Source: Deltaproteobacteria bacterium (GTDB taxonomy: Bacteria > Myxococcota > Kuafuiibacteriia > Kuafuiibacteriales > Kuafuiibacteriaceae). From it: a stretch of DNA of 64,000 nt. Below are positions 1-64,000 of the stretch, piece by piece. The notes under the pieces are model-generated. The model worked only from the letters and a program-made list of their open reading frames with translations. It searched no databases and had not been told where the DNA came from. The stretch covers positions 32,001 through 96,000 of the forward strand of contig JAVJQW010000041.1 of the NCBI GenBank assembly GCA_040218735.1, in the 5' to 3' direction. The translations under genes and the position numbers were made by a program. The first letter of the stretch is position 1; every line of letters begins with the position of its first letter.

Positions 1-3000
1 CGCCGGCGCATCGTCGAGGCCCTCGCGAAGCGCACCGACCCGCGCGTGACCGAGGCGCTGCTGGGACTCGTCGCGGCCGGGGAGGTCGACGGACAGACGA
101 TCGCGGCGCTGCACAGCCGACCCGAAGCGCTCGTCCGTCCACGGCTCCTCGAGCTCGTCACCAGCGATCGCGCGGGCGTCCGTCGTGCCGCGCTCGAAGG
201 CGTCCGCGACTACCGCGGCGAGGACGTCGCGGACGCGCTCGGTGCGGCGGTGAAGAAGTTCCCGAACGACGAGGTCGCGTTCGATCAGCTCCTCGAACAG
301 GACAAGGCCCTCACCCTCGGGACGCGCGTCGCGTTGCTCGAGGAGCCGACGCATTCGCATTTGCACCGTGGGCTGTTGCTCTCGATTCACGACGCGGTCG
401 ACCCCGCGATCCCCGGCGCGGTCGTGCAGGCGACGCAGCGCGACCCGAAGCTCGCGCCGCTCGCGCTCGAGATCCTGGACCGCCAGGCCGACGCGGAGTC
501 GGCGGGTGCGCTCTACGCTATCGCTGCCGACGAGGCGGTCGCGGACTCCCACCGCGCGAACGCGGTGCGTCGCATGGCGAAGCTCGAGGATGCGTCGATC
601 GAGTCGAGGCTCCGTCCCCTCGCCAACGACGAGGCGCTCGTCGTCCGCATGACCGCGCGCAACGCGCTGCACGATCTCCAACCGCAGACCTACCCCGCGT
701 GGGATCCGTACGGGCGCGTCCCGCTGATCGTCGAAGGCGCGGCGTTCGGCGCGGGCATGATGCTCCTCGCCACCGAGATCGCGGACGCCGATCTCTCCCC
801 CGCGTTCACCGGCGGCGTCGGGATGTTGCTCGGCGGCGCGACGCCGTTCCTCCTCACCCTCGAAGAGGACGTCACCCTCGGCGACGCCGGCTACTTCGGC
901 ACGATGGGGCTGTGGGGCACCGGCGCCGGTTACGGTCTGGGGAAGCGCCTCGGCGTCTCGGAGTCGACGACGCTGTGGCTCACCGTCGCGGGTGAAGCCG
1001 CGGGCATCGCGGCCGGCTCGCTCGGGATGAAACGCGTAGAGTGGGGGCTCGACGACGTCGCGCTCGCGAACTTCACCGCGGTCGAGTCCGCGATCCTCAC
1101 GGCCGGCATCACGGCGCTCGCGCGACGCAACGCGGACGACCGCGGCGCGTCGGCGATGGAAGCCGGCCTCATCGGCGGCGCCGTCGGCACGATCCCCATG
1201 GCGTTGTTCGCGCGCCGTCTGAAGATCTCGCACGAGCTCCCCCTCGCGGCGACGGCGATGACCCACGGCGCGTGGCTCGGCATGTGGGCGCCAGCGGTCC
1301 TCGAAGGTGAGCTGTCCGCCTCCGACGCCGCGGCCGGCGCTTTGGTCGGCCAGAGCATCGGCTACCTCACGGCGCTCGGCCTCGCGCAGTTCGTCTCGCT
1401 CGACGGCGAGACGGCGGCGTACTCGGGCTTCGGCGCCGCAACCGGCGCCGCGATCGGTGGGGGCCTCGGGCTCGTGCTCGACAATCGATCGACGGCGACC
1501 CGCGTCGGGCTCCTCGAAGCGGGCTCCGCGGTCGGTGCGCTCACGCTCGCGATCGTCGGGCCTTCGCTCGAATGGAACGAGAACGACGCGACGATCGTCG
1601 CGCTCGCCGCGCTCGGCGGCGCGATCAGCGGCGGGCAGCTCAGCGTCCGCCTCGAAGAAGGCACCTTCGACGAACCGGCGTTCCCCGGCGGCATGTTGAT
1701 GGGTGCGGGCATCGGTACCGCCGCGGGCATCGTCGCGAGCCAGCTCGTCGACGTCTCCGACAAGTCCCTGACCAACACCCTCGTTGGTGCGGGCGTCCTC
1801 GGCGCGGGTGGCGTCGGGCTCGGGTACCTCGTCGGTGACCTCGACGTACGCGCGCGATCCAACATCTCGGGCGCAGCGATCGGGCTCGGGCTCGCGATGA
1901 CCTATCCGCTCTCCGACGCGCTCGCGCTCGAAGGGAAGGACTACGCGTACGCGGGCGTCGGGGCCTCGCTCGGCGGACTCTACGGCGGCTTCGTCCCGGT
2001 GTACTTCGACGGCGACGCCGCTTCGAGCCAGATCGCGGGCGGCGTGGCGCTCGGCTCTGCGGTCGGCGGCTACGGCGCGGCGATCGCTTCCCACTGGCTC
2101 GACCTCTCCGCGAAGCGCGTCGCAGTGACGTCGTTTTCGTCGGTCGCCGCGTCCTCCCTCGGCGCGGGCCTCGGTCTGTTGATCCCCAGCGCCTCGGACG
2201 AGCTCACCGTGGGCATGATGCAGGGCGCCGGCTTCGCGACCTTCGCGACACTCTCCGTCCTCCTCTCCAACAAGGGGCTCTCGTTGAAACGCACCGACCG
2301 CGTCGACCCCGGCGGTGAGCTCGTGATGGCCGCGGCGATGCTCGGTGCGCAGGGGGCGTTCCAGGGCGGCCTCATCCCGTACATGTGGAACGGCGACGGC
2401 CCGCCCGCATCCGAAGTGACCGGTGGCGTAATGGTGGGCGCGAGCGCCGGCGCGCTCGGCGGCCTCGCGCTGCACTACATCTCGAACGAACCGATCGAAG
2501 GGGGCCACCTCGTCGAAGCCTCCCTCCTCGGCGTCGCCGCGAACGGTCTCGGCGCGGGCCTCGGGCTCGTCACGCAGAGCCGCCGCACGGGTGCGTCGTT
2601 GATGCAGGGGCTCGGCCTCACCACGTACGTCGGCGCGCTCGCGCTCGCGCCGCGCACGAACTACGACGAACGCGCACCCGCGACCTTCTTCACCAGCTCC
2701 CTCACGCTCGGGTGGCTCGGCGGTTGGGCGCCGATGCTCCTCGACGATCCCGAGAGCTCGCAGGTGATCGGTGGCGCGCTCGCGGGGAGCAGCGCCGGTG
2801 TGCTCGGCGCGGTCGCGCTCGTCGAGCTGTACCCGCGGCGCGACGACGTCGAGATCGCCGCGGGCACCGCGATCGGCTCCGGCCTCGGCGCGGGGCTCGG
2901 GTTGATGATCGATCGCGACGCGACACGCGGCACCGTCGCGCTCCTCGAAGCCGGCGGTCTGCTCGGCCTCGGCGCGGGCCTGGCGCTCGGCCCGGTGACG

Positions 3001-5478
3001 ACCTACGACGACGGCGACCGCGCGCTCGCCGCCTACGGCACACTCGCCGGCGGCGCCTTGGGTGGCTTCCTCCCCCGCACGTGGACCGACGAAAACGTCG
3101 ACACCGCGGGCGGCGCGCTCTTCGGCGCGAGCCTCGGCGCGGCGGTCGCGATGACCACGTCGCAGTTCGTCACCGTGGATCCCAAGGACGTCGTCGAGAT
3201 GTCGATCTACACGAGCGCGATGAGCACCGCGGGCGGCGGCATCGCGCTCCTCGCCGACCTCGACTCCCGGCAGAGCGCGCTCGCGTTGGAGATCGCGGCG
3301 CTCGGCGGGGTCGCGCTCGGCGCGGTCGTCGCGCCCTACACGAAGTACGGCTTCGACGAGATGTTGTTCGCGATGGAGACCTCGGCGGTCGGCGGCGCCC
3401 ACGGCGCGCAGCTCGGGATGCTCCTGGAGGATGAAGCCGGCGGTTCCTTCCTCGGCGCGAGCGCTGGTCTGCTCGCGGGCGCGCTCGTCTCCCAGGTCGC
3501 GGACGTGAAGCCGACGTTGATGCTCGAGGCCGCCGCGTTCACTGGCGTCGGCGATCTCTTCGGCTACGGCATCGGCCGCCTTGCGACCGACGATCCCAAC
3601 GGCCAGCGCGCGTGGATCGGCGGGCTCGGTCTGTCGGCGTACACACTCGGTCTCGCGGTCGGACCGTTCACCTCCTATGAAGCCGAGGACTACCTCACGA
3701 TGACGCTCGCGTCGGGCGTCGGTGCGTGGCACGGCGCGTGGCTCCCGGCGCTGTTCGCTCCGGAAGGCCCGATCGATCGCGACCGCGCGGGCGCGGGTGC
3801 TGCCGTGGGCGCGGCGTCGGGGGTGTTGCTCGGCGCGGTGACCTCGCAGTTCGTGGACGTCCCCGTCGACGTGCAGGTCGAGATGACCGCGGGGTGGGCG
3901 ACCGGGTCGGCGATCGGCGCGGGGCTCGGGCTGTTGCTCCCTAGCGTGGACCGCAAGGGCACGATCGGTCTGATGCAGGGGGGCGGCGCGCTCGGCCTCG
4001 CCGCGAGCCTCGCGCTCGCCGACTCGCTCGAGTACGAGGCGGGCGATGCGCTGTTGGTGCCGGCCGGTGCGGCGGTCGGCGCGGCGGTGGGGCTCACGCT
4101 CCCGGCGTTGATCCTCGATCCGAACGATCCGATCGGCGACAACCCGCGCGCGGGCGGTGTGTTGCTCGGCGCGGGCATCGGCACCATCGCTGCGGCGACG
4201 GCGGCGCAGTTCGTACAGATCGAAGCGGGCGACGTCGCCGAAGCGAGCGCGGCGTCGATGCTCGGCGCGGCGACGGGGCTGGGCGTGGGCATGATGATCC
4301 CCGGCTCGAACCGCCGCGGGCGATTCCTGAGCATGGACCTCTTCGGCGTCGCGGGGCTGGGGCTCGGGACCTGGCTCGCCCCCAAGATGGACGTCGACGA
4401 GGACGCCGTGATGTCGATGGCGCTCGGTAGCACGCTGGGCGGATTGGCGGGCGGGTTCACGCCGAGTCTATTCAATGGACCGAACCTGGAAGACATCCCC
4501 GGCGAGCAGGCGGGCGGCGGTGTCCTCGCGGGCGTCGGCCTGGGCGCGGCGACGGGGCTGCTGCTCGACCAGACGCTGGAGCTCGACGCGACGACGCGCG
4601 AGCACGCGGCCTACGGCGCCGCGATGAGCGGGATGGCGGGCGCGGGCTTCTCGATGTTGGCGTCGGAGGATGACCGGTGGCTGTCGGTGATGGGGCCCTC
4701 GATGGCGATCGCGGGGGCGTTCGCGGTGGGCGCGACATCGAAGCACGCCTCGTACGACGCGGGGGACCTGGCGTTGGGCTCCGCGTACGTCGGGTACCTG
4801 ACGTGGCACGCGATGGGTTTGACGCTGCTGTCGGACGGGACGAACCGGCAGGCGGCCGGCGTCGCGATGGGGACGGTGGGCTTGGGCGCGCTCACGGGCA
4901 TGTATCTGACGCCGTACATCGACCTCACGATGTCCGACGTCCTGATGCTCACCGCGGGCAACGTGTGGGGCACGTGGATCGGCGGCTGGGGCGGCGTCGT
5001 CCTGCGCGAGCAGCTCGACGGCGACTTCGACGGCCGCCGCGGCGCGGGCCTCACGCTGCTGACGAGTGTGTTGGGATCCGACGTGGGCCTCGCCGTGACG
5101 GGGATGGTCGTGGGTGGGTTGTTGGACGTGGAGCCCACGCGCTTCGCGGTGATCAATCTGTCGGGCCTGGGCGGCATGATGGTCGGGATGCTCGCGGCGG
5201 GCGCGCTGGATGACGAGCCGCTGCGAACGGGGAACGTGCTGGGGAGCCTGGGTGGGTTGGTCGTGGGGGCCGTGGTGACCTCGTTCTTCGATTGGAAGTC
5301 ATCGCCCACCTGGGACGAGTTGCTCGGGGAGGACGAGGCGAAGGCCGCGGAGGCGAAGGCGCCTTCTGGGAAGAGTGGGCTGGGGGTGCAGGAGTGGTTC
5401 CCGGGGGCGCGGATCGAGCCTACCGAGGATGGGGCTGGGGAGCGGTACTTGTTCACGATCGGGGGGACCTGGAACTGA
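1..5478 (+). CDS. Giant HEAT-repeat plus glycine-zipper (GxxxG) polytopic membrane protein, 5'-partial
   Basis: Frame is open from base 1 (RRRIVEALAKRTDPRV...), so the true start lies left of the window. HEAT-like repeats (VRRAALEG, VRMTARNAL) precede ~1500 aa of Gly/Ala-rich hydrophobic helices. Ends in YLFTIGGTWN. Confidence 0.8.
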   Translation, partial: RRRIVEALAKRTDPRVTEALLGLVAAGEVDGQTIAALHSRPEALVRPRLLELVTSDRAGVRRAALEGVRDYRGEDVADALGAAVKKFPNDEVAFDQLLEQDKALTLGTRVALLEEPTHSHLHRGLLLSIHDAVDPAIPGAVVQATQRDPKLAPLALEILDRQADAESAGALYAIAADEAVADSHRANAVRRMAKLEDASIESRLRPLANDEALVVRMTARNALHDLQPQTYPAWDPYGRVPLIVEGAAFGAGMMLLATEIADADLSPAFTGGVGMLLGGATPFLLTLEEDVTLGDAGYFGTMGLWGTGAGYGLGKRLGVSESTTLWLTVAGEAAGIAAGSLGMKRVEWGLDDVALANFTAVESAILTAGITALARRNADDRGASAMEAGLIGGAVGTIPMALFARRLKISHELPLAATAMTHGAWLGMWAPAVLEGELSASDAAAGALVGQSIGYLTALGLAQFVSLDGETAAYSGFGAATGAAIGGGLGLVLDNRSTATRVGLLEAGSAVGALTLAIVGPSLEWNENDATIVALAALGGAISGGQLSVRLEEGTFDEPAFPGGMLMGAGIGTAAGIVASQLVDVSDKSLTNTLVGAGVLGAGGVGLGYLVGDLDVRARSNISGAAIGLGLAMTYPLSDALALEGKDYAYAGVGASLGGLYGGFVPVYFDGDAASSQIAGGVALGSAVGGYGAAIASHWLDLSAKRVAVTSFSSVAASSLGAGLGLLIPSASDELTVGMMQGAGFATFATLSVLLSNKGLSLKRTDRVDPGGELVMAAAMLGAQGAFQGGLIPYMWNGDGPPASEVTGGVMVGASAGALGGLALHYISNEPIEGGHLVEASLLGVAANGLGAGLGLVTQSRRTGASLMQGLGLTTYVGALALAPRTNYDERAPATFFTSSLTLGWLGGWAPMLLDDPESSQVIGGALAGSSAGVLGAVALVELYPRRDDVEIAAGTAIGSGLGAGLGLMIDRDATRGTVALLEAGGLLGLGAGLALGPVTTYDDGDRALAAYGTLAGGALGGFLPRTWTDENVDTAGGALFGASLGAAVAMTTSQFVTVDPKDVVEMSIYTSAMSTAGGGIALLADLDSRQSALALEIAALGGVALGAVVAPYTKYGFDEMLFAMETSAVGGAHGAQLGMLLEDEAGGSFLGASAGLLAGALVSQVADVKPTLMLEAAAFTGVGDLFGYGIGRLATDDPNGQRAWIGGLGLSAYTLGLAVGPFTSYEAEDYLTMTLASGVGAWHGAWLPALFAPEGPIDRDRAGAGAAVGAASGVLLGAVTSQFVDVPVDVQVEMTAGWATGSAIGAGLGLLLPSVDRKGTIGLMQGGGALGLAASLALADSLEYEAGDALLVPAGAAVGAAVGLTLPALILDPNDPIGDNPRAGGVLLGAGIGTIAAATAAQFVQIEAGDVAEASAASMLGAATGLGVGMMIPGSNRRGRFLSMDLFGVAGLGLGTWLAPKMDVDEDAVMSMALGSTLGGLAGGFTPSLFNGPNLEDIPGEQAGGGVLAGVGLGAATGLLLDQTLELDATTREHAAYGAAMSGMAGAGFSMLASEDDRWLSVMGPSMAIAGAFAVGATSKHASYDAGDLALGSAYVGYLTWHAMGLTLLSDGTNRQAAGVAMGTVGLGALTGMYLTPYIDLTMSDVLMLTAGNVWGTWIGGWGGVVLREQLDGDFDGRRGAGLTLLTSVLGSDVGLAVTGMVVGGLLDVEPTRFAVINLSGLGGMMVGMLAAGALDDEPLRTGNVLGSLGGLVVGAVVTSFFDWKSSPTWDELLGEDEAKAAEAKAPSGKSGLGVQEWFPGARIEPTEDGAGERYLFTIGGTWN

Positions 5479-5532
5479 GGGGCACTGCTCTGTGAGGGAA
5501 CCGCGCGCTTCGCGCCGCCTCCCGTAGGGCCT

Positions 5533-5680
5533 GCGGGAAGGCCGGCGGGAAGGCCGGCGGGAAGGCCGGCGGGAAGGCCGGCGGGAAGGCCGGCGGGAAG
5601 GCCGGCGGGAAGGCCGGCGGGAAGGCCGGCGGGAAGGCCGGCGGGAAGGCCGGCGGGAAGGCCGGCGGGAAGGCCGGCGG
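5533..5680. repeat. Perfect 12-bp tandem repeat (GCGGGAAGGCCG) x12 plus a partial copy
   Basis: Units counted directly at 5533, 5545 ... 5665, followed by GCGG. There are no spacers. Confidence 0.95.
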
Positions 5681-5686
5681 CACGCC

Positions 5687-5801
5687 CTGCGCGACGGGCC
5701 GGAGGTGGGCCTCCCCGACGGGCCTGCGCGACGGAGCTGCGCGACGGACCTGCGCGACGGGCCTGCGCGACGGACCTGCGCGACGGACCTGCGGGGCGGG
5801 C
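5687..5801. repeat. 13-bp tandem repeat CTGCGCGACGG(A/G)(C/G)
   Basis: Five near-perfect copies at 5724-5788, one more at 5687-5699, and degenerate copies at 5711-5723 and 5789-5801. Confidence 0.85.
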
Positions 5802-6533
5802 CGGCGGGGGTGGGCGCACGTCCGGTGTGTGTGGGATCGCCGGCTGGTGACGGGGAGAGGCTCTGGGGAAGGCCGTGCGCCGAGATGTGAGGCCGTGCGG
5901 TGGGCGGGTGGATTTGATCCGCCGACTCGCTTGGGGGCCGTGGCGCTCTTCGGCCGGGGCGCCTTGCTCCGGGCGGTCGCTTGCGCGCGTGCTTTGCGTG
6001 GCAGAGCTCGCTCGAAAGTGGTGATGGTGGTTGGCGCTGTTGGGAGGAACGCGATTGCTGGCGTGTTGTCTTCGCCGGGTGAGCTCGAGGTCGTCGTGGA
6101 TTCGATGGCGCGTCTGCCGGGGCGTCGCGGTGCGACGGCGAGCGCCGCGGTGTCGATCGCGACTCGCGGGGGACCAGGGCCTGTGGGGCGCCTGGTGCGA
6201 GGCCCTCATCGTGCTCAGCGGGGTCGTCGCCGCTTCGACCGCCGTCCATCGCAGATAGCGCTCAGCGCTTTCGACCACGTCAGCTCGGACCCTCACCCGC
6301 GGCACGGCTCGGTGAGGCGTGCGCCGTTACGTTGCTCCATGTTCGTCGATCGACTCCGCGACGAGGGCGCGTCCGGCTGTCCGTTCGGAAGTGGCTCGCT
6401 CGCGGACGCGGAACCGACGGCAAAGCTGGCTCCGATCTCCGTTGCGCGTGTCCTCGGCTAGCGGATCTCGAACGAAGAAGCCGACGCGGAAGTGCTTGTT
6501 CTGATGCAAGACAAATGTTAGCCTTTTTCAAGC

Positions 6534-7220
6534 GTGCAGGGCGTTCTCGACTTCCCTATCCAGCACGGCGGTGCTCGGAAGAATGCGGGCCGGAAGAAAG
6601 GCAAAGGGCGAAGGAACGTCGAGCACCGGCGGCGCGAGTCCATCCCCAAGGGCGCTCCCGTGCACGTGACGCTCCGGGTCTCGCGGGCCGTGGGGAACCT
6701 TCGGAGCAAGCGGCGCTTTCAGCCGATCAAGCAGGCGCTACGCGACGGCGCCGAGCGCTTCGCGTGCCGCCTCGTGCACTTCTCCGTGCAGAAGAATCAC
6801 CTGCATCTCCTCGTGGAGCCCCGGGACCGACGGTCGCTCATGCGCGCGATGAAGGGGCTTCAGGTTCGGCTGGCGCGGCGCCTGAACAACACGCTGAAAC
6901 GGCGCGGGCAGGTGTTCTCGGACCGGTACCACGCCCATGTGCTGCGCTCGCCTCGGGAGGCGCGGCACGCAATCGCGTACGTGCTGCTCAATGCACGCAA
7001 ACGCGCCGCGCAGGGTGGCCATACGCTACCCGAGCGGTGGATCGATCCGTACTCGTCCGCGCGCTGGTTCGACGGGTTCGAGGGTTCGCGGGCGCCGCCG
7101 TCGCGGGAGGCGCGCATCGGTGGGCCGCCCGGCGTTTGGCTGCTGCGGAGGGGGTGGCGCGACGCTGGACCGATCGCCATCGACGAGGTTCCAGGCCGAC
7201 GCCTACGCGCGCGGCGGTGA
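6534..7220 (+). CDS. REP-associated tyrosine transposase (RAYT) / IS200-like Y1 HUH transposase
   Basis: PVHVTLRV, HUH motif NHLHLLVE, GQVFSDRYH, and catalytic Tyr in AIAYVLLN. Confidence 0.85.
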   Translation: MQGVLDFPIQHGGARKNAGRKKGKGRRNVEHRRRESIPKGAPVHVTLRVSRAVGNLRSKRRFQPIKQALRDGAERFACRLVHFSVQKNHLHLLVEPRDRRSLMRAMKGLQVRLARRLNNTLKRRGQVFSDRYHAHVLRSPREARHAIAYVLLNARKRAAQGGHTLPERWIDPYSSARWFDGFEGSRAPPSREARIGGPPGVWLLRRGWRDAGPIAIDEVPGRRLRARR

Positions 7221-7224
7221 GGTT

Positions 7225-7240
7225 CGCAAGGTGCCTTGCG
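7225..7240. other. Palindrome immediately downstream of the transposase
   Basis: CGCAAGG-TG-CCTTGCG, a perfect 7-bp inverted repeat 4 nt after the stop codon. HUH transposases recognise hairpins, but the role here is inferred. Confidence 0.4.
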
Positions 7241-7275
7241 CGCGCTCAGGGCGGCGCGCGGCGCTCCTGTTGCGT

Positions 7276-8487
7276 ATGCCGCGACGGAGGTTGGCTCAAG
7301 ACGAGCCACCTGGCTCTGATTTCAACTTCCTCGGCGCGACCTCGACTAAGCTCGGACTTCAGATGGCCGACGCCTTCGCTCGCCTCGAATGCGCCGCGGG
7401 ACGGCTGGGGTCCGATGTGACCTCGACAGGTTCGCGGGTCACCGTCACCACGGCCTTTGGGCGCACCGTGACCCTCGACCGACTCGCGACCACGATCGCG
7501 ATCGCCGTGAGCTCGCCGCGGCCGCACGCGGGTGCGTTCCTCGTGCGGCGCGCCGTGCACTGGTCGAGCCCCCAGGCGTCCTCGCGGGTGCGCACCGGCG
7601 ACGTTCGCTTCGACGGCGTGCTGTCCTGCCACGGCGATCCCGAGGACGTTCACACGCTCCTCGGACCCGACGAACGACGCCTCGTCGCCGCGCTCTTCGA
7701 AGCACACCCTGCGCTGCGGTTCCTCGTCGCGCCGCGCCGCGTTCGTGTTCACGTCGCCGACTGCCTCGACACCTCGTCGATCGTCGACGTCGTTCGACGC
7801 CTCGAAGCGCTGAGCGACATCATGACCGTGCGCGCCGACGGGCTGTTCGGTCGACTCCTCGCCAAAGCGCTCGACGATCGTGCGCCCCGCGCCCGGTCGA
7901 TCGCCGTGGAGCTCCTGCTCGCGCGGGTCATCCCCTTCTCCACCGCCGAACGCATCGTGTGCGAGCAGCTCGCGCGCTCCGACACCCTCCCGTCCCGACT
8001 TCGCGTCGACGCGATGATCCGACTGCGCCGACACCCCCCTGACGACACACGAGCCACCATGCAGTCGCTCCTCTTCAGCCTCGAACCGACCGTCGTCGCC
8101 AACGCCGTTCGCTTCGCCGCCGAAGACGACGACTTCGATGCGCTCGATGCCATCGTTCGCTGCGCGACGAGCGCCGACGCCGAGGTGCGCCGCGCCGCCG
8201 CCTGGGCGCTGGGGCGATTCGGCGGCGACGCCGCGGAGGTCGCGCTCATCCACCTCGCACCCACCACGCGCGAAGCCGTGGAGGCGCTCGGCTTCGTCGG
8301 CGGGTTCCGCGCCGTCGCCGCGCTCGAGCCGCTCACGCGCGGGGTGCGCCGCTCGGCGACGAGCAAGCGGGTCGCACGACGCGCCGTGCGGCTGATCAAG
8401 AAACGCGTCGGACCCGCCGGGCGCGGCCGCCTCGCGATCGTCTACGACGCCGGCGCGCTGTCGTCGGTGGACGCCGCCTCTTCGTAG
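7276..8487 (+). CDS. HEAT-repeat domain protein
   Basis: ATG at 7276 chosen within ORF 6937..8487. C-terminal HEAT/PBS-lyase-like repeats (DAEVRRAAAWALGRFG, EAVEALGFVG). Confidence 0.65.
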   Translation: MPRRRLAQDEPPGSDFNFLGATSTKLGLQMADAFARLECAAGRLGSDVTSTGSRVTVTTAFGRTVTLDRLATTIAIAVSSPRPHAGAFLVRRAVHWSSPQASSRVRTGDVRFDGVLSCHGDPEDVHTLLGPDERRLVAALFEAHPALRFLVAPRRVRVHVADCLDTSSIVDVVRRLEALSDIMTVRADGLFGRLLAKALDDRAPRARSIAVELLLARVIPFSTAERIVCEQLARSDTLPSRLRVDAMIRLRRHPPDDTRATMQSLLFSLEPTVVANAVRFAAEDDDFDALDAIVRCATSADAEVRRAAAWALGRFGGDAAEVALIHLAPTTREAVEALGFVGGFRAVAALEPLTRGVRRSATSKRVARRAVRLIKKRVGPAGRGRLAIVYDAGALSSVDAASS

Positions 8488-8505
8488 AGGTACATCCTCC
8501 GCGGC

Positions 8506-9753
8506 ATGAACATCGACGCGGAACGCCTGTGGCGCTCCATCTCGACCCTCGCCGAGGTGGGCGCCTACACCGACGAAGCGACCGGCCTCGTCGGCGTGAA
8601 CCGACTGGCGCTCACCGACGCCGACCGCGACGGCCGCAAGCTCGTGAAGCAGTGGTTCGAGGAGGCCGGCCTCGACGTCCGCGTCGATCGTATCGGCAAC
8701 GTCATCGCGCGCCGCGCCGGACGCGAAGACCTCGCGCCCGTCATGTCCGGCTCGCACATCGACAGCGTCCCGACCGGCGGCGCGTTCGATGGTGCGCTCG
8801 GGGTGCTCGGCGCGCTGGAGGTCGTCCGCACGCTGAACGATCGCGACGTGAAGACCCGGCGCCCGATCGAGATCGCATTCTTCACGGACGAGGAGGGCGC
8901 GCGCTTCGGCACCGACATGCTCGGCTCCGCCACCGCGGTCGGTCGCCTCGCGCTCGACGACGCCCTCGCGCTCAGCGACCGCGACGGATGCACCGTCGGC
9001 GGCGAGCTCCAACGCATCGGGTTCGCGGGCGACGCACCCGAACGCCTCGCACCACCCCACGCCTACGTGGAGGTGCACATCGAGCAGGGCCCGATCCTCG
9101 CCGCCAACGAACGTGACCTCGGCGCCGTCACCGGCGTGCAGGCGATCTCCTGGCAGGAGGTGACGATCGTCGGAAAGTCCGCGCACGCCGGCACCACCCC
9201 GATGTCCCTCCGCCACGACGCCGGGCTCGCGGCCGCACGCATCCACCTCCAGCTGATGGAGATGATCCACAGCGGCAAGTACGGCGCCGACATGCGCGCG
9301 ACGATGGGCCAGATCGACGTCCACCCCAACCGCATCAACATCGTCCCCTCCCGCGTCGTGTGCACGGTCGATCTCCGCAACCCCTACGACGACCTGATGT
9401 CGAAGGCGGAGCGCGACCTCGCCGACTTCTTCACGCACCTCGCCGATGAGCTCGGCGTCGAGATCACCGCCCGCCAGACCGCACGCACCGCGAGCGTCGA
9501 CTTCGATCCCCGCGTCGTCGAGCTCGTCGAACGGCACATGAAGGCGGCAGGCTTCGACCACGAGCGCATCCTCTCCGGCGCCGGCCACGACGCCCAAGAG
9601 CTCGCCGCGCTCTGCCCGACCGCGATGATCTTCGTACCCGGGCTCTACGACGGCATCAGCCACAACCCGCGCGAGCTCTCCACGAAGGAAGCGTGCGCCA
9701 AAGGGGTGTCGATCCTCTACGAAGCCCTCGTGGAGCTCGCCGAGGAGTCGTGA
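8506..9753 (+). CDS. M20 family Zn-dependent amidohydrolase (N-carbamoyl-L-amino acid/allantoate amidohydrolase type)
   Basis: GSHIDSVPTGGAFDG, DEEGARF, EVHIEQGP, HAGTTPM, SGAGHDA and SHNPRE motifs. Confidence 0.92.
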   Translation: MNIDAERLWRSISTLAEVGAYTDEATGLVGVNRLALTDADRDGRKLVKQWFEEAGLDVRVDRIGNVIARRAGREDLAPVMSGSHIDSVPTGGAFDGALGVLGALEVVRTLNDRDVKTRRPIEIAFFTDEEGARFGTDMLGSATAVGRLALDDALALSDRDGCTVGGELQRIGFAGDAPERLAPPHAYVEVHIEQGPILAANERDLGAVTGVQAISWQEVTIVGKSAHAGTTPMSLRHDAGLAAARIHLQLMEMIHSGKYGADMRATMGQIDVHPNRINIVPSRVVCTVDLRNPYDDLMSKAERDLADFFTHLADELGVEITARQTARTASVDFDPRVVELVERHMKAAGFDHERILSGAGHDAQELAALCPTAMIFVPGLYDGISHNPRELSTKEACAKGVSILYEALVELAEES

Positions 9754-10469
9754 TCGCCGCGCGCATCGCGGCGCTGTGGGGCGCCGAAGCCGTGGCGGAT
9801 TTTCTTCGGCCGTCCGTCTTCCACGTCACTGCCGTTTGGCGTCGACCGGAAGGGCCGCCCGCGGTCCTCCGAATCAACGCCGACACGCCCAAGAGCGCGA
9901 CCGATCGCTTCTCGCTCGAGATCGCGCGCGCCCGCGCTGACGCGATCGTCGCGACCGGACAGATCCTCCGCGACGAACCCGAAGAACGCTTCGCGATCGC
10001 CGACGCCGAGATCCAGGCCTGGCGCCGCACGACGTTCGGCGACACGCCGACCACCCTCGCGGTCCTCACCTCCGGGCGCGCGATCGACTTCGACCACCCC
10101 GCGTTCCACGCCGAGCACCTGAGACCGATCGTCTTCACCGCCAACGCTCGGCTCGAAGCCCCGACGAACGTCGAAGTCATCGTGGACGCCAACGCGTCGC
10201 CGCGTACCCTCATCGCCTACCTTCGTCGCCGCTGCTCGCGGATCTCGATCGAGGCGGGCCCGAGCGCATCGCGCCTCCTCTACGAGGCGCCGCTCGCAGT
10301 CGACGAGCTGCTGCTCTCCACGCTCGTCGCCGAGCGCGTCCCGGCGAACACCGTGGGAGGAGACTTCTTCGCCGAGCCCGAGCTGGCGGCGCGCTTCGCG
10401 GAGCGCTCTACGCCCGTCGTCCGCACGGAGCGCGGGCGGACCTGGCGCTTCGAACGCTTCAGCGCGTGA
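9750..10469 (+). CDS. RibD C-terminal-like (dihydrofolate reductase fold) protein
   Basis: GTG overlaps the upstream stop (GTGA). Motifs RARADAIVATGQILRDE, ISIEAGPS and VDELLLS. Confidence 0.75.
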   Translation: MIAARIAALWGAEAVADFLRPSVFHVTAVWRRPEGPPAVLRINADTPKSATDRFSLEIARARADAIVATGQILRDEPEERFAIADAEIQAWRRTTFGDTPTTLAVLTSGRAIDFDHPAFHAEHLRPIVFTANARLEAPTNVEVIVDANASPRTLIAYLRRRCSRISIEAGPSASRLLYEAPLAVDELLLSTLVAERVPANTVGGDFFAEPELAARFAERSTPVVRTERGRTWRFERFSA

Positions 10470-10809
10470 CGCGGACGGTCGCCGCGACGCCGTTGGCCTG
10501 CGGGAGGATCACCTTCGTGACCCGCACCTGCACCGCGTCCGCGAGGGGCGCAATGTCGAGCACGTGCTGCCCGATGTCGTAAGCGAGCTTCTCGATCAGC
10601 TTCCACTCGCCGTCGCCCGACAGACGTGTGATCGCGTTCGCGACCGCCTCGTAGTCGACGGCGTCCGACAGCTCGTCGGTCTCGATGCACTTCGTCATGT
10701 CCGTCTCGATCTCGAGATCGGTCGTCACGACCTGCGGGAACGAGCGCTCCTCCGGCTGACAGCCGAGACGAACCGCGTGACGGAGCCCCTGAATCGAGAG
10801 TTGGTGCAT
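10459..10809 (-). CDS. folB: Dihydroneopterin aldolase
   Basis: G..PEER..Q, DELSDAVDY, LIEKLA and VRVTK motifs. ATG at 10809 is preceded by GGAGG. Confidence 0.85.
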   Translation of the reverse strand: MHQLSIQGLRHAVRLGCQPEERSFPQVVTTDLEIETDMTKCIETDELSDAVDYEAVANAITRLSGDGEWKLIEKLAYDIGQHVLDIAPLADAVQVRVTKVILPQANGVAATVRVTR

Positions 10810-10822
10810 CGCGCCTCCCATA

Positions 10823-11530
10823 TCACAGGCCGTTGGTGATGCGTGCGAGCATCTCCGTCGCGGGCCCGCGCAGCAGCACTTCGTACGCGTCCGACAGCGG
10901 CGTCGGCTCCGGGTTGATCTCCACCAGCCGCGCCCCCGCCTGCTTCGCGATCAGCGGGAGCTGCGCCGCCGGATACACCACCGCCGAAGTCCCGATCGAG
11001 ACGAGCAAATCGCAGGTCTCGAGCGCCCGCTGCGACGCCTGGATGACGTCCATCCGCAGCATGTCCCCGAACCACACGATGTCCGGTCGTTTGTACGCGC
11101 CGCAGTCCGGACACTTCAGGTCGAGCAGCGGCGCCGCGCGCGACTGTCCTCGCCAGCTGCACTGACCGCACCGCAAACCCCACAACGAACCGTGGAGCTC
11201 GTGCACCGTCTTGCTCCCCGCCAGCTGATGCAGCCCGTCGATGTTCTGCGTGACGACGGTGACCGACGGCAGCGCGCGCTCCGCCGCCGCGACGATCGCG
11301 TGCCCGGAGTTCGGGATGCACTTCGCGACCGCCTCGCGCCGCAGGTTGTGGAACGCCCACACGTGCTCCGGGTCGCGCTCGAACGCCGCTTGGCAGGCGA
11401 CCTGCTCGGGGTCGTACTCCGACCACGTCCCGCCCTTGCCCCGGTACGTCGGGACGCCGCTCTCCGCGGACATGCCGGCGCCGGTGAAGAACACGACGCG
11501 CTCGTAGTCCGCGAGCCTCACGTCGATCAT
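10823..11530 (-). CDS. cobB: NAD-dependent protein deacylase (Sir2/CobB family)
   Basis: TGAGMSAESGVPTYRG, TQNIDGLH, ELHGS, two CxxC pairs, RPDIVWFG and GTSAVVYPAA. ATG at 11530. Confidence 0.9.
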   Translation of the reverse strand: MIDVRLADYERVVFFTGAGMSAESGVPTYRGKGGTWSEYDPEQVACQAAFERDPEHVWAFHNLRREAVAKCIPNSGHAIVAAAERALPSVTVVTQNIDGLHQLAGSKTVHELHGSLWGLRCGQCSWRGQSRAAPLLDLKCPDCGAYKRPDIVWFGDMLRMDVIQASQRALETCDLLVSIGTSAVVYPAAQLPLIAKQAGARLVEINPEPTPLSDAYEVLLRGPATEMLARITNGL

Positions 11531-12039
11531 GGCGCGCTCCCGGTGGTGCTGGTCGTCGTCGCCGTCTGCGCGCGCGCCTTCTCTATCTTCAACAGCTCGG
11601 CGCCGATGCGACCGTCGGGGTCGTCGAAGCGCCCGCTCTCGAGCTGCACACTCGCGCCCGACGGACCGAAGAGCAGGAGGAACGACGCGTAGCGCGCTTC
11701 GTTCGACACCGCACGCAGCGCCGCGAGCACGTCGAACAGCGCGGTGCGATCCGCGATCGGAATGAAGAGTCGCTCTGCGTCCCCGCCGTGGTCGGCGACG
11801 ATCTGCTGCACCGCCTTCGCCGCCGACGCCGGCGTCGCGCCGGTCGGCTGCACGGTGAGCGACTTCACCGCGTCGAGGTCCAACGCCTTGGGCGCGGGGA
11901 GCGCGGCGAGGTCGAGCTCCGAGACCGACACCTCGGGCATCGGCCGCGGCCACAGGTAGAACGCGGTCACCGCCGCGAGGCCGACGAGATAGACCCACGC
12001 CGCGCGTGCGAGGAGTCGATCGCGTTCGATGGCCCGCAT
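11527..12039 (-). CDS. Hypothetical protein with N-terminal transmembrane anchor
   Basis: Hydrophobic segment WVYLVGLAAVTAFYLW. Stop overlaps the sirtuin ATG. Confidence 0.6.
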   Translation of the reverse strand: MRAIERDRLLARAAWVYLVGLAAVTAFYLWPRPMPEVSVSELDLAALPAPKALDLDAVKSLTVQPTGATPASAAKAVQQIVADHGGDAERLFIPIADRTALFDVLAALRAVSNEARYASFLLLFGPSGASVQLESGRFDDPDGRIGAELLKIEKARAQTATTTSTTGSAP

Positions 12040-12054
12040 CGCCGCGGATGATCC

Positions 12055-13134
12055 TCATCGATTCGGGACATGACAAGCGGCGAGGCGCTCGAGCGCCTCC
12101 TGATACCTCGCGATCAGCGGCGCGCCGAACGGCGCGGTGATCGAGCGACGGTCCGCGCGGAGGGGCCGAGGCTGCGTCAGCCGCGCCGCGAGCGCATCGA
12201 CGAAGCCATCACGCGCGTAGCGAAACTCGGGGCCGAACAGCTCCGCGTAGGCGAGATCGTCCGGCACGAGCGGGCACGCCCCGAAGTGCGTGGCCTCCAA
12301 CATCGCGATGCCGAAGAACTCGTGCTGCGCCGTCGACACCGCGAGGTCCGCGCGGTGCAGCAGCGACTCGTACGTCGCGCGGTCCGCGGGCCCGAAGTGG
12401 ACGAGTCGATCCGCGAACCGCTCGGCCGCTTCGTCGAACACGTCCGGCCACCGCCCGTGTCGCGGCCCCGCCACCGCGAGCGCGAAGTCGACGCCTCGCG
12501 CCGCGACCGCCTCCAGCCCGGCGAAGAACGTCCACGGATCCTTGTCGTGCTCCCAGCGATGGTTCCACAGCACCAGCGGCGGCCCCGGCTCGGGGGGCGC
12601 GACCGGCGCGGACGGAAGCTCGAGCGGCACCGGCATCACCGAAGCGCGCGCTTCGATCCGCTCCACGAACCCGGGCGGCACCGCGTCCGGCATGCGCGCG
12701 AGCAGCGCGCGCCCCGCGTCGAGGAACGAACGCAGGTTGTAGGCGCTGTTGAACCAGCACTCCGTCGCCGCGAGGCACGAGACGAGCTGCGTGAACCCGA
12801 AGTGGTGGTCCCGCGGCGCGTCGGTCTGGTTCGGATACGTCAGCTGGTTTTCGTGGAAGTACAGCACCCGCGGTACCTGGGCGAGGGCGGGGCGCAACCC
12901 CACGAGCTCCGCCAGCGGCACGTAGCTGGACGCGAGCACCACGTCCGCGCCGTCGAGCTCGGGGCTCGAAGCGAAGAACGCGGCGCTCCCCCGCATCCGC
13001 CACTTCCAGTGTCGGCCGGGGAGGGTGAGCCGGCGCCAGTCGACGTCGACGCCCGAGAACAGCGCCTCGGCGAACGCCGCGTGGGACCCCGCGAAGAACG
13101 GCTCGACGAACGCGACCTGCACTCGACGGTTCAC
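12055..13134 (-). CDS. DUF3524-domain GT-B glycosyltransferase (GTDC1/QTMAN-like)
   Basis: EPFFAGSH, LTLPGRHWKWRMRGSA, YFHENQLTYP, LWNHRWEHDKDP and HEFFGIAMLEA. GTG at 13134 chosen as start. Confidence 0.88.
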   Translation of the reverse strand: MNRRVQVAFVEPFFAGSHAAFAEALFSGVDVDWRRLTLPGRHWKWRMRGSAAFFASSPELDGADVVLASSYVPLAELVGLRPALAQVPRVLYFHENQLTYPNQTDAPRDHHFGFTQLVSCLAATECWFNSAYNLRSFLDAGRALLARMPDAVPPGFVERIEARASVMPVPLELPSAPVAPPEPGPPLVLWNHRWEHDKDPWTFFAGLEAVAARGVDFALAVAGPRHGRWPDVFDEAAERFADRLVHFGPADRATYESLLHRADLAVSTAQHEFFGIAMLEATHFGACPLVPDDLAYAELFGPEFRYARDGFVDALAARLTQPRPLRADRRSITAPFGAPLIARYQEALERLAACHVPNR

Positions 13135-13183
13135 GTCGCGGCCACCATGGCGCGTCGTCGATCCGTTTGCCATCATCATCGAC

Positions 13184-14542
13184 GTGCGTTGGTCCCCGCC
13201 GTTGCTGCTCGCGTTGGTGTGTTGCGCGCCGGACCCGGTGACGCTGCGGGCCGACGTCCCCTTCGAGGCGTCGGACGCCAGCGCGATCGTCGCGTTGCTC
13301 CGCCCGAACGAGGCGCCCGAGCTGCGCGCGTTCGTGATCGAGGACGGCGCGATCGAGCCGGCGTGGAACCTCCCCGTCGCGGACGCCGATCGCTGGACGG
13401 TGCAGGTGCTCGTCTACGACGTCGCGCTCGCCGAGCTCGGGCTGGAGGCGGGGGTGGTCGTGCCGGTCACGGAAGGCGCCTCGCGTGCGTTGCCGTCGCC
13501 CGCGCGCATCCTCACGCGTCAGCTCGAGAACCGCGCGCTGCTCGATCAGTGGGAGACGACCGCGCCGATCGACGCCACCGTGGCGACGCTGCGGCTCCCG
13601 CTCGTCTGCACGACGTTCGAGCCGGTCGAGGTGGACCTCCCCGACGACGTCCCCGCGATGTTCCTCGTCGCGCTCGACGACACCCGGCTGCTGATGGGCA
13701 ACCGGGATGGCGCGATGTACGTCGCGACGCCCAACGGCGCGCTCCAGGCGATCACGTCGACGGTCGGCCTCGTCTACGACGCGTTCGCCGACGACGCGGG
13801 TGACGTCTACCTCGCCGCGACGGACGGGCTCGTCGCGCACGCGCGCGTGGTTGCGGATCGCTTGGAGGTGTTGTCGACGGAGTCGGTCGGCAACGACGAC
13901 GTCCTCTACATCGACGGCGAGACCGAGGTCGGCAGCGAGGTGCGCTTCGTCCTCGACACCGAGCGCGCGCAGCGTCGCGACGCAAACGGGTGGTCGCGGA
14001 TCTTCGGGTTCGGTCGTCCGCGTGGCGTCGCGTCGATCGGTGGCGGGCTCGGGCGCGCCGTCGTCGGCTACAACCCCTTCGCCTGGACGTTCGACACGAT
14101 GGACCTCGAAGACAACGTCACCGACAGCACCATCGCCGGCGGCGTCACGACGATCGGGCGGACCCCGATGGGGATCGTCGCGGGCACGGAGTACGGCCAG
14201 CTCTACCGGCGCAACGGCGACGACGACTGGACGTTCCTCGAAGGGCTGGCCCCCGAGCTGCTGCAGATCCGCGGCATCGCGGCCTACGACGACGGCTTCG
14301 TCTACGCGCGGCCGGACGCGGTTCTGCAGGTCGTGGAGGGGCAGGCCTGCCCCTACGTCACACCCGTCTCGCAGCTGGGCGAATCGACCGCGACCGAGAT
14401 CGGGGTCCCGGTGGAGGACGCGGCGCGCGACGGCGGTCGGGCCGAGCTCACCGTCGTCGGCGACGATCTGGCGGCGCTGGTGTGGCGCGGCCCGGAAAAC
14501 GACCGAAAACCGGAGCTTTGGTGGTTTCGACCGCGCAATTGA
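13184..14542 (+). CDS. Putative lipoprotein, probably beta-propeller
   Basis: GTG at 13184 gives the signal MRWSPPLLLALVCC. Repeated short beta-strand/Gly motifs (LLMGNRDG, IVAGTEYG). Confidence 0.6.
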   Translation: MRWSPPLLLALVCCAPDPVTLRADVPFEASDASAIVALLRPNEAPELRAFVIEDGAIEPAWNLPVADADRWTVQVLVYDVALAELGLEAGVVVPVTEGASRALPSPARILTRQLENRALLDQWETTAPIDATVATLRLPLVCTTFEPVEVDLPDDVPAMFLVALDDTRLLMGNRDGAMYVATPNGALQAITSTVGLVYDAFADDAGDVYLAATDGLVAHARVVADRLEVLSTESVGNDDVLYIDGETEVGSEVRFVLDTERAQRRDANGWSRIFGFGRPRGVASIGGGLGRAVVGYNPFAWTFDTMDLEDNVTDSTIAGGVTTIGRTPMGIVAGTEYGQLYRRNGDDDWTFLEGLAPELLQIRGIAAYDDGFVYARPDAVLQVVEGQACPYVTPVSQLGESTATEIGVPVEDAARDGGRAELTVVGDDLAALVWRGPENDRKPELWWFRPRN

Positions 14543-14583
14543 GTCAAGAGTCGCGCAAGGCGTGAAAACCTCTAAAAGTGCTC

Positions 14584-14610
14584 GGAACGTAGGTTGACGT
14601 CGCACGTTCC
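14584..14610 (+). promoter_or_regulatory. Putative ECF-sigma promoter / palindromic operator upstream of the giant AAA operon
   Basis: GGAAC(14584-88)-N16-CGTT(14605-08) lies within the inverted repeat GGAACGT-N13-ACGTTCC. TTGACG sits inside the spacer. Confidence 0.4.
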
Positions 14611-14645
14611 CGCCTAGAAACTGTTTCGGCTCGGACGGGACGCAG

Positions 14646-17600
14646 GTGGGGGACGGCATCGAACCGAAGCGGACCTTCCGTCCGTACGAGCGCACGCGGG
14701 TCGACGACGGATCGTCGCCCGCGATCGACGACGCCCATACCAAGAAGCGAGACGCCGACGCGCCGGGCAAGGATCTCGTCGGCGACGTCTTCCAGGCCAC
14801 GCACCAGATCGACGACGACGCGGAGCAGGCGAAGTTCCGCGCGAAGGACGCGACGACCGAGCGCGCGCGTGCGGACCACGTCGAAGCGAAGGACCGTCTG
14901 ACGGTCGGGGGCGCGACCTACAAACTCGACGCCGCCGCGAAGCGCTCGATGACGGCGCTCGAACCGAACCGCCAGGTGATCGCCGCCGTCGACGGCGCGA
15001 TCCGCGCGGGCCGACCGCTGCTGTTGTCCGCAGCTCCGGGCTCGGGGGCTGCGTACACCACCGAGTGGGCGCTGCGCGCGATGGATCGTCCGCACGAGAT
15101 CGCACGCCTCTCGAAGAACACCCCGCTCGAGGCGCTCGTCGGAGCGCTGCGCCCCGAGGACGGCAACGCGCTGCGCGTGAAGGACGGTCCGCTGACGCGC
15201 GCGATCCGCGACGGACGCGTCATGGTCATCGATAGCGTCGAACGCGCGGACCCGCAGGTCCGCGCGGCGCTCAAGGCGCTCGCCGCGGGGCTCAAACGAT
15301 TCCACCACCCGGTGAGCGGCGAGTTGATCGACGTGCACCCCGAGTTCCGGCTGGTGATGATCGGTGACCAACGCGAGCGGCGCCTCGGCAGCCAGCTCGG
15401 CGTGCGCACCGTCCGCGAGATCCGCGCCTACGACGAGGCCGAGCACCGGCGCCTGCTCGTCGATCAGGTGGGGCTCCCGGAGGAGCTCGCCGGGCGCCTC
15501 GCGCAGTTCCACGAAGACGTGATGGAGAAGGTCGACGCCTCCGACCTCGACTTCTCGCGCGGCTTCCCGCTCGGGTGGTCGATGCTGGAACGCGTCGGTC
15601 GCCGGCTCGCGTCGGCGCGCGATCCGGACGACGCAGAGATCGGCCGCGCGCTGATGGGCGTCTACGGTGCGCGCCTCACGAAGTCGCACCACCGCGACGC
15701 GTTCCAAGGCCTGCTCGAAGACCTCGACGCGTGGCCGCCCAAGCAGCGCCCCGCGCGAAACAGCGCCGACGAGAGCTTCGTCCGCACGCCGCGGATCGAT
15801 CGGATCCTCGCGCAGGCCGAGGACGCGCTCGTCGCCGGCGAGATGCTCCACCTCCGCGGCGCGGGCCAGAGCGGCATCACGACCCTCGTCGAGGAGATCG
15901 CCCAGCGGCGCGGCCAGGAGCTCGTGACGATCGTGGGCCACTCCGGCCTCGACGCGCAGACCCTCGTCGAGCGGCCGACGTTCGACGAGGCGGGCGACCT
16001 CTACTTCAAACCCGGTCGCATCACCCGCGCGCTCCTCGAAGGCGGCATCCTCTTCGTCGACCACCTCGACCAGCTCCCGCGCGAGCAGCAGAACGCGATC
16101 TTCGCGTTGCGCGACATGAAGACGATCCGCGTGCTGGAGGGGGACACGATCGTCGACAAGAAGGTCGACCCGCGCGCGCGTATCGTGATGTCGACGACCA
16201 CCGGTCACGTCCGCGGCCGCGCGACCCCCGAGGCGAGCGACCGCGCGATGGCGACGGAGATCGCGGTCGACGCGCCCGACCTCGACGAGGTCACCGGCCC
16301 CTTCATCGACCGCCTCGTCCCCGGCCGCGAGCGCCTGAAAGAGCGCCTCAGCGACGTCATCTACGACCTCGACGCGGAGGGGAGCATCCCGCGGCTGAAC
16401 CGCCTGCAGCGGATGACCGACTTCGTGCGCACGGCCGAGCTGCTCTCCGAGTCCGGCTTTACGAACAAGGGCGCGATCGCGCGCGCGCTGCGGATGGTCT
16501 TCGATCCGAAGGAGAGCGACGTCCTCACCGAGCTCGATAGCGCGAAGCCGATGGACGACGACGTCGAGGGTCCGCTGTGGCAGCGCGTGCTCGGGTTGTC
16601 CGACAAAGACGTCGCGTCGAGCCTCGACAAGACCGGCTACCGCATCACGAACAGCATGCACGCGCACCTCGATGCGCTCGCGATCGCCCACCGCCTCGGG
16701 CGACCGGTGCGATCGATCGGCCCGGCGAGCTCGGGCAAGACGGTGCTCGGCTCGGTGTTCGGCGCGCTGATCGACAAGTCGGTGGTGCGCACCAACTTCT
16801 CGCAGTCGACGGAGGGGCAGAGCCTGCTGTCCGCGATGGCGCCGGTGAGCGAGGGCGAGCGCACCATCTTCAAGGAGTCGCTCGGGCCCGCGCGCACCGC
16901 GGCGCAGACGAAGTCGCTGCTGATGGCCGACGAGTGGAACCTCTCGCGGCAGGGCCAGATGGCGCTCAAGTCCGCGCTCGACAAACGCGGGCGCCTCATC
17001 GACCCGGAGGCGGACATCGAGGAGAGCTTCGCGGAGTCGTTCTTCTACGCCGCGCAGAACGAAAACGATCCGGCGCTGGGCCGCTACGAGCCGCCGCCCG
17101 AGGTCGCGGACTGCATGTTCACGATCTTCGTCGACCCGCGCCCGGTCGACGAGAAGATCGAGGTCGTCAAATCGCAGTGTGATCTGAAGGGCGAGCACAT
17201 CGAGCCCATCGCGAACGTGTTCGCGGATCTCGAAGTGCTCGTGGAGCGCGGCAAGCTGTCGTCGCAGGTCGCGCCGATCACCGCGACCGAGCGCGACATC
17301 CTCAAGGCCGCGCGCATGGCGCACTACCTCATCGAGCGCGATCGTGTGCGTGGGCCGGACGAGCAGCGCCAGCTCGTGGGCCGCGAGGTGTTTCGGGTGA
17401 TTCGCGATCAGCTCGCGAGCCCCGAGGAGCGCGAGATGGTGCTCGACCTCGTGCGCAAACGCTTCGGCGACGACATCGAAGCTCCGCCGCGTCCGAACGG
17501 CGTCGAGAAGGTCACGGTCGAGGTCGACGGCGAGTCGGTCGAGATGGTGCAGATCGGCTCGGCGCGGTTCCCGGTGCGCGTGCTCCCCGAGGAGCTGCAG

Positions 17601-20600
17601 AAGGACGTCCCGAAGCTCGACGGCATCCGCGATCCGGTCGGCATCCAGTTCGAGTTCCTGGAGTCGGTGCTGCTCGGCGCCGAGCTGAAGGAGCCCGTGG
17701 CGGTGGTCGGCAACACCGGCACCGGCAAGACGATGCTGATGAAGTGGCTCGCGCACCACCTCAACCAGCCGGTGATCGAGCAGCCCTTCAACGCAGACAT
17801 GACCGAGGAGCACCTGTTCGGTGCGCAGGTCATCGGGCGGGGCGGGAAGATCACGTTCAAGTACGGCGACATCCCGACGGCCATCAAGAACGGCTACTGG
17901 TACATCGGCGACGAGCCGACGACGCTCGGTCACAGCGTCCGCGAAGCGCTCAACCCGGTCACCGAGCGCTCCGAGATCCAGATTGCGCAGAAGCGTCCGC
18001 CCGAGACGATCCCCGCCAAGGACTGGGACCCGCAGTTCAGGTACTTCGAGACCGCGAACGGCGACGACATCCGGCAGGACGGCTACTCCGCGCCCGAGGC
18101 GAGCCGGCGGCGCATGGTGGTGCTGCCGGAGCTCGACACGATCGAGGACTACGAGGCGGTCGCGCGGCGCGACTACCAGTCCGAGGGCTTCGAGCCGATC
18201 GAAGGGCTGAAGCGCACCGACGAAAACCGCGCCGCCGTGCGGGACGCCATTCTCGAGCTCGTCGGACCCTCCGCCTTCAACGAGGCGTTGGTTCGTGCCT
18301 TCGAAGGTGAAGAGGTCGAACCCGTCCAGCACGTGCCTTCGATCGAGCTGACGGACGCGGACGCGAAGACGATCGTCGAAGCGCTCTCGATCTACACCTA
18401 CAAGAAGAAGGACGCGTCGGTTCGCGAGCTGCTCACGGATTTGCTCGCGGCGTCCACGGGCCAGGCGGCGTTTCGGGCCGCGCCCAGCATCGACCCCGAG
18501 GTCCTCTCACCGCGCGCGAAAGAGGCGCTGGGGGGCGCGGCGGTGGTCGAGGGGCGCCTCGTCAACCCGGACGAGGTGATGGCCGCGACGGAGCTGTTCT
18601 TCTCGCTGCGTGAGCTGCAGCGCGACGCGCCGGACGCGAGCCTCACGCCGCTCACGCCGCGCATCTACGGGACGTTCATGGACGCCCTCGTGCAGCTGCG
18701 GACGCGGCGCTCCTTCGGTGCGGCGTTGATGCGCGCGTCCGAGATGTTCCTGGCGCCGAAGCTGCCGGCGAGCGTGCGCAAGGATCTCACCGCGCACGTG
18801 GAAGACCGCGCGCACGTCGGTGATGAGACGCCGGCGTCGGTGCCGGAGCAGCTCGCGACGAAGGTGCGGTTCGGCGAGGTTTACGTCGAGCGCGGGTCGG
18901 AGCGGCCCTGGAAGCCGTCGAACGAGCGCTTCCCGCTCACCGAGCCGCGCTGCCGCAACCTGCAGGCGATCGGCGAGGCGGTCGAGCTCGGGCGCGGGCG
19001 TCCGATCAGCATCACCGACGACGAAAACGGCGAGGCGGTCGAGACGCTCCGCGAGTTCGGGCGCATCACGGGCCGTCGTGTCACGGAGGTGACGCTGCCG
19101 CCGAACGTCGAGCTCGAGCAGCTGCTGGAACGGCTCGTCGTCAGCGCGACTTCGAAGAGCGGCTTCGAGCCGGAGCTTCAGCAGATCGCGCAGGCGATCA
19201 AGGACGGCCACACCCTCGTGCTGCGCGGGTGCGGGCAGGTCAGCACCAACCGGCTGGAGCGTTTGAACTCCCTCGGCGACGGACGCAACGCGGTGCACTG
19301 CCCGGTGTCGGGGGAGTGGCTCGAAGCGCACCCGCAGTTCCGGCTCGTGATGATGCGGACGCCGGACTCCGTCGAGAAGTACTCGGCGGCGCTGGAGAAC
19401 CGGCTCGTGACGCCGCCGCTCACGACGCAGCACGTCCCGACCACCGAGGCCGCGCGTGAGTCCCGCGCTGCGGAGCTCGCGGCGGTGCTGCGCGAGCGCT
19501 GCGAGATGTCGCGCGACACCGCGGACAAACTCGGCGTGTTCCACGTCTACCTGAACCACATGCTGCGCGAGGGGCGCTTCGCCTCGGGCCGCGCGGTGGG
19601 GACGTTCCTCAACCACGACGCCGAGTCGGTCGGTCGGCGCCTCGCCTGGCTGGTCGAGCGCAACGAGGTCGACGACGAAGACGAGGCGCTGGTCGAGCTC
19701 GTGATGTCGATCTACGGCGAGCGCCTCGCGACGCCCACGGATCGCGACAAGCTCCTGGCGCTGGTGCAGAAGGCGTTCTCGACGGAGAGCACGGGCGTCG
19801 ACATCGACGCGACGGTGTCCCCCGGCCCGAACATGAACCGCGTCGGTCCGTGGGCGCTCACGCGTGACCCGCGCGGGCGCGCCGACGATCTCCCGAAGGC
19901 CGAGGCCGTGCTCCCCGAGGGCGAGGTGTTCGACCAGGTGCTGCAGAAGGTCTCGGCCGCGGCGCAGTTCGACGAGGTCATTCACCTGACCGGCAACGAC
20001 TTCATCGCGGACGCCGCCGTCGCGTCGCTCGCGCGGCTGACGACGTCGCCGGTGGTGGAGGTCGAAGGCAACCGCGACATGACCGAAGCCCACCTCTTCG
20101 GCGGGACGGTGCAGGACCAGCAGACGGGCGACTTCGTCGAGACCGAAGGGTTGATCTTCCAAGCGCAGCGCGAGGGCGGGACGGTCGTCGTGAAGAACGC
20201 GTCGACGCTCCCGCCGGAGGTGCTCACGCGACTCACGCAGATCGCCGCGACCGGTCACCTGCAGCGCGTGAAGAACGGCGTGCTCGAGGAGCCGGCACGG
20301 ACGTTCTCGCTGGTGCTTCGGACCAGCGAAGGCGACCCGCCGCTCGCGCGTGAGCTGATGAGCCTCGCGCGCACGGTGCGTTGCCCCGAGATCGAAGACG
20401 GCTCCGAGCTCGTCGCGACTGCGGCGCACCACCTCCGCGCGGTGGCGGGCGGAGCGCAGATCGCCGAGGAGCTGGTGAGCTTCCACCTGATGGCGGCGAA
20501 GGCGCTCGAGAGCGAGTCGCTGGTCGGGCGGCAGCAGATGCGCATCGACAGCGCGCGCCTCGTCGAGGCGACGCGTGATCTCGCCGAGCTCGTCGCAAAC

Positions 20601-23600
20601 GGCGAGCCGCTCGAGCGCGCGGTGACCGACGTCGTCACGCGGCTGTACCTGCACCCGCTGGAGGGGATGGATCTCTCCGAGACGCTCGAGGATGCGTTCT
20701 CGCGGTTGGTCGAGGCGCTCGACGGTTGGCTCGAGATTCAGCGCGTGCCGCCGATCGATCTCGTCGCGAACCCCGAGGTCGATGCGCTGCGCCAGGACTA
20801 CGAGCGGGTGTCGAACGACCTCGCCGGTGAGCTGTTCGCGTCGGCCGGTGACGCGCTCGGCGTCGCGCTCGACAAACGTGACGCCGCCCAGGTGCGCGTC
20901 GTCTTGGCGGCGTTGGAGTCGTCGTCGATGCTGCCGCCCGCGCTCGCGAAGCGCGCCGCGAAGCTCGCGAAGAGTCTGACCGGCGACCGCCTGGAGGAGA
21001 CGGCGGCGCGGTCCATCACGACGTTCTCGAAAAAGCTCACGAAGTCCTACTCGGCGGAGGGGGACTTCAAGGAGGCCGCGCACGGTTTCCTCCGCGGCGC
21101 GCGGGTCTGGGACCTGGAGTACCGGCTGCAGATCGTCGGGCGGTACCACGACCTGTTCGGCACACTCGCGAAGGCCGGGAGCGGGATCGCGCAGACGCGG
21201 CTCGAAGAGCTGGAGCGCCTCGCGGAGCGGTTCGACGGTGCGCAGGCGCAGACTCGGCTGGAGGCGTCGCGGCGCGCGGTGGACGCGGCGACGGTGCGCT
21301 ACGAGCAGCAGGGCGGCGCGAACGACCCGCAGATCGACGCGATCTTCAAGCGGCTGGTGTCGACGTGGGACCTCGTGTCGACCAGCCCGATCTTCCGCGC
21401 GCACGCGCTCCCCGAGCTGAAGGATCTCGAGAAACACCTGGTGTCGTTGGAGGCGGCCTACGACGCACGCGGCACGCCGACGCCGGAGTTCGTGCAGCTC
21501 TCGGAGGCGATGCGCGAGGCATCGCGTGCGCTGGAGGGGATGCGCATCGCGGAGCAGTCCGCGGATCTGCGTCGCGGTCTGGCGCGTTCGAACCAGAGCA
21601 CCGAGCAGATCGTTCGTTCGCTGCGCTCCGAGGTCGAGACGATCCGCACGCTCGACTCCGCGAAGTCGCGCAACGAGGTGCTCACGCAGGTGGAGCGTCG
21701 GATCGCGACGGCGACCGGCGACGGCGGGTTCCTGCGGCTGGATCCCAGCGGTGCGACGGTGACGCGCCCCGAGGGGCGGAGTGACACGGAGATCGGCGTG
21801 GAGGCCGCGCAGCTCGCGGAGGCGGAGGTGCGCTTGCACATCGCCGAACAGACCGAGCGCATCATGGGCGAAGTGCAGAACCTCGCGTCGGCGCCGCCCG
21901 CGTCGCCGGCCAAGGTGTTCGCGAACTACGACCTCGAGATGGCGCCCGACGCGCCGACGGTGAAGGCGACCCCGGCCGAGCAGCACTACGAGACGCAGAT
22001 GGCGGCGCTCACGAAGAGCGCCGCGGCGATGCGGACCACACGAACGAAGGCCCACGCGGAGGCGCTGCGTGCGAAGGACGACGAACGCATCGAGCGCATG
22101 TTCGACGCGCGCCTCAAGCAGAGCGTGCAGGAGGTCGGCGCGCAGATTCAGGGCTCGGCCACCGAGCTGATCCAGACGATCGGCTCGGTGTCCGGTGCGC
22201 TGGAGGTCGACCCGGAGCTCGCGGCCGACGTCCACGCTGCGGTGCAGCTCCTCGAGGTGGCGCGCGACAGCGCGGGGGGCTGGATGCGGCGCTCCGCCGA
22301 GGCGGCGTACGCGGTCGGTCGCGGCATCCTCCGCGTCGGTGTGAAGATCATGACGTTCGGGTTCGGCGACCTCCCGCCCGAACAGGTGGAGCCGGCGCCG
22401 GAGCTCGCCGAGGCGAAGCGCGCGGCGCAGCGGGTGTTGGAGCGTCTGCACGCGATCGCGGTGGCCGAGCGCCAGGAGCTGCCGGACTTCAACGAGCTCG
22501 AGGTCCACGAGGCCAACACCGACGTCCTCACGCAGCAGCTCGTCTCCGCGCAGACGCTCGGTGAGCTCGCGGCGAAGTTCTCGAAGATCGACACGCTCCG
22601 GCAGGGCGAGGACGACGCGGGCGTCGCGCGACACCTCGCGGCGGTCGCCGGTTCGATCACGCGCGAGCGCGGGATGGAGGAGACGCTCCGGCAGGTCTCC
22701 GCGTTCGTGGCGGGCGCCGACGCGCTGTCGGCGGCGGCGGCCGAGGGCGGGGTCCCGGTCGAGATGGCGCGTGCGGTGGACGCGGTGATGTCGGCGGCGG
22801 AGTCGGTGCGCACGCAGTCGCTCGCGGCGGGGGCGTACAAGAACACCGTTCGTGCGCTGGCGCGCGCGGTGGAGCGCATCGACGAGATGGCGGAGGAGGG
22901 CTCGGTGCCCGAGATCCTCGTGAACGTGCGCGAGGAGATCGTCGCGCTCGAGGAGCGCATCCAGGCGATGTTCGTCGGGCGGCAGGATCTGCTGACGATC
23001 GAAGCCGGCAACTACCGCGAGATGCTCCGGAGCCTCGGCGAGGCGACCGGCGAAGAGTCGAGTGCGCACGTCGTCGAGGCGGCGGTGTCGCGCAACCTCG
23101 CGCGGTTCGACGCCAAGGCGAAGGTCGCCGAGGAGGACGTCGACCGGTTGACGGAGTGCATCGGTGGGATCGGCGAACGTCGCGACAGCGAGGCGTCGGC
23201 GAATCGACCCAGCCGGGCTGCGCGGCTCGCGACGATCAACGTGTCGTTCGATCGCGCTTCCGAGATCACGTTCCCCGAGATCCCGGCGGAGGACGACGAG
23301 AGCGCAGAGGAGGCGGCGGCGAAGAGCGAGGCCCACGCGCTGCGCGGTGAGATCTACGACGTCACGAAGCGACTCGAGGACGACGTCGCCGAGCGCAGCG
23401 GGGGCCTCGAAGGCGAGACGGCGGCGGCGCTCGAAGCGCTCGATGCGCTGGAGGCGTCGCGCGGCGTGCGCGCGATGAACGACGCGCTGGGGCGGCTCGA
23501 CGAGGTCCGCGCCGCGATCGACACCATCGCGACCAAGGAGATGGACAGGCGAACCACCGCTCGTGAGGTCGGCCTCGTGCGGAACGCGCTGGGAAGGCTG

Positions 23601-26600
23601 TCCTCGACGCTCCGTGGGCTGGAGTCGGCGCCGGACGAGGCGATTGCGAAGGTCGATGCGGTCATCGAGGGCGTACGTCCGTTGGCCGCGGCGCTCCGCG
23701 AGGATCGCTTCCAACATCTCGCGCGCGACTGGGCCGCGCAGGCGCGCGTCGCGCTGACGGACACCCGCGGCACGATCGTGGAGACGATCGAGGCGCTCCC
23801 CGAAGAGAAGAGGTCCGGCAACGTGGTCGTCGCGCTCGAGTCCGTCGTCGATCGCCTCACGCCGCCGATCGGTCGTCTCGGTGCGTGGTCGCGGTCCCAG
23901 CTGCTGTGGCACGCGAAGCAGCGCATCGAAGCCACGCTCGGACACGACGACGCCGAGGATCCGAAGCTCGCCGCGTTGCTCGAGAAGATCGACGCCGGCG
24001 TCGCGACGCACGCAGCGGTCGCCGACGGGCCGGAGTACGAGGAGGCGGCGGCCGACGTCCTCGGCGCGACGCTCGACATCGGCGCCGCGATGATCGCCGC
24101 GAAGAAGCCGAACCGCGAGCAGCTCGCGACGTACGAGACGTTGGTCGGACAGGTGGATCGAATCCTCGCGGCCGAGGTGCCGGAGAACGATCGCGAGAAC
24201 ATCACCGACGCGATCCAGACGGTGCAGGCGCTCACGAAGGGCAAGGGCCCGGTCGCGGAGGCGGCGCGTGAGCTGAGCGTCGCGCTCGGACACGTCCGCC
24301 AGGCCGAGAACCACCGCACGATCGTCGCGGAGAAGCAGGCCCTGCGGGCGTCGGCGGAGTCCTACCTCGAGACCGTGCGTGACGCGCGGGTGCTCCTCGA
24401 CGAGGCCGCGAAGGCGTTCCTCGACTACGACCCGCTCGAGTCCGAGCAGCCGCTGAAGGTGACCGCGCGTGCGCTGCGCGACGCGGTGACCACCGCCTCC
24501 GAGGCGATGAACGGCCCGGCCGCCGTGGTGATCGCGCGTGCGTTCCTGGACCTGCAAGTTCGCTTGCAAGGCCTCGGCGACGGACCGATCAGCGCGGAGG
24601 CGGGACAGATCGTCGAGGAGCTCGACCCGGTGGTGCGCAACGCGCGTGCGATGGCCGAGGCGAAGGATGCGCCCGAGCTGTTCACGAAGATGGTCGCGCA
24701 CTTCGACGACAAGACCTCGGCGAAGAAGAAGCGCACCGACGAGCTCGCGAAGTGGGCGCAGGGCGCCAGCGAGGCGCTGCGGGCGTTGATGGCGGTCGAG
24801 GACGCCGAGATGCCGGCGCTGCTCGCGTCGACGCTCGACGATTGGTTCGAGGCGCTGAAGCCGAAGACGTCATCGGCCCCGGCGGCGCCGACCGTGCAGG
24901 CGGAAGCCAAGCCGGTGAAGCCGGTGAAGTCCGCGCTCGCCGGGCTGGTCGACACGGACCGGCGGAGCGTCGGGGCGGCGCTGGGCGCGCTCGCGGCCGA
25001 GTCGCGGTCGGCGCCGAACGCGCCGGACGGCGAGCGGACCGAGGGGGTGGCCCAGGAGGTCGAGAATCGCGACGCGCCGCGCGCCGAGAAGGGCTCGGAC
25101 CTCGGTGAGATCCACCGCGACGAGCTCTCGGGCGGCGCCGTCACGGAGCGCTCCGACAAGATCGAGATCGTCTCGATGGACCGCGAGGGCCTCGACTCGA
25201 TCCGCGAGCGCATGCAGAGCGCGGCGATCGACGAGGTCCACGAGAACGACGGCGAGGTGCTGCTGTCCGAGTTCGAGTCCTTCATCGAGGAGAACGCGGA
25301 GCTCGTCGACAAGATGGCGGCGACGCTGCGCGAGTATCCGGGCCTGGAGACGGTGATCGTGGTCGACCAGTCCGGGTCGACGTCGAAGCAGTCCAACGGC
25401 ACCTCCATCATCGACCAGGAGCGCGCCGCCGCAGCGCTGGTGATGGCGGCGCACATGCGCGCGGAGCGGAACTGCGCGGTCGTCGGTTTCGGCAACGGCA
25501 TCAGCTCCGAGAAGCCGGTGTCGGCCGTGGGGGGCGGCCGGTGGGGCGTGGACGTCTTCGTCCACAAACCCATGGCGCTCAAGCTCGACGCGGAGGCGGC
25601 GAACTTCGCGTACGGCGTGACCGGAAACTGCGGCGGCGGCACGGACTTCATCGAGCCGATCAACGTCGGGATGGGGCAGTTCACCTCCAAGGCGAACAAC
25701 AAACTCGTCTTGCTGCTCACCGACGCGCAGCTGCACGAGACCGCCGACGTGCGCCGCAAGATCGACACTGTGCGCGACGGCGGCGTCGGCGTGGCGGTGC
25801 TGGGCTTCGGCGCGGCGCGCCACGTGAGTCAGCTCGCCGGGGAGTTCGGTGAGCACGTCTCCAGCTACGAGCAGGCGATCGAGCGCGCGCATGAGCTCTT
25901 CCTCCGCGCGGTCGTCGACAACGCGGGGCGCTTCAAGGGGGATGTCGACGGTGCGGCCGACGGCATCGGCACGCCGCAGGGGCAGCACCCGATGGAGGCG
26001 GCGTCTTCGGACGGGCCGATGGACACCGCGCTCGACCTCGCGCACCCGGTCGACATCGCCGGAGACCCGGGCGAGGTCTACGCTGCGCGCGGCCCTCGGC
26101 GCGAGCTGATCAACACCGTGGATCGCGGCGTCTACGAGCGCGCGCTCAAGGCGTTGGACCTGAAGCACCGCTCCGTGACGAAGACGCCGAGCTTCAAGCG
26201 CTGTCGGCAGGAGGTCGCGGCGCTGCGTCGGCGTCACGAGCGCGAAGGAACGATCGAAGCGCTCGCCGGCGCGATTCAGCCGGGGCTCCCGAAGACCCGC
26301 GGCGTGGAGTGGGAGCGCAAGCAGCTCTCCGGGCCGAGCTTCGACGAGCGGCAGCTCGTGATCTGGGCGGCCGGTCGCGCGCAGGGTGTGCCGGTGCAGC
26401 GGATCTTCAAACGTCGCAAGGGCGCCGACGAGGCGAAGGCGACCGTAGTGCTCGCGATGGACGAGTCGTCCTCGATGGGCGACAGCGAGAAGATGCGCGC
26501 GAACCTCGAAGCGATGATCGCGTACGGCGATGCGCTGAAGGCGATCGACCCCGAGATCAAGATCGCGGTGGTCGGGTACGGCGATCGTGTCCGGTTGCAC

Positions 26601-26969
26601 GCCGGGTTCGAACACGCCTGGGACGACGAGCTGAAGGCACACCTGCTCCACCAGATCCGCGGTGAGTACGACGCGACCGACGACGAGCGCGGCGCGGCGG
26701 AGAGCATCGGCCTCCTCAAGATGATGGAGGCCGAGGTCGGGATGGTGATGAACTTCTCCGACGGCCAGGGCATGCCGGGCGCCGAGGACGTGATGCGCTC
26801 GGCGAAGGACGACGGGTTCAGCTTCCTCACGGTCGGGGTCGGACCGGACTGCGTGGGTGTCAGCCGCCTCGGCCCGTACGGCCTGTACGCGCGCAACCTC
26901 GCGCAGATGATCCAGAAGATGGCGCCGAGCATGGCGAAGAGCTGGGAGCTCGCCGGGAGGCTGGCGTGA
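14646..26969 (+). CDS. Giant midasin/dynein-like protein: six tandem AAA+ (AAA_5/MoxR-clade) modules, helical linker, two vWA/MIDAS domains
   Basis: Six repeated modules, three with a clear (H/D)PxFR signature. Intact Walker A/B only in AAA3 (GPASSGKT / LLMADE) and AAA4 (GNTGTGKT / WYIGDE). MIDAS motifs VVDQSGS (~25360) and AMDESSS (~26455). Confidence 0.85.
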   Translation: MGDGIEPKRTFRPYERTRVDDGSSPAIDDAHTKKRDADAPGKDLVGDVFQATHQIDDDAEQAKFRAKDATTERARADHVEAKDRLTVGGATYKLDAAAKRSMTALEPNRQVIAAVDGAIRAGRPLLLSAAPGSGAAYTTEWALRAMDRPHEIARLSKNTPLEALVGALRPEDGNALRVKDGPLTRAIRDGRVMVIDSVERADPQVRAALKALAAGLKRFHHPVSGELIDVHPEFRLVMIGDQRERRLGSQLGVRTVREIRAYDEAEHRRLLVDQVGLPEELAGRLAQFHEDVMEKVDASDLDFSRGFPLGWSMLERVGRRLASARDPDDAEIGRALMGVYGARLTKSHHRDAFQGLLEDLDAWPPKQRPARNSADESFVRTPRIDRILAQAEDALVAGEMLHLRGAGQSGITTLVEEIAQRRGQELVTIVGHSGLDAQTLVERPTFDEAGDLYFKPGRITRALLEGGILFVDHLDQLPREQQNAIFALRDMKTIRVLEGDTIVDKKVDPRARIVMSTTTGHVRGRATPEASDRAMATEIAVDAPDLDEVTGPFIDRLVPGRERLKERLSDVIYDLDAEGSIPRLNRLQRMTDFVRTAELLSESGFTNKGAIARALRMVFDPKESDVLTELDSAKPMDDDVEGPLWQRVLGLSDKDVASSLDKTGYRITNSMHAHLDALAIAHRLGRPVRSIGPASSGKTVLGSVFGALIDKSVVRTNFSQSTEGQSLLSAMAPVSEGERTIFKESLGPARTAAQTKSLLMADEWNLSRQGQMALKSALDKRGRLIDPEADIEESFAESFFYAAQNENDPALGRYEPPPEVADCMFTIFVDPRPVDEKIEVVKSQCDLKGEHIEPIANVFADLEVLVERGKLSSQVAPITATERDILKAARMAHYLIERDRVRGPDEQRQLVGREVFRVIRDQLASPEEREMVLDLVRKRFGDDIEAPPRPNGVEKVTVEVDGESVEMVQIGSARFPVRVLPEELQKDVPKLDGIRDPVGIQFEFLESVLLGAELKEPVAVVGNTGTGKTMLMKWLAHHLNQPVIEQPFNADMTEEHLFGAQVIGRGGKITFKYGDIPTAIKNGYWYIGDEPTTLGHSVREALNPVTERSEIQIAQKRPPETIPAKDWDPQFRYFETANGDDIRQDGYSAPEASRRRMVVLPELDTIEDYEAVARRDYQSEGFEPIEGLKRTDENRAAVRDAILELVGPSAFNEALVRAFEGEEVEPVQHVPSIELTDADAKTIVEALSIYTYKKKDASVRELLTDLLAASTGQAAFRAAPSIDPEVLSPRAKEALGGAAVVEGRLVNPDEVMAATELFFSLRELQRDAPDASLTPLTPRIYGTFMDALVQLRTRRSFGAALMRASEMFLAPKLPASVRKDLTAHVEDRAHVGDETPASVPEQLATKVRFGEVYVERGSERPWKPSNERFPLTEPRCRNLQAIGEAVELGRGRPISITDDENGEAVETLREFGRITGRRVTEVTLPPNVELEQLLERLVVSATSKSGFEPELQQIAQAIKDGHTLVLRGCGQVSTNRLERLNSLGDGRNAVHCPVSGEWLEAHPQFRLVMMRTPDSVEKYSAALENRLVTPPLTTQHVPTTEAARESRAAELAAVLRERCEMSRDTADKLGVFHVYLNHMLREGRFASGRAVGTFLNHDAESVGRRLAWLVERNEVDDEDEALVELVMSIYGERLATPTDRDKLLALVQKAFSTESTGVDIDATVSPGPNMNRVGPWALTRDPRGRADDLPKAEAVLPEGEVFDQVLQKVSAAAQFDEVIHLTGNDFIADAAVASLARLTTSPVVEVEGNRDMTEAHLFGGTVQDQQTGDFVETEGLIFQAQREGGTVVVKNASTLPPEVLTRLTQIAATGHLQRVKNGVLEEPARTFSLVLRTSEGDPPLARELMSLARTVRCPEIEDGSELVATAAHHLRAVAGGAQIAEELVSFHLMAAKALESESLVGRQQMRIDSARLVEATRDLAELVANGEPLERAVTDVVTRLYLHPLEGMDLSETLEDAFSRLVEALDGWLEIQRVPPIDLVANPEVDALRQDYERVSNDLAGELFASAGDALGVALDKRDAAQVRVVLAALESSSMLPPALAKRAAKLAKSLTGDRLEETAARSITTFSKKLTKSYSAEGDFKEAAHGFLRGARVWDLEYRLQIVGRYHDLFGTLAKAGSGIAQTRLEELERLAERFDGAQAQTRLEASRRAVDAATVRYEQQGGANDPQIDAIFKRLVSTWDLVSTSPIFRAHALPELKDLEKHLVSLEAAYDARGTPTPEFVQLSEAMREASRALEGMRIAEQSADLRRGLARSNQSTEQIVRSLRSEVETIRTLDSAKSRNEVLTQVERRIATATGDGGFLRLDPSGATVTRPEGRSDTEIGVEAAQLAEAEVRLHIAEQTERIMGEVQNLASAPPASPAKVFANYDLEMAPDAPTVKATPAEQHYETQMAALTKSAAAMRTTRTKAHAEALRAKDDERIERMFDARLKQSVQEVGAQIQGSATELIQTIGSVSGALEVDPELAADVHAAVQLLEVARDSAGGWMRRSAEAAYAVGRGILRVGVKIMTFGFGDLPPEQVEPAPELAEAKRAAQRVLERLHAIAVAERQELPDFNELEVHEANTDVLTQQLVSAQTLGELAAKFSKIDTLRQGEDDAGVARHLAAVAGSITRERGMEETLRQVSAFVAGADALSAAAAEGGVPVEMARAVDAVMSAAESVRTQSLAAGAYKNTVRALARAVERIDEMAEEGSVPEILVNVREEIVALEERIQAMFVGRQDLLTIEAGNYREMLRSLGEATGEESSAHVVEAAVSRNLARFDAKAKVAEEDVDRLTECIGGIGERRDSEASANRPSRAARLATINVSFDRASEITFPEIPAEDDESAEEAAAKSEAHALRGEIYDVTKRLEDDVAERSGGLEGETAAALEALDALEASRGVRAMNDALGRLDEVRAAIDTIATKEMDRRTTAREVGLVRNALGRLSSTLRGLESAPDEAIAKVDAVIEGVRPLAAALREDRFQHLARDWAAQARVALTDTRGTIVETIEALPEEKRSGNVVVALESVVDRLTPPIGRLGAWSRSQLLWHAKQRIEATLGHDDAEDPKLAALLEKIDAGVATHAAVADGPEYEEAAADVLGATLDIGAAMIAAKKPNREQLATYETLVGQVDRILAAEVPENDRENITDAIQTVQALTKGKGPVAEAARELSVALGHVRQAENHRTIVAEKQALRASAESYLETVRDARVLLDEAAKAFLDYDPLESEQPLKVTARALRDAVTTASEAMNGPAAVVIARAFLDLQVRLQGLGDGPISAEAGQIVEELDPVVRNARAMAEAKDAPELFTKMVAHFDDKTSAKKKRTDELAKWAQGASEALRALMAVEDAEMPALLASTLDDWFEALKPKTSSAPAAPTVQAEAKPVKPVKSALAGLVDTDRRSVGAALGALAAESRSAPNAPDGERTEGVAQEVENRDAPRAEKGSDLGEIHRDELSGGAVTERSDKIEIVSMDREGLDSIRERMQSAAIDEVHENDGEVLLSEFESFIEENAELVDKMAATLREYPGLETVIVVDQSGSTSKQSNGTSIIDQERAAAALVMAAHMRAERNCAVVGFGNGISSEKPVSAVGGGRWGVDVFVHKPMALKLDAEAANFAYGVTGNCGGGTDFIEPINVGMGQFTSKANNKLVLLLTDAQLHETADVRRKIDTVRDGGVGVAVLGFGAARHVSQLAGEFGEHVSSYEQAIERAHELFLRAVVDNAGRFKGDVDGAADGIGTPQGQHPMEAASSDGPMDTALDLAHPVDIAGDPGEVYAARGPRRELINTVDRGVYERALKALDLKHRSVTKTPSFKRCRQEVAALRRRHEREGTIEALAGAIQPGLPKTRGVEWERKQLSGPSFDERQLVIWAAGRAQGVPVQRIFKRRKGADEAKATVVLAMDESSSMGDSEKMRANLEAMIAYGDALKAIDPEIKIAVVGYGDRVRLHAGFEHAWDDELKAHLLHQIRGEYDATDDERGAAESIGLLKMMEAEVGMVMNFSDGQGMPGAEDVMRSAKDDGFSFLTVGVGPDCVGVSRLGPYGLYARNLAQMIQKMAPSMAKSWELAGRLA

Positions 26970-27415
26970 CGCTGAGGTTCTTCAACGGGCTGCAGATCGA
27001 CGTCCCGAAGGGGTGGACCGATCTGTCGACGGTGATCATCGCGCCGAAGAAGGACGTCGCGCAGGGCGACCGGCCTTCGATCAACCTCGTGGTGAAGCGG
27101 CGCCCCGCCAAGAAGAAAGAGGACGCCGACACGCTGAAGTCCTACCTGTCGTTCATGCGGCAGAGCTTCGGCGAGCTGCACGACCTCGAGACCAAGGACC
27201 TGCTCGTGGGGAACACACGCGCGAAGGCGGTGCGCTTCAAGGCGTACGCCGACGGGCGCTGTTTCACGCAGACCACGATGCTCTACACATCGGCGGGGGA
27301 CGAGATCTCCGCGACGGTGACCCAACTCGACGAGGATCCGACGACCGCGAAAGAGGTCGAGAAGCTCCTCAAGTCCATTCGCCCCGCGGCGGGTGGTGTG
27401 TTCGGAATCAAGTGA
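26966..27415 (+). CDS. DcrB/DUF1795 (EagR/PsbP/Mog1-fold)-like protein
   Basis: FFNGLQIDVPKGWTDLSTVII...SINLVVKR pattern, 149 aa. GTGA overlap with the giant gene. Confidence 0.65.
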   Translation: MTLRFFNGLQIDVPKGWTDLSTVIIAPKKDVAQGDRPSINLVVKRRPAKKKEDADTLKSYLSFMRQSFGELHDLETKDLLVGNTRAKAVRFKAYADGRCFTQTTMLYTSAGDEISATVTQLDEDPTTAKEVEKLLKSIRPAAGGVFGIK

Positions 27416-27428
27416 AGGAAGCGACGAG

Positions 27429-30119
27429 ATGAGCGACGGAGTGAGACTTCAGCCCCAGGTAGCCAAGCCCACCGTGGCGCAGACCGAAGCGCCGGTCGTG
27501 CAGCAGGAGGCGCCCGCGCAGAGCGATGCGATGCGCGACGTCTTCGAGCAGGCGAAGGCCACGCTCGGCGATCAGGCGCAGATGGGGACGCACATGAAGC
27601 GTCTCTCGAGCAGCCCGGTGTTCGAGACCGTGAAGCGCGCGATGGAGCGCTACACGCCGGCGGGCCAGCGCGTTCAGCCGGAGCATGTGCTGCTGCAGAT
27701 GGCGAAGGACCAGGGCCTGAAGCTCCCCGACGGCGCGGAGAAGAAGCTCCTCGACGCCGCGGCGCAGGAGCCCGGCAGCGGCTTCTCGGACAGCATGAAG
27801 CTGCTGGTGGTCGGCGCAAGCCTCCTCGCGGGCGACGCCGGCATGACGACCGAGCACCTGTCGAAGGCGATCGCCGGATCCGAAGGGGTGGCGGGCGAGG
27901 TGCTGAACGCCGCGCTGAAGAACGAGCAGGAGGAGCGCGTGCTCACCGGCGGGACGACGTCGGTCGACGGTGAGTTCAAGAAGCTCGACTCGCCGCTGGT
28001 GAACGAGCTCACCGAGGACCTCGTGTTGCTCGCGCAAGAGGGCTTGCTCGACCGCATCTCGGGTCGCGACAAGGACATCGAGAAGGTCGCGCGGATCCTG
28101 TCGCAGCGTCAGCTCAGCAGCGTGGTGCTCACCGGCGACCAGGGCGTCGGCAAGACGGCCGTGCCCGAGGGCCTCGCGATGATGATCGCGGACGGCAAGG
28201 CCCCCGCCGGGTTCGAGGACACGCGCATCATGAAGCTGCAGCTGTCCCGCCTCGCGAAGAAGTGCAACTGCCCGGGCGGTCCGAGCCCCGAGGACGTGAT
28301 CGCGGAGCTCGCCGCGGAGGTCGCGCAGGCGGCGCGCGCGGAGCCGCCGACGCAGATCGTCTTCTTCATCGACGAGATCGGCCAGAAGCTGCTCCTCGAT
28401 CCGCAGGCGCAGCTCCTCGCGCAGCAGATGAAGGAGTCGCTCGCGCGCGGGCAGCTCAAGATCATCGGCGCGTGCACGACCGACGAGTATCGCCAGTCGG
28501 TCCGTCAGGACCCGGCGCTCGCGAACCGGCTCCAGGCCCACGAGCTGCAGGAGCCGACGCCGCGTCAGGCGGTGCAGATGCTCCTGACCAACATGGAGAA
28601 ATTCGCGTCGTACCACGGCGTCACCTACGACGCGGGCGCGGCGCAGGCGGCGGTGGACATGGCGATCGGCGTCGGGCAGCGCGAGGACTTCCGCCTGCCG
28701 CGCGGCGCGCTCTACTGGATGGACGCCGCGGGTGCGGCGGTGAAGCTGAGCCTCAAGGGCGACCCGCCCAAGGTGCGTGTGCTGCGGCGGCAGATCGACG
28801 ACGCGAAGACGGCGCGGCGGGAGGCGGTCGGTGACTCCGACGGCGCCGAGCGCGTGCGTGACGTGCTGACGAAGCAGATCGACGCGATGGTGGAGCAGCT
28901 GACGGCGCTCCTCCCCGAGGTCGACAAGGAGCGCAAGCTGCGCTCCGACCTCATCACGCTCGGCGAGCAGCTTGCGACGGAGACGATCGCGGACGACCGC
29001 GACACGGATCGCATGGTGGATCTGAAGAAGCAGATCGACGCGATTCACGGCGAGCTGGAGGCGCTGCCGGAGCAGCACTTCTCGACCGTGGTCGACGCGT
29101 ACGCGATCTACAAGACGGTCGCGGACGATCGGGACATCGCGATCGATCGTGTCGTGCCGACGAAGAACGACGAGGCGTTCGAGCCGGCGAAGGTGCTCGG
29201 CAGCCGGGTGTTCGGTCAGGACCACGCGGTGCAGGAGGTCTCGCGGCGGCTCGTCTTGGACCGCGCGAAGCTGCGCGACCCATCGAAGCCGGTCGGCGCG
29301 CACCTGTTCTGCGGCCCGTCGGGTGTCGGCAAGACCGAGCTCGCCAAGGCGCTCGCGGACGAGTTCTACAACGGCGCGTTCGAGAACATCTCGTGTAACC
29401 GGCTGCAGGAGCGGCACGAGCTGGCGATCCTCAAGGGGGCGCCTCCCGGCTACGTCGGCTACGGCGAGACGATCGATCTCGCGGAGACGATCCGGAAGCT
29501 CAACGCGCGGGGCGGCGGTGTGCTGCTGCTCGACGAGATCGAGAAGGCGCACCCGGACATCTTCCCGCTGATCATGCAGATCATGGACGAGGGCTTCTTC
29601 CTCGACAGCAAGGGGAACCAGGTCGACTGCTCGCGCATCCACGTGGTGATGACGAGCAACCTCGGCAACGACATCTTCGCGAAGTACCAGGACGACGGGA
29701 AGTACAAGAACCCGGAGCGCATGGCCGCGGAGTTCGAGCGGGTGCGCGACGGGCGCATCCCGATCGAGGTCACGGGGCGCATCACCGAGATCGGCTCGAT
29801 CGACATCTTCAACCCGACGTCGAAGGCCATCCGCAAGCGCATCGTCGAATCGCAGATCGCGAAGATCGAGCAGTTCGGCGGCGACGGGCGCGCGTTGTCG
29901 ATCTCCGCGTCGCAGGAGGCCGTCCTGCAGCTCGCGACGATCGGCTTCCACCCGCGGCTGGGTGGTCGTGCGTTGAAGGCGGCGATCGCGAAGCACGTCA
30001 CGGACCAGCTCGCGAACGAAGTGATCGCCGGGCGCGTCCCGGACGGGTCGAAGGTGATGGTCGACTTCGACGGCACCAACTTCACGTTCGAGATCGGCAA
30101 GACGGGGGCGATGAGCTGA
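27429..30119 (+). CDS. Divergent ClpB/ClpV-like Hsp100 double-AAA+ unfoldase
   Basis: Clp N-repeat-like PEHVLL and TTEHL. NBD1 GDQGVGKT / FFIDE, then a coiled-coil middle domain. NBD2 GPSGVGKT, GAPPGYVGY, LLLDEIEKAHPD. No IGF/IGL ClpP-binding loop is visible. Confidence 0.88.
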   Translation: MSDGVRLQPQVAKPTVAQTEAPVVQQEAPAQSDAMRDVFEQAKATLGDQAQMGTHMKRLSSSPVFETVKRAMERYTPAGQRVQPEHVLLQMAKDQGLKLPDGAEKKLLDAAAQEPGSGFSDSMKLLVVGASLLAGDAGMTTEHLSKAIAGSEGVAGEVLNAALKNEQEERVLTGGTTSVDGEFKKLDSPLVNELTEDLVLLAQEGLLDRISGRDKDIEKVARILSQRQLSSVVLTGDQGVGKTAVPEGLAMMIADGKAPAGFEDTRIMKLQLSRLAKKCNCPGGPSPEDVIAELAAEVAQAARAEPPTQIVFFIDEIGQKLLLDPQAQLLAQQMKESLARGQLKIIGACTTDEYRQSVRQDPALANRLQAHELQEPTPRQAVQMLLTNMEKFASYHGVTYDAGAAQAAVDMAIGVGQREDFRLPRGALYWMDAAGAAVKLSLKGDPPKVRVLRRQIDDAKTARREAVGDSDGAERVRDVLTKQIDAMVEQLTALLPEVDKERKLRSDLITLGEQLATETIADDRDTDRMVDLKKQIDAIHGELEALPEQHFSTVVDAYAIYKTVADDRDIAIDRVVPTKNDEAFEPAKVLGSRVFGQDHAVQEVSRRLVLDRAKLRDPSKPVGAHLFCGPSGVGKTELAKALADEFYNGAFENISCNRLQERHELAILKGAPPGYVGYGETIDLAETIRKLNARGGGVLLLDEIEKAHPDIFPLIMQIMDEGFFLDSKGNQVDCSRIHVVMTSNLGNDIFAKYQDDGKYKNPERMAAEFERVRDGRIPIEVTGRITEIGSIDIFNPTSKAIRKRIVESQIAKIEQFGGDGRALSISASQEAVLQLATIGFHPRLGGRALKAAIAKHVTDQLANEVIAGRVPDGSKVMVDFDGTNFTFEIGKTGAMS

Positions 30120-30120
30120 G

Positions 30121-31653
30121 ATGCTGACCGGCCGACTCACCAGCGGCAGGGCGTTCGACGTCCTCCACGCGCCCGTGCTCGACATCGCGCTCGCCGAGAC
30201 GACGTCGAAGTTCGGGCCCGACCTCGCGAAGAGCGAGGCGGCGGTGCGTTGTCACCGCGCGATCGCGGAGCCGCTGCAGAAGGCGTTGGCCAACAGCAAC
30301 GACATCAAGTCGGTGTTCCGCGTCGACGAAGACGATCGCGCCGACCTCGACGTCCTCCAGATCGGCAAGACGCTGTTCCCGATGGTCGTCCGTCAGCTCA
30401 AACACGGGCAGATGGCGATCGAGCTGTACCCGCCGGGGAAGAAAAACGACTTCGACTTCACCGCGGCGAAGCGGCTCGGGGTCGCGGGCCTTTACGGGGC
30501 GAAGAAGAAGGAGCTCGATCGGCTCGTCGTGATTCGGGGCCACGGTCCCGGGACAGACCTCGTCGTCCGCGACAAAAACGTGATTCGCGACGTGTCGTAC
30601 GCGTGGGCGCTCTTCGAGGTCGCCGCGTTTGCGCTGCGGCGCGCGAACGCCCCGAAGAAGGTGACGACCGAGACGCGGTTCGACCCGGTGATGGAGGTCG
30701 ACGTCACCGTCGAGAAGAAGAAGACTTCGGGCGGGCGGCTCGTGGCGGCGCTCCTCGAAGGGAAGCTCGGCGCCCCCGCTGCCGGGCCGGCGCTCGCGCA
30801 CGAGCTGTGCGGGGTCGCGGTGCACCGCGGTCGCACCGTCGCCGTGACGGCGCGGCGCGCGACGGGCGAGGGCGTGCGGGTGCACTTCGAGACGAAGGAC
30901 GGGTGGCGGTCGCTTCCGATTCCGGCGGACACCGCGTGGCCGGTCGGCGGCGTGACCGTCGCGCAGGCCGGCAACAAACTCCACCTGCTCGGCGGCGTCG
31001 ACACCGACGGCGACGTGCTCGACAGCCACTTCACGGTCGACCTCGACAAACTCGACTTCGCAGGAGGCATCGAGAGGGAAGCGAACCTCGATGACCCTTC
31101 GGCGTGGGCGTCCGCGGTCGCCGACGGTCGGGACGTGTTCATCGGCGGCGGCGTCGCGGGCTTCATGGTGAAGGCGGGCGAGCAGCGGCAGCGCGAGAAG
31201 ATCACCAACCGCGGCTTCGCGCTCGTGCGGCGCGGCGGCCTCGCGGAGCGGGCTCCGGCGCCCGGCGACCTCACACGCAGCTACGCGCTCTGTCACGGCG
31301 GCTGTTTGTTCTTCGCGCCCGGCGACGCGCGCGACGGCAAGGTGCGCATCTACGACACCTCGAAGGCCGGCGCCTGGTTGACGTTGCCGAAGCTGCCGGC
31401 GTCGGTGGGGCTCGGACAGCTCTTCGTCGACGACCTGACGCTCTATTACGCGGGTGGCTTCACCGAGGACGGCAAACCGCACGACGGGATCTACGCGCTC
31501 GACCTGTCCGACGCCCGCGCGGAGTGGACGAAGGTCGGCCAGTCGCCGTTCTGCGCGGGGATGAGCCGCCTCGTCGACAAGGGCGACCGCGTCGAAGCCC
31601 TCGCGATCGCGCCCGGACAGAGCGCGGTCTACACGGCGACGGGGGTCGGGTGA
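30121..31653 (+). CDS. Kelch-repeat beta-propeller protein with unknown N-terminal domain
   Basis: NKLHLLGG, DVFIGGG and TLYYAGG blades. IYDT..AW and IYALD..EW motifs. Confidence 0.75.
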   Translation: MLTGRLTSGRAFDVLHAPVLDIALAETTSKFGPDLAKSEAAVRCHRAIAEPLQKALANSNDIKSVFRVDEDDRADLDVLQIGKTLFPMVVRQLKHGQMAIELYPPGKKNDFDFTAAKRLGVAGLYGAKKKELDRLVVIRGHGPGTDLVVRDKNVIRDVSYAWALFEVAAFALRRANAPKKVTTETRFDPVMEVDVTVEKKKTSGGRLVAALLEGKLGAPAAGPALAHELCGVAVHRGRTVAVTARRATGEGVRVHFETKDGWRSLPIPADTAWPVGGVTVAQAGNKLHLLGGVDTDGDVLDSHFTVDLDKLDFAGGIEREANLDDPSAWASAVADGRDVFIGGGVAGFMVKAGEQRQREKITNRGFALVRRGGLAERAPAPGDLTRSYALCHGGCLFFAPGDARDGKVRIYDTSKAGAWLTLPKLPASVGLGQLFVDDLTLYYAGGFTEDGKPHDGIYALDLSDARAEWTKVGQSPFCAGMSRLVDKGDRVEALAIAPGQSAVYTATGVG

Positions 31654-32087
31654 TGTTGGCGTATCCGACCGAGCTCAAGACCCGCATCGTGCAGCTGCTC
31701 GAAGACGTCGGGCCGCTCGCGCTCGTGAGCGGGATCGGCTTCGACGCCGATGACGAGGGGCTGCTCGCCGACAACCTGCGTGCCGTGCGCGAGGGCGGGT
31801 GGCGCTTCGTCGAGCTACCCGCCGAGCCGGACGGTGCGCGCCTCGCGCTGGTGGGTGCGTGGCGCGAGGAGGCCGTGGTGGTGCTCGTCCCCGACGCGCT
31901 GCCGCGCCCGCTCATCGAGCTGGTGCGTGCGTTCATCGACAAACGCGACGAGGTCGATCTCGGTGACTTCGAAAAACGTCGTCGCCGCGCCGACCAGAGC
32001 CTGGTGCTGCTGGTGAAGGGCGCGTCGATGCCGGAGCACGTCCCGGCTCCGCTGCGTCACGTGCCGTGTTGGGAGTTCCTGCCGTGA
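31653..32087 (+). CDS. Hypothetical protein (144 aa)
   Basis: TGATG overlap upstream and GTGA overlap downstream. Plausible globular alpha/beta sequence MLAYPTELK...WEFLP. Confidence 0.7.
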   Translation: MLAYPTELKTRIVQLLEDVGPLALVSGIGFDADDEGLLADNLRAVREGGWRFVELPAEPDGARLALVGAWREEAVVVLVPDALPRPLIELVRAFIDKRDEVDLGDFEKRRRRADQSLVLLVKGASMPEHVPAPLRHVPCWEFLP

Positions 32088-34993
32088 GCGACTACGGGCG
32101 ACTCGGGCCTCGCATCCGAGAGAAGATCCTCGAACGCTCCCCCGAGCAGGGTGACGTGCACGAGGCGATCGAAGCGTTCGCCAACGATGTCGGCGCGCGG
32201 CTGCTGCTCTCCGAGGGGGCCGGCGAGGTCGCGGTGCTCATCCCCGAGAGCGACGCGTACGAGGCGCCGAAGCGCCTGGAGATCTCCAACCGCGACAGCG
32301 GCGCGCTGATCGACGCCGTGCCGCGCTCCGGCTCCGTGCAGATCGAAGGCGTCGGGCGCTTCAGCCGCTACGTCGTCGAGCCGCACCGACTCGAGAAGGC
32401 GGCGGGCAAGGACGTCGCGCTCGGGATCCGCGGTGAGGACTGGTCACCGCTCGGCTTCGACGGGTGGTTCTTCGAGGACCTGCGCATGTGGGTCGACCTC
32501 GCGCGTCGCGACGAAGGCCTGGAGGTTCGCTCCGAGCTGGACCCCGAGCCCGACGGCGAGACCTGGATGCGCCTCGAGGCGGACCAGCGGTCGGCGCTGG
32601 AGAACGTGCTGCGTCGCGTGCTGCCGGACGTCGTGCATCGCTCGGTCCTCGACGAGGCGCAGGCGCTCGCGAAGGAGGCCAACGGTGCCTTCGACGCCGC
32701 GCTCGACAGCATCGCACTTACGCTCGGGAGCAGCGCGCCCGTCGAGCCGGAGCTCGGTGCACCCGCGACGCTCGACGCTGCGGCGCCGGTGCTCGAGTCG
32801 CTCTTCGGCGCAGGGGTGCTCGATCCGGACGCGACGCCGCCGAAGGGGTTGCTCGAGCTCGCCGCGGATCTGCTGAAGGAGCGCGGGCTGGAGGCGGCGC
32901 CGGTGCGGTTGGCGCTCCGCGGTGACGCCGTGGACCGCGCCGATCTCGACGCGGCGCTCGAGCGCGCGATGGGGCGTCGCTTCGTGACCGACCGCGAGAT
33001 GACGACTTCGCTCGTCGACGCGATCATCGATCGCCACGGCGAGGCGATGTCGTTCGCCGACGTCGAGGTGCTGCGTGACCTTCGCGTGGAGCTCGAGGAG
33101 CGCGCGCAAGTCGAGTTGCTCGGGCCGCAGGTCGCCGACCGTACGCTTCCCACGGCCTCGGCCGACAAGGCCCTCGACGATCTCATGAAACACCTGAAGG
33201 GCGGCACCGGCGTGGACGACGCCGCGCTCTTCACGCTCGCTTCGAAGGTGCAAGGCGCGGTCAACGCACCGCGCGGGCGCCCGCACGTGGTCGTCGTCGC
33301 AGGCGATCTCGGGCCCGGCGCGAACGAGGTGCTCGACCGCGCGATGGAGCTCGTCGGCCCCGACGCCGTGAAGCTCGCGGGTGACGAGATGCGCCTGTTC
33401 GACCCGGTCGGTTACCTCACCGGGTCGCCGATGGGGGAGCACGGCGCGGCGCCGTCGCGGTTGGTCGCAGATGGCGGTCGCCTCGTGGCGCGCATCGACG
33501 GGCTCGAGAAGATCGGCGCGCAGCTCCCGGACGAGGCGCAGCGCGAGCGGACGGCCGAGAGCTTCTTCGGGTTCGTCTCGCACCTCGAGCGTGAGGGCTG
33601 GTACCGGCCCGCGGACGGCAAGGGCGCCAACACGCCGGACGGACGGATGCAGCTCGAAGGCGGGATGTTGGTGCTGACGACGAGCGACTCGCCGAAGGCG
33701 CTGTCCGCGAAGATGTCCGACGACGTCTGGGCGCAGCTCGCGCCGCACGTCGTGGAGCTGAAGACCTCCGATGCGACCCGCCTCGCGGACGAGATTGCGA
33801 CGCAGGTGCGGCGCGCCGTGATGGACGCCGGGGAGTATCCGGACGCCCAAGTGGAGATCGGCGACCGGGCACGCGCGATGATCCGCGACCTCGCGGACGC
33901 GGGCATGAAGCCGTCGGTGCTGTCGCAGACGTTGATCGACTTCCTGGTGGAGCGCGTCGCGTACGCGGCGCTCGACGGTGCGCTGTCGCCGAAGCTGCGG
34001 ATCGATCTGCACCGCGGGCTCACGTCGAAGGAGCGCAAGACGGTGGTGGACGCGTGGGGCGAGGGGACGTTCCCGTCGCTCGCGGGCATCGGCGGTTGCC
34101 CGTTGGTGCTGCTCGACGAGGGGCACTTCGAGGGGCAGGCGAAGGCGTTCGATCCGAAGATTCGGGTGCGTGGCGATCACGTCGACCCGCGGCTGCAGGT
34201 GGCGGAGTACCAGGTCGCCCTCGCGGCTTCGAACCGTGACAACAAGGAGCTGCTGTCGGCGAACCAGCGCCTGGCCGAGTGGCTCGACGCGGCCGAGACG
34301 CGCATCAGCGATCTCGGGTACGTGAACACGCGGCAGAAGGCGGAGATCAAGGACCTCGTGCGGCTCAACAAGATCGCGGAGGAGACGATCGCGAGCCTGC
34401 AGTCCGATCTCACCGAGGCCAACGTGCGCATCGAAGGGCTCAACGCCGACCTGAAGAAGGCGAAGGACGCCGCGGAGGAGATCCGCGCCGCGCTGAAGAC
34501 CGCCGAGTCCGAGCGCGACGAGATCTACAAGACGCTGCGTCAGACCGAGGACGAGTTCTCGGATGCGGTTCGTGAGGTCGCCGGCTCGGCCGACACCCGC
34601 GACCCGAACGCGGTGCTCAGCCAGGTCATCGCGACGGGGCTGACGCGGAATCGGTTCCGCGACGGGCTCACGGAGCAGCTCTTCATGATCGCGACGTCGC
34701 AGGCGCTGGAGCGCTCCGGCGTGTTTGCGCGGTCGTTCAACAAGTGGGGCGAGATCACCAAGCTCGCCAAGAACTACGTGCTGGCGTGCGCGGCGCTGGA
34801 TCGTCCGGTCGACGGGCGGATCCTGAACGGCTTCGAGCGCGCCGCGCGCCTGTCGGGGAATGGGCGCGAGCGCAACTTGGCGCAGGCGTGGGAGCGCGAC
34901 GTCGGGCTCCCGTCCGGGTACGCGGGGCGCGACCCGAACATGCTCACGCATTCGATTCGCCAGCTGGCGAGGCTGGGGCTCATCCGCCTCTAG
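32084..34993 (+). CDS. Inactive Clp-D2-like AAA+ domain protein with C-terminal coiled coil
   Basis: RPHVVVVAGDLGPGAN (Walker A lost), YLTGSPMGEHG (~LIGAPPGYVG), ARIDGLEK (~LLDEIEK), MLVLTTS (~IIMTSN). Heptad coiled coil at ~34200-34570. Confidence 0.65.
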   Translation: MSDYGRLGPRIREKILERSPEQGDVHEAIEAFANDVGARLLLSEGAGEVAVLIPESDAYEAPKRLEISNRDSGALIDAVPRSGSVQIEGVGRFSRYVVEPHRLEKAAGKDVALGIRGEDWSPLGFDGWFFEDLRMWVDLARRDEGLEVRSELDPEPDGETWMRLEADQRSALENVLRRVLPDVVHRSVLDEAQALAKEANGAFDAALDSIALTLGSSAPVEPELGAPATLDAAAPVLESLFGAGVLDPDATPPKGLLELAADLLKERGLEAAPVRLALRGDAVDRADLDAALERAMGRRFVTDREMTTSLVDAIIDRHGEAMSFADVEVLRDLRVELEERAQVELLGPQVADRTLPTASADKALDDLMKHLKGGTGVDDAALFTLASKVQGAVNAPRGRPHVVVVAGDLGPGANEVLDRAMELVGPDAVKLAGDEMRLFDPVGYLTGSPMGEHGAAPSRLVADGGRLVARIDGLEKIGAQLPDEAQRERTAESFFGFVSHLEREGWYRPADGKGANTPDGRMQLEGGMLVLTTSDSPKALSAKMSDDVWAQLAPHVVELKTSDATRLADEIATQVRRAVMDAGEYPDAQVEIGDRARAMIRDLADAGMKPSVLSQTLIDFLVERVAYAALDGALSPKLRIDLHRGLTSKERKTVVDAWGEGTFPSLAGIGGCPLVLLDEGHFEGQAKAFDPKIRVRGDHVDPRLQVAEYQVALAASNRDNKELLSANQRLAEWLDAAETRISDLGYVNTRQKAEIKDLVRLNKIAEETIASLQSDLTEANVRIEGLNADLKKAKDAAEEIRAALKTAESERDEIYKTLRQTEDEFSDAVREVAGSADTRDPNAVLSQVIATGLTRNRFRDGLTEQLFMIATSQALERSGVFARSFNKWGEITKLAKNYVLACAALDRPVDGRILNGFERAARLSGNGRERNLAQAWERDVGLPSGYAGRDPNMLTHSIRQLARLGLIRL

Positions 34994-35004
34994 GAGCAAT
35001 CACC

Positions 35005-35745
35005 ATGTCGAGAACAGTCTACATCGATGGTCGAACCGTTCAGCTCATGGACTGCCACCGCATCATCAACGCGGCGATCGACGAGCTCAACGCGCGCCGC
35101 TCCGATTCGAACTGCGGTCACGCCGACGTCGTCAAGAGCGACCTCGACGTATCCAGCGCGGTCGAGGCGTTCCGCGAGTCGCGGTACCGCGACCAGATGG
35201 ACGAGCGGGACACGAACGAGCTGCAAGCCAAGTTGCAGAAGGACACGCCGGACTACTCGGCGGAGACGCTCGGCGACTGGCGGCCGGACGTATCGGTGCC
35301 GCCGGTGAAGGTCCACGAGAACGTGCGCGAGCAGGAGGGTGGGCGTCGGCTGGTCGAGATGCTCGACGTCCCCATGCTCGACGATCGCACGGCCGGGGTC
35401 GAAGGCGTGACGATCAGCGTCCTGGAGGTCGACGACGGCAGCGGCGGGACGTCCTACGAAATCGGGCTGGATTCGATCCTGTTCGACGACGAGGGCGAGT
35501 GGAAGTCGAGCAAGTCGAAGGCGGCCTGGGAGAGCTTCCTCGCGCGGCGCGCCGCCGAAGAGGGCGCGCAGGGCGACGCCGCACCGGCCCAGCGGAGCGG
35601 CGCAAAGGCCGAGCAGGCGATGCGCGTCGCGGGGCTCGCGAAGCAGGGGAGCCGGCGCGTCCCGGGCGGTCGAACGCAGACGGTGTTCGGCACGAACGAG
35701 ACGGTGACGAAGCCGGCCGCGAAGTCGTTCAAGGTCGGGGAGTGA
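35005..35745 (+). CDS. Hypothetical acidic protein (246 aa)
   Basis: AGGAG ribosome-binding site before ATG 35005. In-operon spacing of 11 nt upstream and 4 nt downstream. Confidence 0.7.
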   Translation: MSRTVYIDGRTVQLMDCHRIINAAIDELNARRSDSNCGHADVVKSDLDVSSAVEAFRESRYRDQMDERDTNELQAKLQKDTPDYSAETLGDWRPDVSVPPVKVHENVREQEGGRRLVEMLDVPMLDDRTAGVEGVTISVLEVDDGSGGTSYEIGLDSILFDDEGEWKSSKSKAAWESFLARRAAEEGAQGDAAPAQRSGAKAEQAMRVAGLAKQGSRRVPGGRTQTVFGTNETVTKPAAKSFKVGE

Positions 35746-35749
35746 GTCG

Positions 35750-37645
35750 GTGACGGGAATCAAGAAAGACGTCCAGGCGAAGCTCGCGAGCGCGGGCCTC
35801 ACCGAGAAACACCTCGAAGAACCGGGGGCGCACGTCCTCGTCACCGACGGCGACGACCTGCACGTCCTCGTGCCGAAGTCCGAGGCGCACGCGGGGATCG
35901 ACAAGCTCGAGGCGGAGGTCGTCGGGCACCGTGGCGTCATCGACGTCACCGAGGCCGCCGAGTACGACATGGGCGAGCTCGGCGTGTGGCGCGACTTCGT
36001 CGTGTCGGATCTGCGCGGGGCTCAGCTCAACAAACTCGCCGCGAAGGGGACCGAGCTGCGGCTGTTTGCGCCCGACGTGGACGGGGACCCCTCGTTCTAC
36101 GCGTCGGTGGATCTCGCGTTTGCGATGATGGAGGTCGTTGGGCGCGAGCTGCTCGCGGTGCGTCCGATCCCCGCGGGGGTGCGCGACGGGAAGAACTTCG
36201 TCGAGGTGACGCCGAAGCAGCGGCAGGTGCTGCACGCGCTCCTCGGCCGGTGGGTGGACGACACGATCCCCGACCACAAACTCCTGGACGCCGCGCAGGC
36301 CTGGAGTTCGCTGCAGGCGGAGGTGTTCGATACCGGTGTCGTTGGCGCGCGGGCCCTCGGGTTGGTCCCGGGGCGGACCGCGGCGCCGCGCCCCGACGCG
36401 CTGTCGTCGGCGGACGGCGAGGGCGCGCACGGGATGGCCGCGGCGACGGTGAAGTACCTCGCCGAGTCCGGCGTGGACGTTCCGGACGCGGTCGACATCA
36501 CGTGGGCGGAGGCGACGATCGACGCGCTGCCGAACGACGTGCCGGAGCCGGTCGCGATGGACGTGCGCAACCTCCTCGGGCGGCTGCACGACGCGAAGGA
36601 TGCGGAGGCCGCGGCGCTGTTCGGGATGGACGAGGCGGTCGAGCCCGCGCCCGCGGAGCACTCCGGCCAGACGCGGTTCGCGCAGAGCGTAGAGCGGAGG
36701 TTGTCGCAGCTCTCGAAGGGGCTCGAAGGGTACGGCGTGCCAGCCGCGACGCAGAAGCGCCTCGCCGAGCAGCTCGCTTCGGCGATCGAGCCCAACCGCA
36801 ACCCGAGCCTGATCATCGTCGCGGGTGAGCGCGGGTCGGCGGGGAAGCCGGTATTCGATCTCGCGGTGTCGATCGTCGGCAAGCAGGCGCTCGAGGTGCA
36901 CGGTTCGGATCTCGCCGAGCCCGGGTGGTCGCTCCTGTTCGGACACAACAACGGCTTCCCCACCGAGGGCGACGCGTGGTTGTCGCAATCGAACCTCGAG
37001 AAACACCGCGAGACACCCGCCGACCACGTGCCGGTGGTGATCTCGAACCTTGCGGCGGCGGGCTCTGCGGAGCCGGACGACAAGGCGTTCCACCAGCGTG
37101 ACCTGATGGCGCGCATCGCGGAGTGGACGGGCACCGGAACGGTGAACGTCTTCGCGAAGGACGACGCCGGCGCGGCGAAGCAGTCCACGACGAAGCTCAC
37201 GAACACCGTCTTCATGGTGCGGTGGGAAGGCTCGCAGCAGGAGCTCGCCGAGGTGCTGAAGGGCGCTCCGGAGACGGCGGGGCTCGCGTCGCGGGTGATC
37301 GGCTTGGAGCCGTACGCGCCGGGCGATGCGGTGCACGCGCTCGTGCAGGAGGTGACGAACGACCTCGCGCAGCACTTTGGTCCACAGGGCTGCACGATCA
37401 CGCTCGACGCGGGTGTGGAGCGGGCGATCACCTCGGCGATGAAGTCGCTCGGGCCCGCGGCGGGGCGTGACCTGTTCTTCGAGCAGATGCGTCGCGAGGT
37501 GCGGGACGCCGTGGCGTCGCAGCCGTCGACGGCCTACACGCTGTCGATCAGCAAACGTCTGACGACGAAGGAGCAGGAGGGCCTCGCGCGCGGTCAGGCG
37601 CCGCAGGGTGTCGTGCCGCGTTGGTTCGGCGTACAGTCCGCCTGA
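35750..37645 (+). CDS. Inactive Clp-D2-like AAA+ domain protein, paralog of 32084..34993
   Basis: PSLIIVAGERGSAGK, SLLFGHNNGF, NTVFMV and ITLDAGVERAI. Shares N- and C-terminal motifs with the 32084 protein. Confidence 0.6.
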   Translation: MTGIKKDVQAKLASAGLTEKHLEEPGAHVLVTDGDDLHVLVPKSEAHAGIDKLEAEVVGHRGVIDVTEAAEYDMGELGVWRDFVVSDLRGAQLNKLAAKGTELRLFAPDVDGDPSFYASVDLAFAMMEVVGRELLAVRPIPAGVRDGKNFVEVTPKQRQVLHALLGRWVDDTIPDHKLLDAAQAWSSLQAEVFDTGVVGARALGLVPGRTAAPRPDALSSADGEGAHGMAAATVKYLAESGVDVPDAVDITWAEATIDALPNDVPEPVAMDVRNLLGRLHDAKDAEAAALFGMDEAVEPAPAEHSGQTRFAQSVERRLSQLSKGLEGYGVPAATQKRLAEQLASAIEPNRNPSLIIVAGERGSAGKPVFDLAVSIVGKQALEVHGSDLAEPGWSLLFGHNNGFPTEGDAWLSQSNLEKHRETPADHVPVVISNLAAAGSAEPDDKAFHQRDLMARIAEWTGTGTVNVFAKDDAGAAKQSTTKLTNTVFMVRWEGSQQELAEVLKGAPETAGLASRVIGLEPYAPGDAVHALVQEVTNDLAQHFGPQGCTITLDAGVERAITSAMKSLGPAAGRDLFFEQMRREVRDAVASQPSTAYTLSISKRLTTKEQEGLARGQAPQGVVPRWFGVQSA

Positions 37646-37646
37646 A

Positions 37647-38654
37647 GTGGACCTCGACCGCGAGCCGCTCGCCATCTCCGTCGTCGAGCACGACGACACC
37701 GGCCGGGTGTCCTTCTCGGACGTCCCGGACCGGCTGATCCCCGCGTTGGTCGAGGCGTTCGGCGAGGAGCGCGTCGCGCGCGCGATTCACCCTTCGGACC
37801 CGGAGCGAGCGTTCTGGATGTCGCTGCCGGTGATGCCGAAGCGCACGCCGTGGCCGCGCTTCAAGAAGCTCTTCAAGAACGGCGAGCTCGAAAAACGCGT
37901 GCGTTCGATCGGCGAGGTGCGGCCCGCGCCTTACTTCATGACGGCCATCAACCTCTCGGACGAGCCGGTGCTCGGGAAGACCGGCGTCGTCTACTTCGTG
38001 TGCAAGAAGGGTTGCCACTTCTGCCAGTACCGCGACTTCGAGGAGCACACCGTCGACCCGGAGGGCCTCGCGCGTCGGATGCTCGCGCTCCAGGCGGGTG
38101 GCGCGGACAACGTGCAGTTCCTTTCACCGACGGCGTACACGAAGGCGATCGTCGTCGCGATCTACCTCGCGGCGCAGCGCGGCTTCTCGCTGCCGATCGT
38201 GCACAAGAGCGAGGGCGAGGACTCGCCGGAGGACCTCGCGCTGCTGGACGGGCTCGTCGACGTCTACGTGCCGGACGCGAAGTTCATGAGCCCGGACTGG
38301 TCGGCGCGCATCGGGTTGCCGGCCACGTACCCGGCGCGCATGCAGGCTTGCATCCAGGAGATGTACCGGCAGGTTGGCCCGCTCACGCGGCGCGCAGAGG
38401 ATTCGATCCTCCACGGCTCGGGGGTGTTGGTGCGCCACTTGTTGATGCCCCACGGGGTGCCCGAGATGCGCGAGGTGCTCACGTTCGTGAAGTCGATCGA
38501 CGAGCGCCTCCCCGCCCACATCATGACCGGTTACGAACCGCTGCACGACGCGGCGAACGTGGAGGGCATCGACCGGCCCGTCACGCCGGGGGAGATCCAC
38601 GCCGCCACGCAGGCGGCGCGGAAGGTGAACCTCGAGTTCTCGATCGTGCGGTGA
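37647..38654 (+). CDS. PflX-like radical SAM protein
   Basis: CKKGCHFC (CxxxCxxC), LQAGGADNVQFLSPT, LLDGLVDVYVPDAKF, EMYRQVG and GVLVRHLLMP. GTG at 37647 is 1 nt after the upstream stop. Confidence 0.85.
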   Translation: MDLDREPLAISVVEHDDTGRVSFSDVPDRLIPALVEAFGEERVARAIHPSDPERAFWMSLPVMPKRTPWPRFKKLFKNGELEKRVRSIGEVRPAPYFMTAINLSDEPVLGKTGVVYFVCKKGCHFCQYRDFEEHTVDPEGLARRMLALQAGGADNVQFLSPTAYTKAIVVAIYLAAQRGFSLPIVHKSEGEDSPEDLALLDGLVDVYVPDAKFMSPDWSARIGLPATYPARMQACIQEMYRQVGPLTRRAEDSILHGSGVLVRHLLMPHGVPEMREVLTFVKSIDERLPAHIMTGYEPLHDAANVEGIDRPVTPGEIHAATQAARKVNLEFSIVR

Positions 38655-38657
38655 GCC

Positions 38658-39317
38658 TCACCAGGGGAGCGCTTCACCGTTGGCGTGGAAGAACGTGCCG
38701 CTCGACTCCATCGACAACGCGTCGAAGCGTTCGATCAACCCGCGCGCCGACTCTTCCGGCGTGACGTTGCCGCTGCCGCCCGTCATCTCGGTCTGAACGA
38801 ACCCGGGGTGGAGGAGGCCGACGGCGATGCCGCGCGGGCGGAGGTCGTGCGCCAGCGAGCGGCCGACCATGTTCACGGCCGCCTTGGACATGCGGTAGCC
38901 GTACATTCCGCCGGAGGTGTTGTCGGCGAGCGAACCCATGCGGCTGGTGACGATCGCGACCTTCGCGCCTTCTTTGAGTCGGGGGAGGAGCGCGACGGTC
39001 ATGCGCAGCGGGCCGATCGCGTTGACCTCGAACTGTTCGCGGATGCCGACGAGGTCGATCGCGCCCAGGCCGTCGGGCCGGAGGATGCCGGCGTTGTTGA
39101 ACAGCCCGTCGAGCTGGACGTCGGCGATGCGATCGGCGAGGACGTCGGCGCCGTCGTCAGCGACGTCGATTCCGCCCTCGACGCGGCAGCCGACCGCCTT
39201 CAGGCCGTCGGAGGGGGTGCGGCAGGCGGCGATGACTTCGTCGCCGCGCGCGGTGAGTTGCCGGGTGATTTCGAGGCCGATGCCGCGGTTGGCGCCGGTG
39301 ACCAGGATTGTCGCCAT
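38658..39317 (-). CDS. Short-chain dehydrogenase/reductase (CsgA/sniffer-like subfamily)
   Basis: TGANRGIG, NNAG, YRMSK catalytic motif and HPGFVQTEM. Confidence 0.9.
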   Translation of the reverse strand: MATILVTGANRGIGLEITRQLTARGDEVIAACRTPSDGLKAVGCRVEGGIDVADDGADVLADRIADVQLDGLFNNAGILRPDGLGAIDLVGIREQFEVNAIGPLRMTVALLPRLKEGAKVAIVTSRMGSLADNTSGGMYGYRMSKAAVNMVGRSLAHDLRPRGIAVGLLHPGFVQTEMTGGSGNVTPEESARGLIERFDALSMESSGTFFHANGEALPW

Positions 39318-39349
39318 GCGCGAATCGTGACGGGCGTCGGCGTGGGTGT

Positions 39350-40684
39350 CTACTCCTCGGGGCTGAGGCCGTAGCGTTTGAGTTTGTCGAGGAGCGTGAC
39401 GCGTCCGACGCCGAGCGCGCGTGCGGCCTCCGATCGGTTCCAGCCCGTGCGTTCCAGCTCTGCGAGGATCAAGCCGCGTTCGTACGCGTCGACGCGGGCC
39501 TTGAGCGTGAGCGGGGTTTCGGCGCCGGTGTCGACGCCGAGGTCTTCGATCAGGTCGTCGCTCGCCAGCGCGACGAGGCGTTCGACTTCGTTCTCCAGCT
39601 CGCGGACGTTGCCCTTGTAGCTGCCGGCCATCAGGCGCGCGCGCGCGTGGGGGCCGAGGCGGGCATTCTTGAGGCCGAAGCGGTTCGCGTAGCGTTTCAC
39701 GAAGTGTTCGATGAGCGGCTCCAGGTCCTCCGGGCGTTCCCGGAGCGGGGGGAGCGCGATCTGGACGACGTCGAGCCGGTAGAAGAGGTCTTCGCGGAAG
39801 TCACCGGCCTTCACGCGGGCTGCGAGGTCGGCGTGGGTGGCGGCGATGATACGGACGTCGACCTTTCGGGGTTGGTCGTCGCCGACCGCGCGGACCTCGC
39901 CGGCCTGGAGCGTGCGGAGCAACTTGCCTTGCACGGACAGATCGAGCTCCGCGATCTCGTCGAGGACCAACGTGCCGCCGTCGGCGCGACCGAACAGACC
40001 TTCGCGCCGACGTACCGCGCCGGTGAACGCACCCTCCGAGTGACCGAACATCTCGTCCTCCGCGACCTCGCGGGGGAGGGCGGCGCAGTTGAACTTCACG
40101 AACGGGGCGTCCCGACGCCCGCTCGTGGCGACGAGCGCGTCGGCGACGAGCTCCTTGCCGGTGCCGCTCTCGCCGTGGATGAGCACCGTAACGTCCTTGG
40201 GGCCGACGCGCTCCACGACCTCCGCGATGCGGCGCATCTTCTCGGAGCGGAAGATCATGTGCTGGCTCAGGTGGAGCGCCGCGCGGAGCCGGCGGTTCTC
40301 GTGCACGAGCCGCGCGGTCTCGGTGGCGCGGGTGACGACGCGCGCGACGTCGTCCACGTCGAACGGCTTGGGGAAGTAGTCGAAGGCGCCGTTCTTCATC
40401 GCCTCGACGGCGGCGGACTCGGAGCCGTGCGCAGTGATCATCACGACCTTGATCCCCGGGTGCAGATCGACGGCGTGTCTCAGCACCGCCATGCCGTCGG
40501 CGCGCGGCATCCTGAGGTCCGTGATCACGAGGTCGACCGGGCCTTCGTCGAGGCGTTCGATCGCGGCCTGACCGTCGGCCGCTTCCTCGACCGCGACGTC
40601 GAGCTCTTCGAGCACTTCACGCAGCGTGAAGCGGACCCCGTCGTCGTCGTCGACGAGCAGCACCGTGGGGTGGTCCTTCGACAT
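39350..40684 (-). CDS. Sigma54-dependent response regulator (NtrC family)
   Basis: REC domain (LLVDDD, TDLRMP, KPF), GESGTGKE, GAFTGA, FREDLFYRL and C-terminal Fis HTH (NRSEAARALGV). Confidence 0.93.
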   Translation of the reverse strand: MSKDHPTVLLVDDDDGVRFTLREVLEELDVAVEEAADGQAAIERLDEGPVDLVITDLRMPRADGMAVLRHAVDLHPGIKVVMITAHGSESAAVEAMKNGAFDYFPKPFDVDDVARVVTRATETARLVHENRRLRAALHLSQHMIFRSEKMRRIAEVVERVGPKDVTVLIHGESGTGKELVADALVATSGRRDAPFVKFNCAALPREVAEDEMFGHSEGAFTGAVRRREGLFGRADGGTLVLDEIAELDLSVQGKLLRTLQAGEVRAVGDDQPRKVDVRIIAATHADLAARVKAGDFREDLFYRLDVVQIALPPLRERPEDLEPLIEHFVKRYANRFGLKNARLGPHARARLMAGSYKGNVRELENEVERLVALASDDLIEDLGVDTGAETPLTLKARVDAYERGLILAELERTGWNRSEAARALGVGRVTLLDKLKRYGLSPEE

Positions 40685-40689
40685 CGTGC

Positions 40690-42063
40690 CTACTCTACCC
40701 GCGCTCGCTTCACGGGGAGAACCAGCGCGGCCTCCAGGCCGCCGGCCTCGAGGTTCGCGAGGCGGAGGGTCCCGCCGTGTTGCTCGGCGATCGTCCTCGC
40801 GACGGCGAGGCCGATCCCGCTGCCCTGGGGTTTGGTGGTGGCGCCGATCTGGGTCGCGCGGCCGATGAGGTCGTCGGACATCCCGGGCCCTTCGTCGCGC
40901 ACGCCGACCGTGAGGACGTCGCCCTGGCTTTCGACGAACCACCGGACCGAAGCGTCGGCCGGGGTGGCGTCGATCGCGTTCATGAGGAGGTTGGTCAGCG
41001 CCTGTCCGAGCTTGCGGGGGTCGGCCTCGACTTCACCGATCACTTCGGGCGCGTCGATCGTAACGGACTGCTCGGCGGCGAACCCTTCGTGCAGCGACGT
41101 GAGCTCGGTGAGGAGTTCGCCCAGGTCGACGAGCTCCACGGTCAGCTCGCCGAGGGGGCGCGAGAAGTTGAGGAACTCGTCGAGGATGCTGCGGGTCCGG
41201 TCGAGCTCGCGCTCCAGGACCTCGAAGCGGCGCTCGCTGTTCTTCCCGCCGCGGCGGAGGAGCTGCACGAGGCCCTGCACCGACGCCAGCGGGTTCTTGA
41301 GCTCGTGGGCGATCGCTCCGGAGAGGTGCACGAGCTCGCGGTTGCGATCGGCGAGCGCGTTGACGGTCGCCTGGCGGGCGTCGATGGCGTCGTCGAGCAT
41401 TTGGTCCACCGTGCGCGACACGATCGTCCCGACCCGGATGAGGACGCCGCAGAGCGTCGACACCACGAAGCCGTAGGTGACCAGGAACCGCGGCCCCAGC
41501 GGGTCGAGCTCCAGGAACAACGGCGACAGCCGAGGCCACCAGCCGAAGATGGCGCCGAGGACCATCGTCCAGACGAGCCCCCACAGCGTGAGGATGAGGC
41601 CGACGCGGCCGCGTGTCTCGAGCACCACGCCGCCCACCAGGGAGATGACGCTGTAGATCGCGAGGAACGGGCTCTCGGCGCCGCCCGTGATCAGGATGAC
41701 CGACGACTGGATGACGACGCCGAACGCGAGGTCGACGCTGATGCTGGAGAGGACGAAGTCGCGGCCCCGGGCGATCCGGAGGAGATCGAAGACCGCGATC
41801 GGTGTGAAGACCAGCACCGCCCCGGCGACGAGCCAGCCCGGCCAGTCGAGCCGTTGAGTCAGCGCGAGCGTGACGATCAGCAGCACCGCGAGGGTGAGCC
41901 CGGCGGCGCGCGCGCGGGTGAGGCTGCGGATGATCCGGCCGACCTCGCGACGCCGAAGCGCGTTCTTCGTGAGCTCCGCCGGCGACACCGTGGGAGGCAG
42001 GTGCGAAATTCGTTCCGGATCGTCGAGCGACGCGAGGCTCGTGGCGTCCGCACGCTCCGACAT
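40690..42063 (-). CDS. Membrane sensor histidine kinase
   Basis: About 6 TM helices, H-box AHELKNPL, N-box NLLMNA, DEGPG and GSGIGL. Confidence 0.92.
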   Translation of the reverse strand: MSERADATSLASLDDPERISHLPPTVSPAELTKNALRRREVGRIIRSLTRARAAGLTLAVLLIVTLALTQRLDWPGWLVAGAVLVFTPIAVFDLLRIARGRDFVLSSISVDLAFGVVIQSSVILITGGAESPFLAIYSVISLVGGVVLETRGRVGLILTLWGLVWTMVLGAIFGWWPRLSPLFLELDPLGPRFLVTYGFVVSTLCGVLIRVGTIVSRTVDQMLDDAIDARQATVNALADRNRELVHLSGAIAHELKNPLASVQGLVQLLRRGGKNSERRFEVLERELDRTRSILDEFLNFSRPLGELTVELVDLGELLTELTSLHEGFAAEQSVTIDAPEVIGEVEADPRKLGQALTNLLMNAIDATPADASVRWFVESQGDVLTVGVRDEGPGMSDDLIGRATQIGATTKPQGSGIGLAVARTIAEQHGGTLRLANLEAGGLEAALVLPVKRARVE

Positions 42064-42082
42064 GCCTCGGGTCTAGCGCGCC

Positions 42083-42130
42083 TGTCGGATTTTCTACAGG
42101 CGCCGCGCGCCAGCGGTCGGGACCTCTACA
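42083..42130. promoter_or_regulatory. Tandem bEBP upstream activating sequences
   Basis: TGT-CGGATTTTCT-ACA (42083-98) and GGT-CGGGACCTCT-ACA (42115-30), 32 bp apart. Confidence 0.55.
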
Positions 42131-42160
42131 GGTTCGCGGCACGCCGCGCCGCGCCGTGGC

Positions 42161-42176
42161 TGGCCCCGAAGTTGCG
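42161..42176 (+). promoter_or_regulatory. Sigma54 -24/-12 promoter
   Basis: TGGCCCCGAAGTTGCG has exact GG-N10-GC spacing. It is divergent from an NtrC-family regulator. Confidence 0.6.
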
Positions 42177-42194
42177 AAGGAGGGGGGCGTGACG

Positions 42195-43469
42195 ATGACT
42201 TCCTCCCTCCTGGCCGCGCTGGTCGCGGCCGCGCCGCTCACGATGCAGAGCGCCGTCGAAGAGGCGCTCTCGAGCTCCCCCGAGCTGAAGGCCGCGACCC
42301 ACCGGAGCGCCTCGGCTGAGGCCGCTGTGGACCAAGCGTCCTCCGCGTACCTGCCGCGGGTGTCGGTCCAGGCGCAGTACGTAGCGCGCGCTCCGAAGAA
42401 CCAGCTGCCCATCGAGCTCCCCCCGATCCCCGGCCTCGAGCCGGTCGGGGACATCGACGACATCCACCACGTGAACGCGGACCTCGTGCTCGGCTACCGC
42501 GTCCTCGATCTGTCGCGCGGTGCGCGCGCCGACGCCGCCGAAGCGAAGGTCCAGGCGGCCCGCGCCGACACCGACACGGCGAAGGCGCAGCTCGCGTTCG
42601 GCGTGCGAGCGAATTTCCTTGCGGCACTCTACGCCCGGGACGTCGAGAAGATCGCGACCGCGTCGCTCGTCGTCGCCGAGAGCGACGCGAAGCGTATCGC
42701 GTTGCGCACCGAGGCGGGCGTCGAGAGTGACGTCGCCCTCGCGCAGTCGCGCGTCCGCGTCGCGGAGCTGTCGGCGCAGCTCGCTCGCGCGAAGAACGAA
42801 CGCAGGCGCTACGCCGAGCAGCTGATGGTGCTGCTCGGTCGCGAAGCGCCTCCCGAGGTGACCGGGGACCTCGCCGCCCTCGCGGCGGGCTCCGCGCTCC
42901 CCGAGCTCGACAGCAACCCGCGGCTCACGAAGGCGCGCCACGAACGGAGCGCCGCGCTGTCGATGGCGAAGAGCGCGTCGCGCGGCATCGTCCCGACCGT
43001 CGACGTGTTCGGGACCATCGGCGTCGCCTACCCACGCGCGCTGCAGCTCGAGCTCGGCCCCGTCTACACGTTCGGCGTAAAGCTGGAGTGGCTCGCGTTC
43101 GACGGCGGGCTGCGCTCGGCGCAGGCGGACGGCTTCGAGAAGAACGCCGCCGCGGTCGAAGCGATGTCCGACGCCACGCGCCGGGAGCTGCTCCGTCGCC
43201 TCGCGCAGGTCGAGGCCAAGGAGGCTACGGCGCGCGCCGATCTCGAGTCCGCGTCACGCACGTTGGAGGAGACGAAGGTCTACCTGCGGGTCGCAAAGAC
43301 CGCGGTGTCCGCCGGCACCGGAACGGAGCTCGACGTGCACACCGCCGAGCTCGGCTTGGACCGCGCCAAGATGGCGATGAAGAAGGCCGAGCTCGACATC
43401 GCCCTCGCGCAGGCCGAGCGCCTCTTCGTCCACGGCGTCGCCGTCCAGACCTCAGGGAGCCACCCATGA
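42195..43469 (+). CDS. TolC family outer-membrane efflux protein
   Basis: Signal peptide, LTMQSAVEEAL..SPEL, YLPRVS and LEWLAFDGG. Start is ATG 42195 or GTG 42189. Confidence 0.85.
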   Translation: MTSSLLAALVAAAPLTMQSAVEEALSSSPELKAATHRSASAEAAVDQASSAYLPRVSVQAQYVARAPKNQLPIELPPIPGLEPVGDIDDIHHVNADLVLGYRVLDLSRGARADAAEAKVQAARADTDTAKAQLAFGVRANFLAALYARDVEKIATASLVVAESDAKRIALRTEAGVESDVALAQSRVRVAELSAQLARAKNERRRYAEQLMVLLGREAPPEVTGDLAALAAGSALPELDSNPRLTKARHERSAALSMAKSASRGIVPTVDVFGTIGVAYPRALQLELGPVYTFGVKLEWLAFDGGLRSAQADGFEKNAAAVEAMSDATRRELLRRLAQVEAKEATARADLESASRTLEETKVYLRVAKTAVSAGTGTELDVHTAELGLDRAKMAMKKAELDIALAQAERLFVHGVAVQTSGSHP

Positions 43470-44509
43470 AACGCATCATCGTCCCGTTCGTCCTCATCAG
43501 CTGCGCGATCGCCCTCGCGCTCTTCTTCAAGGTCCGCGACGACCGCGCGGCCACCGAGGGGCCCGCTGGGTCGTCGGGGATCGTCGAAGGCACCACGGTG
43601 GACGTCGCCGCTCGCCTCGCGGCTCGACTGGAATCCGTCGACGTCGTCGAAGGGCAGGCGGTGAAACGCGGCGACACGATCGCGACGCTCGCCTGCGACG
43701 AGCCCCGCGCGATGCTCGCCGCCGCGCAGGCCAAACACGACGCCGCGAAGCGTCAGGCCGACGCCGCCGCGGCGCAGGCCACCTCCGCGCTCGCCGCGAT
43801 CGACGCCGCGTCCGCGCAGGTCGGGGCGGCCGGCGCGCAGAAGGCCGCGGTGGAGGCGAACCAGGGGACGAGCGAGCGGCAGGTCCAGCGGCTCTCCAAG
43901 CTCGAAGGCTCCGGGGGCGCGACCGCGATGGATCTCGACCGTGCGAGCGCCGCCGCGACACAACTCTCGGAGCAGGTCCGCGCGCTCGACGCGCAGCTCC
44001 GCGCGGCGAAGGGGCAGGCGCGAGCGGCGAAGGGGCAGGCGGAGGCGGCGCGTGCGCAGGCCGAGGCGGCGAAGGTCGCGATCCTCGCGGCGCAGGCCGA
44101 TGTCGCTCGCGCCACGAGCGTCGTCGCGGAGTGCACGTTGGTGGCGCCGATGTCCGGCGTCGTTTCGATCCGAGCGTACGAGCCGGGCGAGGTCGTGCTC
44201 CCGGGTGCGCGGGTCGTCACGCTCGTGCAGCTCGATCAGGTCGAAGTCACCTTCTACGTCCCCAACCGCGACCTCGGAGCGGTGGAGGCGGGGCGCAGTG
44301 TGTCCATCGTGGCCGACGCGTACCCGGACGAGCAGTTCTCCGGGACGATCGCCCACGTCGCGGCCGAGGCCGAGTTCACGCCGCGCAACGTGCAGACCAA
44401 GGAAGACCGCGACCGCCTCGTCTACGCGGTGCGCGCGAAGCTCGAGAACTCGGACCATCGCCTGAGGCCCGGGATGCCGGTCGAAGTTCGGGTGGGAGGT
44501 GGCTCGTGA
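43466..44509 (+). CDS. HlyD family periplasmic adaptor (YbhG-like)
   Basis: V.EGQAVKRGDTIA, Ala-rich coiled coil, LVAPMSG, AEFTPRNVQT and LRPGMPVEV. Confidence 0.9.
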   Translation: MKRIIVPFVLISCAIALALFFKVRDDRAATEGPAGSSGIVEGTTVDVAARLAARLESVDVVEGQAVKRGDTIATLACDEPRAMLAAAQAKHDAAKRQADAAAAQATSALAAIDAASAQVGAAGAQKAAVEANQGTSERQVQRLSKLEGSGGATAMDLDRASAAATQLSEQVRALDAQLRAAKGQARAAKGQAEAARAQAEAAKVAILAAQADVARATSVVAECTLVAPMSGVVSIRAYEPGEVVLPGARVVTLVQLDQVEVTFYVPNRDLGAVEAGRSVSIVADAYPDEQFSGTIAHVAAEAEFTPRNVQTKEDRDRLVYAVRAKLENSDHRLRPGMPVEVRVGGGS

Positions 44510-45243
44510 GCGCGCTGATCGCCCAGGAGCTCGTGCGCACGTTCGGAAAGACCCGCGCGCTCGACGGCCTCTCCTTCGAGGTCGCCCCCGGCGAGCTCTA
44601 CGGCCTCGTCGGCCCGGACGGTGCGGGCAAGACCACGACGCTGAGGATCCTCGCCGGCGTCATGAAGCCGACCGACGGTGCCGCGTACGTGTTCGGCAAG
44701 GACCCGATGTCGACGGACGAACACGTGCGTTCGTCGATCGGCTACATGCCGCAGCAGTACAGCCTCTACGGTGATCTCTCGGTCGACGAGAACCTGCACT
44801 TCTTCTCGAAGATGTTCTGCCTGGATCGCGCGACCTACCAAGAGCGGCGGGAGCGTCTCCTCGGCATCACGCGCCTCGGTCGCTTCACCGACCGACGCGC
44901 CGACGCGCTCTCCGGCGGCATGTACAAGAAACTCGCGCTCGCCTGCTCGCTCCTGTCGCGCCCCGACGTCCTGATCCTCGACGAACCCACCAACGGCGTC
45001 GACCCGGTCAGCCGCCGCGAGCTGTGGGCGCTGCTCTTCGAGCTGGTGGAGGAGGGCATGGCGGTCATCGTCTCCACCGCGTACATGGACGAAGCCGAAC
45101 GCTGCCACCGCGTCGGGCTCCTCTTCGAAGGGCGCCTCCTCGTCGAAGGTGACCCCACCGCGCTCCTCGCCGACTACCGGCGCTCGCAACCCAGCGCCAC
45201 GTTCGAGGACGTCTTCCTCGCGACGGTCCGAGGTGCAGCGTGA
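44506..45243 (+). CDS. ABC transporter ATP-binding protein
   Basis: GPDGAGKTT, LSGGM, LILDEPT and STAYMDEAE. Confidence 0.92.
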   Translation: MSALIAQELVRTFGKTRALDGLSFEVAPGELYGLVGPDGAGKTTTLRILAGVMKPTDGAAYVFGKDPMSTDEHVRSSIGYMPQQYSLYGDLSVDENLHFFSKMFCLDRATYQERRERLLGITRLGRFTDRRADALSGGMYKKLALACSLLSRPDVLILDEPTNGVDPVSRRELWALLFELVEEGMAVIVSTAYMDEAERCHRVGLLFEGRLLVEGDPTALLADYRRSQPSATFEDVFLATVRGAA

Positions 45244-46142
45244 ACGCGATCGAGGTCCAGGGCCTGACCCGCCGCTTCGGTGACTTCACCGCGGTCGACG
45301 CGGTGTCGTTCGAAGTGAAGCAGCGCGAGATCTTCGGCTACCTCGGCGCGAACGGCGCCGGGAAATCGACGACGATCCGCATGCTCTGTGGCCTCCTCAT
45401 GCCCACGGACGGCGTTGCGCGCGTCGCGGGGATCGACGTGCTCGCGGACCCGGAAGGCGTGAAGCGCAGCATCGGCTACATGTCCCAGCGCTTCTCGCTC
45501 TACATGGACCTGCACGTGCGCGAGAACCTCGAGTTCTTCGGGGGCGCCTACGGCGTTCCATTCAAACGACTCAACGAACGCATCGAGCTGTGCCTGGAGC
45601 GCGTTGGCCTCGCGGACGAAGCCGACACCATGACCGGCGCGCTCCCCGGCGGCACCCGGCAGCGTGTCGCGCTCGCCTCCGCGCTCCTCCACGAACCGAA
45701 GATCCTCTTCCTCGACGAACCCACCGCGGGCGTCGATCCGGAGTCCCGCCGCCGCTTCTGGCGGCTCATCCGTGACCTTGCCGCGACCGGCACCACGATC
45801 TTCGTGACGACGCACTACATGGACGAAGCCGAGTACTGCGATCGCATCGGCCTCATGGTCGACGGCAAGCTCGTCGCGCTCGACACCCCCGCCGGCCTCA
45901 AAGCCGAGTACGTCCCGGGTGCGCTCGTGCGCTTCGACGGTCCCGACGTCCGCCGCTCCATTCGCACCTGGGCCGCACAGGACGGCGTCATCGAAGCGCA
46001 CCCCTTCGGCGCCGGGGTCCACATTCGCTACGACCCGAACCTCACGAACCCGGACCGCCTCCAGGCCGTCGTCGGCGGAGCCCTCACGAGGAAGGCCGTC
46101 GACGCCACGCTGGAGGACGTCTTCCTGGCGGTGGCGGGATGA
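45240..46142 (+). CDS. ABC transporter ATP-binding protein
   Basis: GANGAGKST, LFLDEPT and TTHYMDEAEYCDR. Confidence 0.92.
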   Translation: MNAIEVQGLTRRFGDFTAVDAVSFEVKQREIFGYLGANGAGKSTTIRMLCGLLMPTDGVARVAGIDVLADPEGVKRSIGYMSQRFSLYMDLHVRENLEFFGGAYGVPFKRLNERIELCLERVGLADEADTMTGALPGGTRQRVALASALLHEPKILFLDEPTAGVDPESRRRFWRLIRDLAATGTTIFVTTHYMDEAEYCDRIGLMVDGKLVALDTPAGLKAEYVPGALVRFDGPDVRRSIRTWAAQDGVIEAHPFGAGVHIRYDPNLTNPDRLQAVVGGALTRKAVDATLEDVFLAVAG

Positions 46143-47251
46143 AGCGATTCCTCATCCGGCTCGGAGCGCTCGCGCAGAAGGAGACGCTCCACATGTTGCG
46201 CGACCCGCAGGTCGTGTACCTCGCGCTCGGCCTCCCGCTGGTGCTCGTGCTGTTGTTCGGGTACGCGGTGAGCTTCGACGTCGAGGACGTGCATATCGCC
46301 GTCGTCGATCGCGATCGCACCGCCGCCTCGCGCGCGTTCATCCAGCGCCTCGACGTGTCGGACGCGTTCGACGTCGTCATGCAGCTCGAGACCGAGGCGG
46401 AGATCGAGCCGCTGCTGCGGCGCGACGCGATGAAGGCGGCCTTGATCGTCCCGCGCGGGTTCGCGGCGTCGTCGATGCGTGGTGACGCCACGAAGCTCCA
46501 GCTCGTCATGGACGGCGCCGACGGGACGACGGCCCGCATCGCGCTCGCGTACGCGGCGGCCGCCGGGCAGGCGGAGATGCAGCGGCTCGTCGGGGAGATC
46601 GACCCGCCGATCGAAGCGCGCGTCCGCACCTGGTTCAACCCGCGTATGGAGTCGGCGTGGTTCGTGGTCCCCGGCCTCGTGGCGGTGATCCTCGCGGTGC
46701 TCGCGGTCCTCCTCTCCGCGCTCACCGTCGCGCGCGAGTGGGAGCGCGGCTCGATGGAGCAGCTCTTCGCGACGCCGGTGGATCGCATGAGCGTCGTCCT
46801 CGGGAAGATGCTCCCGTACGTCGCGCTCGGCATCGTGCAGTTCGTCCTGGTGCTCGCGTTGGGGACGTTGCTGTTCGGCGTCCCTCTGCAAGGCAACTTC
46901 CTCATCCTGCTGATCGCGGTCGTCTTGTTCCTGGTGTGTGTGCTCGGGCAGGGGCTCTTCATCAGCATGGTGACCAAGAGCCAGCAGGTCGCGACGCAGA
47001 TCGGCGCGGTGAGCGCGATCCTCCCGTCGCTGCTGCTGAGCGGGTTCCTCTTCCCCATCGAGAACATGCCGGCGCCGCTCCAGGTCGTCGCGAGGATCGT
47101 CCCCGCGCGTTACCTCATCGCGATCATGCGCGGCGTGCTGCTGCAGGACCGCGGCTTCGCGCAGCTGTGGCCGGCGCTCCTCAGCCTGGTCGCGATCGGT
47201 GTCGTGATCATCGGCGTGACGACGATGAAATTCGAAAGGCGGTTGGACTGA
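46139..47251 (+). CDS. ABC-2 type permease (YbhS-like)
   Basis: KE..HMLRD, WFNP, VPGL, REWERGSMEQL and LLSGFLFPIENMP. Confidence 0.9.
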   Translation: MKRFLIRLGALAQKETLHMLRDPQVVYLALGLPLVLVLLFGYAVSFDVEDVHIAVVDRDRTAASRAFIQRLDVSDAFDVVMQLETEAEIEPLLRRDAMKAALIVPRGFAASSMRGDATKLQLVMDGADGTTARIALAYAAAAGQAEMQRLVGEIDPPIEARVRTWFNPRMESAWFVVPGLVAVILAVLAVLLSALTVAREWERGSMEQLFATPVDRMSVVLGKMLPYVALGIVQFVLVLALGTLLFGVPLQGNFLILLIAVVLFLVCVLGQGLFISMVTKSQQVATQIGAVSAILPSLLLSGFLFPIENMPAPLQVVARIVPARYLIAIMRGVLLQDRGFAQLWPALLSLVAIGVVIIGVTTMKFERRLD

Positions 47252-48381
47252 TGTGGAACGCGTTGCGAAGTGTGATGCGCAAAGAGCTTAGGCAGACGTT
47301 CCGCGACAAGCGGATGTTCGCCGTGCTGTTCATCGCGCCCGTCCTCCAACTGACGTTGCTCGGCTTCGCGGTCGACCTCGACGTGGATCGCGTCCCCGCC
47401 GCAATCGTCGACGACGATCGGTCCGACGCGAGCCGTGACTTCGTCAGCGCGTTGTTCGCCGACGGGACGCTCGTGCCCGCGCCTGAGACCGACGGTCCGG
47501 GGCACCCCTTGGAAGAGGGGACGGCGAGCGTCGTCGTCGTGCTCCCGCGCGGCTTCGCGGACGACCTCGCGCACGGCCGCACCGTCGACGTTCAAGCGCT
47601 CGTCGACGGCACGGATCCCATCCGGGCGCAGGCTGCAATCGCGCACGTCACGCAGCTCGCGCAGCAGCGTGGCATCACCGCGATCCGCACACGGATGGAG
47701 GCGGCGGCGGGGCTGCGCGGTGCGGCGCCGACGCTGCCGACGATCACGATCGAGCCCCGCGTGCTCTACAACCCGTCGCTCGAGAGCCCGGTGTACATGG
47801 TGCCGGGCGTCGCGGCGATGGTGCTGCTGATCGTCACGACGGTGATCACCGCGATGAGCATCGCGCGCGAAAAGGAGCTCGGCACGATCGAGCAGCTGCT
47901 CGTGACGCCGATGCGTCCGCTCGTCCTGCTCCTCGGCAAGGTGCTCCCCTTCGGCGCGATCGGTCTCGTGGCGGCGGGGGTGGTGATCTCGGTCGGAACC
48001 CACGTCTTCGACGTCCCCGTGCGCGGCTCGCTCCTCGCGCTCGGCCTCGGAACGGTGCTCTACCTGATGAGCACGCTGGGGACGGGGGTGTTCATCAGTA
48101 CGATGGCGAAGAATCAGCAGCAGGCGATCCTCGGCGGGTTCTTCTTCATCATGCCGGCCATCCTGCTGTCCGGATTCATGAGCCCCGTGGAGAACATGCC
48201 GGATTGGATCCAAGCGATCTCCTCCGTGAACCCGGTGCGCTACTACGTTCAGATCCTGCGGGCGGTGTTGCTCAAGGGCGCGACGATCGCGGACCTGTGG
48301 TTCCCGATGATCGCGTTGGGACTTTTTGGCGCAAGTATCCTCGGGCTGAGCGCGAACCGGTTCCGTAAGCGCCTCGCTTGA
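47251..48381 (+). CDS. ABC-2 type permease (YbhR-like)
   Basis: KELRQTFRD, LYNP, REKELGTIEQLLVTP and LLSGFMSPVENMP. Confidence 0.9.
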   Translation: MWNALRSVMRKELRQTFRDKRMFAVLFIAPVLQLTLLGFAVDLDVDRVPAAIVDDDRSDASRDFVSALFADGTLVPAPETDGPGHPLEEGTASVVVVLPRGFADDLAHGRTVDVQALVDGTDPIRAQAAIAHVTQLAQQRGITAIRTRMEAAAGLRGAAPTLPTITIEPRVLYNPSLESPVYMVPGVAAMVLLIVTTVITAMSIAREKELGTIEQLLVTPMRPLVLLLGKVLPFGAIGLVAAGVVISVGTHVFDVPVRGSLLALGLGTVLYLMSTLGTGVFISTMAKNQQQAILGGFFFIMPAILLSGFMSPVENMPDWIQAISSVNPVRYYVQILRAVLLKGATIADLWFPMIALGLFGASILGLSANRFRKRLA

Positions 48382-48460
48382 TGTCACGTCGACTGCGGGA
48401 ATTCGGTTTGCGTCGTCGTCAGCTTCGGTGCGCGCGTCGCCGCGGACTACGCTCGTCGCG

Positions 48461-49945
48461 ATGCGACGACTCCCTTCGATCGTCTTGTTCGGTCTCGCCC
48501 TCGCGCTCGGCGCCTGCTCCGACGAGCCCGGCGGCGGCGGTGACGACGACATCGACGGCCGCGACGGCGGCATGTCCGTCAACGGTGGCGACGACGGCGG
48601 TAGCGACGGCGACGGCGGCACCGGCGGCGACGGCGACGGCGGTGGCGGTGTTGGCGACGGCGGTCGGGACGGCGGCGACCCGCTGACGCAGACGCGCTCC
48701 GAGTTCTGCAGCGGCTCCGGGAGCGTCGTGATCGTCGGCGGCGGCGGCGAGTGTGCGGGCGAGATCGCGGAGGACACGTTCCGCTTCGCGCTCTGCACCT
48801 GTGAGGGCACGTCCGTCGGATCGCAGCTGTCGCTCGACGCGTTCGACTCCACCGTCGGCCCCTACGGCGGCGCGAACATCCTCGACGACGGGAGCCTGGG
48901 CTCGAACGGCGCGCTCGACATCGACGGCAAACTCACGGCGCGCGGCTCTGCGTTCATCCACGGCGGCGGGTTCAGCGTGGGCCCCGAGGGCGAGGTCCTC
49001 GGCACCGTCTACGCGAACGGCGACGCGGTTCAGTCCAACTCCTCGACCGACATCGGTCGCAACGCGTTCTTCAACGGCAACGTCTCGGGGCGCTTCAACA
49101 TCGAGGGCACACTGAAGGTGCCTGCGAATGCCACGGTCGGTCCGCAGGTCCGCGCGACCGGCGGCATCATCCGCGGCCCCGTGCAGACCGCAGCGCCGTG
49201 CCCGTGTGGGGCCGACGAAATCCTCGACATCGGCGCGCTCACCTCGTGGGCTTCGGATCCCGCGAACAACGACAACGACGAGGCGCCGCGAGTGCTCACC
49301 TCCACGACGTGGGAGGGCGGCCAAGGTCCGACGTCGATGACGCTGCCGTGCGGCCGCTACTACGTCACGTCGATCGATGCACCGAACCTCACGCTCCGCG
49401 TCGAAGGGCGCGTCGTGTTGTTCGTGGACGGCGACATGTTGATCGACGGTCCGCTCACGATCGACATCGCGTCCGAGGATGCGGAGATCGATCTGTTCAT
49501 CCGCGGCAACCTCGCGGTGCGCGCCGCGGCGCGCTTCGGCTCGGCCGACGCTCCGGCGCGAACGCGTACGTACGTGGGCGGGAGCGACACGATCGATCTC
49601 TCCGCCTCCGCCCGGTTCGGCGGTAACCTCTACGCACCGCGGGCGCTCGTTCGCTTCGGCGCCTCCGCCGAGCTCTACGGCGCGCTGTTCGCGCGCTCCG
49701 TGGAGTTCGGCGCCTCGGCGACCGTCCACTTCGACACCGCGATCCGCTCCGAAGGTGACGACTGCGACGAAGAGGAGATGGACGGCGGCGTCCGCGACGC
49801 AGGCCCGCGCCCCGACGCCGGGCCGATGCCCGACGCCGGCGTTCGCGACGGCGGCCCGCGTGACGCGGGGCCGGAGTGCACCGAGGACATCGACTGCCCG
49901 GCGCCGGAGCTGTGCATCGAAGGGAACTGCGAGATCCCGTTCTGA
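48461..49945 (+). CDS. Lipoprotein with D/G-rich linkers and a probable beta-solenoid domain
   Basis: Lipobox LGAC. Repetitive short strands (GNLYAPRALVRFGASAELYGALFARSVEFG). C-terminal CxxDxDC Cys module. Confidence 0.65.
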   Translation: MRRLPSIVLFGLALALGACSDEPGGGGDDDIDGRDGGMSVNGGDDGGSDGDGGTGGDGDGGGGVGDGGRDGGDPLTQTRSEFCSGSGSVVIVGGGGECAGEIAEDTFRFALCTCEGTSVGSQLSLDAFDSTVGPYGGANILDDGSLGSNGALDIDGKLTARGSAFIHGGGFSVGPEGEVLGTVYANGDAVQSNSSTDIGRNAFFNGNVSGRFNIEGTLKVPANATVGPQVRATGGIIRGPVQTAAPCPCGADEILDIGALTSWASDPANNDNDEAPRVLTSTTWEGGQGPTSMTLPCGRYYVTSIDAPNLTLRVEGRVVLFVDGDMLIDGPLTIDIASEDAEIDLFIRGNLAVRAAARFGSADAPARTRTYVGGSDTIDLSASARFGGNLYAPRALVRFGASAELYGALFARSVEFGASATVHFDTAIRSEGDDCDEEEMDGGVRDAGPRPDAGPMPDAGVRDGGPRDAGPECTEDIDCPAPELCIEGNCEIPF

Positions 49946-49979
49946 CGCGCCGGAGTCGAGTGCGCTATCTTCGAACGAC

Positions 49980-50384
49980 GTGAGCGACCGACAGGCCGAA
50001 GTCCTCGCCGCGAACTCGGCGTTCTACGCCGCGTTCTCGGCGGGGGATGTGAATCGCATGGACACAATCTGGGCGGAGGACGCGCTCGTCACCTGCACAC
50101 ACCCGGGCTGGGACGTGTTGGTCGGGCGCGTCCACGTGATGGCCAGCTGGATGGGGATCCTGAGCGGGCAGGTCACGCCGGCGAAGGTGGAGTGCCACGA
50201 CGCGCAGGTTCAGATCGCCGGGGACCTCGCGGTCGTGACTTGTGTCGAGCACATCGCCGACGCGCGGATCGCGGCGACGAACGTGTTCGTCCGCGAGGAC
50301 GACCGCTGGCGAATGACCCATCACCACGGCGGACAGATCGTCCAGACCGTGACGTTCACCCCCTCGCCCGATCAACTCAACTGA
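49980..50384 (+). CDS. SnoaL/NTF2-like protein
   Basis: VLAANSAFYAAF, CTHPGW, ATNVF and WRMTHHH. Confidence 0.85.
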   Translation: MSDRQAEVLAANSAFYAAFSAGDVNRMDTIWAEDALVTCTHPGWDVLVGRVHVMASWMGILSGQVTPAKVECHDAQVQIAGDLAVVTCVEHIADARIAATNVFVREDDRWRMTHHHGGQIVQTVTFTPSPDQLN

Positions 50385-51795
50385 AGGCGAGCGCGACGTC
50401 GCCGGTCCCGCGCGTGAAGCGGCTGACGACGATCGCGGTGATCGTGCCCGCGACGAGCGCCCAGAACACCGGCAGGAACCCGAACGTCGGCAGCACCTTC
50501 GCGACGCCGAGCAGCAGCACCACGTTGCCCACGACGATCGACGCGATCGCGCCTTCGCGGGTGCACGCCTTCCAGCGCACGCCGAGGAAGAGCACGGGCG
50601 CGAGGGTCACGTAACCGGAGAACGCGAAGCTCGCGATCTCGAAGACCGACGATCCCCACGTCACCGACAGGACGAACACCACCACGGAGACCGCGAGCCC
50701 GAACCAACGCCCCGCGCGCACGGCGTCCTTCGGCGCCTTCAGCACGTCGCGCACGAGCATCGAGGAGAGCACGAGGATCTGCGCGTCGAGCGTCGACATC
50801 ACGGCGGCGAGCACCGCGACGAACCCGAGCGATCCGAACGCGGCGGGCAGGTGGTTCGCGGACATCAGCGAGAAGATTCGATCGGAGGCGCGCCCCTCGA
50901 GCCCGGGGAACGCGGCGGCGCCCCACACGCCGAGCATCACGGCCGGGACCCACAGCAGCAGCAGCGCGATCGGATAGAAGCGCGAGACGGTGCGGAGCGC
51001 GTCCTCGCTCTTGCCGGCCATCAACCGCACGAGCATGTGCGGGAAGCCGATCACCGTGAGCGTGATGGCGAAGCTCCATGACGTCCACCCGCCCGGTGTG
51101 TAGAGCGGTCCGTCCTTGATCTGCAGGAGGCTCGGGTCGTGGTTCTGCACCGCGACCGTCGCGGCTTCGAAGCCACCGAGCGAGCGTGCGATCAACACGA
51201 AGCCCACGACCATGAAGACGAGGAACAGCGTCCCCTGGAAGACGTTGGTCCACGCGGTCGCGCGCATCCCGCCGACCGTCGTGTAGAGCAGCGCGACCGA
51301 CATGACCGCGAGGCCGCCGACCCACTGGGGCACGGCGCCGTCGGTGACGCCCGTCAGCGTGACGGCGGCGCCCTTCACGGCGGTGACCATGTACGGGATC
51401 GTGTAGAGCGCGTAGACCGCGAACAGGAGCAAGCCGAGCGCGCGGCTGTCGAAGCGTTTGCGGTAGAGCTCGGCAGGAGTGAGCGCGCCGAGCCGGATCC
51501 CCATGCGTCGCGCGGGGGAGCCGATAAGCCAGAAACACAGTGGGATGCCGAGCGCGATGATCGGTGCGTTCACGCCGAAGACCGCGACGCCGTCGTGGTA
51601 GGCGCGCCCGGGGATGCCGACGAGGACGAACGCGGTGCAGTTGGTCCCGAACAACGCCATGAACAAGACGACGCTGCCGAGCCCGCGGCCCGCGAGGAAG
51701 TAGTCCTCGGGGGAGGCGTCGCTCTTTCGGTTCGACGCGATCCCGATGCCGATCACCAGCAGCACGTAGAGCGCGAGCGCGACGCCGATGATCAC
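50377..51795 (-). CDS. Sodium:solute symporter family protein
   Basis: DYFLAGR, YTTVGGMRATAWTNVFQ and LAAVMSTLD. About 13 TM helices. Confidence 0.9.
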   Translation of the reverse strand: MIIGVALALYVLLVIGIGIASNRKSDASPEDYFLAGRGLGSVVLFMALFGTNCTAFVLVGIPGRAYHDGVAVFGVNAPIIALGIPLCFWLIGSPARRMGIRLGALTPAELYRKRFDSRALGLLLFAVYALYTIPYMVTAVKGAAVTLTGVTDGAVPQWVGGLAVMSVALLYTTVGGMRATAWTNVFQGTLFLVFMVVGFVLIARSLGGFEAATVAVQNHDPSLLQIKDGPLYTPGGWTSWSFAITLTVIGFPHMLVRLMAGKSEDALRTVSRFYPIALLLLWVPAVMLGVWGAAAFPGLEGRASDRIFSLMSANHLPAAFGSLGFVAVLAAVMSTLDAQILVLSSMLVRDVLKAPKDAVRAGRWFGLAVSVVVFVLSVTWGSSVFEIASFAFSGYVTLAPVLFLGVRWKACTREGAIASIVVGNVVLLLGVAKVLPTFGFLPVFWALVAGTITAIVVSRFTRGTGDVALAFS

Positions 51796-51995
51796 GGGTC
51801 ACCTCGCCAGATGCGCGCCGTGAAGAACCACAGGTAGACGACCGCGCCGACCATCCAGACGACGCGGTACATCAGCTCCTCCGGCACGAAGCCGAACACC
51901 AGCGCGGGGCGTGCGCTGCGCCAGAAGTCGAGGTGCAGGAGGAGGAGGACGATCGCGCCGGCCCACGCGAGTGTGAGCTCGACGCGCCGATTCAC
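51792..51995 (-). CDS. Small membrane protein accompanying the SSS transporter (DUF3311-like)
   Basis: LHLDFW...FGFVP, two TM segments, GTGA overlaps on both sides. Confidence 0.7.
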   Translation of the reverse strand: MNRRVELTLAWAGAIVLLLLHLDFWRSARPALVFGFVPEELMYRVVWMVGAVVYLWFFTARIWRGDP

Positions 51996-52831
51996 AGCGC
52001 GCCTTCGAGGAACGCGGCGACGTCCGTCATCGACTGCGCGACCTCGTCGAACATCCGCGTGCCGTGCGCGCCGTTTGTGTACTCGTCGAACCGCCAGCCT
52101 GCGGCTTTGTTCGGCTCGTAGCCGACGCTCCAGCCGCGCTCGGCGGTGGAGTAGACGAACTGGATCGGGAGCGGGTCGAAGGCGGCGCGTGTGTTCGCGA
52201 TGCGGTTCTGCGCTTCGGTGTACGCGCCGCCGGTGAGGAACACGAGCGCCTTGGGGCTCGTCCACCCGTCGGTGCTGTCGGCGTGGACGGTGTAGTCGAC
52301 GGCGGACGTCGTGCCGTTGGACGCGCCGACGATCGCGAGCCGCGCGAGGTCGAAGCCGCAGTCGTGCGCGGCGAGGAAGTCCACGGCGCCCTTCGGGTCG
52401 AGCTTGCCGTCGGGGCCTTGGAAGGCGTCGCGTGCGGTGCCGGTGCTGCCGCCCGCGCCGCGTCGGTCGACGTTGAGCACGTTGATGCCGCGCTGGGTGA
52501 GCTCGGTGATGAAGGCGGCCGGGTAGTTCGAACGGTCGTTGCCCGGCGGGATCATGTGCAGGAGCACGGCGACGGGGGCGTTGGTCTGGCCCGTGGTGTA
52601 GAGGTCGGCTTCGAGGGTCTCGCCGTCTTCGGTGTCGAAGGTGACGACGACGGGGCCGGCGGCGTCACATGGGATGGCGGGGCCTCCGTCGCGCGCTTCG
52701 CCCGCGTCGCGTTCGGCGGCGCCGGCGTCGCGTTCCATCGCGCCGCCGTCGGCGGGGTTCGGGTCGGGATCGGCCGTGTGGGACGAGCAGGCCGCGACAA
52801 TCGTGAAGGTGAGGATGATCGGTCTCTTCAT
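51992..52831 (-). CDS. Alpha/beta hydrolase lipoprotein
   Basis: Lipobox AAC, nucleophile elbow GASNG, and catalytic His in AHGT. Confidence 0.8.
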   Translation of the reverse strand: MKRPIILTFTIVAACSSHTADPDPNPADGGAMERDAGAAERDAGEARDGGPAIPCDAAGPVVVTFDTEDGETLEADLYTTGQTNAPVAVLLHMIPPGNDRSNYPAAFITELTQRGINVLNVDRRGAGGSTGTARDAFQGPDGKLDPKGAVDFLAAHDCGFDLARLAIVGASNGTTSAVDYTVHADSTDGWTSPKALVFLTGGAYTEAQNRIANTRAAFDPLPIQFVYSTAERGWSVGYEPNKAAGWRFDEYTNGAHGTRMFDEVAQSMTDVAAFLEGAL

Positions 52832-52943
52832 GGTTCCTCCGCCGCCGCCCGACCCCGAGATCGCGGTTCGACGGGGGTCGCGTCAAGCGGGGAGGTGACA
52901 CCGGTGTGTGTAGTCTTTCGCTGGGTCCGGTATTCTGCGGATG

Positions 52944-53771
52944 ATGCGGACGTGGGTGTTGGTGTTGGGGCTCGTCCAGGTCGGGTGTACGGCGGAGACC
53001 GGGCTGCTCTTCGGCGCCGGGGGCGACGCCGGGACCTCGCCGGACGCCGGTTTCTCGACCGACGCGGGGGTCCGCGACGGTGGACGCGACGGGGGCGTCG
53101 ACCCGCTCGCCGTGCTCGCTGGGTTCGAGTGTGTGGCGACGCGCCGGGGCGGCGAGACGGTATTGGCGCGCATCGATCCGCTCACCGCTCAAATGGTGCC
53201 GACGGGGATCTCCATACCGCCCACGAGCTTCACGAGTTTGGCTTGGGAGGGTGACCTCGTCGTCGGGTGCACCGAGTCTTCGTCGGACGGCCACGACGCG
53301 ACGTTGTTCGACCTCGCGTCGGGCGAGGTGTCGGAGGTGGCGTTGGGCGTTCCGTGCACCGCGGTCGCGGGGTCGTCGCGGGGCTGGGTCGTGGTCGGTG
53401 AGCGTCCGACCCAGATCGCCGTGTTCGATGACTTCAACGACGCCGTCCTGGGACGCGCCTCGAGCGAGCGTTCGATGTTCGTCTCGCGGGTGGGCACTTA
53501 CGAGGACGTGGTCGTCGGGTCCTGGCACGCCGCGGACGAGGTCTACGTCACGACCTTCGACGACCTCGACACGACGCTTCTGAAGCTCGACGGTCACGAC
53601 GGTTGGATCATGGGGGTGGCGCCGTTCCCCGGCGGCATCCTCCTCATCGGAGGCCTGAACGAGCAGGAGCTGATCGCCTTCGATGCGCGGACGGGCCGCC
53701 AGATCCATCGAGCGCCGATCGACCGCGGTCCCCTGACCGCCGGGCTCACCTGCCGTCCGCGTTCACGTTGA
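52944..53771 (+). CDS. Hypothetical lipoprotein
   Basis: Signal ending VGC, DAG/DGG linker, beta-rich body. Confidence 0.6.
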   Translation: MRTWVLVLGLVQVGCTAETGLLFGAGGDAGTSPDAGFSTDAGVRDGGRDGGVDPLAVLAGFECVATRRGGETVLARIDPLTAQMVPTGISIPPTSFTSLAWEGDLVVGCTESSSDGHDATLFDLASGEVSEVALGVPCTAVAGSSRGWVVVGERPTQIAVFDDFNDAVLGRASSERSMFVSRVGTYEDVVVGSWHAADEVYVTTFDDLDTTLLKLDGHDGWIMGVAPFPGGILLIGGLNEQELIAFDARTGRQIHRAPIDRGPLTAGLTCRPRSR

Positions 53772-53819
53772 GACGTTCGAGGGGGCGGGGCTGCCCCGCG
53801 CTTGACCCGCCCGAGAGTT

Positions 53820-53837
53820 AGTGAGTAAGTGCTCACT
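53820..53837. promoter_or_regulatory. Putative TetR operator
   Basis: Palindrome AGTGAG-N6-CTCACT just before the TetR ATG. A TTGACC -35-like hexamer lies at 53802. Confidence 0.6.
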
Positions 53838-53838
53838 C

Positions 53839-54447
53839 ATGGCACGGCCGACCCGCATCGATCAGGCGGCGCTCCTGGCCGTCGCTCGGGAGCTGTTCCT
53901 CACCCACGGCTACGACGTGTCGACGGCCGAGATCGCCAAGGCCGCCGGCTGTAGCGAGGGCACGCTCTTCAAGCGCTTCAAGACCAAGGAGGCGCTCTTT
54001 CACGAGGCGATGGGCATCCCGGAGCTCGACTTCGAGGGGTTGCTCGGGGGCGTCGTGGGGCAGGGCGATTTTCAAGATTCGTTAACGAGCGTTTGCCTCG
54101 AAATCGTCGACTACCTCCGGCTGTTGGTTCCGCGCGTGATGCGACTGTGGGCCCACGAGACCACCCAACCTTCGCGGTTCATGCACCGCAAGCGGGGTCC
54201 GAGGGCGGCGCTCGCGGCGTTCACGAGCTACTTCGAAGCGGAGATGGAGCTCGGCCGCATCGCGCCCGTCGAGCCCGAGATCCTCGCGCGCGTCTTCATG
54301 GGGAGCCTGCACAACTATGTCTTTCTCGAGCTCATCGGCGTGTCGACGCGGATGTCCGCCAGTACCTACGTCAAGGAGCTCGTCGCGATGATTCACGACG
54401 GCATCGCGCCTGTTTCGAAAGCGACGAAGTCGAGGTCCGCACGATGA
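53839..54447 (+). CDS. TetR/AcrR family transcriptional regulator
   Basis: ARELFLTHGYDVSTAEIAKAAGCSEGTLFKRFKTKEAL helix-turn-helix. Confidence 0.92.
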   Translation: MARPTRIDQAALLAVARELFLTHGYDVSTAEIAKAAGCSEGTLFKRFKTKEALFHEAMGIPELDFEGLLGGVVGQGDFQDSLTSVCLEIVDYLRLLVPRVMRLWAHETTQPSRFMHRKRGPRAALAAFTSYFEAEMELGRIAPVEPEILARVFMGSLHNYVFLELIGVSTRMSASTYVKELVAMIHDGIAPVSKATKSRSAR

Positions 54448-55901
54448 GGCGCGCGGTCCTCGCGATGACGGCGACGCTGAGCGGCTGCGCTTGGTTGCAC
54501 CCGGTGGATCACGAGCGCCCCGCGCCGGTGATCGTGCCGGAGCAGTTCTCGGGCGGGACAGCGACGAGCAGCGTCGCCGAGGGCCGGTGGTGGTCGGCGT
54601 TCGGGGACGACGCGTTGGACGACCTGGAGAAGCGGGCGTTTTCGCACAACCTGGATCTGAGGCGGGCGTTCCTGCGGCTGGAGCGGGCGATGGCGGTGTC
54701 CGACGGAGCGAACGCCGCTTGGTGGCCGACGCTCGATGCCTCCGGAAACATCTCGCACTCGCAGCGCGCGTTCCCGACGGGCCGCAACCCGGACGGCTCG
54801 CCGATCTTCGGCATCGTCGAGCAGAACAGCGGTCAGCTTCAGCTCGCCGCGGGCTACGAGCTCGACGTCTTCGGCCGCATCAAGTCTCAGACGAGCGCGG
54901 CCGACTTCGACGTGCTCGCGTCGCGCTACGACGTGGACGCGATGGCGATGTCCATCTCTGCGCAGGTCGCGGAGGCCTGGTACCAGCTCGTCGAGCAGCG
55001 CGCGGTCCTTCAGTTGATCGACGCGCAGGTCGAAGCCAACGACACCTACCTCGAGCTGACGGAAGCGCGCTTCGGCGAGGGCCTCGCGACGGCGCTCGAC
55101 GTCCTGCAGCAGCGCCAGCAGGTCGCGGGCGCCAAGGCGCAGCGTCCGCTCGTACAGGCGCGGATCCAGACGTTGGAAAACCAGCTCGCGGTGCTCCTCG
55201 GCGCGCCTCCGAAACAGGTGGAGCTGGCGGGCCAAGACGCCTTCCCCGAGCTGCCGCCGCTGCCGGGGATCGGGGTCCCCGCGGAGTTGGTGCGTCGGCG
55301 CCCCGACGTGCGCGCCGCGGAAGCGCGCGTGGTCGCGGCCGACTACCGGGTGGGCGCCGCGATCGCCGCGCGGTTCCCTGCGTTGCGCCTGGATGGCTCC
55401 TTGGGTCTGCAGATCTTCAGCATTGCGACCTTCTTCGACGGCATCATCCGTAGCCTCACCGCCTCCCTCCTCGCCCCCATCTTCGACGGCGGTCGCCGCG
55501 CCGCCGACGTCGACGCCGCGGAGGCCACGCTCGAGGACGCCGTCACCGCCTACGGGCAGACCGTGCTCGTCGCGTTCCAGGAGGTTGAGGACGCGCTCGC
55601 GCGCGAGAAGCGGCAGCGCGAGTACCTCGTCGAGATCGACCGTCAGGCCGACGCCGCGAAGAAGACGCTCGACGAGGCGCTCAACCGCTACCTCGCCGGG
55701 CTCACCGAGTACCTCCAGGTGCTGACCGCGCTGCGGCAGTTCCAGCAAGTGGAGCAGCAGCAGCTCTCCGCGCAGCGTCAACTCATCTCGTACCGCATCC
55801 AGCTCTGCCGTTCGCTCGGCGGGAGCTGGATGCGAGAGCTCGAGCGGCCGGAGCTCCTCTCCGCCGCCGATGAATCCACTGAAACGAAGGCCAAGCCATG
55901 A
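54444..55901 (+). CDS. RND outer-membrane factor lipoprotein (NodT/OprM family)
   Basis: Lipobox LSGC, WWSAFGD, YELDVFG, RRPDVRAAE, APIFDGG and AFQEVEDAL. Confidence 0.9.
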   Translation: MRRAVLAMTATLSGCAWLHPVDHERPAPVIVPEQFSGGTATSSVAEGRWWSAFGDDALDDLEKRAFSHNLDLRRAFLRLERAMAVSDGANAAWWPTLDASGNISHSQRAFPTGRNPDGSPIFGIVEQNSGQLQLAAGYELDVFGRIKSQTSAADFDVLASRYDVDAMAMSISAQVAEAWYQLVEQRAVLQLIDAQVEANDTYLELTEARFGEGLATALDVLQQRQQVAGAKAQRPLVQARIQTLENQLAVLLGAPPKQVELAGQDAFPELPPLPGIGVPAELVRRRPDVRAAEARVVAADYRVGAAIAARFPALRLDGSLGLQIFSIATFFDGIIRSLTASLLAPIFDGGRRAADVDAAEATLEDAVTAYGQTVLVAFQEVEDALAREKRQREYLVEIDRQADAAKKTLDEALNRYLAGLTEYLQVLTALRQFQQVEQQQLSAQRQLISYRIQLCRSLGGSWMRELERPELLSAADESTETKAKP

Positions 55902-57137
55902 GCAGCTCCTCGTCGACCCCCGTCTACGCCCCCCATCGCGGTGATCCTCTTCGCCCTCGGAGCGGCCTTCGTGCTCGTGAAGACGTCGTCGCGTCCGCAG
56001 CGCACGAAGCGCCCACCCAAGCCCGCGCTGGTCGAGGTCATCGACGTCGTGGTGAAGGATCGCGCCACCACCGTCTCGGCGATGGGGACGATCGTGCCCG
56101 CCCAGATGATCCAGCTGCGCCCCGAAGTGCAGGGCCGCGTCGTTCGCCACGCCGACGCGCTCGTGCCCGGCGGCGTCGTGAAGAAGGGCGACACGCTGGT
56201 GCGCATCGACGCGCGCGAGTACCAGCTCGCACTCGACCAGGCGCGCTCCGCGGTGCTGCAGAATGAGACGCAGCTGAAGCTCGAGGAGGGGCGCCGCGAG
56301 GTCGCGTCGCGCGAGTGGAAGCTCGTGGGTGACCCGTCGAAGTCGACCGAGACGGGCCGCTCGCTCGCGCTCCGCGAGCCGCAGCTCGCGTCGGCGAAGG
56401 CGGCGGTGGCCTCCGCGAAGTCCTCGGTCGAACGCGCGCAGCTCAACGTGGACCGCACGACGGTGCGGGCGCCCTTCAACGCGATGGTGAAGGAGGAGGC
56501 CGTGGAGGTCGGGCAGCTCGTCGGGCCGACGACCAACCTCGCGACGCTCGTCGGGACCGATACGTTCTGGGTGCAGGTGTCCGTGCCGGTCGCGGAGCTT
56601 CGGTGGATCGAAGTCCCGGGCGTCGGTGGCGGTGAGGGCGCACGTGCGTCGATCGTGCAGGAGGTCGGCAAGACGCCGGTCGAACGGGAAGGGCGTGTCA
56701 TTCGCCTGCTCGGCGAGCTGGATCCCAAGGGCCGCATGGCGCGCCTCCTCGTGGAGGTGAAGGATCCGCTCGGCCTCGAGACCAAGGACGAAGAGAGCCT
56801 CCCGCTCCTCCTCGGCGCCTACGTTCGCGTCGACATCGAGGGGCGCACGCTGCCGCGCGTCGCCGAGCTCCCGCGCCGCGCGCTGCGCGACGGAAACGCG
56901 GTGTGGATCGCCGCGCCCGACGACACGCTGCGGATCCAGGACGTCCACGTGTCCTGGCGCGGCCGTGACGTCGTGTTCATCGACCGAGGTTTGAACGCAA
57001 ACGATCGTGTCATCGCCTCGCGCCTCGCGACGCCGATCGTCGGCATGGCGATTCGCACCTCGGACTCGGAAGACAAGGCGGCGCCACCGACCGCGGCGCG
57101 GCCCGCGAAGAAACCAGCCCACGAGGCGACGCCATGA
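55898..57137 (+). CDS. RND membrane fusion protein with apparent frameshift near the 5' end
   Basis: MFP body in frame 55941..57137 (PEVQGRV, VKKGDTLVRID, VRAPFNA). The coupled ATG at 55898 is out of frame by one base across C5/C6 runs. Confidence 0.75.
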
Positions 57138-60100
57138 AGCCGCGCCTCCCCATGAAGGGCGCCGTCGCCTGGATGGCCGAGAACCCCGTCGCCTCCAACC
57201 TGCTGATGGCGGTGCTGCTCATTGGCGGCGTGATCGTCGGGCTCCAGGTGAAGCAGGAGATCTTCCCCGAGTTCGAGATGGACATCGTCCAGATCGGCGT
57301 CCCGTACCCCGGCGCGAGCCCGTCGGAGGTCGAGCAGGGCATCGTCCTCGCGATCGAGGAGGAGATCCGCGCGCTCGACGGCGTGAAGCGGGTGACGTCG
57401 TCCGCCAACGAAAACGCCGCGGGGGTCACCGTCGAGCTCGAGCTCGGTACCGATCCCAACAAGGCGCTGCAGGACGTGAAGAGCGCGGTGGATCGCATCA
57501 CGTCGTTCCCCGACGAGATCGAACGCCCCGTGGTGAGCCTCCTGACGAACCGGCGCGGGGTGATCTCCCTCGTCATCTACGGCGATCAATCCGAGGAGGT
57601 CCTCCGCCAGCTCGCCGACCGCGCGCGCGACGAGCTGCTCCTCGACCCGAGCATCACGTACGTCGAGCTCGACGGCGTTCGTCCGCGCGAGATCAGCGTC
57701 GACGTCCCGCAAGGTAACTTGCGGCGCTACGACGTCACGTTGGAGCAGGTCGCGCAGGCCATCTCGCGGAGCGCGCGGGAGCTCCCTGGCGGTGGCGTCA
57801 AGACGGCGGGCGGCGAGATCCTCGTCCGGACCGCGGAGCGTCGCGATCGCGGGCAGGAGTTCGAGGACATCCCGGTGCTCACCGCTTCGGACGGCTCGGT
57901 CGTCACGGTCGGGGACCTCGGTATCGTGACCGACGGCTTCGAAGACACCGACCAGAGCGCCACGTTCAACGGCAAACCCGCCGTGATGATCAACGTCTAC
58001 CGCAGCGGCGACCAGACGCCGATCGAAGTCGCCGACGCCGTGTTCGGCTACCGTGCGCGCGCCGAGCCGCTCCTCCCGCCGGGGCTCGCGATGGACACCC
58101 TCAACGATCGCTCCGAGATGTATCGCGAGCGCATGGATCTACTCCTGCGCAACGCGCAGCTCGGGCTGGTCCTGGTGCTGATCGTCCTCGGGCTGTTCCT
58201 CAACCTGCGCCTCGCGTTCTGGGTGACGATGGGCATCCCGATCTCGTTCCTCGGATCGCTCATCCTCCTCCCGGCGATGGACGTGTCCATCAACATGATC
58301 TCGCTGTTTGCGTTCATCATCACGCTCGGCGTCGTCGTCGATGACGCGATCGTCGTCGGCGAGAACATCTTCGAGATGCGCGAGCAAGGCATCGCGCGGG
58401 GCAAGGCCGCGGTGATCGGCGCCAAGCAGATCTCCGTCCCAGTCGTCTTCTCCGTCCTCACCACGATCGTCGCGTTCACGCCGCTGTTCATGGTCCCCGG
58501 CGTCTCCGGGAAGTTCTTCCGCGTCATCCCGTCGATCGTCGTGTGTGTCCTCGCGATCTCCCTCGTCGAGTCGCTGTTCATCCTCCCGGCGCACCTCGGG
58601 CACCGCGGACGCCTCGGCAAGATCCTGCGTCGGTTCTTCATCGACCCGTTCCTCCCCGCGCACAAACGCAGCCAAGACGAGCTGTGGGCGGAGCGCGAGC
58701 TGACGCCCGAGGAGGAAGAGGCCGCGAAGCCCGGCTGGGTGAAGTTCCTCGAGCGCCCTCAGCACAAGTTCTCAGCGCTCCTCAAACGGTTCATCGAGCA
58801 CCGCTACGCGCCGGCCGCGCGGGCGGCGGTCGAGCACCGAGGGCTCACGATCGCCACCGCCGTCGGCGTCCTGATCATCACGTTCGGCTTCCTCGCGAGC
58901 GGCCGCCTGAACTTCACGTTCATGCCGAAGGTCGACTCCGACGTCATCACCGCGAAGGCCGCGCTCCCGTTCGGGGTGAACGTCGAGGAGACGGAGGTCG
59001 TGAACCGAAGGCTGCTCGACGCCGCGCGCGACATCATCGAACGCAACGGCGGCGACGCGATCGTCCGCGGCGTCTACGCGCAGGTCGGGTCGGTCCTCAG
59101 CGGCGGCGGCGGGCCCGGACCGGCGCGCGGAGGCGGCGCCGGGAGCCACTACGCCAACGTGCAGGTCTTCCTGGTCCCGAGCGACCAACGCGACATCTCC
59201 GCCGCGGACTTCGCGCGCCTGTGGCGCGACGACGTCTCGGACCTCGTCGGGCTCGACTCCCTCAGCTTCGATTACAGCACCGGACCCGGCGCCGGAGCGT
59301 CGCTGGAGGTCGAGCTGAGCCACACGCAGATCGAGGTCTTGGAGGACGCAGCGGCGCAGCTCGCCGGCTACCTCGGCAGCTATGACGGCGTGCGCGACAT
59401 CGACGACGGCTTCTCCGCCGGTAAACCGCAGCTCGACTTCAAGCTCACGCCGGAGGGCGAGAGCCTCGGCCTCACCGCGACGGAGGTCGGCCGCCAAGTG
59501 CGCAGCGCCTTCTTCGGCGCGGAGGCGCTCCGCCAACAGCGCGGGCGCGACGAGATTCGCGTCATGGTTCGTCGCCCGGAGTCCGAGCGCGAGAGTGAGT
59601 ACGACATCGAGAACCTGATGATCCGCACGCCCGCCGGTGGAGAGATTCCGCTGTACGTCGCGGCCGACGTCGTGCGCGGCAGCTCGTACACCACGATCAA
59701 ACGCGCCGACGGTCGACGGGTCGTCACGGTGTCGGCCGACACCGTGCGCGGCGTGGCCAACGCCGACAAGATCCTCGCCGCGCTGCGTTCCGACGTGTTG
59801 CCGGATCTCGTCGCATCGTTCCCCGGGCTCGAGTATTCGTTCGAGGGGCAGCGTCGTCGCAGCGACGAGTCACTCGCGAGTCTGAAGTCGGGTTTCAAGC
59901 TCGTGCTGTTCGTGATCTTCGCGCTGCTCGCGATCCCGTTCCGGAGTTACATCCAGCCGGTGGTCGTGATGTCGGCGATTCCGTTCGGGCTCGTGGGGGC
60001 CGTCGCCGGCCACGTGATCATGGGCTACGACCTCAGCCTGATCAGCATCATGGGGTTGGTCGCGGTCTCCGGGATCGTGGTCAACGACTCCCTGGTGCTG

Positions 60101-60427
60101 GTGCACGCGGCGAACGCGTTCCGCGACGCGGGCGAGACGCCGTTCGAGGCCATCCTGCTCGCCGGGCAGCGTCGCTTCCGTCCCATTTTGCTCACTTCGC
60201 TGACTACGTTCTTCGGGCTTGCGCCGATGATCTTCGAGCCTTCGGTTCAGGCGCGTTTCCTCATCCCGATGGCCATCAGCCTCGGGTTCGGCGTGCTGTT
60301 CGCTACGCTCGTGATCCTGCTGCTCGTGCCGAGCCTGTACATGGTCATCGAGGACCTGAAAGGTCTCGTCGGGGGCGTGGAGGAGGGTGGTCGAACGACC
60401 GAGCCGAAACCGGCGCCTATGCAGTAG
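57134..60427 (+). CDS. RND efflux transporter permease (AcrB/MexW-like)
   Basis: YPGASPSEVE, GVVVDDAIVVGENI, GIVVNDSLVLV and RFRPILLTSLTT. Confidence 0.93.
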   Translation: MKPRLPMKGAVAWMAENPVASNLLMAVLLIGGVIVGLQVKQEIFPEFEMDIVQIGVPYPGASPSEVEQGIVLAIEEEIRALDGVKRVTSSANENAAGVTVELELGTDPNKALQDVKSAVDRITSFPDEIERPVVSLLTNRRGVISLVIYGDQSEEVLRQLADRARDELLLDPSITYVELDGVRPREISVDVPQGNLRRYDVTLEQVAQAISRSARELPGGGVKTAGGEILVRTAERRDRGQEFEDIPVLTASDGSVVTVGDLGIVTDGFEDTDQSATFNGKPAVMINVYRSGDQTPIEVADAVFGYRARAEPLLPPGLAMDTLNDRSEMYRERMDLLLRNAQLGLVLVLIVLGLFLNLRLAFWVTMGIPISFLGSLILLPAMDVSINMISLFAFIITLGVVVDDAIVVGENIFEMREQGIARGKAAVIGAKQISVPVVFSVLTTIVAFTPLFMVPGVSGKFFRVIPSIVVCVLAISLVESLFILPAHLGHRGRLGKILRRFFIDPFLPAHKRSQDELWAERELTPEEEEAAKPGWVKFLERPQHKFSALLKRFIEHRYAPAARAAVEHRGLTIATAVGVLIITFGFLASGRLNFTFMPKVDSDVITAKAALPFGVNVEETEVVNRRLLDAARDIIERNGGDAIVRGVYAQVGSVLSGGGGPGPARGGGAGSHYANVQVFLVPSDQRDISAADFARLWRDDVSDLVGLDSLSFDYSTGPGAGASLEVELSHTQIEVLEDAAAQLAGYLGSYDGVRDIDDGFSAGKPQLDFKLTPEGESLGLTATEVGRQVRSAFFGAEALRQQRGRDEIRVMVRRPESERESEYDIENLMIRTPAGGEIPLYVAADVVRGSSYTTIKRADGRRVVTVSADTVRGVANADKILAALRSDVLPDLVASFPGLEYSFEGQRRRSDESLASLKSGFKLVLFVIFALLAIPFRSYIQPVVVMSAIPFGLVGAVAGHVIMGYDLSLISIMGLVAVSGIVVNDSLVLVHAANAFRDAGETPFEAILLAGQRRFRPILLTSLTTFFGLAPMIFEPSVQARFLIPMAISLGFGVLFATLVILLLVPSLYMVIEDLKGLVGGVEEGGRTTEPKPAPMQ

Positions 60428-60437
60428 AGTCAGCCGT

Positions 60438-61607
60438 ATGCGCGCCCTCCGTCTCGCCGCCCCGTTCCTCCTGCTCGTCGGCTGCGGACGCGCGCAGGTC
60501 GACATGCTCGAGCAGCTCGGCAGCTCGGCCGACACCGGCGTCAACCAGGGCCCGCGGGACGGCGGCTCGATCATCACGCCGCGCGACGGTGGTCCGATCA
60601 CGCCGCCGCGGGACAGCGGTGTCGTGACGCCGCCCCCTCCGCGGGACGGTGGGATCGTGATGCCCCCGCCACGTGATGCGGGGACGGCGATGTGCAACGT
60701 CGACAGCGATTGTTTCCGCGACCTCGGTCGGCCGATCTGCCCGCAGGGGCAGCGCGGTGATTGGGACTGTGTGTTCGGTTCGTGTCAGCTGGTCTGCCCT
60801 CCGCCTCCGGAGTGTTTCAACGACTGCGATTGTCCCTTCGAGCTCGCGTGCGCGGCGGGGCAGTGCATGCCGCTCAGCCGCAACAACCAGTGCTGCTTCG
60901 CGCCGTTCTGCCCACCGGGTGACACCTGCCAGCTCCCGGGCGGCGGCACGAGTGTGTGCCCGTCGCCGCCGGACGGTGGCGTGCGCGACGGTGGGATCTG
61001 GGACGGCGGTGGTCCGCCGCCGCCGCCGGACGCGGGTGTCGTGACGCCGGTCGGCGACGCTTGCATGAGCGCCGGGTCGTGCGGTCCGCTGGGGTTCTGC
61101 ATCGAGGACAGCAGCGGCTTCCCCGATGGTTACTGCACGCAGAACTGCGGACCGCAGGGCGCGATGTGCCCGGCCGGTTCGGACTGCCGTGACTTCGGAC
61201 CGCGACAGGACCTGTGCCTGGACACCTGCACGACGACGGCCGAGTGCCGCATGGGTTACGGCTGCATTCAGCTCGGCATCGATCCGCAGAAGGTCTGCTG
61301 GCCGGTGAGCTCGGGTTCGACGAACCCGAACGGAGACCCCGTCGGCTCCGCGTGCACGAACGACCAAGCCTGCGCGGCGGGGCTCACGTGCCTGCAGTTC
61401 CAGGGGTGGCCAGGTGGCTACTGCACGAAGCAGTACTGCGATGCGATGAACAACCCGTGCCCGTCGAGCTCGCAGTGTTACGCGTTCCCGGGGATGTTCT
61501 CGCTGTGTCTCGCGGAGTGCCCGAACGGCGGCTCGCAGTCGACGTGTCGCAACGACTACTACTGCTTCGGCGCGATGGGCTCGCCGGGCGCCTGCATCCC
61601 GGACTGA
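60438..61607 (+). CDS. Cys-rich myxobacterial-type lipoprotein
   Basis: Lipobox VGC, PRDGG/TPP repeats, and two VGxAC...(F/W)PxGYCT modules. Confidence 0.7.
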
Positions 61608-63022
61608 CTCGCCTCGACGGCCGCCGCGGTCGCGAGGAGGCCGGCTTCGTCGAACCACTTGCCGATGAGCTGCAAGCCGATCGGGAGGCCGTCGCGGTCA
61701 CCCACCGGGACGCTCACGCCAGGGAGCCCGGCGAGGTTCACCGAGAGCGTATAGACGTCGGACAGGTACATCTCGAGTGGGTTGCGGGTCTTGGCGCCGA
61801 TCTCGAACGCGACCTGCGGCGTGGTGGGCGTGGCGATGACGTCGACGTCATCGAAGGCGCGTTCGAAGTCTCGCCGGATGAGCGTTCGGACCTTCTGCGC
61901 GCGCAGGTAGTACGCGTCGTAGTATCCGGCGCTGAGGACGTAGGTGCCGAGGATGATGCGGCGCTGGACTTCGCGTCCGAAGCCCTCGCCGCGCGACCTC
62001 TCGTAGTGTTCGATGAGGTCCTTCGCGTCGGCGTGGTGTCCGTAGCGTAGCCCGTCGTAGCGCGCGAGGTTCGAAGAGGCCTCCGCGGTACACAGAATAT
62101 AATACGTCGACAGCGCGTACTTCGTGTGGGGGAGGTCGACGGGCTGCACGGTGGCGCCGCGGGCTTCGAGGTTTCGAATGCCTTCGCGCACCGCGGCGTC
62201 GATCTCGGGGGCGAGGCCTTCGGTGAAGAACGCCTCCGGGACACCAACGCGCAGGCCTTCGACGCCGCGGTCGAGCGCGGCGGAGGTGTTGGGCGCCGGG
62301 TCGCGGCGGGAGGTCATGTCTTCGGGGTCGTGTCCGGCGATGACGTCGAAGAGCGCCGCGACGTCGCGCACGGAGCGGCCCATCGGGCCGACCTGATCCA
62401 GTGACGACGCAAACGCCACGACGCCACGTCGAGACACCCGGCCGTACGTTGGTTTGAGCCCGACGATGCCGCACATCGCGGCGGGCTGCCGGATGGATCC
62501 ACCGGTGTCGGTGCCGAGCGCGCCGTACACTTGGTGGGCGGCGACGGCGGCGGCGCTGCCGCCAGAGGATCCGCCGGGGACACGCGTCGGATCGCGCGGG
62601 TTCTTCACGGCGCCGTACGCGGAGTGTTCGTTGGACGAACCCATCGCGAACTCGTCGAGGTTGGTCTTGCCGACGATGACGGCGCCCGCGGCGCGGAGTC
62701 GTTTCGTCACGGTCGCGTCGTACGGCGGCACCCAGTCGGCGAGCATCTTGGAGCCGGCGGTGGTGCGGAGGCCTTCGGTGGCGATGAGATCCTTGAGCGC
62801 GATCGGGACGCCGTCGATCGCCGAGAGGGGGCGTCCCTCTGCGAAGCGTTGGTCGGCGGCCTCGGCGGCGGCGCGTGGATCGTCGACGGTGATGAAGGCG
62901 TTGAGATCCTCGGTCGCGCGGATACGTGCGAGGCAAAGATCGAGGAGGGCCGACGGGGTCGTGTGACCTTCGCGGAGGCGCTCGGCGACGGACGTCCCGT
63001 CTAGTTCGAGGACCGGATCCAT
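61559..63022 (-). CDS. gatA: Asp/Glu-tRNA amidotransferase subunit A
   Basis: [44 protein letters not shown] and [16 protein letters not shown]. Lies downstream of gatC. Confidence 0.93.
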
Positions 63023-63023
63023 C

Positions 63024-63311
63024 TCAGTCCAGGACACGCGGCACGACGACCGCGTCGGCGGCGCGACGCGGGACGCCGTCGAGGAGTCGGGCGCCGTCGC
63101 GCGCTTCGGTCGCGCGGTCCTCGCGGCCTTGGGGCGCGAGATCGACGCCGTGTGCGGTGGGCTCGATACCCTCGACGTCGACGGACTGCAGCTGCTCGAC
63201 GTGTTCGAGGATACGCCCGATGTCGTCCGTGAGGGGCAGGAGTGATTCGTCGGACAGCTCGAGGCGCGCGAGTTTGGCGATGCGTCGGACCTCTTCGACT
63301 TCGATGGCCAT
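63024..63311 (-). CDS. gatC: Asp/Glu-tRNA amidotransferase subunit C
   Basis: [22 protein letters not shown] and VVPRV. Confidence 0.9.
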
Positions 63312-63391
63312 GACTCGTGGCGGTACCACAGGATGGTGCTGGGTGGCAGTTGCCTTGACGCGACGGCGTATTCCTAAGAGATGGTGGACGC

Positions 63392-64000
63392 GTGGAAGTC
63401 ATCATCGACCGCCTGGCCCACGACCTGAGGGCGCCGCTACGGTCCGTCGCCGCGGCCGCCGCCTGGATCGTCGAGGACCTCGGTCGAGACCCGCCCCCGG
63501 ACCTGAAGAACAGCGTCGACATCCTCGACAACAGCGTCCGTCGAATGGAGCGAATGCTCGACGCGTTGCTGACGATCGCGCGCGCCGGCCAGCCCGAGCC
63601 CGGTGATGCCTTCGGCGCGGCGGAGGCCATCGGCGAGGTCGAGATCCACGGCCTCACGATCGACGTCGAAGGCGACGCGCGCCTGACCGGCGACCGCGTC
63701 GCGTTCGTCGCCACCGCCCGCGAGCTCCTCGACAACGCCCACCGCCACAGCAAGCGCGACGCAACGCGCGCCACCGTCACCATCGCGGGCACCGAGGGCA
63801 CCGCGACGATCACGATCGCCGACGACGGCGAAGCGATGACCGACTACGTCCGCAGCAACGCGATGCACCTCTTCTACAGCCGCTACGGCGCCTCCAACGC
63901 CAAACACGTCGGCTGCGGCCTCCCGATCGCCACCGCCCACGCCGAAGCCCACGGCGGCACCGTGGAGCTCGGCCCCGAGCGAAGCGAAGGCAACGAGGTC
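63392..64000 (+). CDS. Histidine kinase (HisKA plus HATPase) without input domain, 3'-partial
   Basis: Hand translation from GTG 63392: MEVIIDRLAHDLRAPL...ELLDNA...IADDG...GCGL. It is absent from the ORF track because it runs off the window. Confidence 0.8.
   Translation, partial: MEVIIDRLAHDLRAPLRSVAAAAAWIVEDLGRDPPPDLKNSVDILDNSVRRMERMLDALLTIARAGQPEPGDAFGAAEAIGEVEIHGLTIDVEGDARLTGDRVAFVATARELLDNAHRHSKRDATRATVTIAGTEGTATITIADDGEAMTDYVRSNAMHLFYSRYGASNAKHVGCGLPIATAHAEAHGGTVELGPERSEGNEV

Follow-up and report, generated by a model that had tools for sequence, protein, structure and literature searches.

The window, which is the whole 64,000-nucleotide stretch of DNA that was analysed, contains nine open reading frames (g1 to g9) spanning positions 14646 to 38654 (Table 1). 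The earlier note had described nine co-oriented genes with defined lengths and junctions, and all nine frames were verified on the plus strand. The genes are closely packed: g1 and g2 share a 4-nt GTGA overlap, 13 nt separate g2 from g3 and 1 nt separates g3 from g4, the g4/g5 junction reads TGATG/GTGA with the g5 start at either 31650 or 31653, g5 and g6 again overlap by GTGA, and the remaining gaps are 11 nt (g6 to g7), 4 nt (g7 to g8) and 1 nt (g8 to g9). Close packing is also retained at the orthologous loci. In this 70% GC genome, the nine frames display GC3 values of 0.87-0.95 and GC2 values of 0.41-0.47, the signature of real genes. That neither an integrase nor a composition shift flanks the operon also held true, as no integrase adjoins g1-g9, the nearest mobile gene is 7.4 kb away and GC content stays at 0.68-0.73 across the whole window. 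An IS200-like Y1 transposase gene at 6534-7220, upstream of the operon, was the sole mobile-element gene seen.

Table 1. Positions of the nine genes and of the parts of g1 within the window.
Feature	Position	Strand	Basis
g1, 4107-aa midasin-like giant	14646..26969	+	Pfam, PDB matches, clusters
g1 AAA ring region, residues ~105-2130	14958..21035	+	module HMM, Walker motifs
g1 linker, residues ~2131-3550, without recognised domain	21036..25295	+	no Pfam match
g1 vWA domain 1, MIDAS D3574-x-S-x-S	25341..25925	+	VWA_2, VWA matches
g1 vWA domain 2, MIDAS D3939-x-S-x-S ... T ... D	26433..26966	+	VWA E 1.5e-11
g2, 149 aa, putative DcrB/DUF1795-fold protein	26966..27415	+	Atlas structure/features, weak Pfam DcrB
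g3, 896 aa, predicted ClpB/Hsp104-type double-ring AAA+ unfoldase	27429..30119 (ATG start; alternative GTG 27393)	+	Pfam, ClpB alignment
g4, 510 aa, alpha/beta N-domain + six-blade Kelch propeller	30121..31653	+	AF2 model, Foldseek
g5, 145 aa, without known family	31650..32087	+	orthologs only
g6, 969 aa, degenerate Clp-like AAA+	32084..34993	+	homology to g8
g7, 246 aa, without known family, invariant cysteines	35005..35745	+	five orthologs
g8, 631 aa, Clp-type AAA+ fold, predicted pseudo-ATPase	35750..37645	+	AF2 + Foldseek, motif loss
g9, 335 aa, predicted radical SAM enzyme, putatively PFL-activase-like	37647..38654	+	CxxxCxxC, Atlas structure

The product of g1 matches Pfam AAA_5 (E 1.8e-54, in four stretches), the 'midasin lid' AAA_lid_7, VWA and VWA_2, and in the PDB five midasin/Rea1 chains match it best (E ~1e-23), with CbbQ/NorQ behind at ~1e-6. 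When 5.8 billion clusters were searched, the g1 family comprised 15 bacterial clusters, 13 of them full-length (4102-4220 aa), and the next giant-protein matches were eukaryotic midasins. The six AAA modules begin near residues 117, 393, 680, 1010, ~1415 and ~1770; an HMM built from modules 3 and 4 recovers five module cores (1, 2, 3, 4 and 6) and, for module 5, the lid. Module 5 was detected only via this lid and a conserved core. A midasin lid (PF17867) is present at residues 839-941 over the cut-off (E 3.8e-9), and a second match at 1610-1712 scores 17.6-17.8 bits, under the cut-off of 22.7. Walker A (GxxxxGKT) and Walker B (DE) motifs are retained only in module 3 (K698, D762/E763) and module 4 (K1028, D1089/E1090), in 14 of 14 family members. 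All 14 have degenerate P-loops in modules 1 and 2, and no P-loop was seen in modules 5 and 6 of the window protein. The term 'motor', previously applied to g1, is a metaphor for a protein in which only two of the six AAA modules have kept ATPase motifs. No match between g1 and bpMoxR (PF20030) was found at E <= 0.01. Residues 2001-3400 gave no Pfam match when searched in segments, and column identity in the linker is 0.27-0.63 across 14 giants. The DxSxS motif of both vWA domains is retained in 14 of 14 family members, and the second vWA domain is the best conserved part of g1 (column identity 0.73-0.81), with DESSS, the DATDDER threonine and the FSDGQG aspartate invariant in five of five orthologs.

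The layout of g1 is that of eukaryotic midasin (Rea1/MDN1), with six tandem AAA_5-type modules and AAA_lid_7 lids in one chain, followed by a linker of >1000 residues and a C-terminal MIDAS/vWA. HMMs of the g1 modules score as high as 67 bits against midasin modules but no more than 25 bits against the MoxR-like ORFs with one module in the genome that carries g1, and the similarity among odd and among even modules is common to the g1 family and midasin. When bacterial (B) and eukaryotic (E) modules were compared using hhalign, B4 and E4 were reciprocal best matches, B5 and B6 best matched E5 and E6, and the HMM matrix was similar; however, B3 matched E5 as well as E3, and B1 and B2 best matched E3, off their positions. 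Module-by-module orthology is therefore suggestive only. In contrast to midasin, to which its identity is ~24% in short stretches only, g1 has two MIDAS domains instead of one, a short N-terminal extension, bacterial partners (Clp, DUF1795, radical SAM) and ATPase motifs confined to modules 3 and 4. Its linker gave no BLAST match to midasin linkers and lacks a D/E-rich region, with no strongly acidic stretch and a maximum of 23 D+E per 100 residues. Given the odd/even pattern, the position-matched modules 3/4 to 6, the midasin-type lids, the long linker and the terminal MIDAS, the g1 family may be a true prokaryotic midasin counterpart that works with a propeller protein, a reading that we consider unlikely.

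The most conserved small gene is g2, with 61-70% identity between orthologs. Its Pfam DcrB match (E 3.5e-4, 21.1 bits) is under the 27.2 cut-off and a PDB profile search was empty; in the Atlas it resembles DUF1795/DcrB clusters in features (0.96, 173 shared) and in structure (TM 0.77). Neither a hydrophobic N-terminus nor a TM-like segment was found in it. The g3 protein matches Pfam AAA_2, AAA_lid_9 and ClpB_D2-small, and its residues 172-888 align without a break to residues 135-847 of Thermus thermophilus ClpB (E 1.4e-91). In NCBIfam it scores 389 bits with TssH (E 4.5e-116) and 386 bits with ClpB, far under both equivalog cut-offs (884.95 and 1232.1, respectively). Like ClpB/Hsp104, it has an N-region, D1, an insert of middle-region length, D2 and D2-small, and both Walker pairs appear intact from the sequence (GDQGVGKT/FFIDE and GPSGVGKT/LLLDE). 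We class g3 as ClpB-like on these two Walker-intact modules, the D2-small domain and the colinear ClpB alignment. The putative DUF1795 fold of g2 is a likeness to the pairing of ClpV with DUF1795 (Eag) proteins. However, apart from the scores of g3, the operon differs from ClpB and ClpV loci in a context without DnaK or T6SS and in joining the unfoldase with two dead paralogs, g6 and g8; to our knowledge, such mixing of active with inactive AAA+ paralogs occurs only in other families, such as plastid FtsH/FtsHi. For g4, the AF2 model (pLDDT 83.7, pTM 0.81) displays a Kelch propeller at ~228-507 behind an alpha/beta N-domain at ~1-225; its Foldseek matches are Keap1, KLHL12 and designed six-blade Kelch proteins (E 5e-13 to 3e-11), and Pfam Kelch matches were only sub-threshold.

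The remaining genes encode two small proteins, two Clp paralogs and the putative radical SAM enzyme. No match to g5 was found in Pfam, NCBIfam or PADLOC, yet it is conserved at five loci (32-54% identity) and also occurs in the variant locus of genome G011 described below. The g6 protein consists of a beta-rich N-domain, a helical region, a Clp-like AAA+ part (~370-700), a coiled coil (~700-830) with SMC-type matches only, and a helical C-domain. It is a paralog of g8 (BLASTP E 3e-7 across ~400 aa), and g6-like proteins of ~1000 aa align to positions ~250-625 of the g8 profile. Its P-loop equivalent, AG..GPG, lacks the lysine in four of four orthologs. The AF2 model of g8 (pLDDT 79.9) combines a beta-rich N-domain with a Clp-type AAA+ fold, and its top Foldseek matches in the PDB are AAA+ modules of ClpA, Skd3, ClpX, Hsp104 and FleQ (E 1.8e-8 to 1e-3, prob 1.0; for chains of AAA+ alone, TM by target is 0.5-0.56). 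GK[ST] occurs at the P-loop position in 0 of 15 family members, and g8 is thus a predicted pseudo-ATPase, with an AAA+ fold and without ATPase motifs. The designation of g6 and g8 as 'pseudo-Clp' proteins, a relationship that Pfam and BLAST missed, is backed by the g8 fold and the g6-g8 homology.

No family match was obtained for g7 in Pfam, NCBIfam or PADLOC; its five orthologs (37-63% identity) share invariant C17, C37 and, within a basic tail, A209-G210. In g9, the cluster motif C119-x3-C123-x2-C126 is invariant in four of four orthologs. Its Pfam Radical_SAM score (16.9 bits) is under the 29.5 cut-off, and in the Atlas it resembles radical SAM clusters in features (0.96) and structure (TM 0.78), so that motif and modelled fold identify g9 as a radical SAM enzyme. 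Of the earlier call 'PflX-like radical SAM', the second part is retained, whereas 'PflX-like' derives only from automatic cluster names. The nearest g9 paralog in the same genome (E 1.9e-53) belongs to a conserved operon, AAA(PF00004)-845 aa-240 aa-radical SAM-JAB, which G011 has too; the ~240-aa proteins of that operon are unrelated to g7 (hhalign E 0.87). Taken over family searches, folds and motifs, the initial domain calls were upheld or upgraded for g1, g2, g3, g4, g6, g8 and g9.

Co-occurrence and synteny were among the tests set beforehand that could refute the system, which passed both. The order g1-g9 is identical in genomes G004 and G006, and g1-g8 follow the same order on the metagenome contig L039, where the stretch examined ends inside g8. 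All nine genes are also present in G010, on three contigs (g1, g2-g3-g4 and g5-g9) and not at contig ends. Among the 20 genomes of the order, g7 and g8 each occur in four, always the same four, and g2 and the second vWA domain occur in those four and in G011. Because orthologous genes keep an identical order in other genomes at 31-70% protein identity, with no flanking genes shared between loci, the recurrence is beyond chance, indicating that the nine-gene set is a true conserved unit. The G011 variant keeps the giant, g2, Kelch and g5 together with a g6-N-like gene; its 3' genes differ, and g7-g9 are missing from the locus. In this variant a single AAA_2 module is fused to the Kelch propeller, which links the functions of g3 and g4. 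The family is small (five loci and one variant), and the co-occurrence counts are therefore non-independent. This system of marine myxobacteria is very rare: it was found in four genomes out of 401 sampled from the phylum, all four in one family, in none of the other 381 outside the order and not in a genome of the same genus (75% complete), and g8 has 36 matches among 1.84 billion proteins.

The earlier note had not recognised the gene combination as a described system, in agreement with our searches: searches of the accessible full-text literature found no description of the nine-gene system, and PADLOC-DB v2 returned no system match for g1-g9. What it did match were generic AAA or coiled-coil models alone (PDC-M37B, DolB and TRIP13 on g3; for the coiled coil of g6, LmuB at E >= 3.8e-4). 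No effector domain (nuclease, peptidase, pore former, NADase or TIR) or effector-associated domain was found in the nine proteins with Pfam, NCBIfam or PADLOC.

Besides midasin, the closest known systems are the MoxR-vWA ternary systems, which, in the accessible portion of Kaur, Burroughs, Iyer and Aravind (2020, PMC7159879), consist of separate single-module MoxR, vWA and a third component (VMAP, iSTAND, FtsH-type AAA+ or a propeller fused to vWA). The FtsH type is described there, in multicellular deltaproteobacteria, with a second AAA+ containing an inactive module, extra unique helical proteins and a radical SAM whose presumed substrate is a standalone peptide. To this account of the FtsH and beta-propeller types, the operon is similar in its core of MoxR-clade AAA+ plus vWA, a second AAA+ chaperone and an inactive ATPase module in the system, a component with a beta-propeller, a radical SAM accompanied by small standalone proteins, lineage-specific helical or alpha+beta extras, its occurrence in social deltaproteobacteria and the AAA-radical SAM-JAB operon of the g9 paralog. 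It differs from the systems as described in that the MoxR modules and vWA are fused in g1, the second AAA+ (g3) is ClpB-type rather than FtsH-type, the inactive modules are genes of their own (g6 and g8), the propeller is Kelch-type and standalone, and no EAD, caspase, Ubl-conjugation or NEFF1-like effector is present. Against that description, a standard ternary system is ruled out by MoxR and vWA in one ORF, the lack of an FtsH-type AAA and the standalone Kelch protein. The operon is nearest to midasin, in architecture, and to the ternary systems, above all those of the FtsH type, which contain a second AAA+ and a radical SAM; it is a member of neither.

With moderate confidence, we propose that g1-g9 constitute one soluble cytoplasmic accessory protein-remodelling machine with three sub-modules and a MoxR-vWA-centred conflict (immunity-like) role, not a housekeeping chaperone; its binding steps, target, order of events and conflict role are those that we infer. 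A soluble location is proposed because TM-like segments are absent from all nine proteins, and three sub-modules because G010 splits the genes accordingly. In the first, g1 would form, from one chain, a hexameric AAA+ ring of the dynein-midasin/MoxR type, in which modules 3 and 4 alone are predicted from their motifs to hydrolyse ATP and a linker of ~1400 residues would bear two MIDAS (vWA) domains that bind metal; if midasin and MoxR-vWA pairs are a guide, these domains may seize an acidic residue of the target while the ring pulls. In the second, g3 would serve as a ClpB-type unfoldase, g2 as a chaperone or adaptor and g4 as a Kelch substrate receptor. In the third, the dead Clp-like g6 and g8 may scaffold or regulate with the small partners g5 and g7, and g9 probably modifies one operon-encoded protein, the candidate being g7. 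The setting would be large-genome, social bacteria. The conflict role is suggested by the sporadic distribution, by the variation of the genomic context and 3' module, by the thematic match to the FtsH-type systems as far as PMC7159879 describes them, and by the conserved operon in which the nearest g9 paralog adjoins AAA, a ~240-aa protein and JAB. It is weakened by the missing effector domains, PADLOC system match and adjacent mobile or phage genes, and by the MoxR-vWA fusion, unlike the ternary systems in the same description. In addition, the strong conservation of g2 and the second vWA domain (~60-80% identity) fits a fixed cellular partner equally well.

Alternatively, the operon may encode a housekeeping-type assembly or quality-control machine, in which the giant would strip off or insert a factor as one specific large myxobacterial complex matures, with Clp recycling the removed factor and Kelch as a propeller-type assembly factor. 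Midasin, whose overall architecture g1 shares, acts on pre-60S particles via ligands with a UBL domain, and its ligands Rsa4 and Ytm1 are propellers with an extra N-terminal domain, as is g4; the conservation of vWA2 and g2, the lack of effector domains and the solubility of all the proteins agree with such a machine. However, the genes occur in only four or five of the order's 20 genomes and are absent from the phylum's other 381 sampled genomes, the genomic context varies between loci, no UBL-like ligand was identified, no UBL domain was recognised in g2-g9 and the g4 N-domain could not be assigned; we regard this explanation as possible but somewhat unlikely. More improbable is that the system matures a protein or peptide that it modifies, with g9 acting on g7 (or g5), for example at a glycyl-radical-like or cross-linked site, and the AAA+ proteins unfolding, presenting or releasing it. 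The intact cluster motif of g9 and its resemblance to PFL-activase-like radical SAM clusters, the strict co-occurrence of g7 with g8 and g9, the invariant g7 residues and the paralogous radical SAM that again adjoins an AAA+ and a ~240-aa protein are in line with this idea. The glycyl-radical fingerprint is R-V-x-G-aromatic, but RVAG is found in two of five g7 orthologs and is never followed by an aromatic residue; moreover, the ~240-aa proteins of the two operons are unrelated, and the G011 locus keeps the giant without g7-g9, so that the g7-g9 module is accessory and not the core purpose. In favour of maturation, a peptide-modifying radical SAM has been proposed by Kaur et al. for FtsH ternary systems, in the part of PMC7159879 that treats them. 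A T6SS-like role in effector handling, with a ClpV-type ATPase and a DUF1795/Eag chaperone, has the putative DUF1795 fold of g2 and TssH/ClpV1 as the best NCBIfam row of g3 in its favour but is highly improbable, as g3 scores equally with ClpB and far short of the TssH cut-off (389 against 885 bits) and aligns continuously with ClpB across the middle-domain region, neither T6SS structural genes nor PAAR, Rhs or TM-bearing effectors are present within the operon or next to it, and the flanks differ between loci.

The operon represents a new architecture among MoxR-vWA multi-component systems of social bacteria, in which a ClpB-type unfoldase is joined by a dedicated pair of pseudo-ATPase paralogs and by a radical SAM enzyme, and it adds three families without known relatives: g5, g7 and g6/g8 (only 36 relatives detectable among 1.84 billion proteins). 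Midasin and dynein have a concatenated AAA+ ring of six modules, which the available portions of PMC3495828 and PMC5100056 present as a eukaryotic innovation from single-module MoxR. The bacterial g1 family has the full midasin layout, full-length in at least 13 clusters, and a fixed partner set. If it were a true midasin counterpart, the midasin/dynein-type concatenated ring would not have been a eukaryotic invention but would have existed in Myxococcota-like bacteria, and its Clp unfoldase, dead Clp paralogs, DUF1795 and radical SAM partners would define an unseen class of bacterial factor-stripping machine. With its layout and partner set, the g1 family offers a tractable bacterial model for the way in which rings of this type employ a pair of active modules, a linker and MIDAS domains, and it provides a concrete data set for testing the origin of the eukaryotic ring.

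An earlier note on this DNA had described nine co-oriented genes (g1–g9) joined by overlaps or very short gaps. The interval was filled by plus-strand open reading frames (ORFs), and all junctions matched exactly (in order, GTGA, 13 nt, 1 nt, TGATG/GTGA, GTGA, 11 nt, 4 nt and 1 nt); the anatomy given in that note was right in each detail checked, including the absence of a composition shift, as GC was flat over the whole window. The codon-position GC of g1–g9 displayed the pattern of real genes, with a GC3 of 0.87-0.95 in each. The window corresponds to C58:32001-96000, C58 being one of the 70 contigs of an 11.6-Mb genome (G000) of ~70% GC, whose related genomes are catalogued as uncultured Myxococcales or Deltaproteobacteria MAGs. 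The nine-gene set has ordinary neighbours with no relation to it, encoding an M20 peptidase, FolB, a glycosyltransferase, an uncharacterised protein of 505 aa, a histidine kinase and an outer-membrane efflux protein. At both operon ends, a sigma-70 scan gave no promoter-like sites and a terminator scan gave counts close to the shuffle means, neither the sigma-70 model nor the terminator scan being informative for a myxobacterium.

Several neighbouring features were also recorded. An IS200-like Y1 transposase gene was the sole mobile-element gene observed in the upstream half of the window, and the glycosyltransferase strongly matches QTMAN_N, a family that is unexpected for a myxobacterium. 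The three tandem Clp-like genes preceding the window encode proteins of 762, 1306 and 1134 aa, every one with AAA_2 and ClpB_D2-small domains, and a HEAT-repeat giant is divergent to them; together they may be another unusual cluster based on Clp proteins, at a distance of 9-18 kb from g1. The Clp-like cluster lies outside the conserved nine-gene set.

Coordinates of the features discussed (L-numbers are fetched DNA stretches, G-numbers genomes and C-numbers contigs)
Feature	Location	Strand	Remarks
Nine genes g1–g9	window 14646-38654	+	
IS200-like Y1 transposase	window 6534-7220	+	E 8.2e-9; 7.4 kb upstream of g1
Glycosyltransferase	window 12055-13179	-	QTMAN_N (tRNA-queuosine alpha-mannosyltransferase N-terminal domain) match, E 2.6e-56; GT4-conflict match weak
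Three tandem Clp-like double-AAA genes	L038 (G000:C58:12001-32000) 7405-16486	-	directly upstream of window
HEAT-repeat giant	start ~L038:18822, extends into window 1-5478		
Divergent variant in G011	L040 (G011:C1:389000-408999) 1952-11989	+	
Frame changes in the G006 g1 ortholog	L013 12871-13609 (G006:C8)		HSP ends at 12871/12873 and 13607/13609
1790-aa protein	L037 (G000:C6:135000-154999) 6893-12262	-	
vWA protein (927-aa ORF)	C6:138732-139265		adjoins the 1790-aa protein
Five-gene g9-paralog operon	L042 (G000:C55:29000-48999) 7380-16321	-	conserved in G011
Five-gene g9-paralog operon in G011	L041 (G011:C2) 8122-17108	-	

The proposal that the nine genes form one system was borne out by co-occurrence and synteny: their order was identical in two related genomes, G004 and G006, at 38-70% identity (tblastn), and a metagenome contig carried g1–g8 in the same order, its fetched flank stopping within g8. 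Another genome, G010, kept all nine genes on three contigs, well inside each (g1, g2-g3-g4 and g5–g9), indicating that the system comprises three sub-modules divided in this way; such retention without adjacency is stronger evidence for a functional link than synteny alone. No conserved flanking genes were found between any two of the loci compared. Across 20 genomes of the order, g8, g7 and g9 orthologs occurred in the same four (with g9 paralogs elsewhere), and g2 and vWA2, the second MIDAS domain of the giant g1, occurred in these four and in G011. G011 carries a divergent variant in which the giant, g2, the Kelch gene, g5 and a 372-aa g6-N-like gene are followed by two small uncharacterised genes, an 813-aa protein with a single AAA_2 module fused to a Kelch propeller, and different downstream genes, including one for a 902-aa protein. 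This variable 3' end indicates that g7–g9 are an accessory module, and the AAA_2-Kelch fusion indicates that the functions of g3 and g4 are linked. In Pfam, the 902-aa protein matched the anthrax lethal factor N/C domain family below threshold (24.3 bits, cut-off 27.4), and it is possibly a peptidase-like effector.

The g8 profile matched 4 of 41 relatives and 4 of 401 genomes in a phylum sample, all of one family; a genome of the same genus was without the system, but it is just 75% complete. When 185,579 species genomes were scanned by pattern, three loci were returned, all known beforehand, and word-indexed searches of 5.8 billion clusters returned four proteins for g8 and four for g4. With the g8 profile, HMMER run exhaustively over 1.84 billion representatives gave 36 matches (14 at E <= 1e-30), among them five g6-like proteins and some twelve g8 relatives of full length. 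Bacterial clusters of the giant numbered 15, with identities of 35-98%; 13 of them were full-length (4102-4220 aa), and the annotation was just 'AAA family ATPase' or 'MoxR-like'. The nine genes are a real, conserved and very rare system. In addition, at least half of the words sampled from window positions 26500-36400 were present in contigs of six DNA runs from three studies (P2 sponge, P3 aquaculture and P4 biofloc metagenomes), in addition to the possible source sample, indicating near-identical operon copies in several marine or aquaculture samples; the 21 runs listed for this stretch were all of DNA.

The giant g1 (4107 aa) contains AAA_5 (E 1.8e-54), AAA_lid_7 ('midasin AAA lid'), VWA_2 and VWA domains. 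With an HMM made from the third and fourth modules in 14 members of the family, the starts of six tandem AAA_5-type modules were placed near residues 117, 393, 680, 1010, ~1415 and ~1770. Walker A and B were intact only in module 3 (GPASSGKT, ADE) and module 4 (GNTGTGKT, GDE) and were kept there in all 14 giants, modules 1 and 2 had P-loops without the lysine in 14/14, and no P-loop was found in modules 5 and 6 of the window protein. Residues ~2130-3550 contained no recognisable domain. At the C terminus, DxSxS was kept in both vWA1 and vWA2 in 14/14 giants; vWA2 was the best conserved region of g1, with its full DxSxS...T...D motif invariant in five of five orthologs. A predicted complex of vWA2 (257 aa) with g2, run without controls, scored 0.00 (mark 0.32), which is evidence neither way. 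In G006, the g1 ortholog, which is catalogued as a piece of 2402 aa, displayed two frame changes within ~740 nt (three frames in all), which may reflect an assembly error or indel, or gene decay.

Midasins were the top five PDB matches of g1 (E ~1e-23, versus ~1e-6 for CbbQ/NorQ) and, in the cluster search, the next giant proteins beyond its own family, both comparisons being inflated by multi-module summation and a length filter. HMMs for individual bacterial modules gave 62-67 bits on midasin modules and no more than 25 bits on this genome's MoxR-like ORFs with a single module; a 1790-aa protein encoded on C6, with two modules and midasin lids, scored 84 bits. Of 201 genomes sampled from the phylum, 4 contained the midasin lid domain PF17867, each of them belonging to this bacterial family, and none of 14 control genomes did. 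An odd/even alternation of modules in profile-profile scores was common to the midasins (modules E1-E6: E3-E5 240, E2-E4 206-229) and the bacterial giants (modules B1-B6: B1-B5 132-137, B2-B4 84-90). Matching by position was partial: B4 and E4 were reciprocal best matches and B5 and B6 matched E5 and E6 best, whereas B3 paired with E5 and E3, and B1 and B2 preferred E3. These profile comparisons are no more than suggestive of a common concatenated ancestor of the bacterial giant and midasin; active modules attract active modules. The linker of the bacterial protein showed no sequence similarity to the midasin linker, and a D/E-rich region was looked for in g1 and not found. A search that covered few subscription journals found no literature uniting midasin and Myxococcota and none that combined terms for a midasin-like protein or bacterial midasin. 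Bacterial multi-module relatives may be mentioned by Iyer et al. in 2004 (AAA+ classification) and by Garbarino & Gibbons in 2002.

The 1790-aa protein is a smaller midasin-lid relative in the same bacterial family. It consists of a ~1100-aa uncharacterised N-region and two Walker-intact AAA_5 modules, with AAA_lid_7 (midasin) and AAA_lid_5 lids. A vWA gene adjoins it, and similar genes were observed in G002 and G010.

Both g6 and g8 had been called pseudo-Clp proteins. For g8, this name was upheld by structure comparison alone: in its model (pLDDT 79.9), the C-terminal half is predicted to be a Clp-type AAA+ module, with ClpA, Skd3, ClpX and Hsp104 as the top Foldseek matches (E 1.8e-8 to 1e-3, prob 1.0). 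Tests at the sequence level failed to show it: when g6 and g8 were compared with g3 by BLASTP, E was >= 0.16, neither protein matched an AAA family in Pfam, NCBIfam or PADLOC, and no Clp protein was among the 36 HMMER matches. The relationship was visible only by fold. The P-loop position of g8 is AGPxxSAAD-like, and GK[ST] was present in 0 of 15 relatives. The name also holds for g6, a larger g8 paralog (E 3e-7, with profile matches) whose P-loop equivalent likewise has no lysine; it also contains a ~130-aa coiled coil, and its sole match in the PDB profile search was the coiled coil of dynein (E 0.015).

Among the remaining proteins, g3 is a ClpB/Hsp104-type double AAA+ protein with both Walker sets, aligned in one piece with Thermus thermophilus ClpB (E 1.4e-91) and scoring far under the NCBIfam equivalog cut-offs for ClpB and TssH. 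The g4 model (pLDDT 83.7, pTM 0.81) predicts a six-blade Kelch propeller after a ~225-aa alpha/beta domain, with Foldseek matches to Keap1 and KLHL12 (E ~1e-12) from a whole-chain run in which the Kelch part dominates over the N-domain. The DUF1795/DcrB fold of g2 (149 aa) was supported by Atlas (features 0.96, TM 0.77) and was sub-threshold in Pfam. As judged by hhalign with g2, which gave no relationship, the N-domains of g8 and g4 are not DUF1795 (E 0.2 and 0.22, respectively). Radical SAM and PFL-activase-like clusters were matched by g9 (Atlas 0.96, TM 0.78), in which CxxxCxxC is invariant; searching PDB profiles returned nothing, or only noise, for g2 and g9. Neither g5 nor g7 had a family detectable by Pfam, NCBIfam or PADLOC, and hhalign between them gave only E 0.58, which speaks against a simple tandem duplication as the origin of [g5-g6] and [g7-g8]. 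The basic tail of g7 contains an invariant Ala-Gly that loosely resembles the glycyl-radical fingerprint; this resemblance is only a lead, because RVAG occurs in just two of five orthologs. No TM-like segments were found in any of g1–g9.

The gene combination had not been recognised as a described system, and PADLOC likewise gave no system-specific match for g1–g9. Among described systems, the vWA-MoxR ternary systems (Kaur et al. 2020, PMC7159879) come closest in theme. Their FtsH-type members, mostly from multicellular deltaproteobacteria, actinobacteria and planctomycetes, have a second AAA+ protein in which one module is dead and the other live; in some there is a radical SAM enzyme proposed to modify a standalone peptide, and ClpN or propeller fusions, JAB/Ubl components and helical proteins of a unique kind also occur. 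The nine-gene operon shares their overall logic but not their defining layout: it fuses MoxR and vWA in a six-module giant, its second AAA+ is Clp-type, its dead modules are separate genes, and it has no EADs or effectors. The closest g9 paralog in G000 (E 1.9e-53, ~30% identity) lies inside a five-gene operon encoding a classical AAA protein (PF00004), ~845-aa and ~240-aa unknown proteins, the radical SAM protein and a Prok-JAB protein; in parts, this operon is similar to the FtsH-type ternary systems of that paper (PMC7159879). No MoxR or vWA gene was recognised adjoining this operon, and g7 did not match its ~240-aa proteins (hhalign E 0.87). The g9 paralogy provides one homology link. We place the nine-gene system among the multi-component systems of MoxR-vWA type; its central giant is a midasin-like bacterial protein of unusual completeness.

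Our functional hypothesis for this system is a mechanism that we infer by analogy with midasin and MoxR-vWA pairs. The MIDAS domains of g1 would bind an acidic residue of the target, and ATP turnover in modules 3 and 4 would shift the linker, so that the target is extracted or remodelled. The ClpB-like g3 would thread the polypeptide released or presented, with g2 as a DUF1795-type holder for an exposed segment and g6 and g8 as pseudo-ATPases acting as scaffold or gate. The Kelch protein g4 would be the receptor, which is supported by the AAA_2-Kelch fusion in G011, and g9 would modify a partner protein, for which g7 is a candidate. The nine-gene system is patchily distributed, is inserted independently of genomic context and has a 3' module that varies; on these grounds we favour a conflict or accessory role over a housekeeping one, although it has no effector, and g2 and vWA2 are highly conserved, both of which point the other way.
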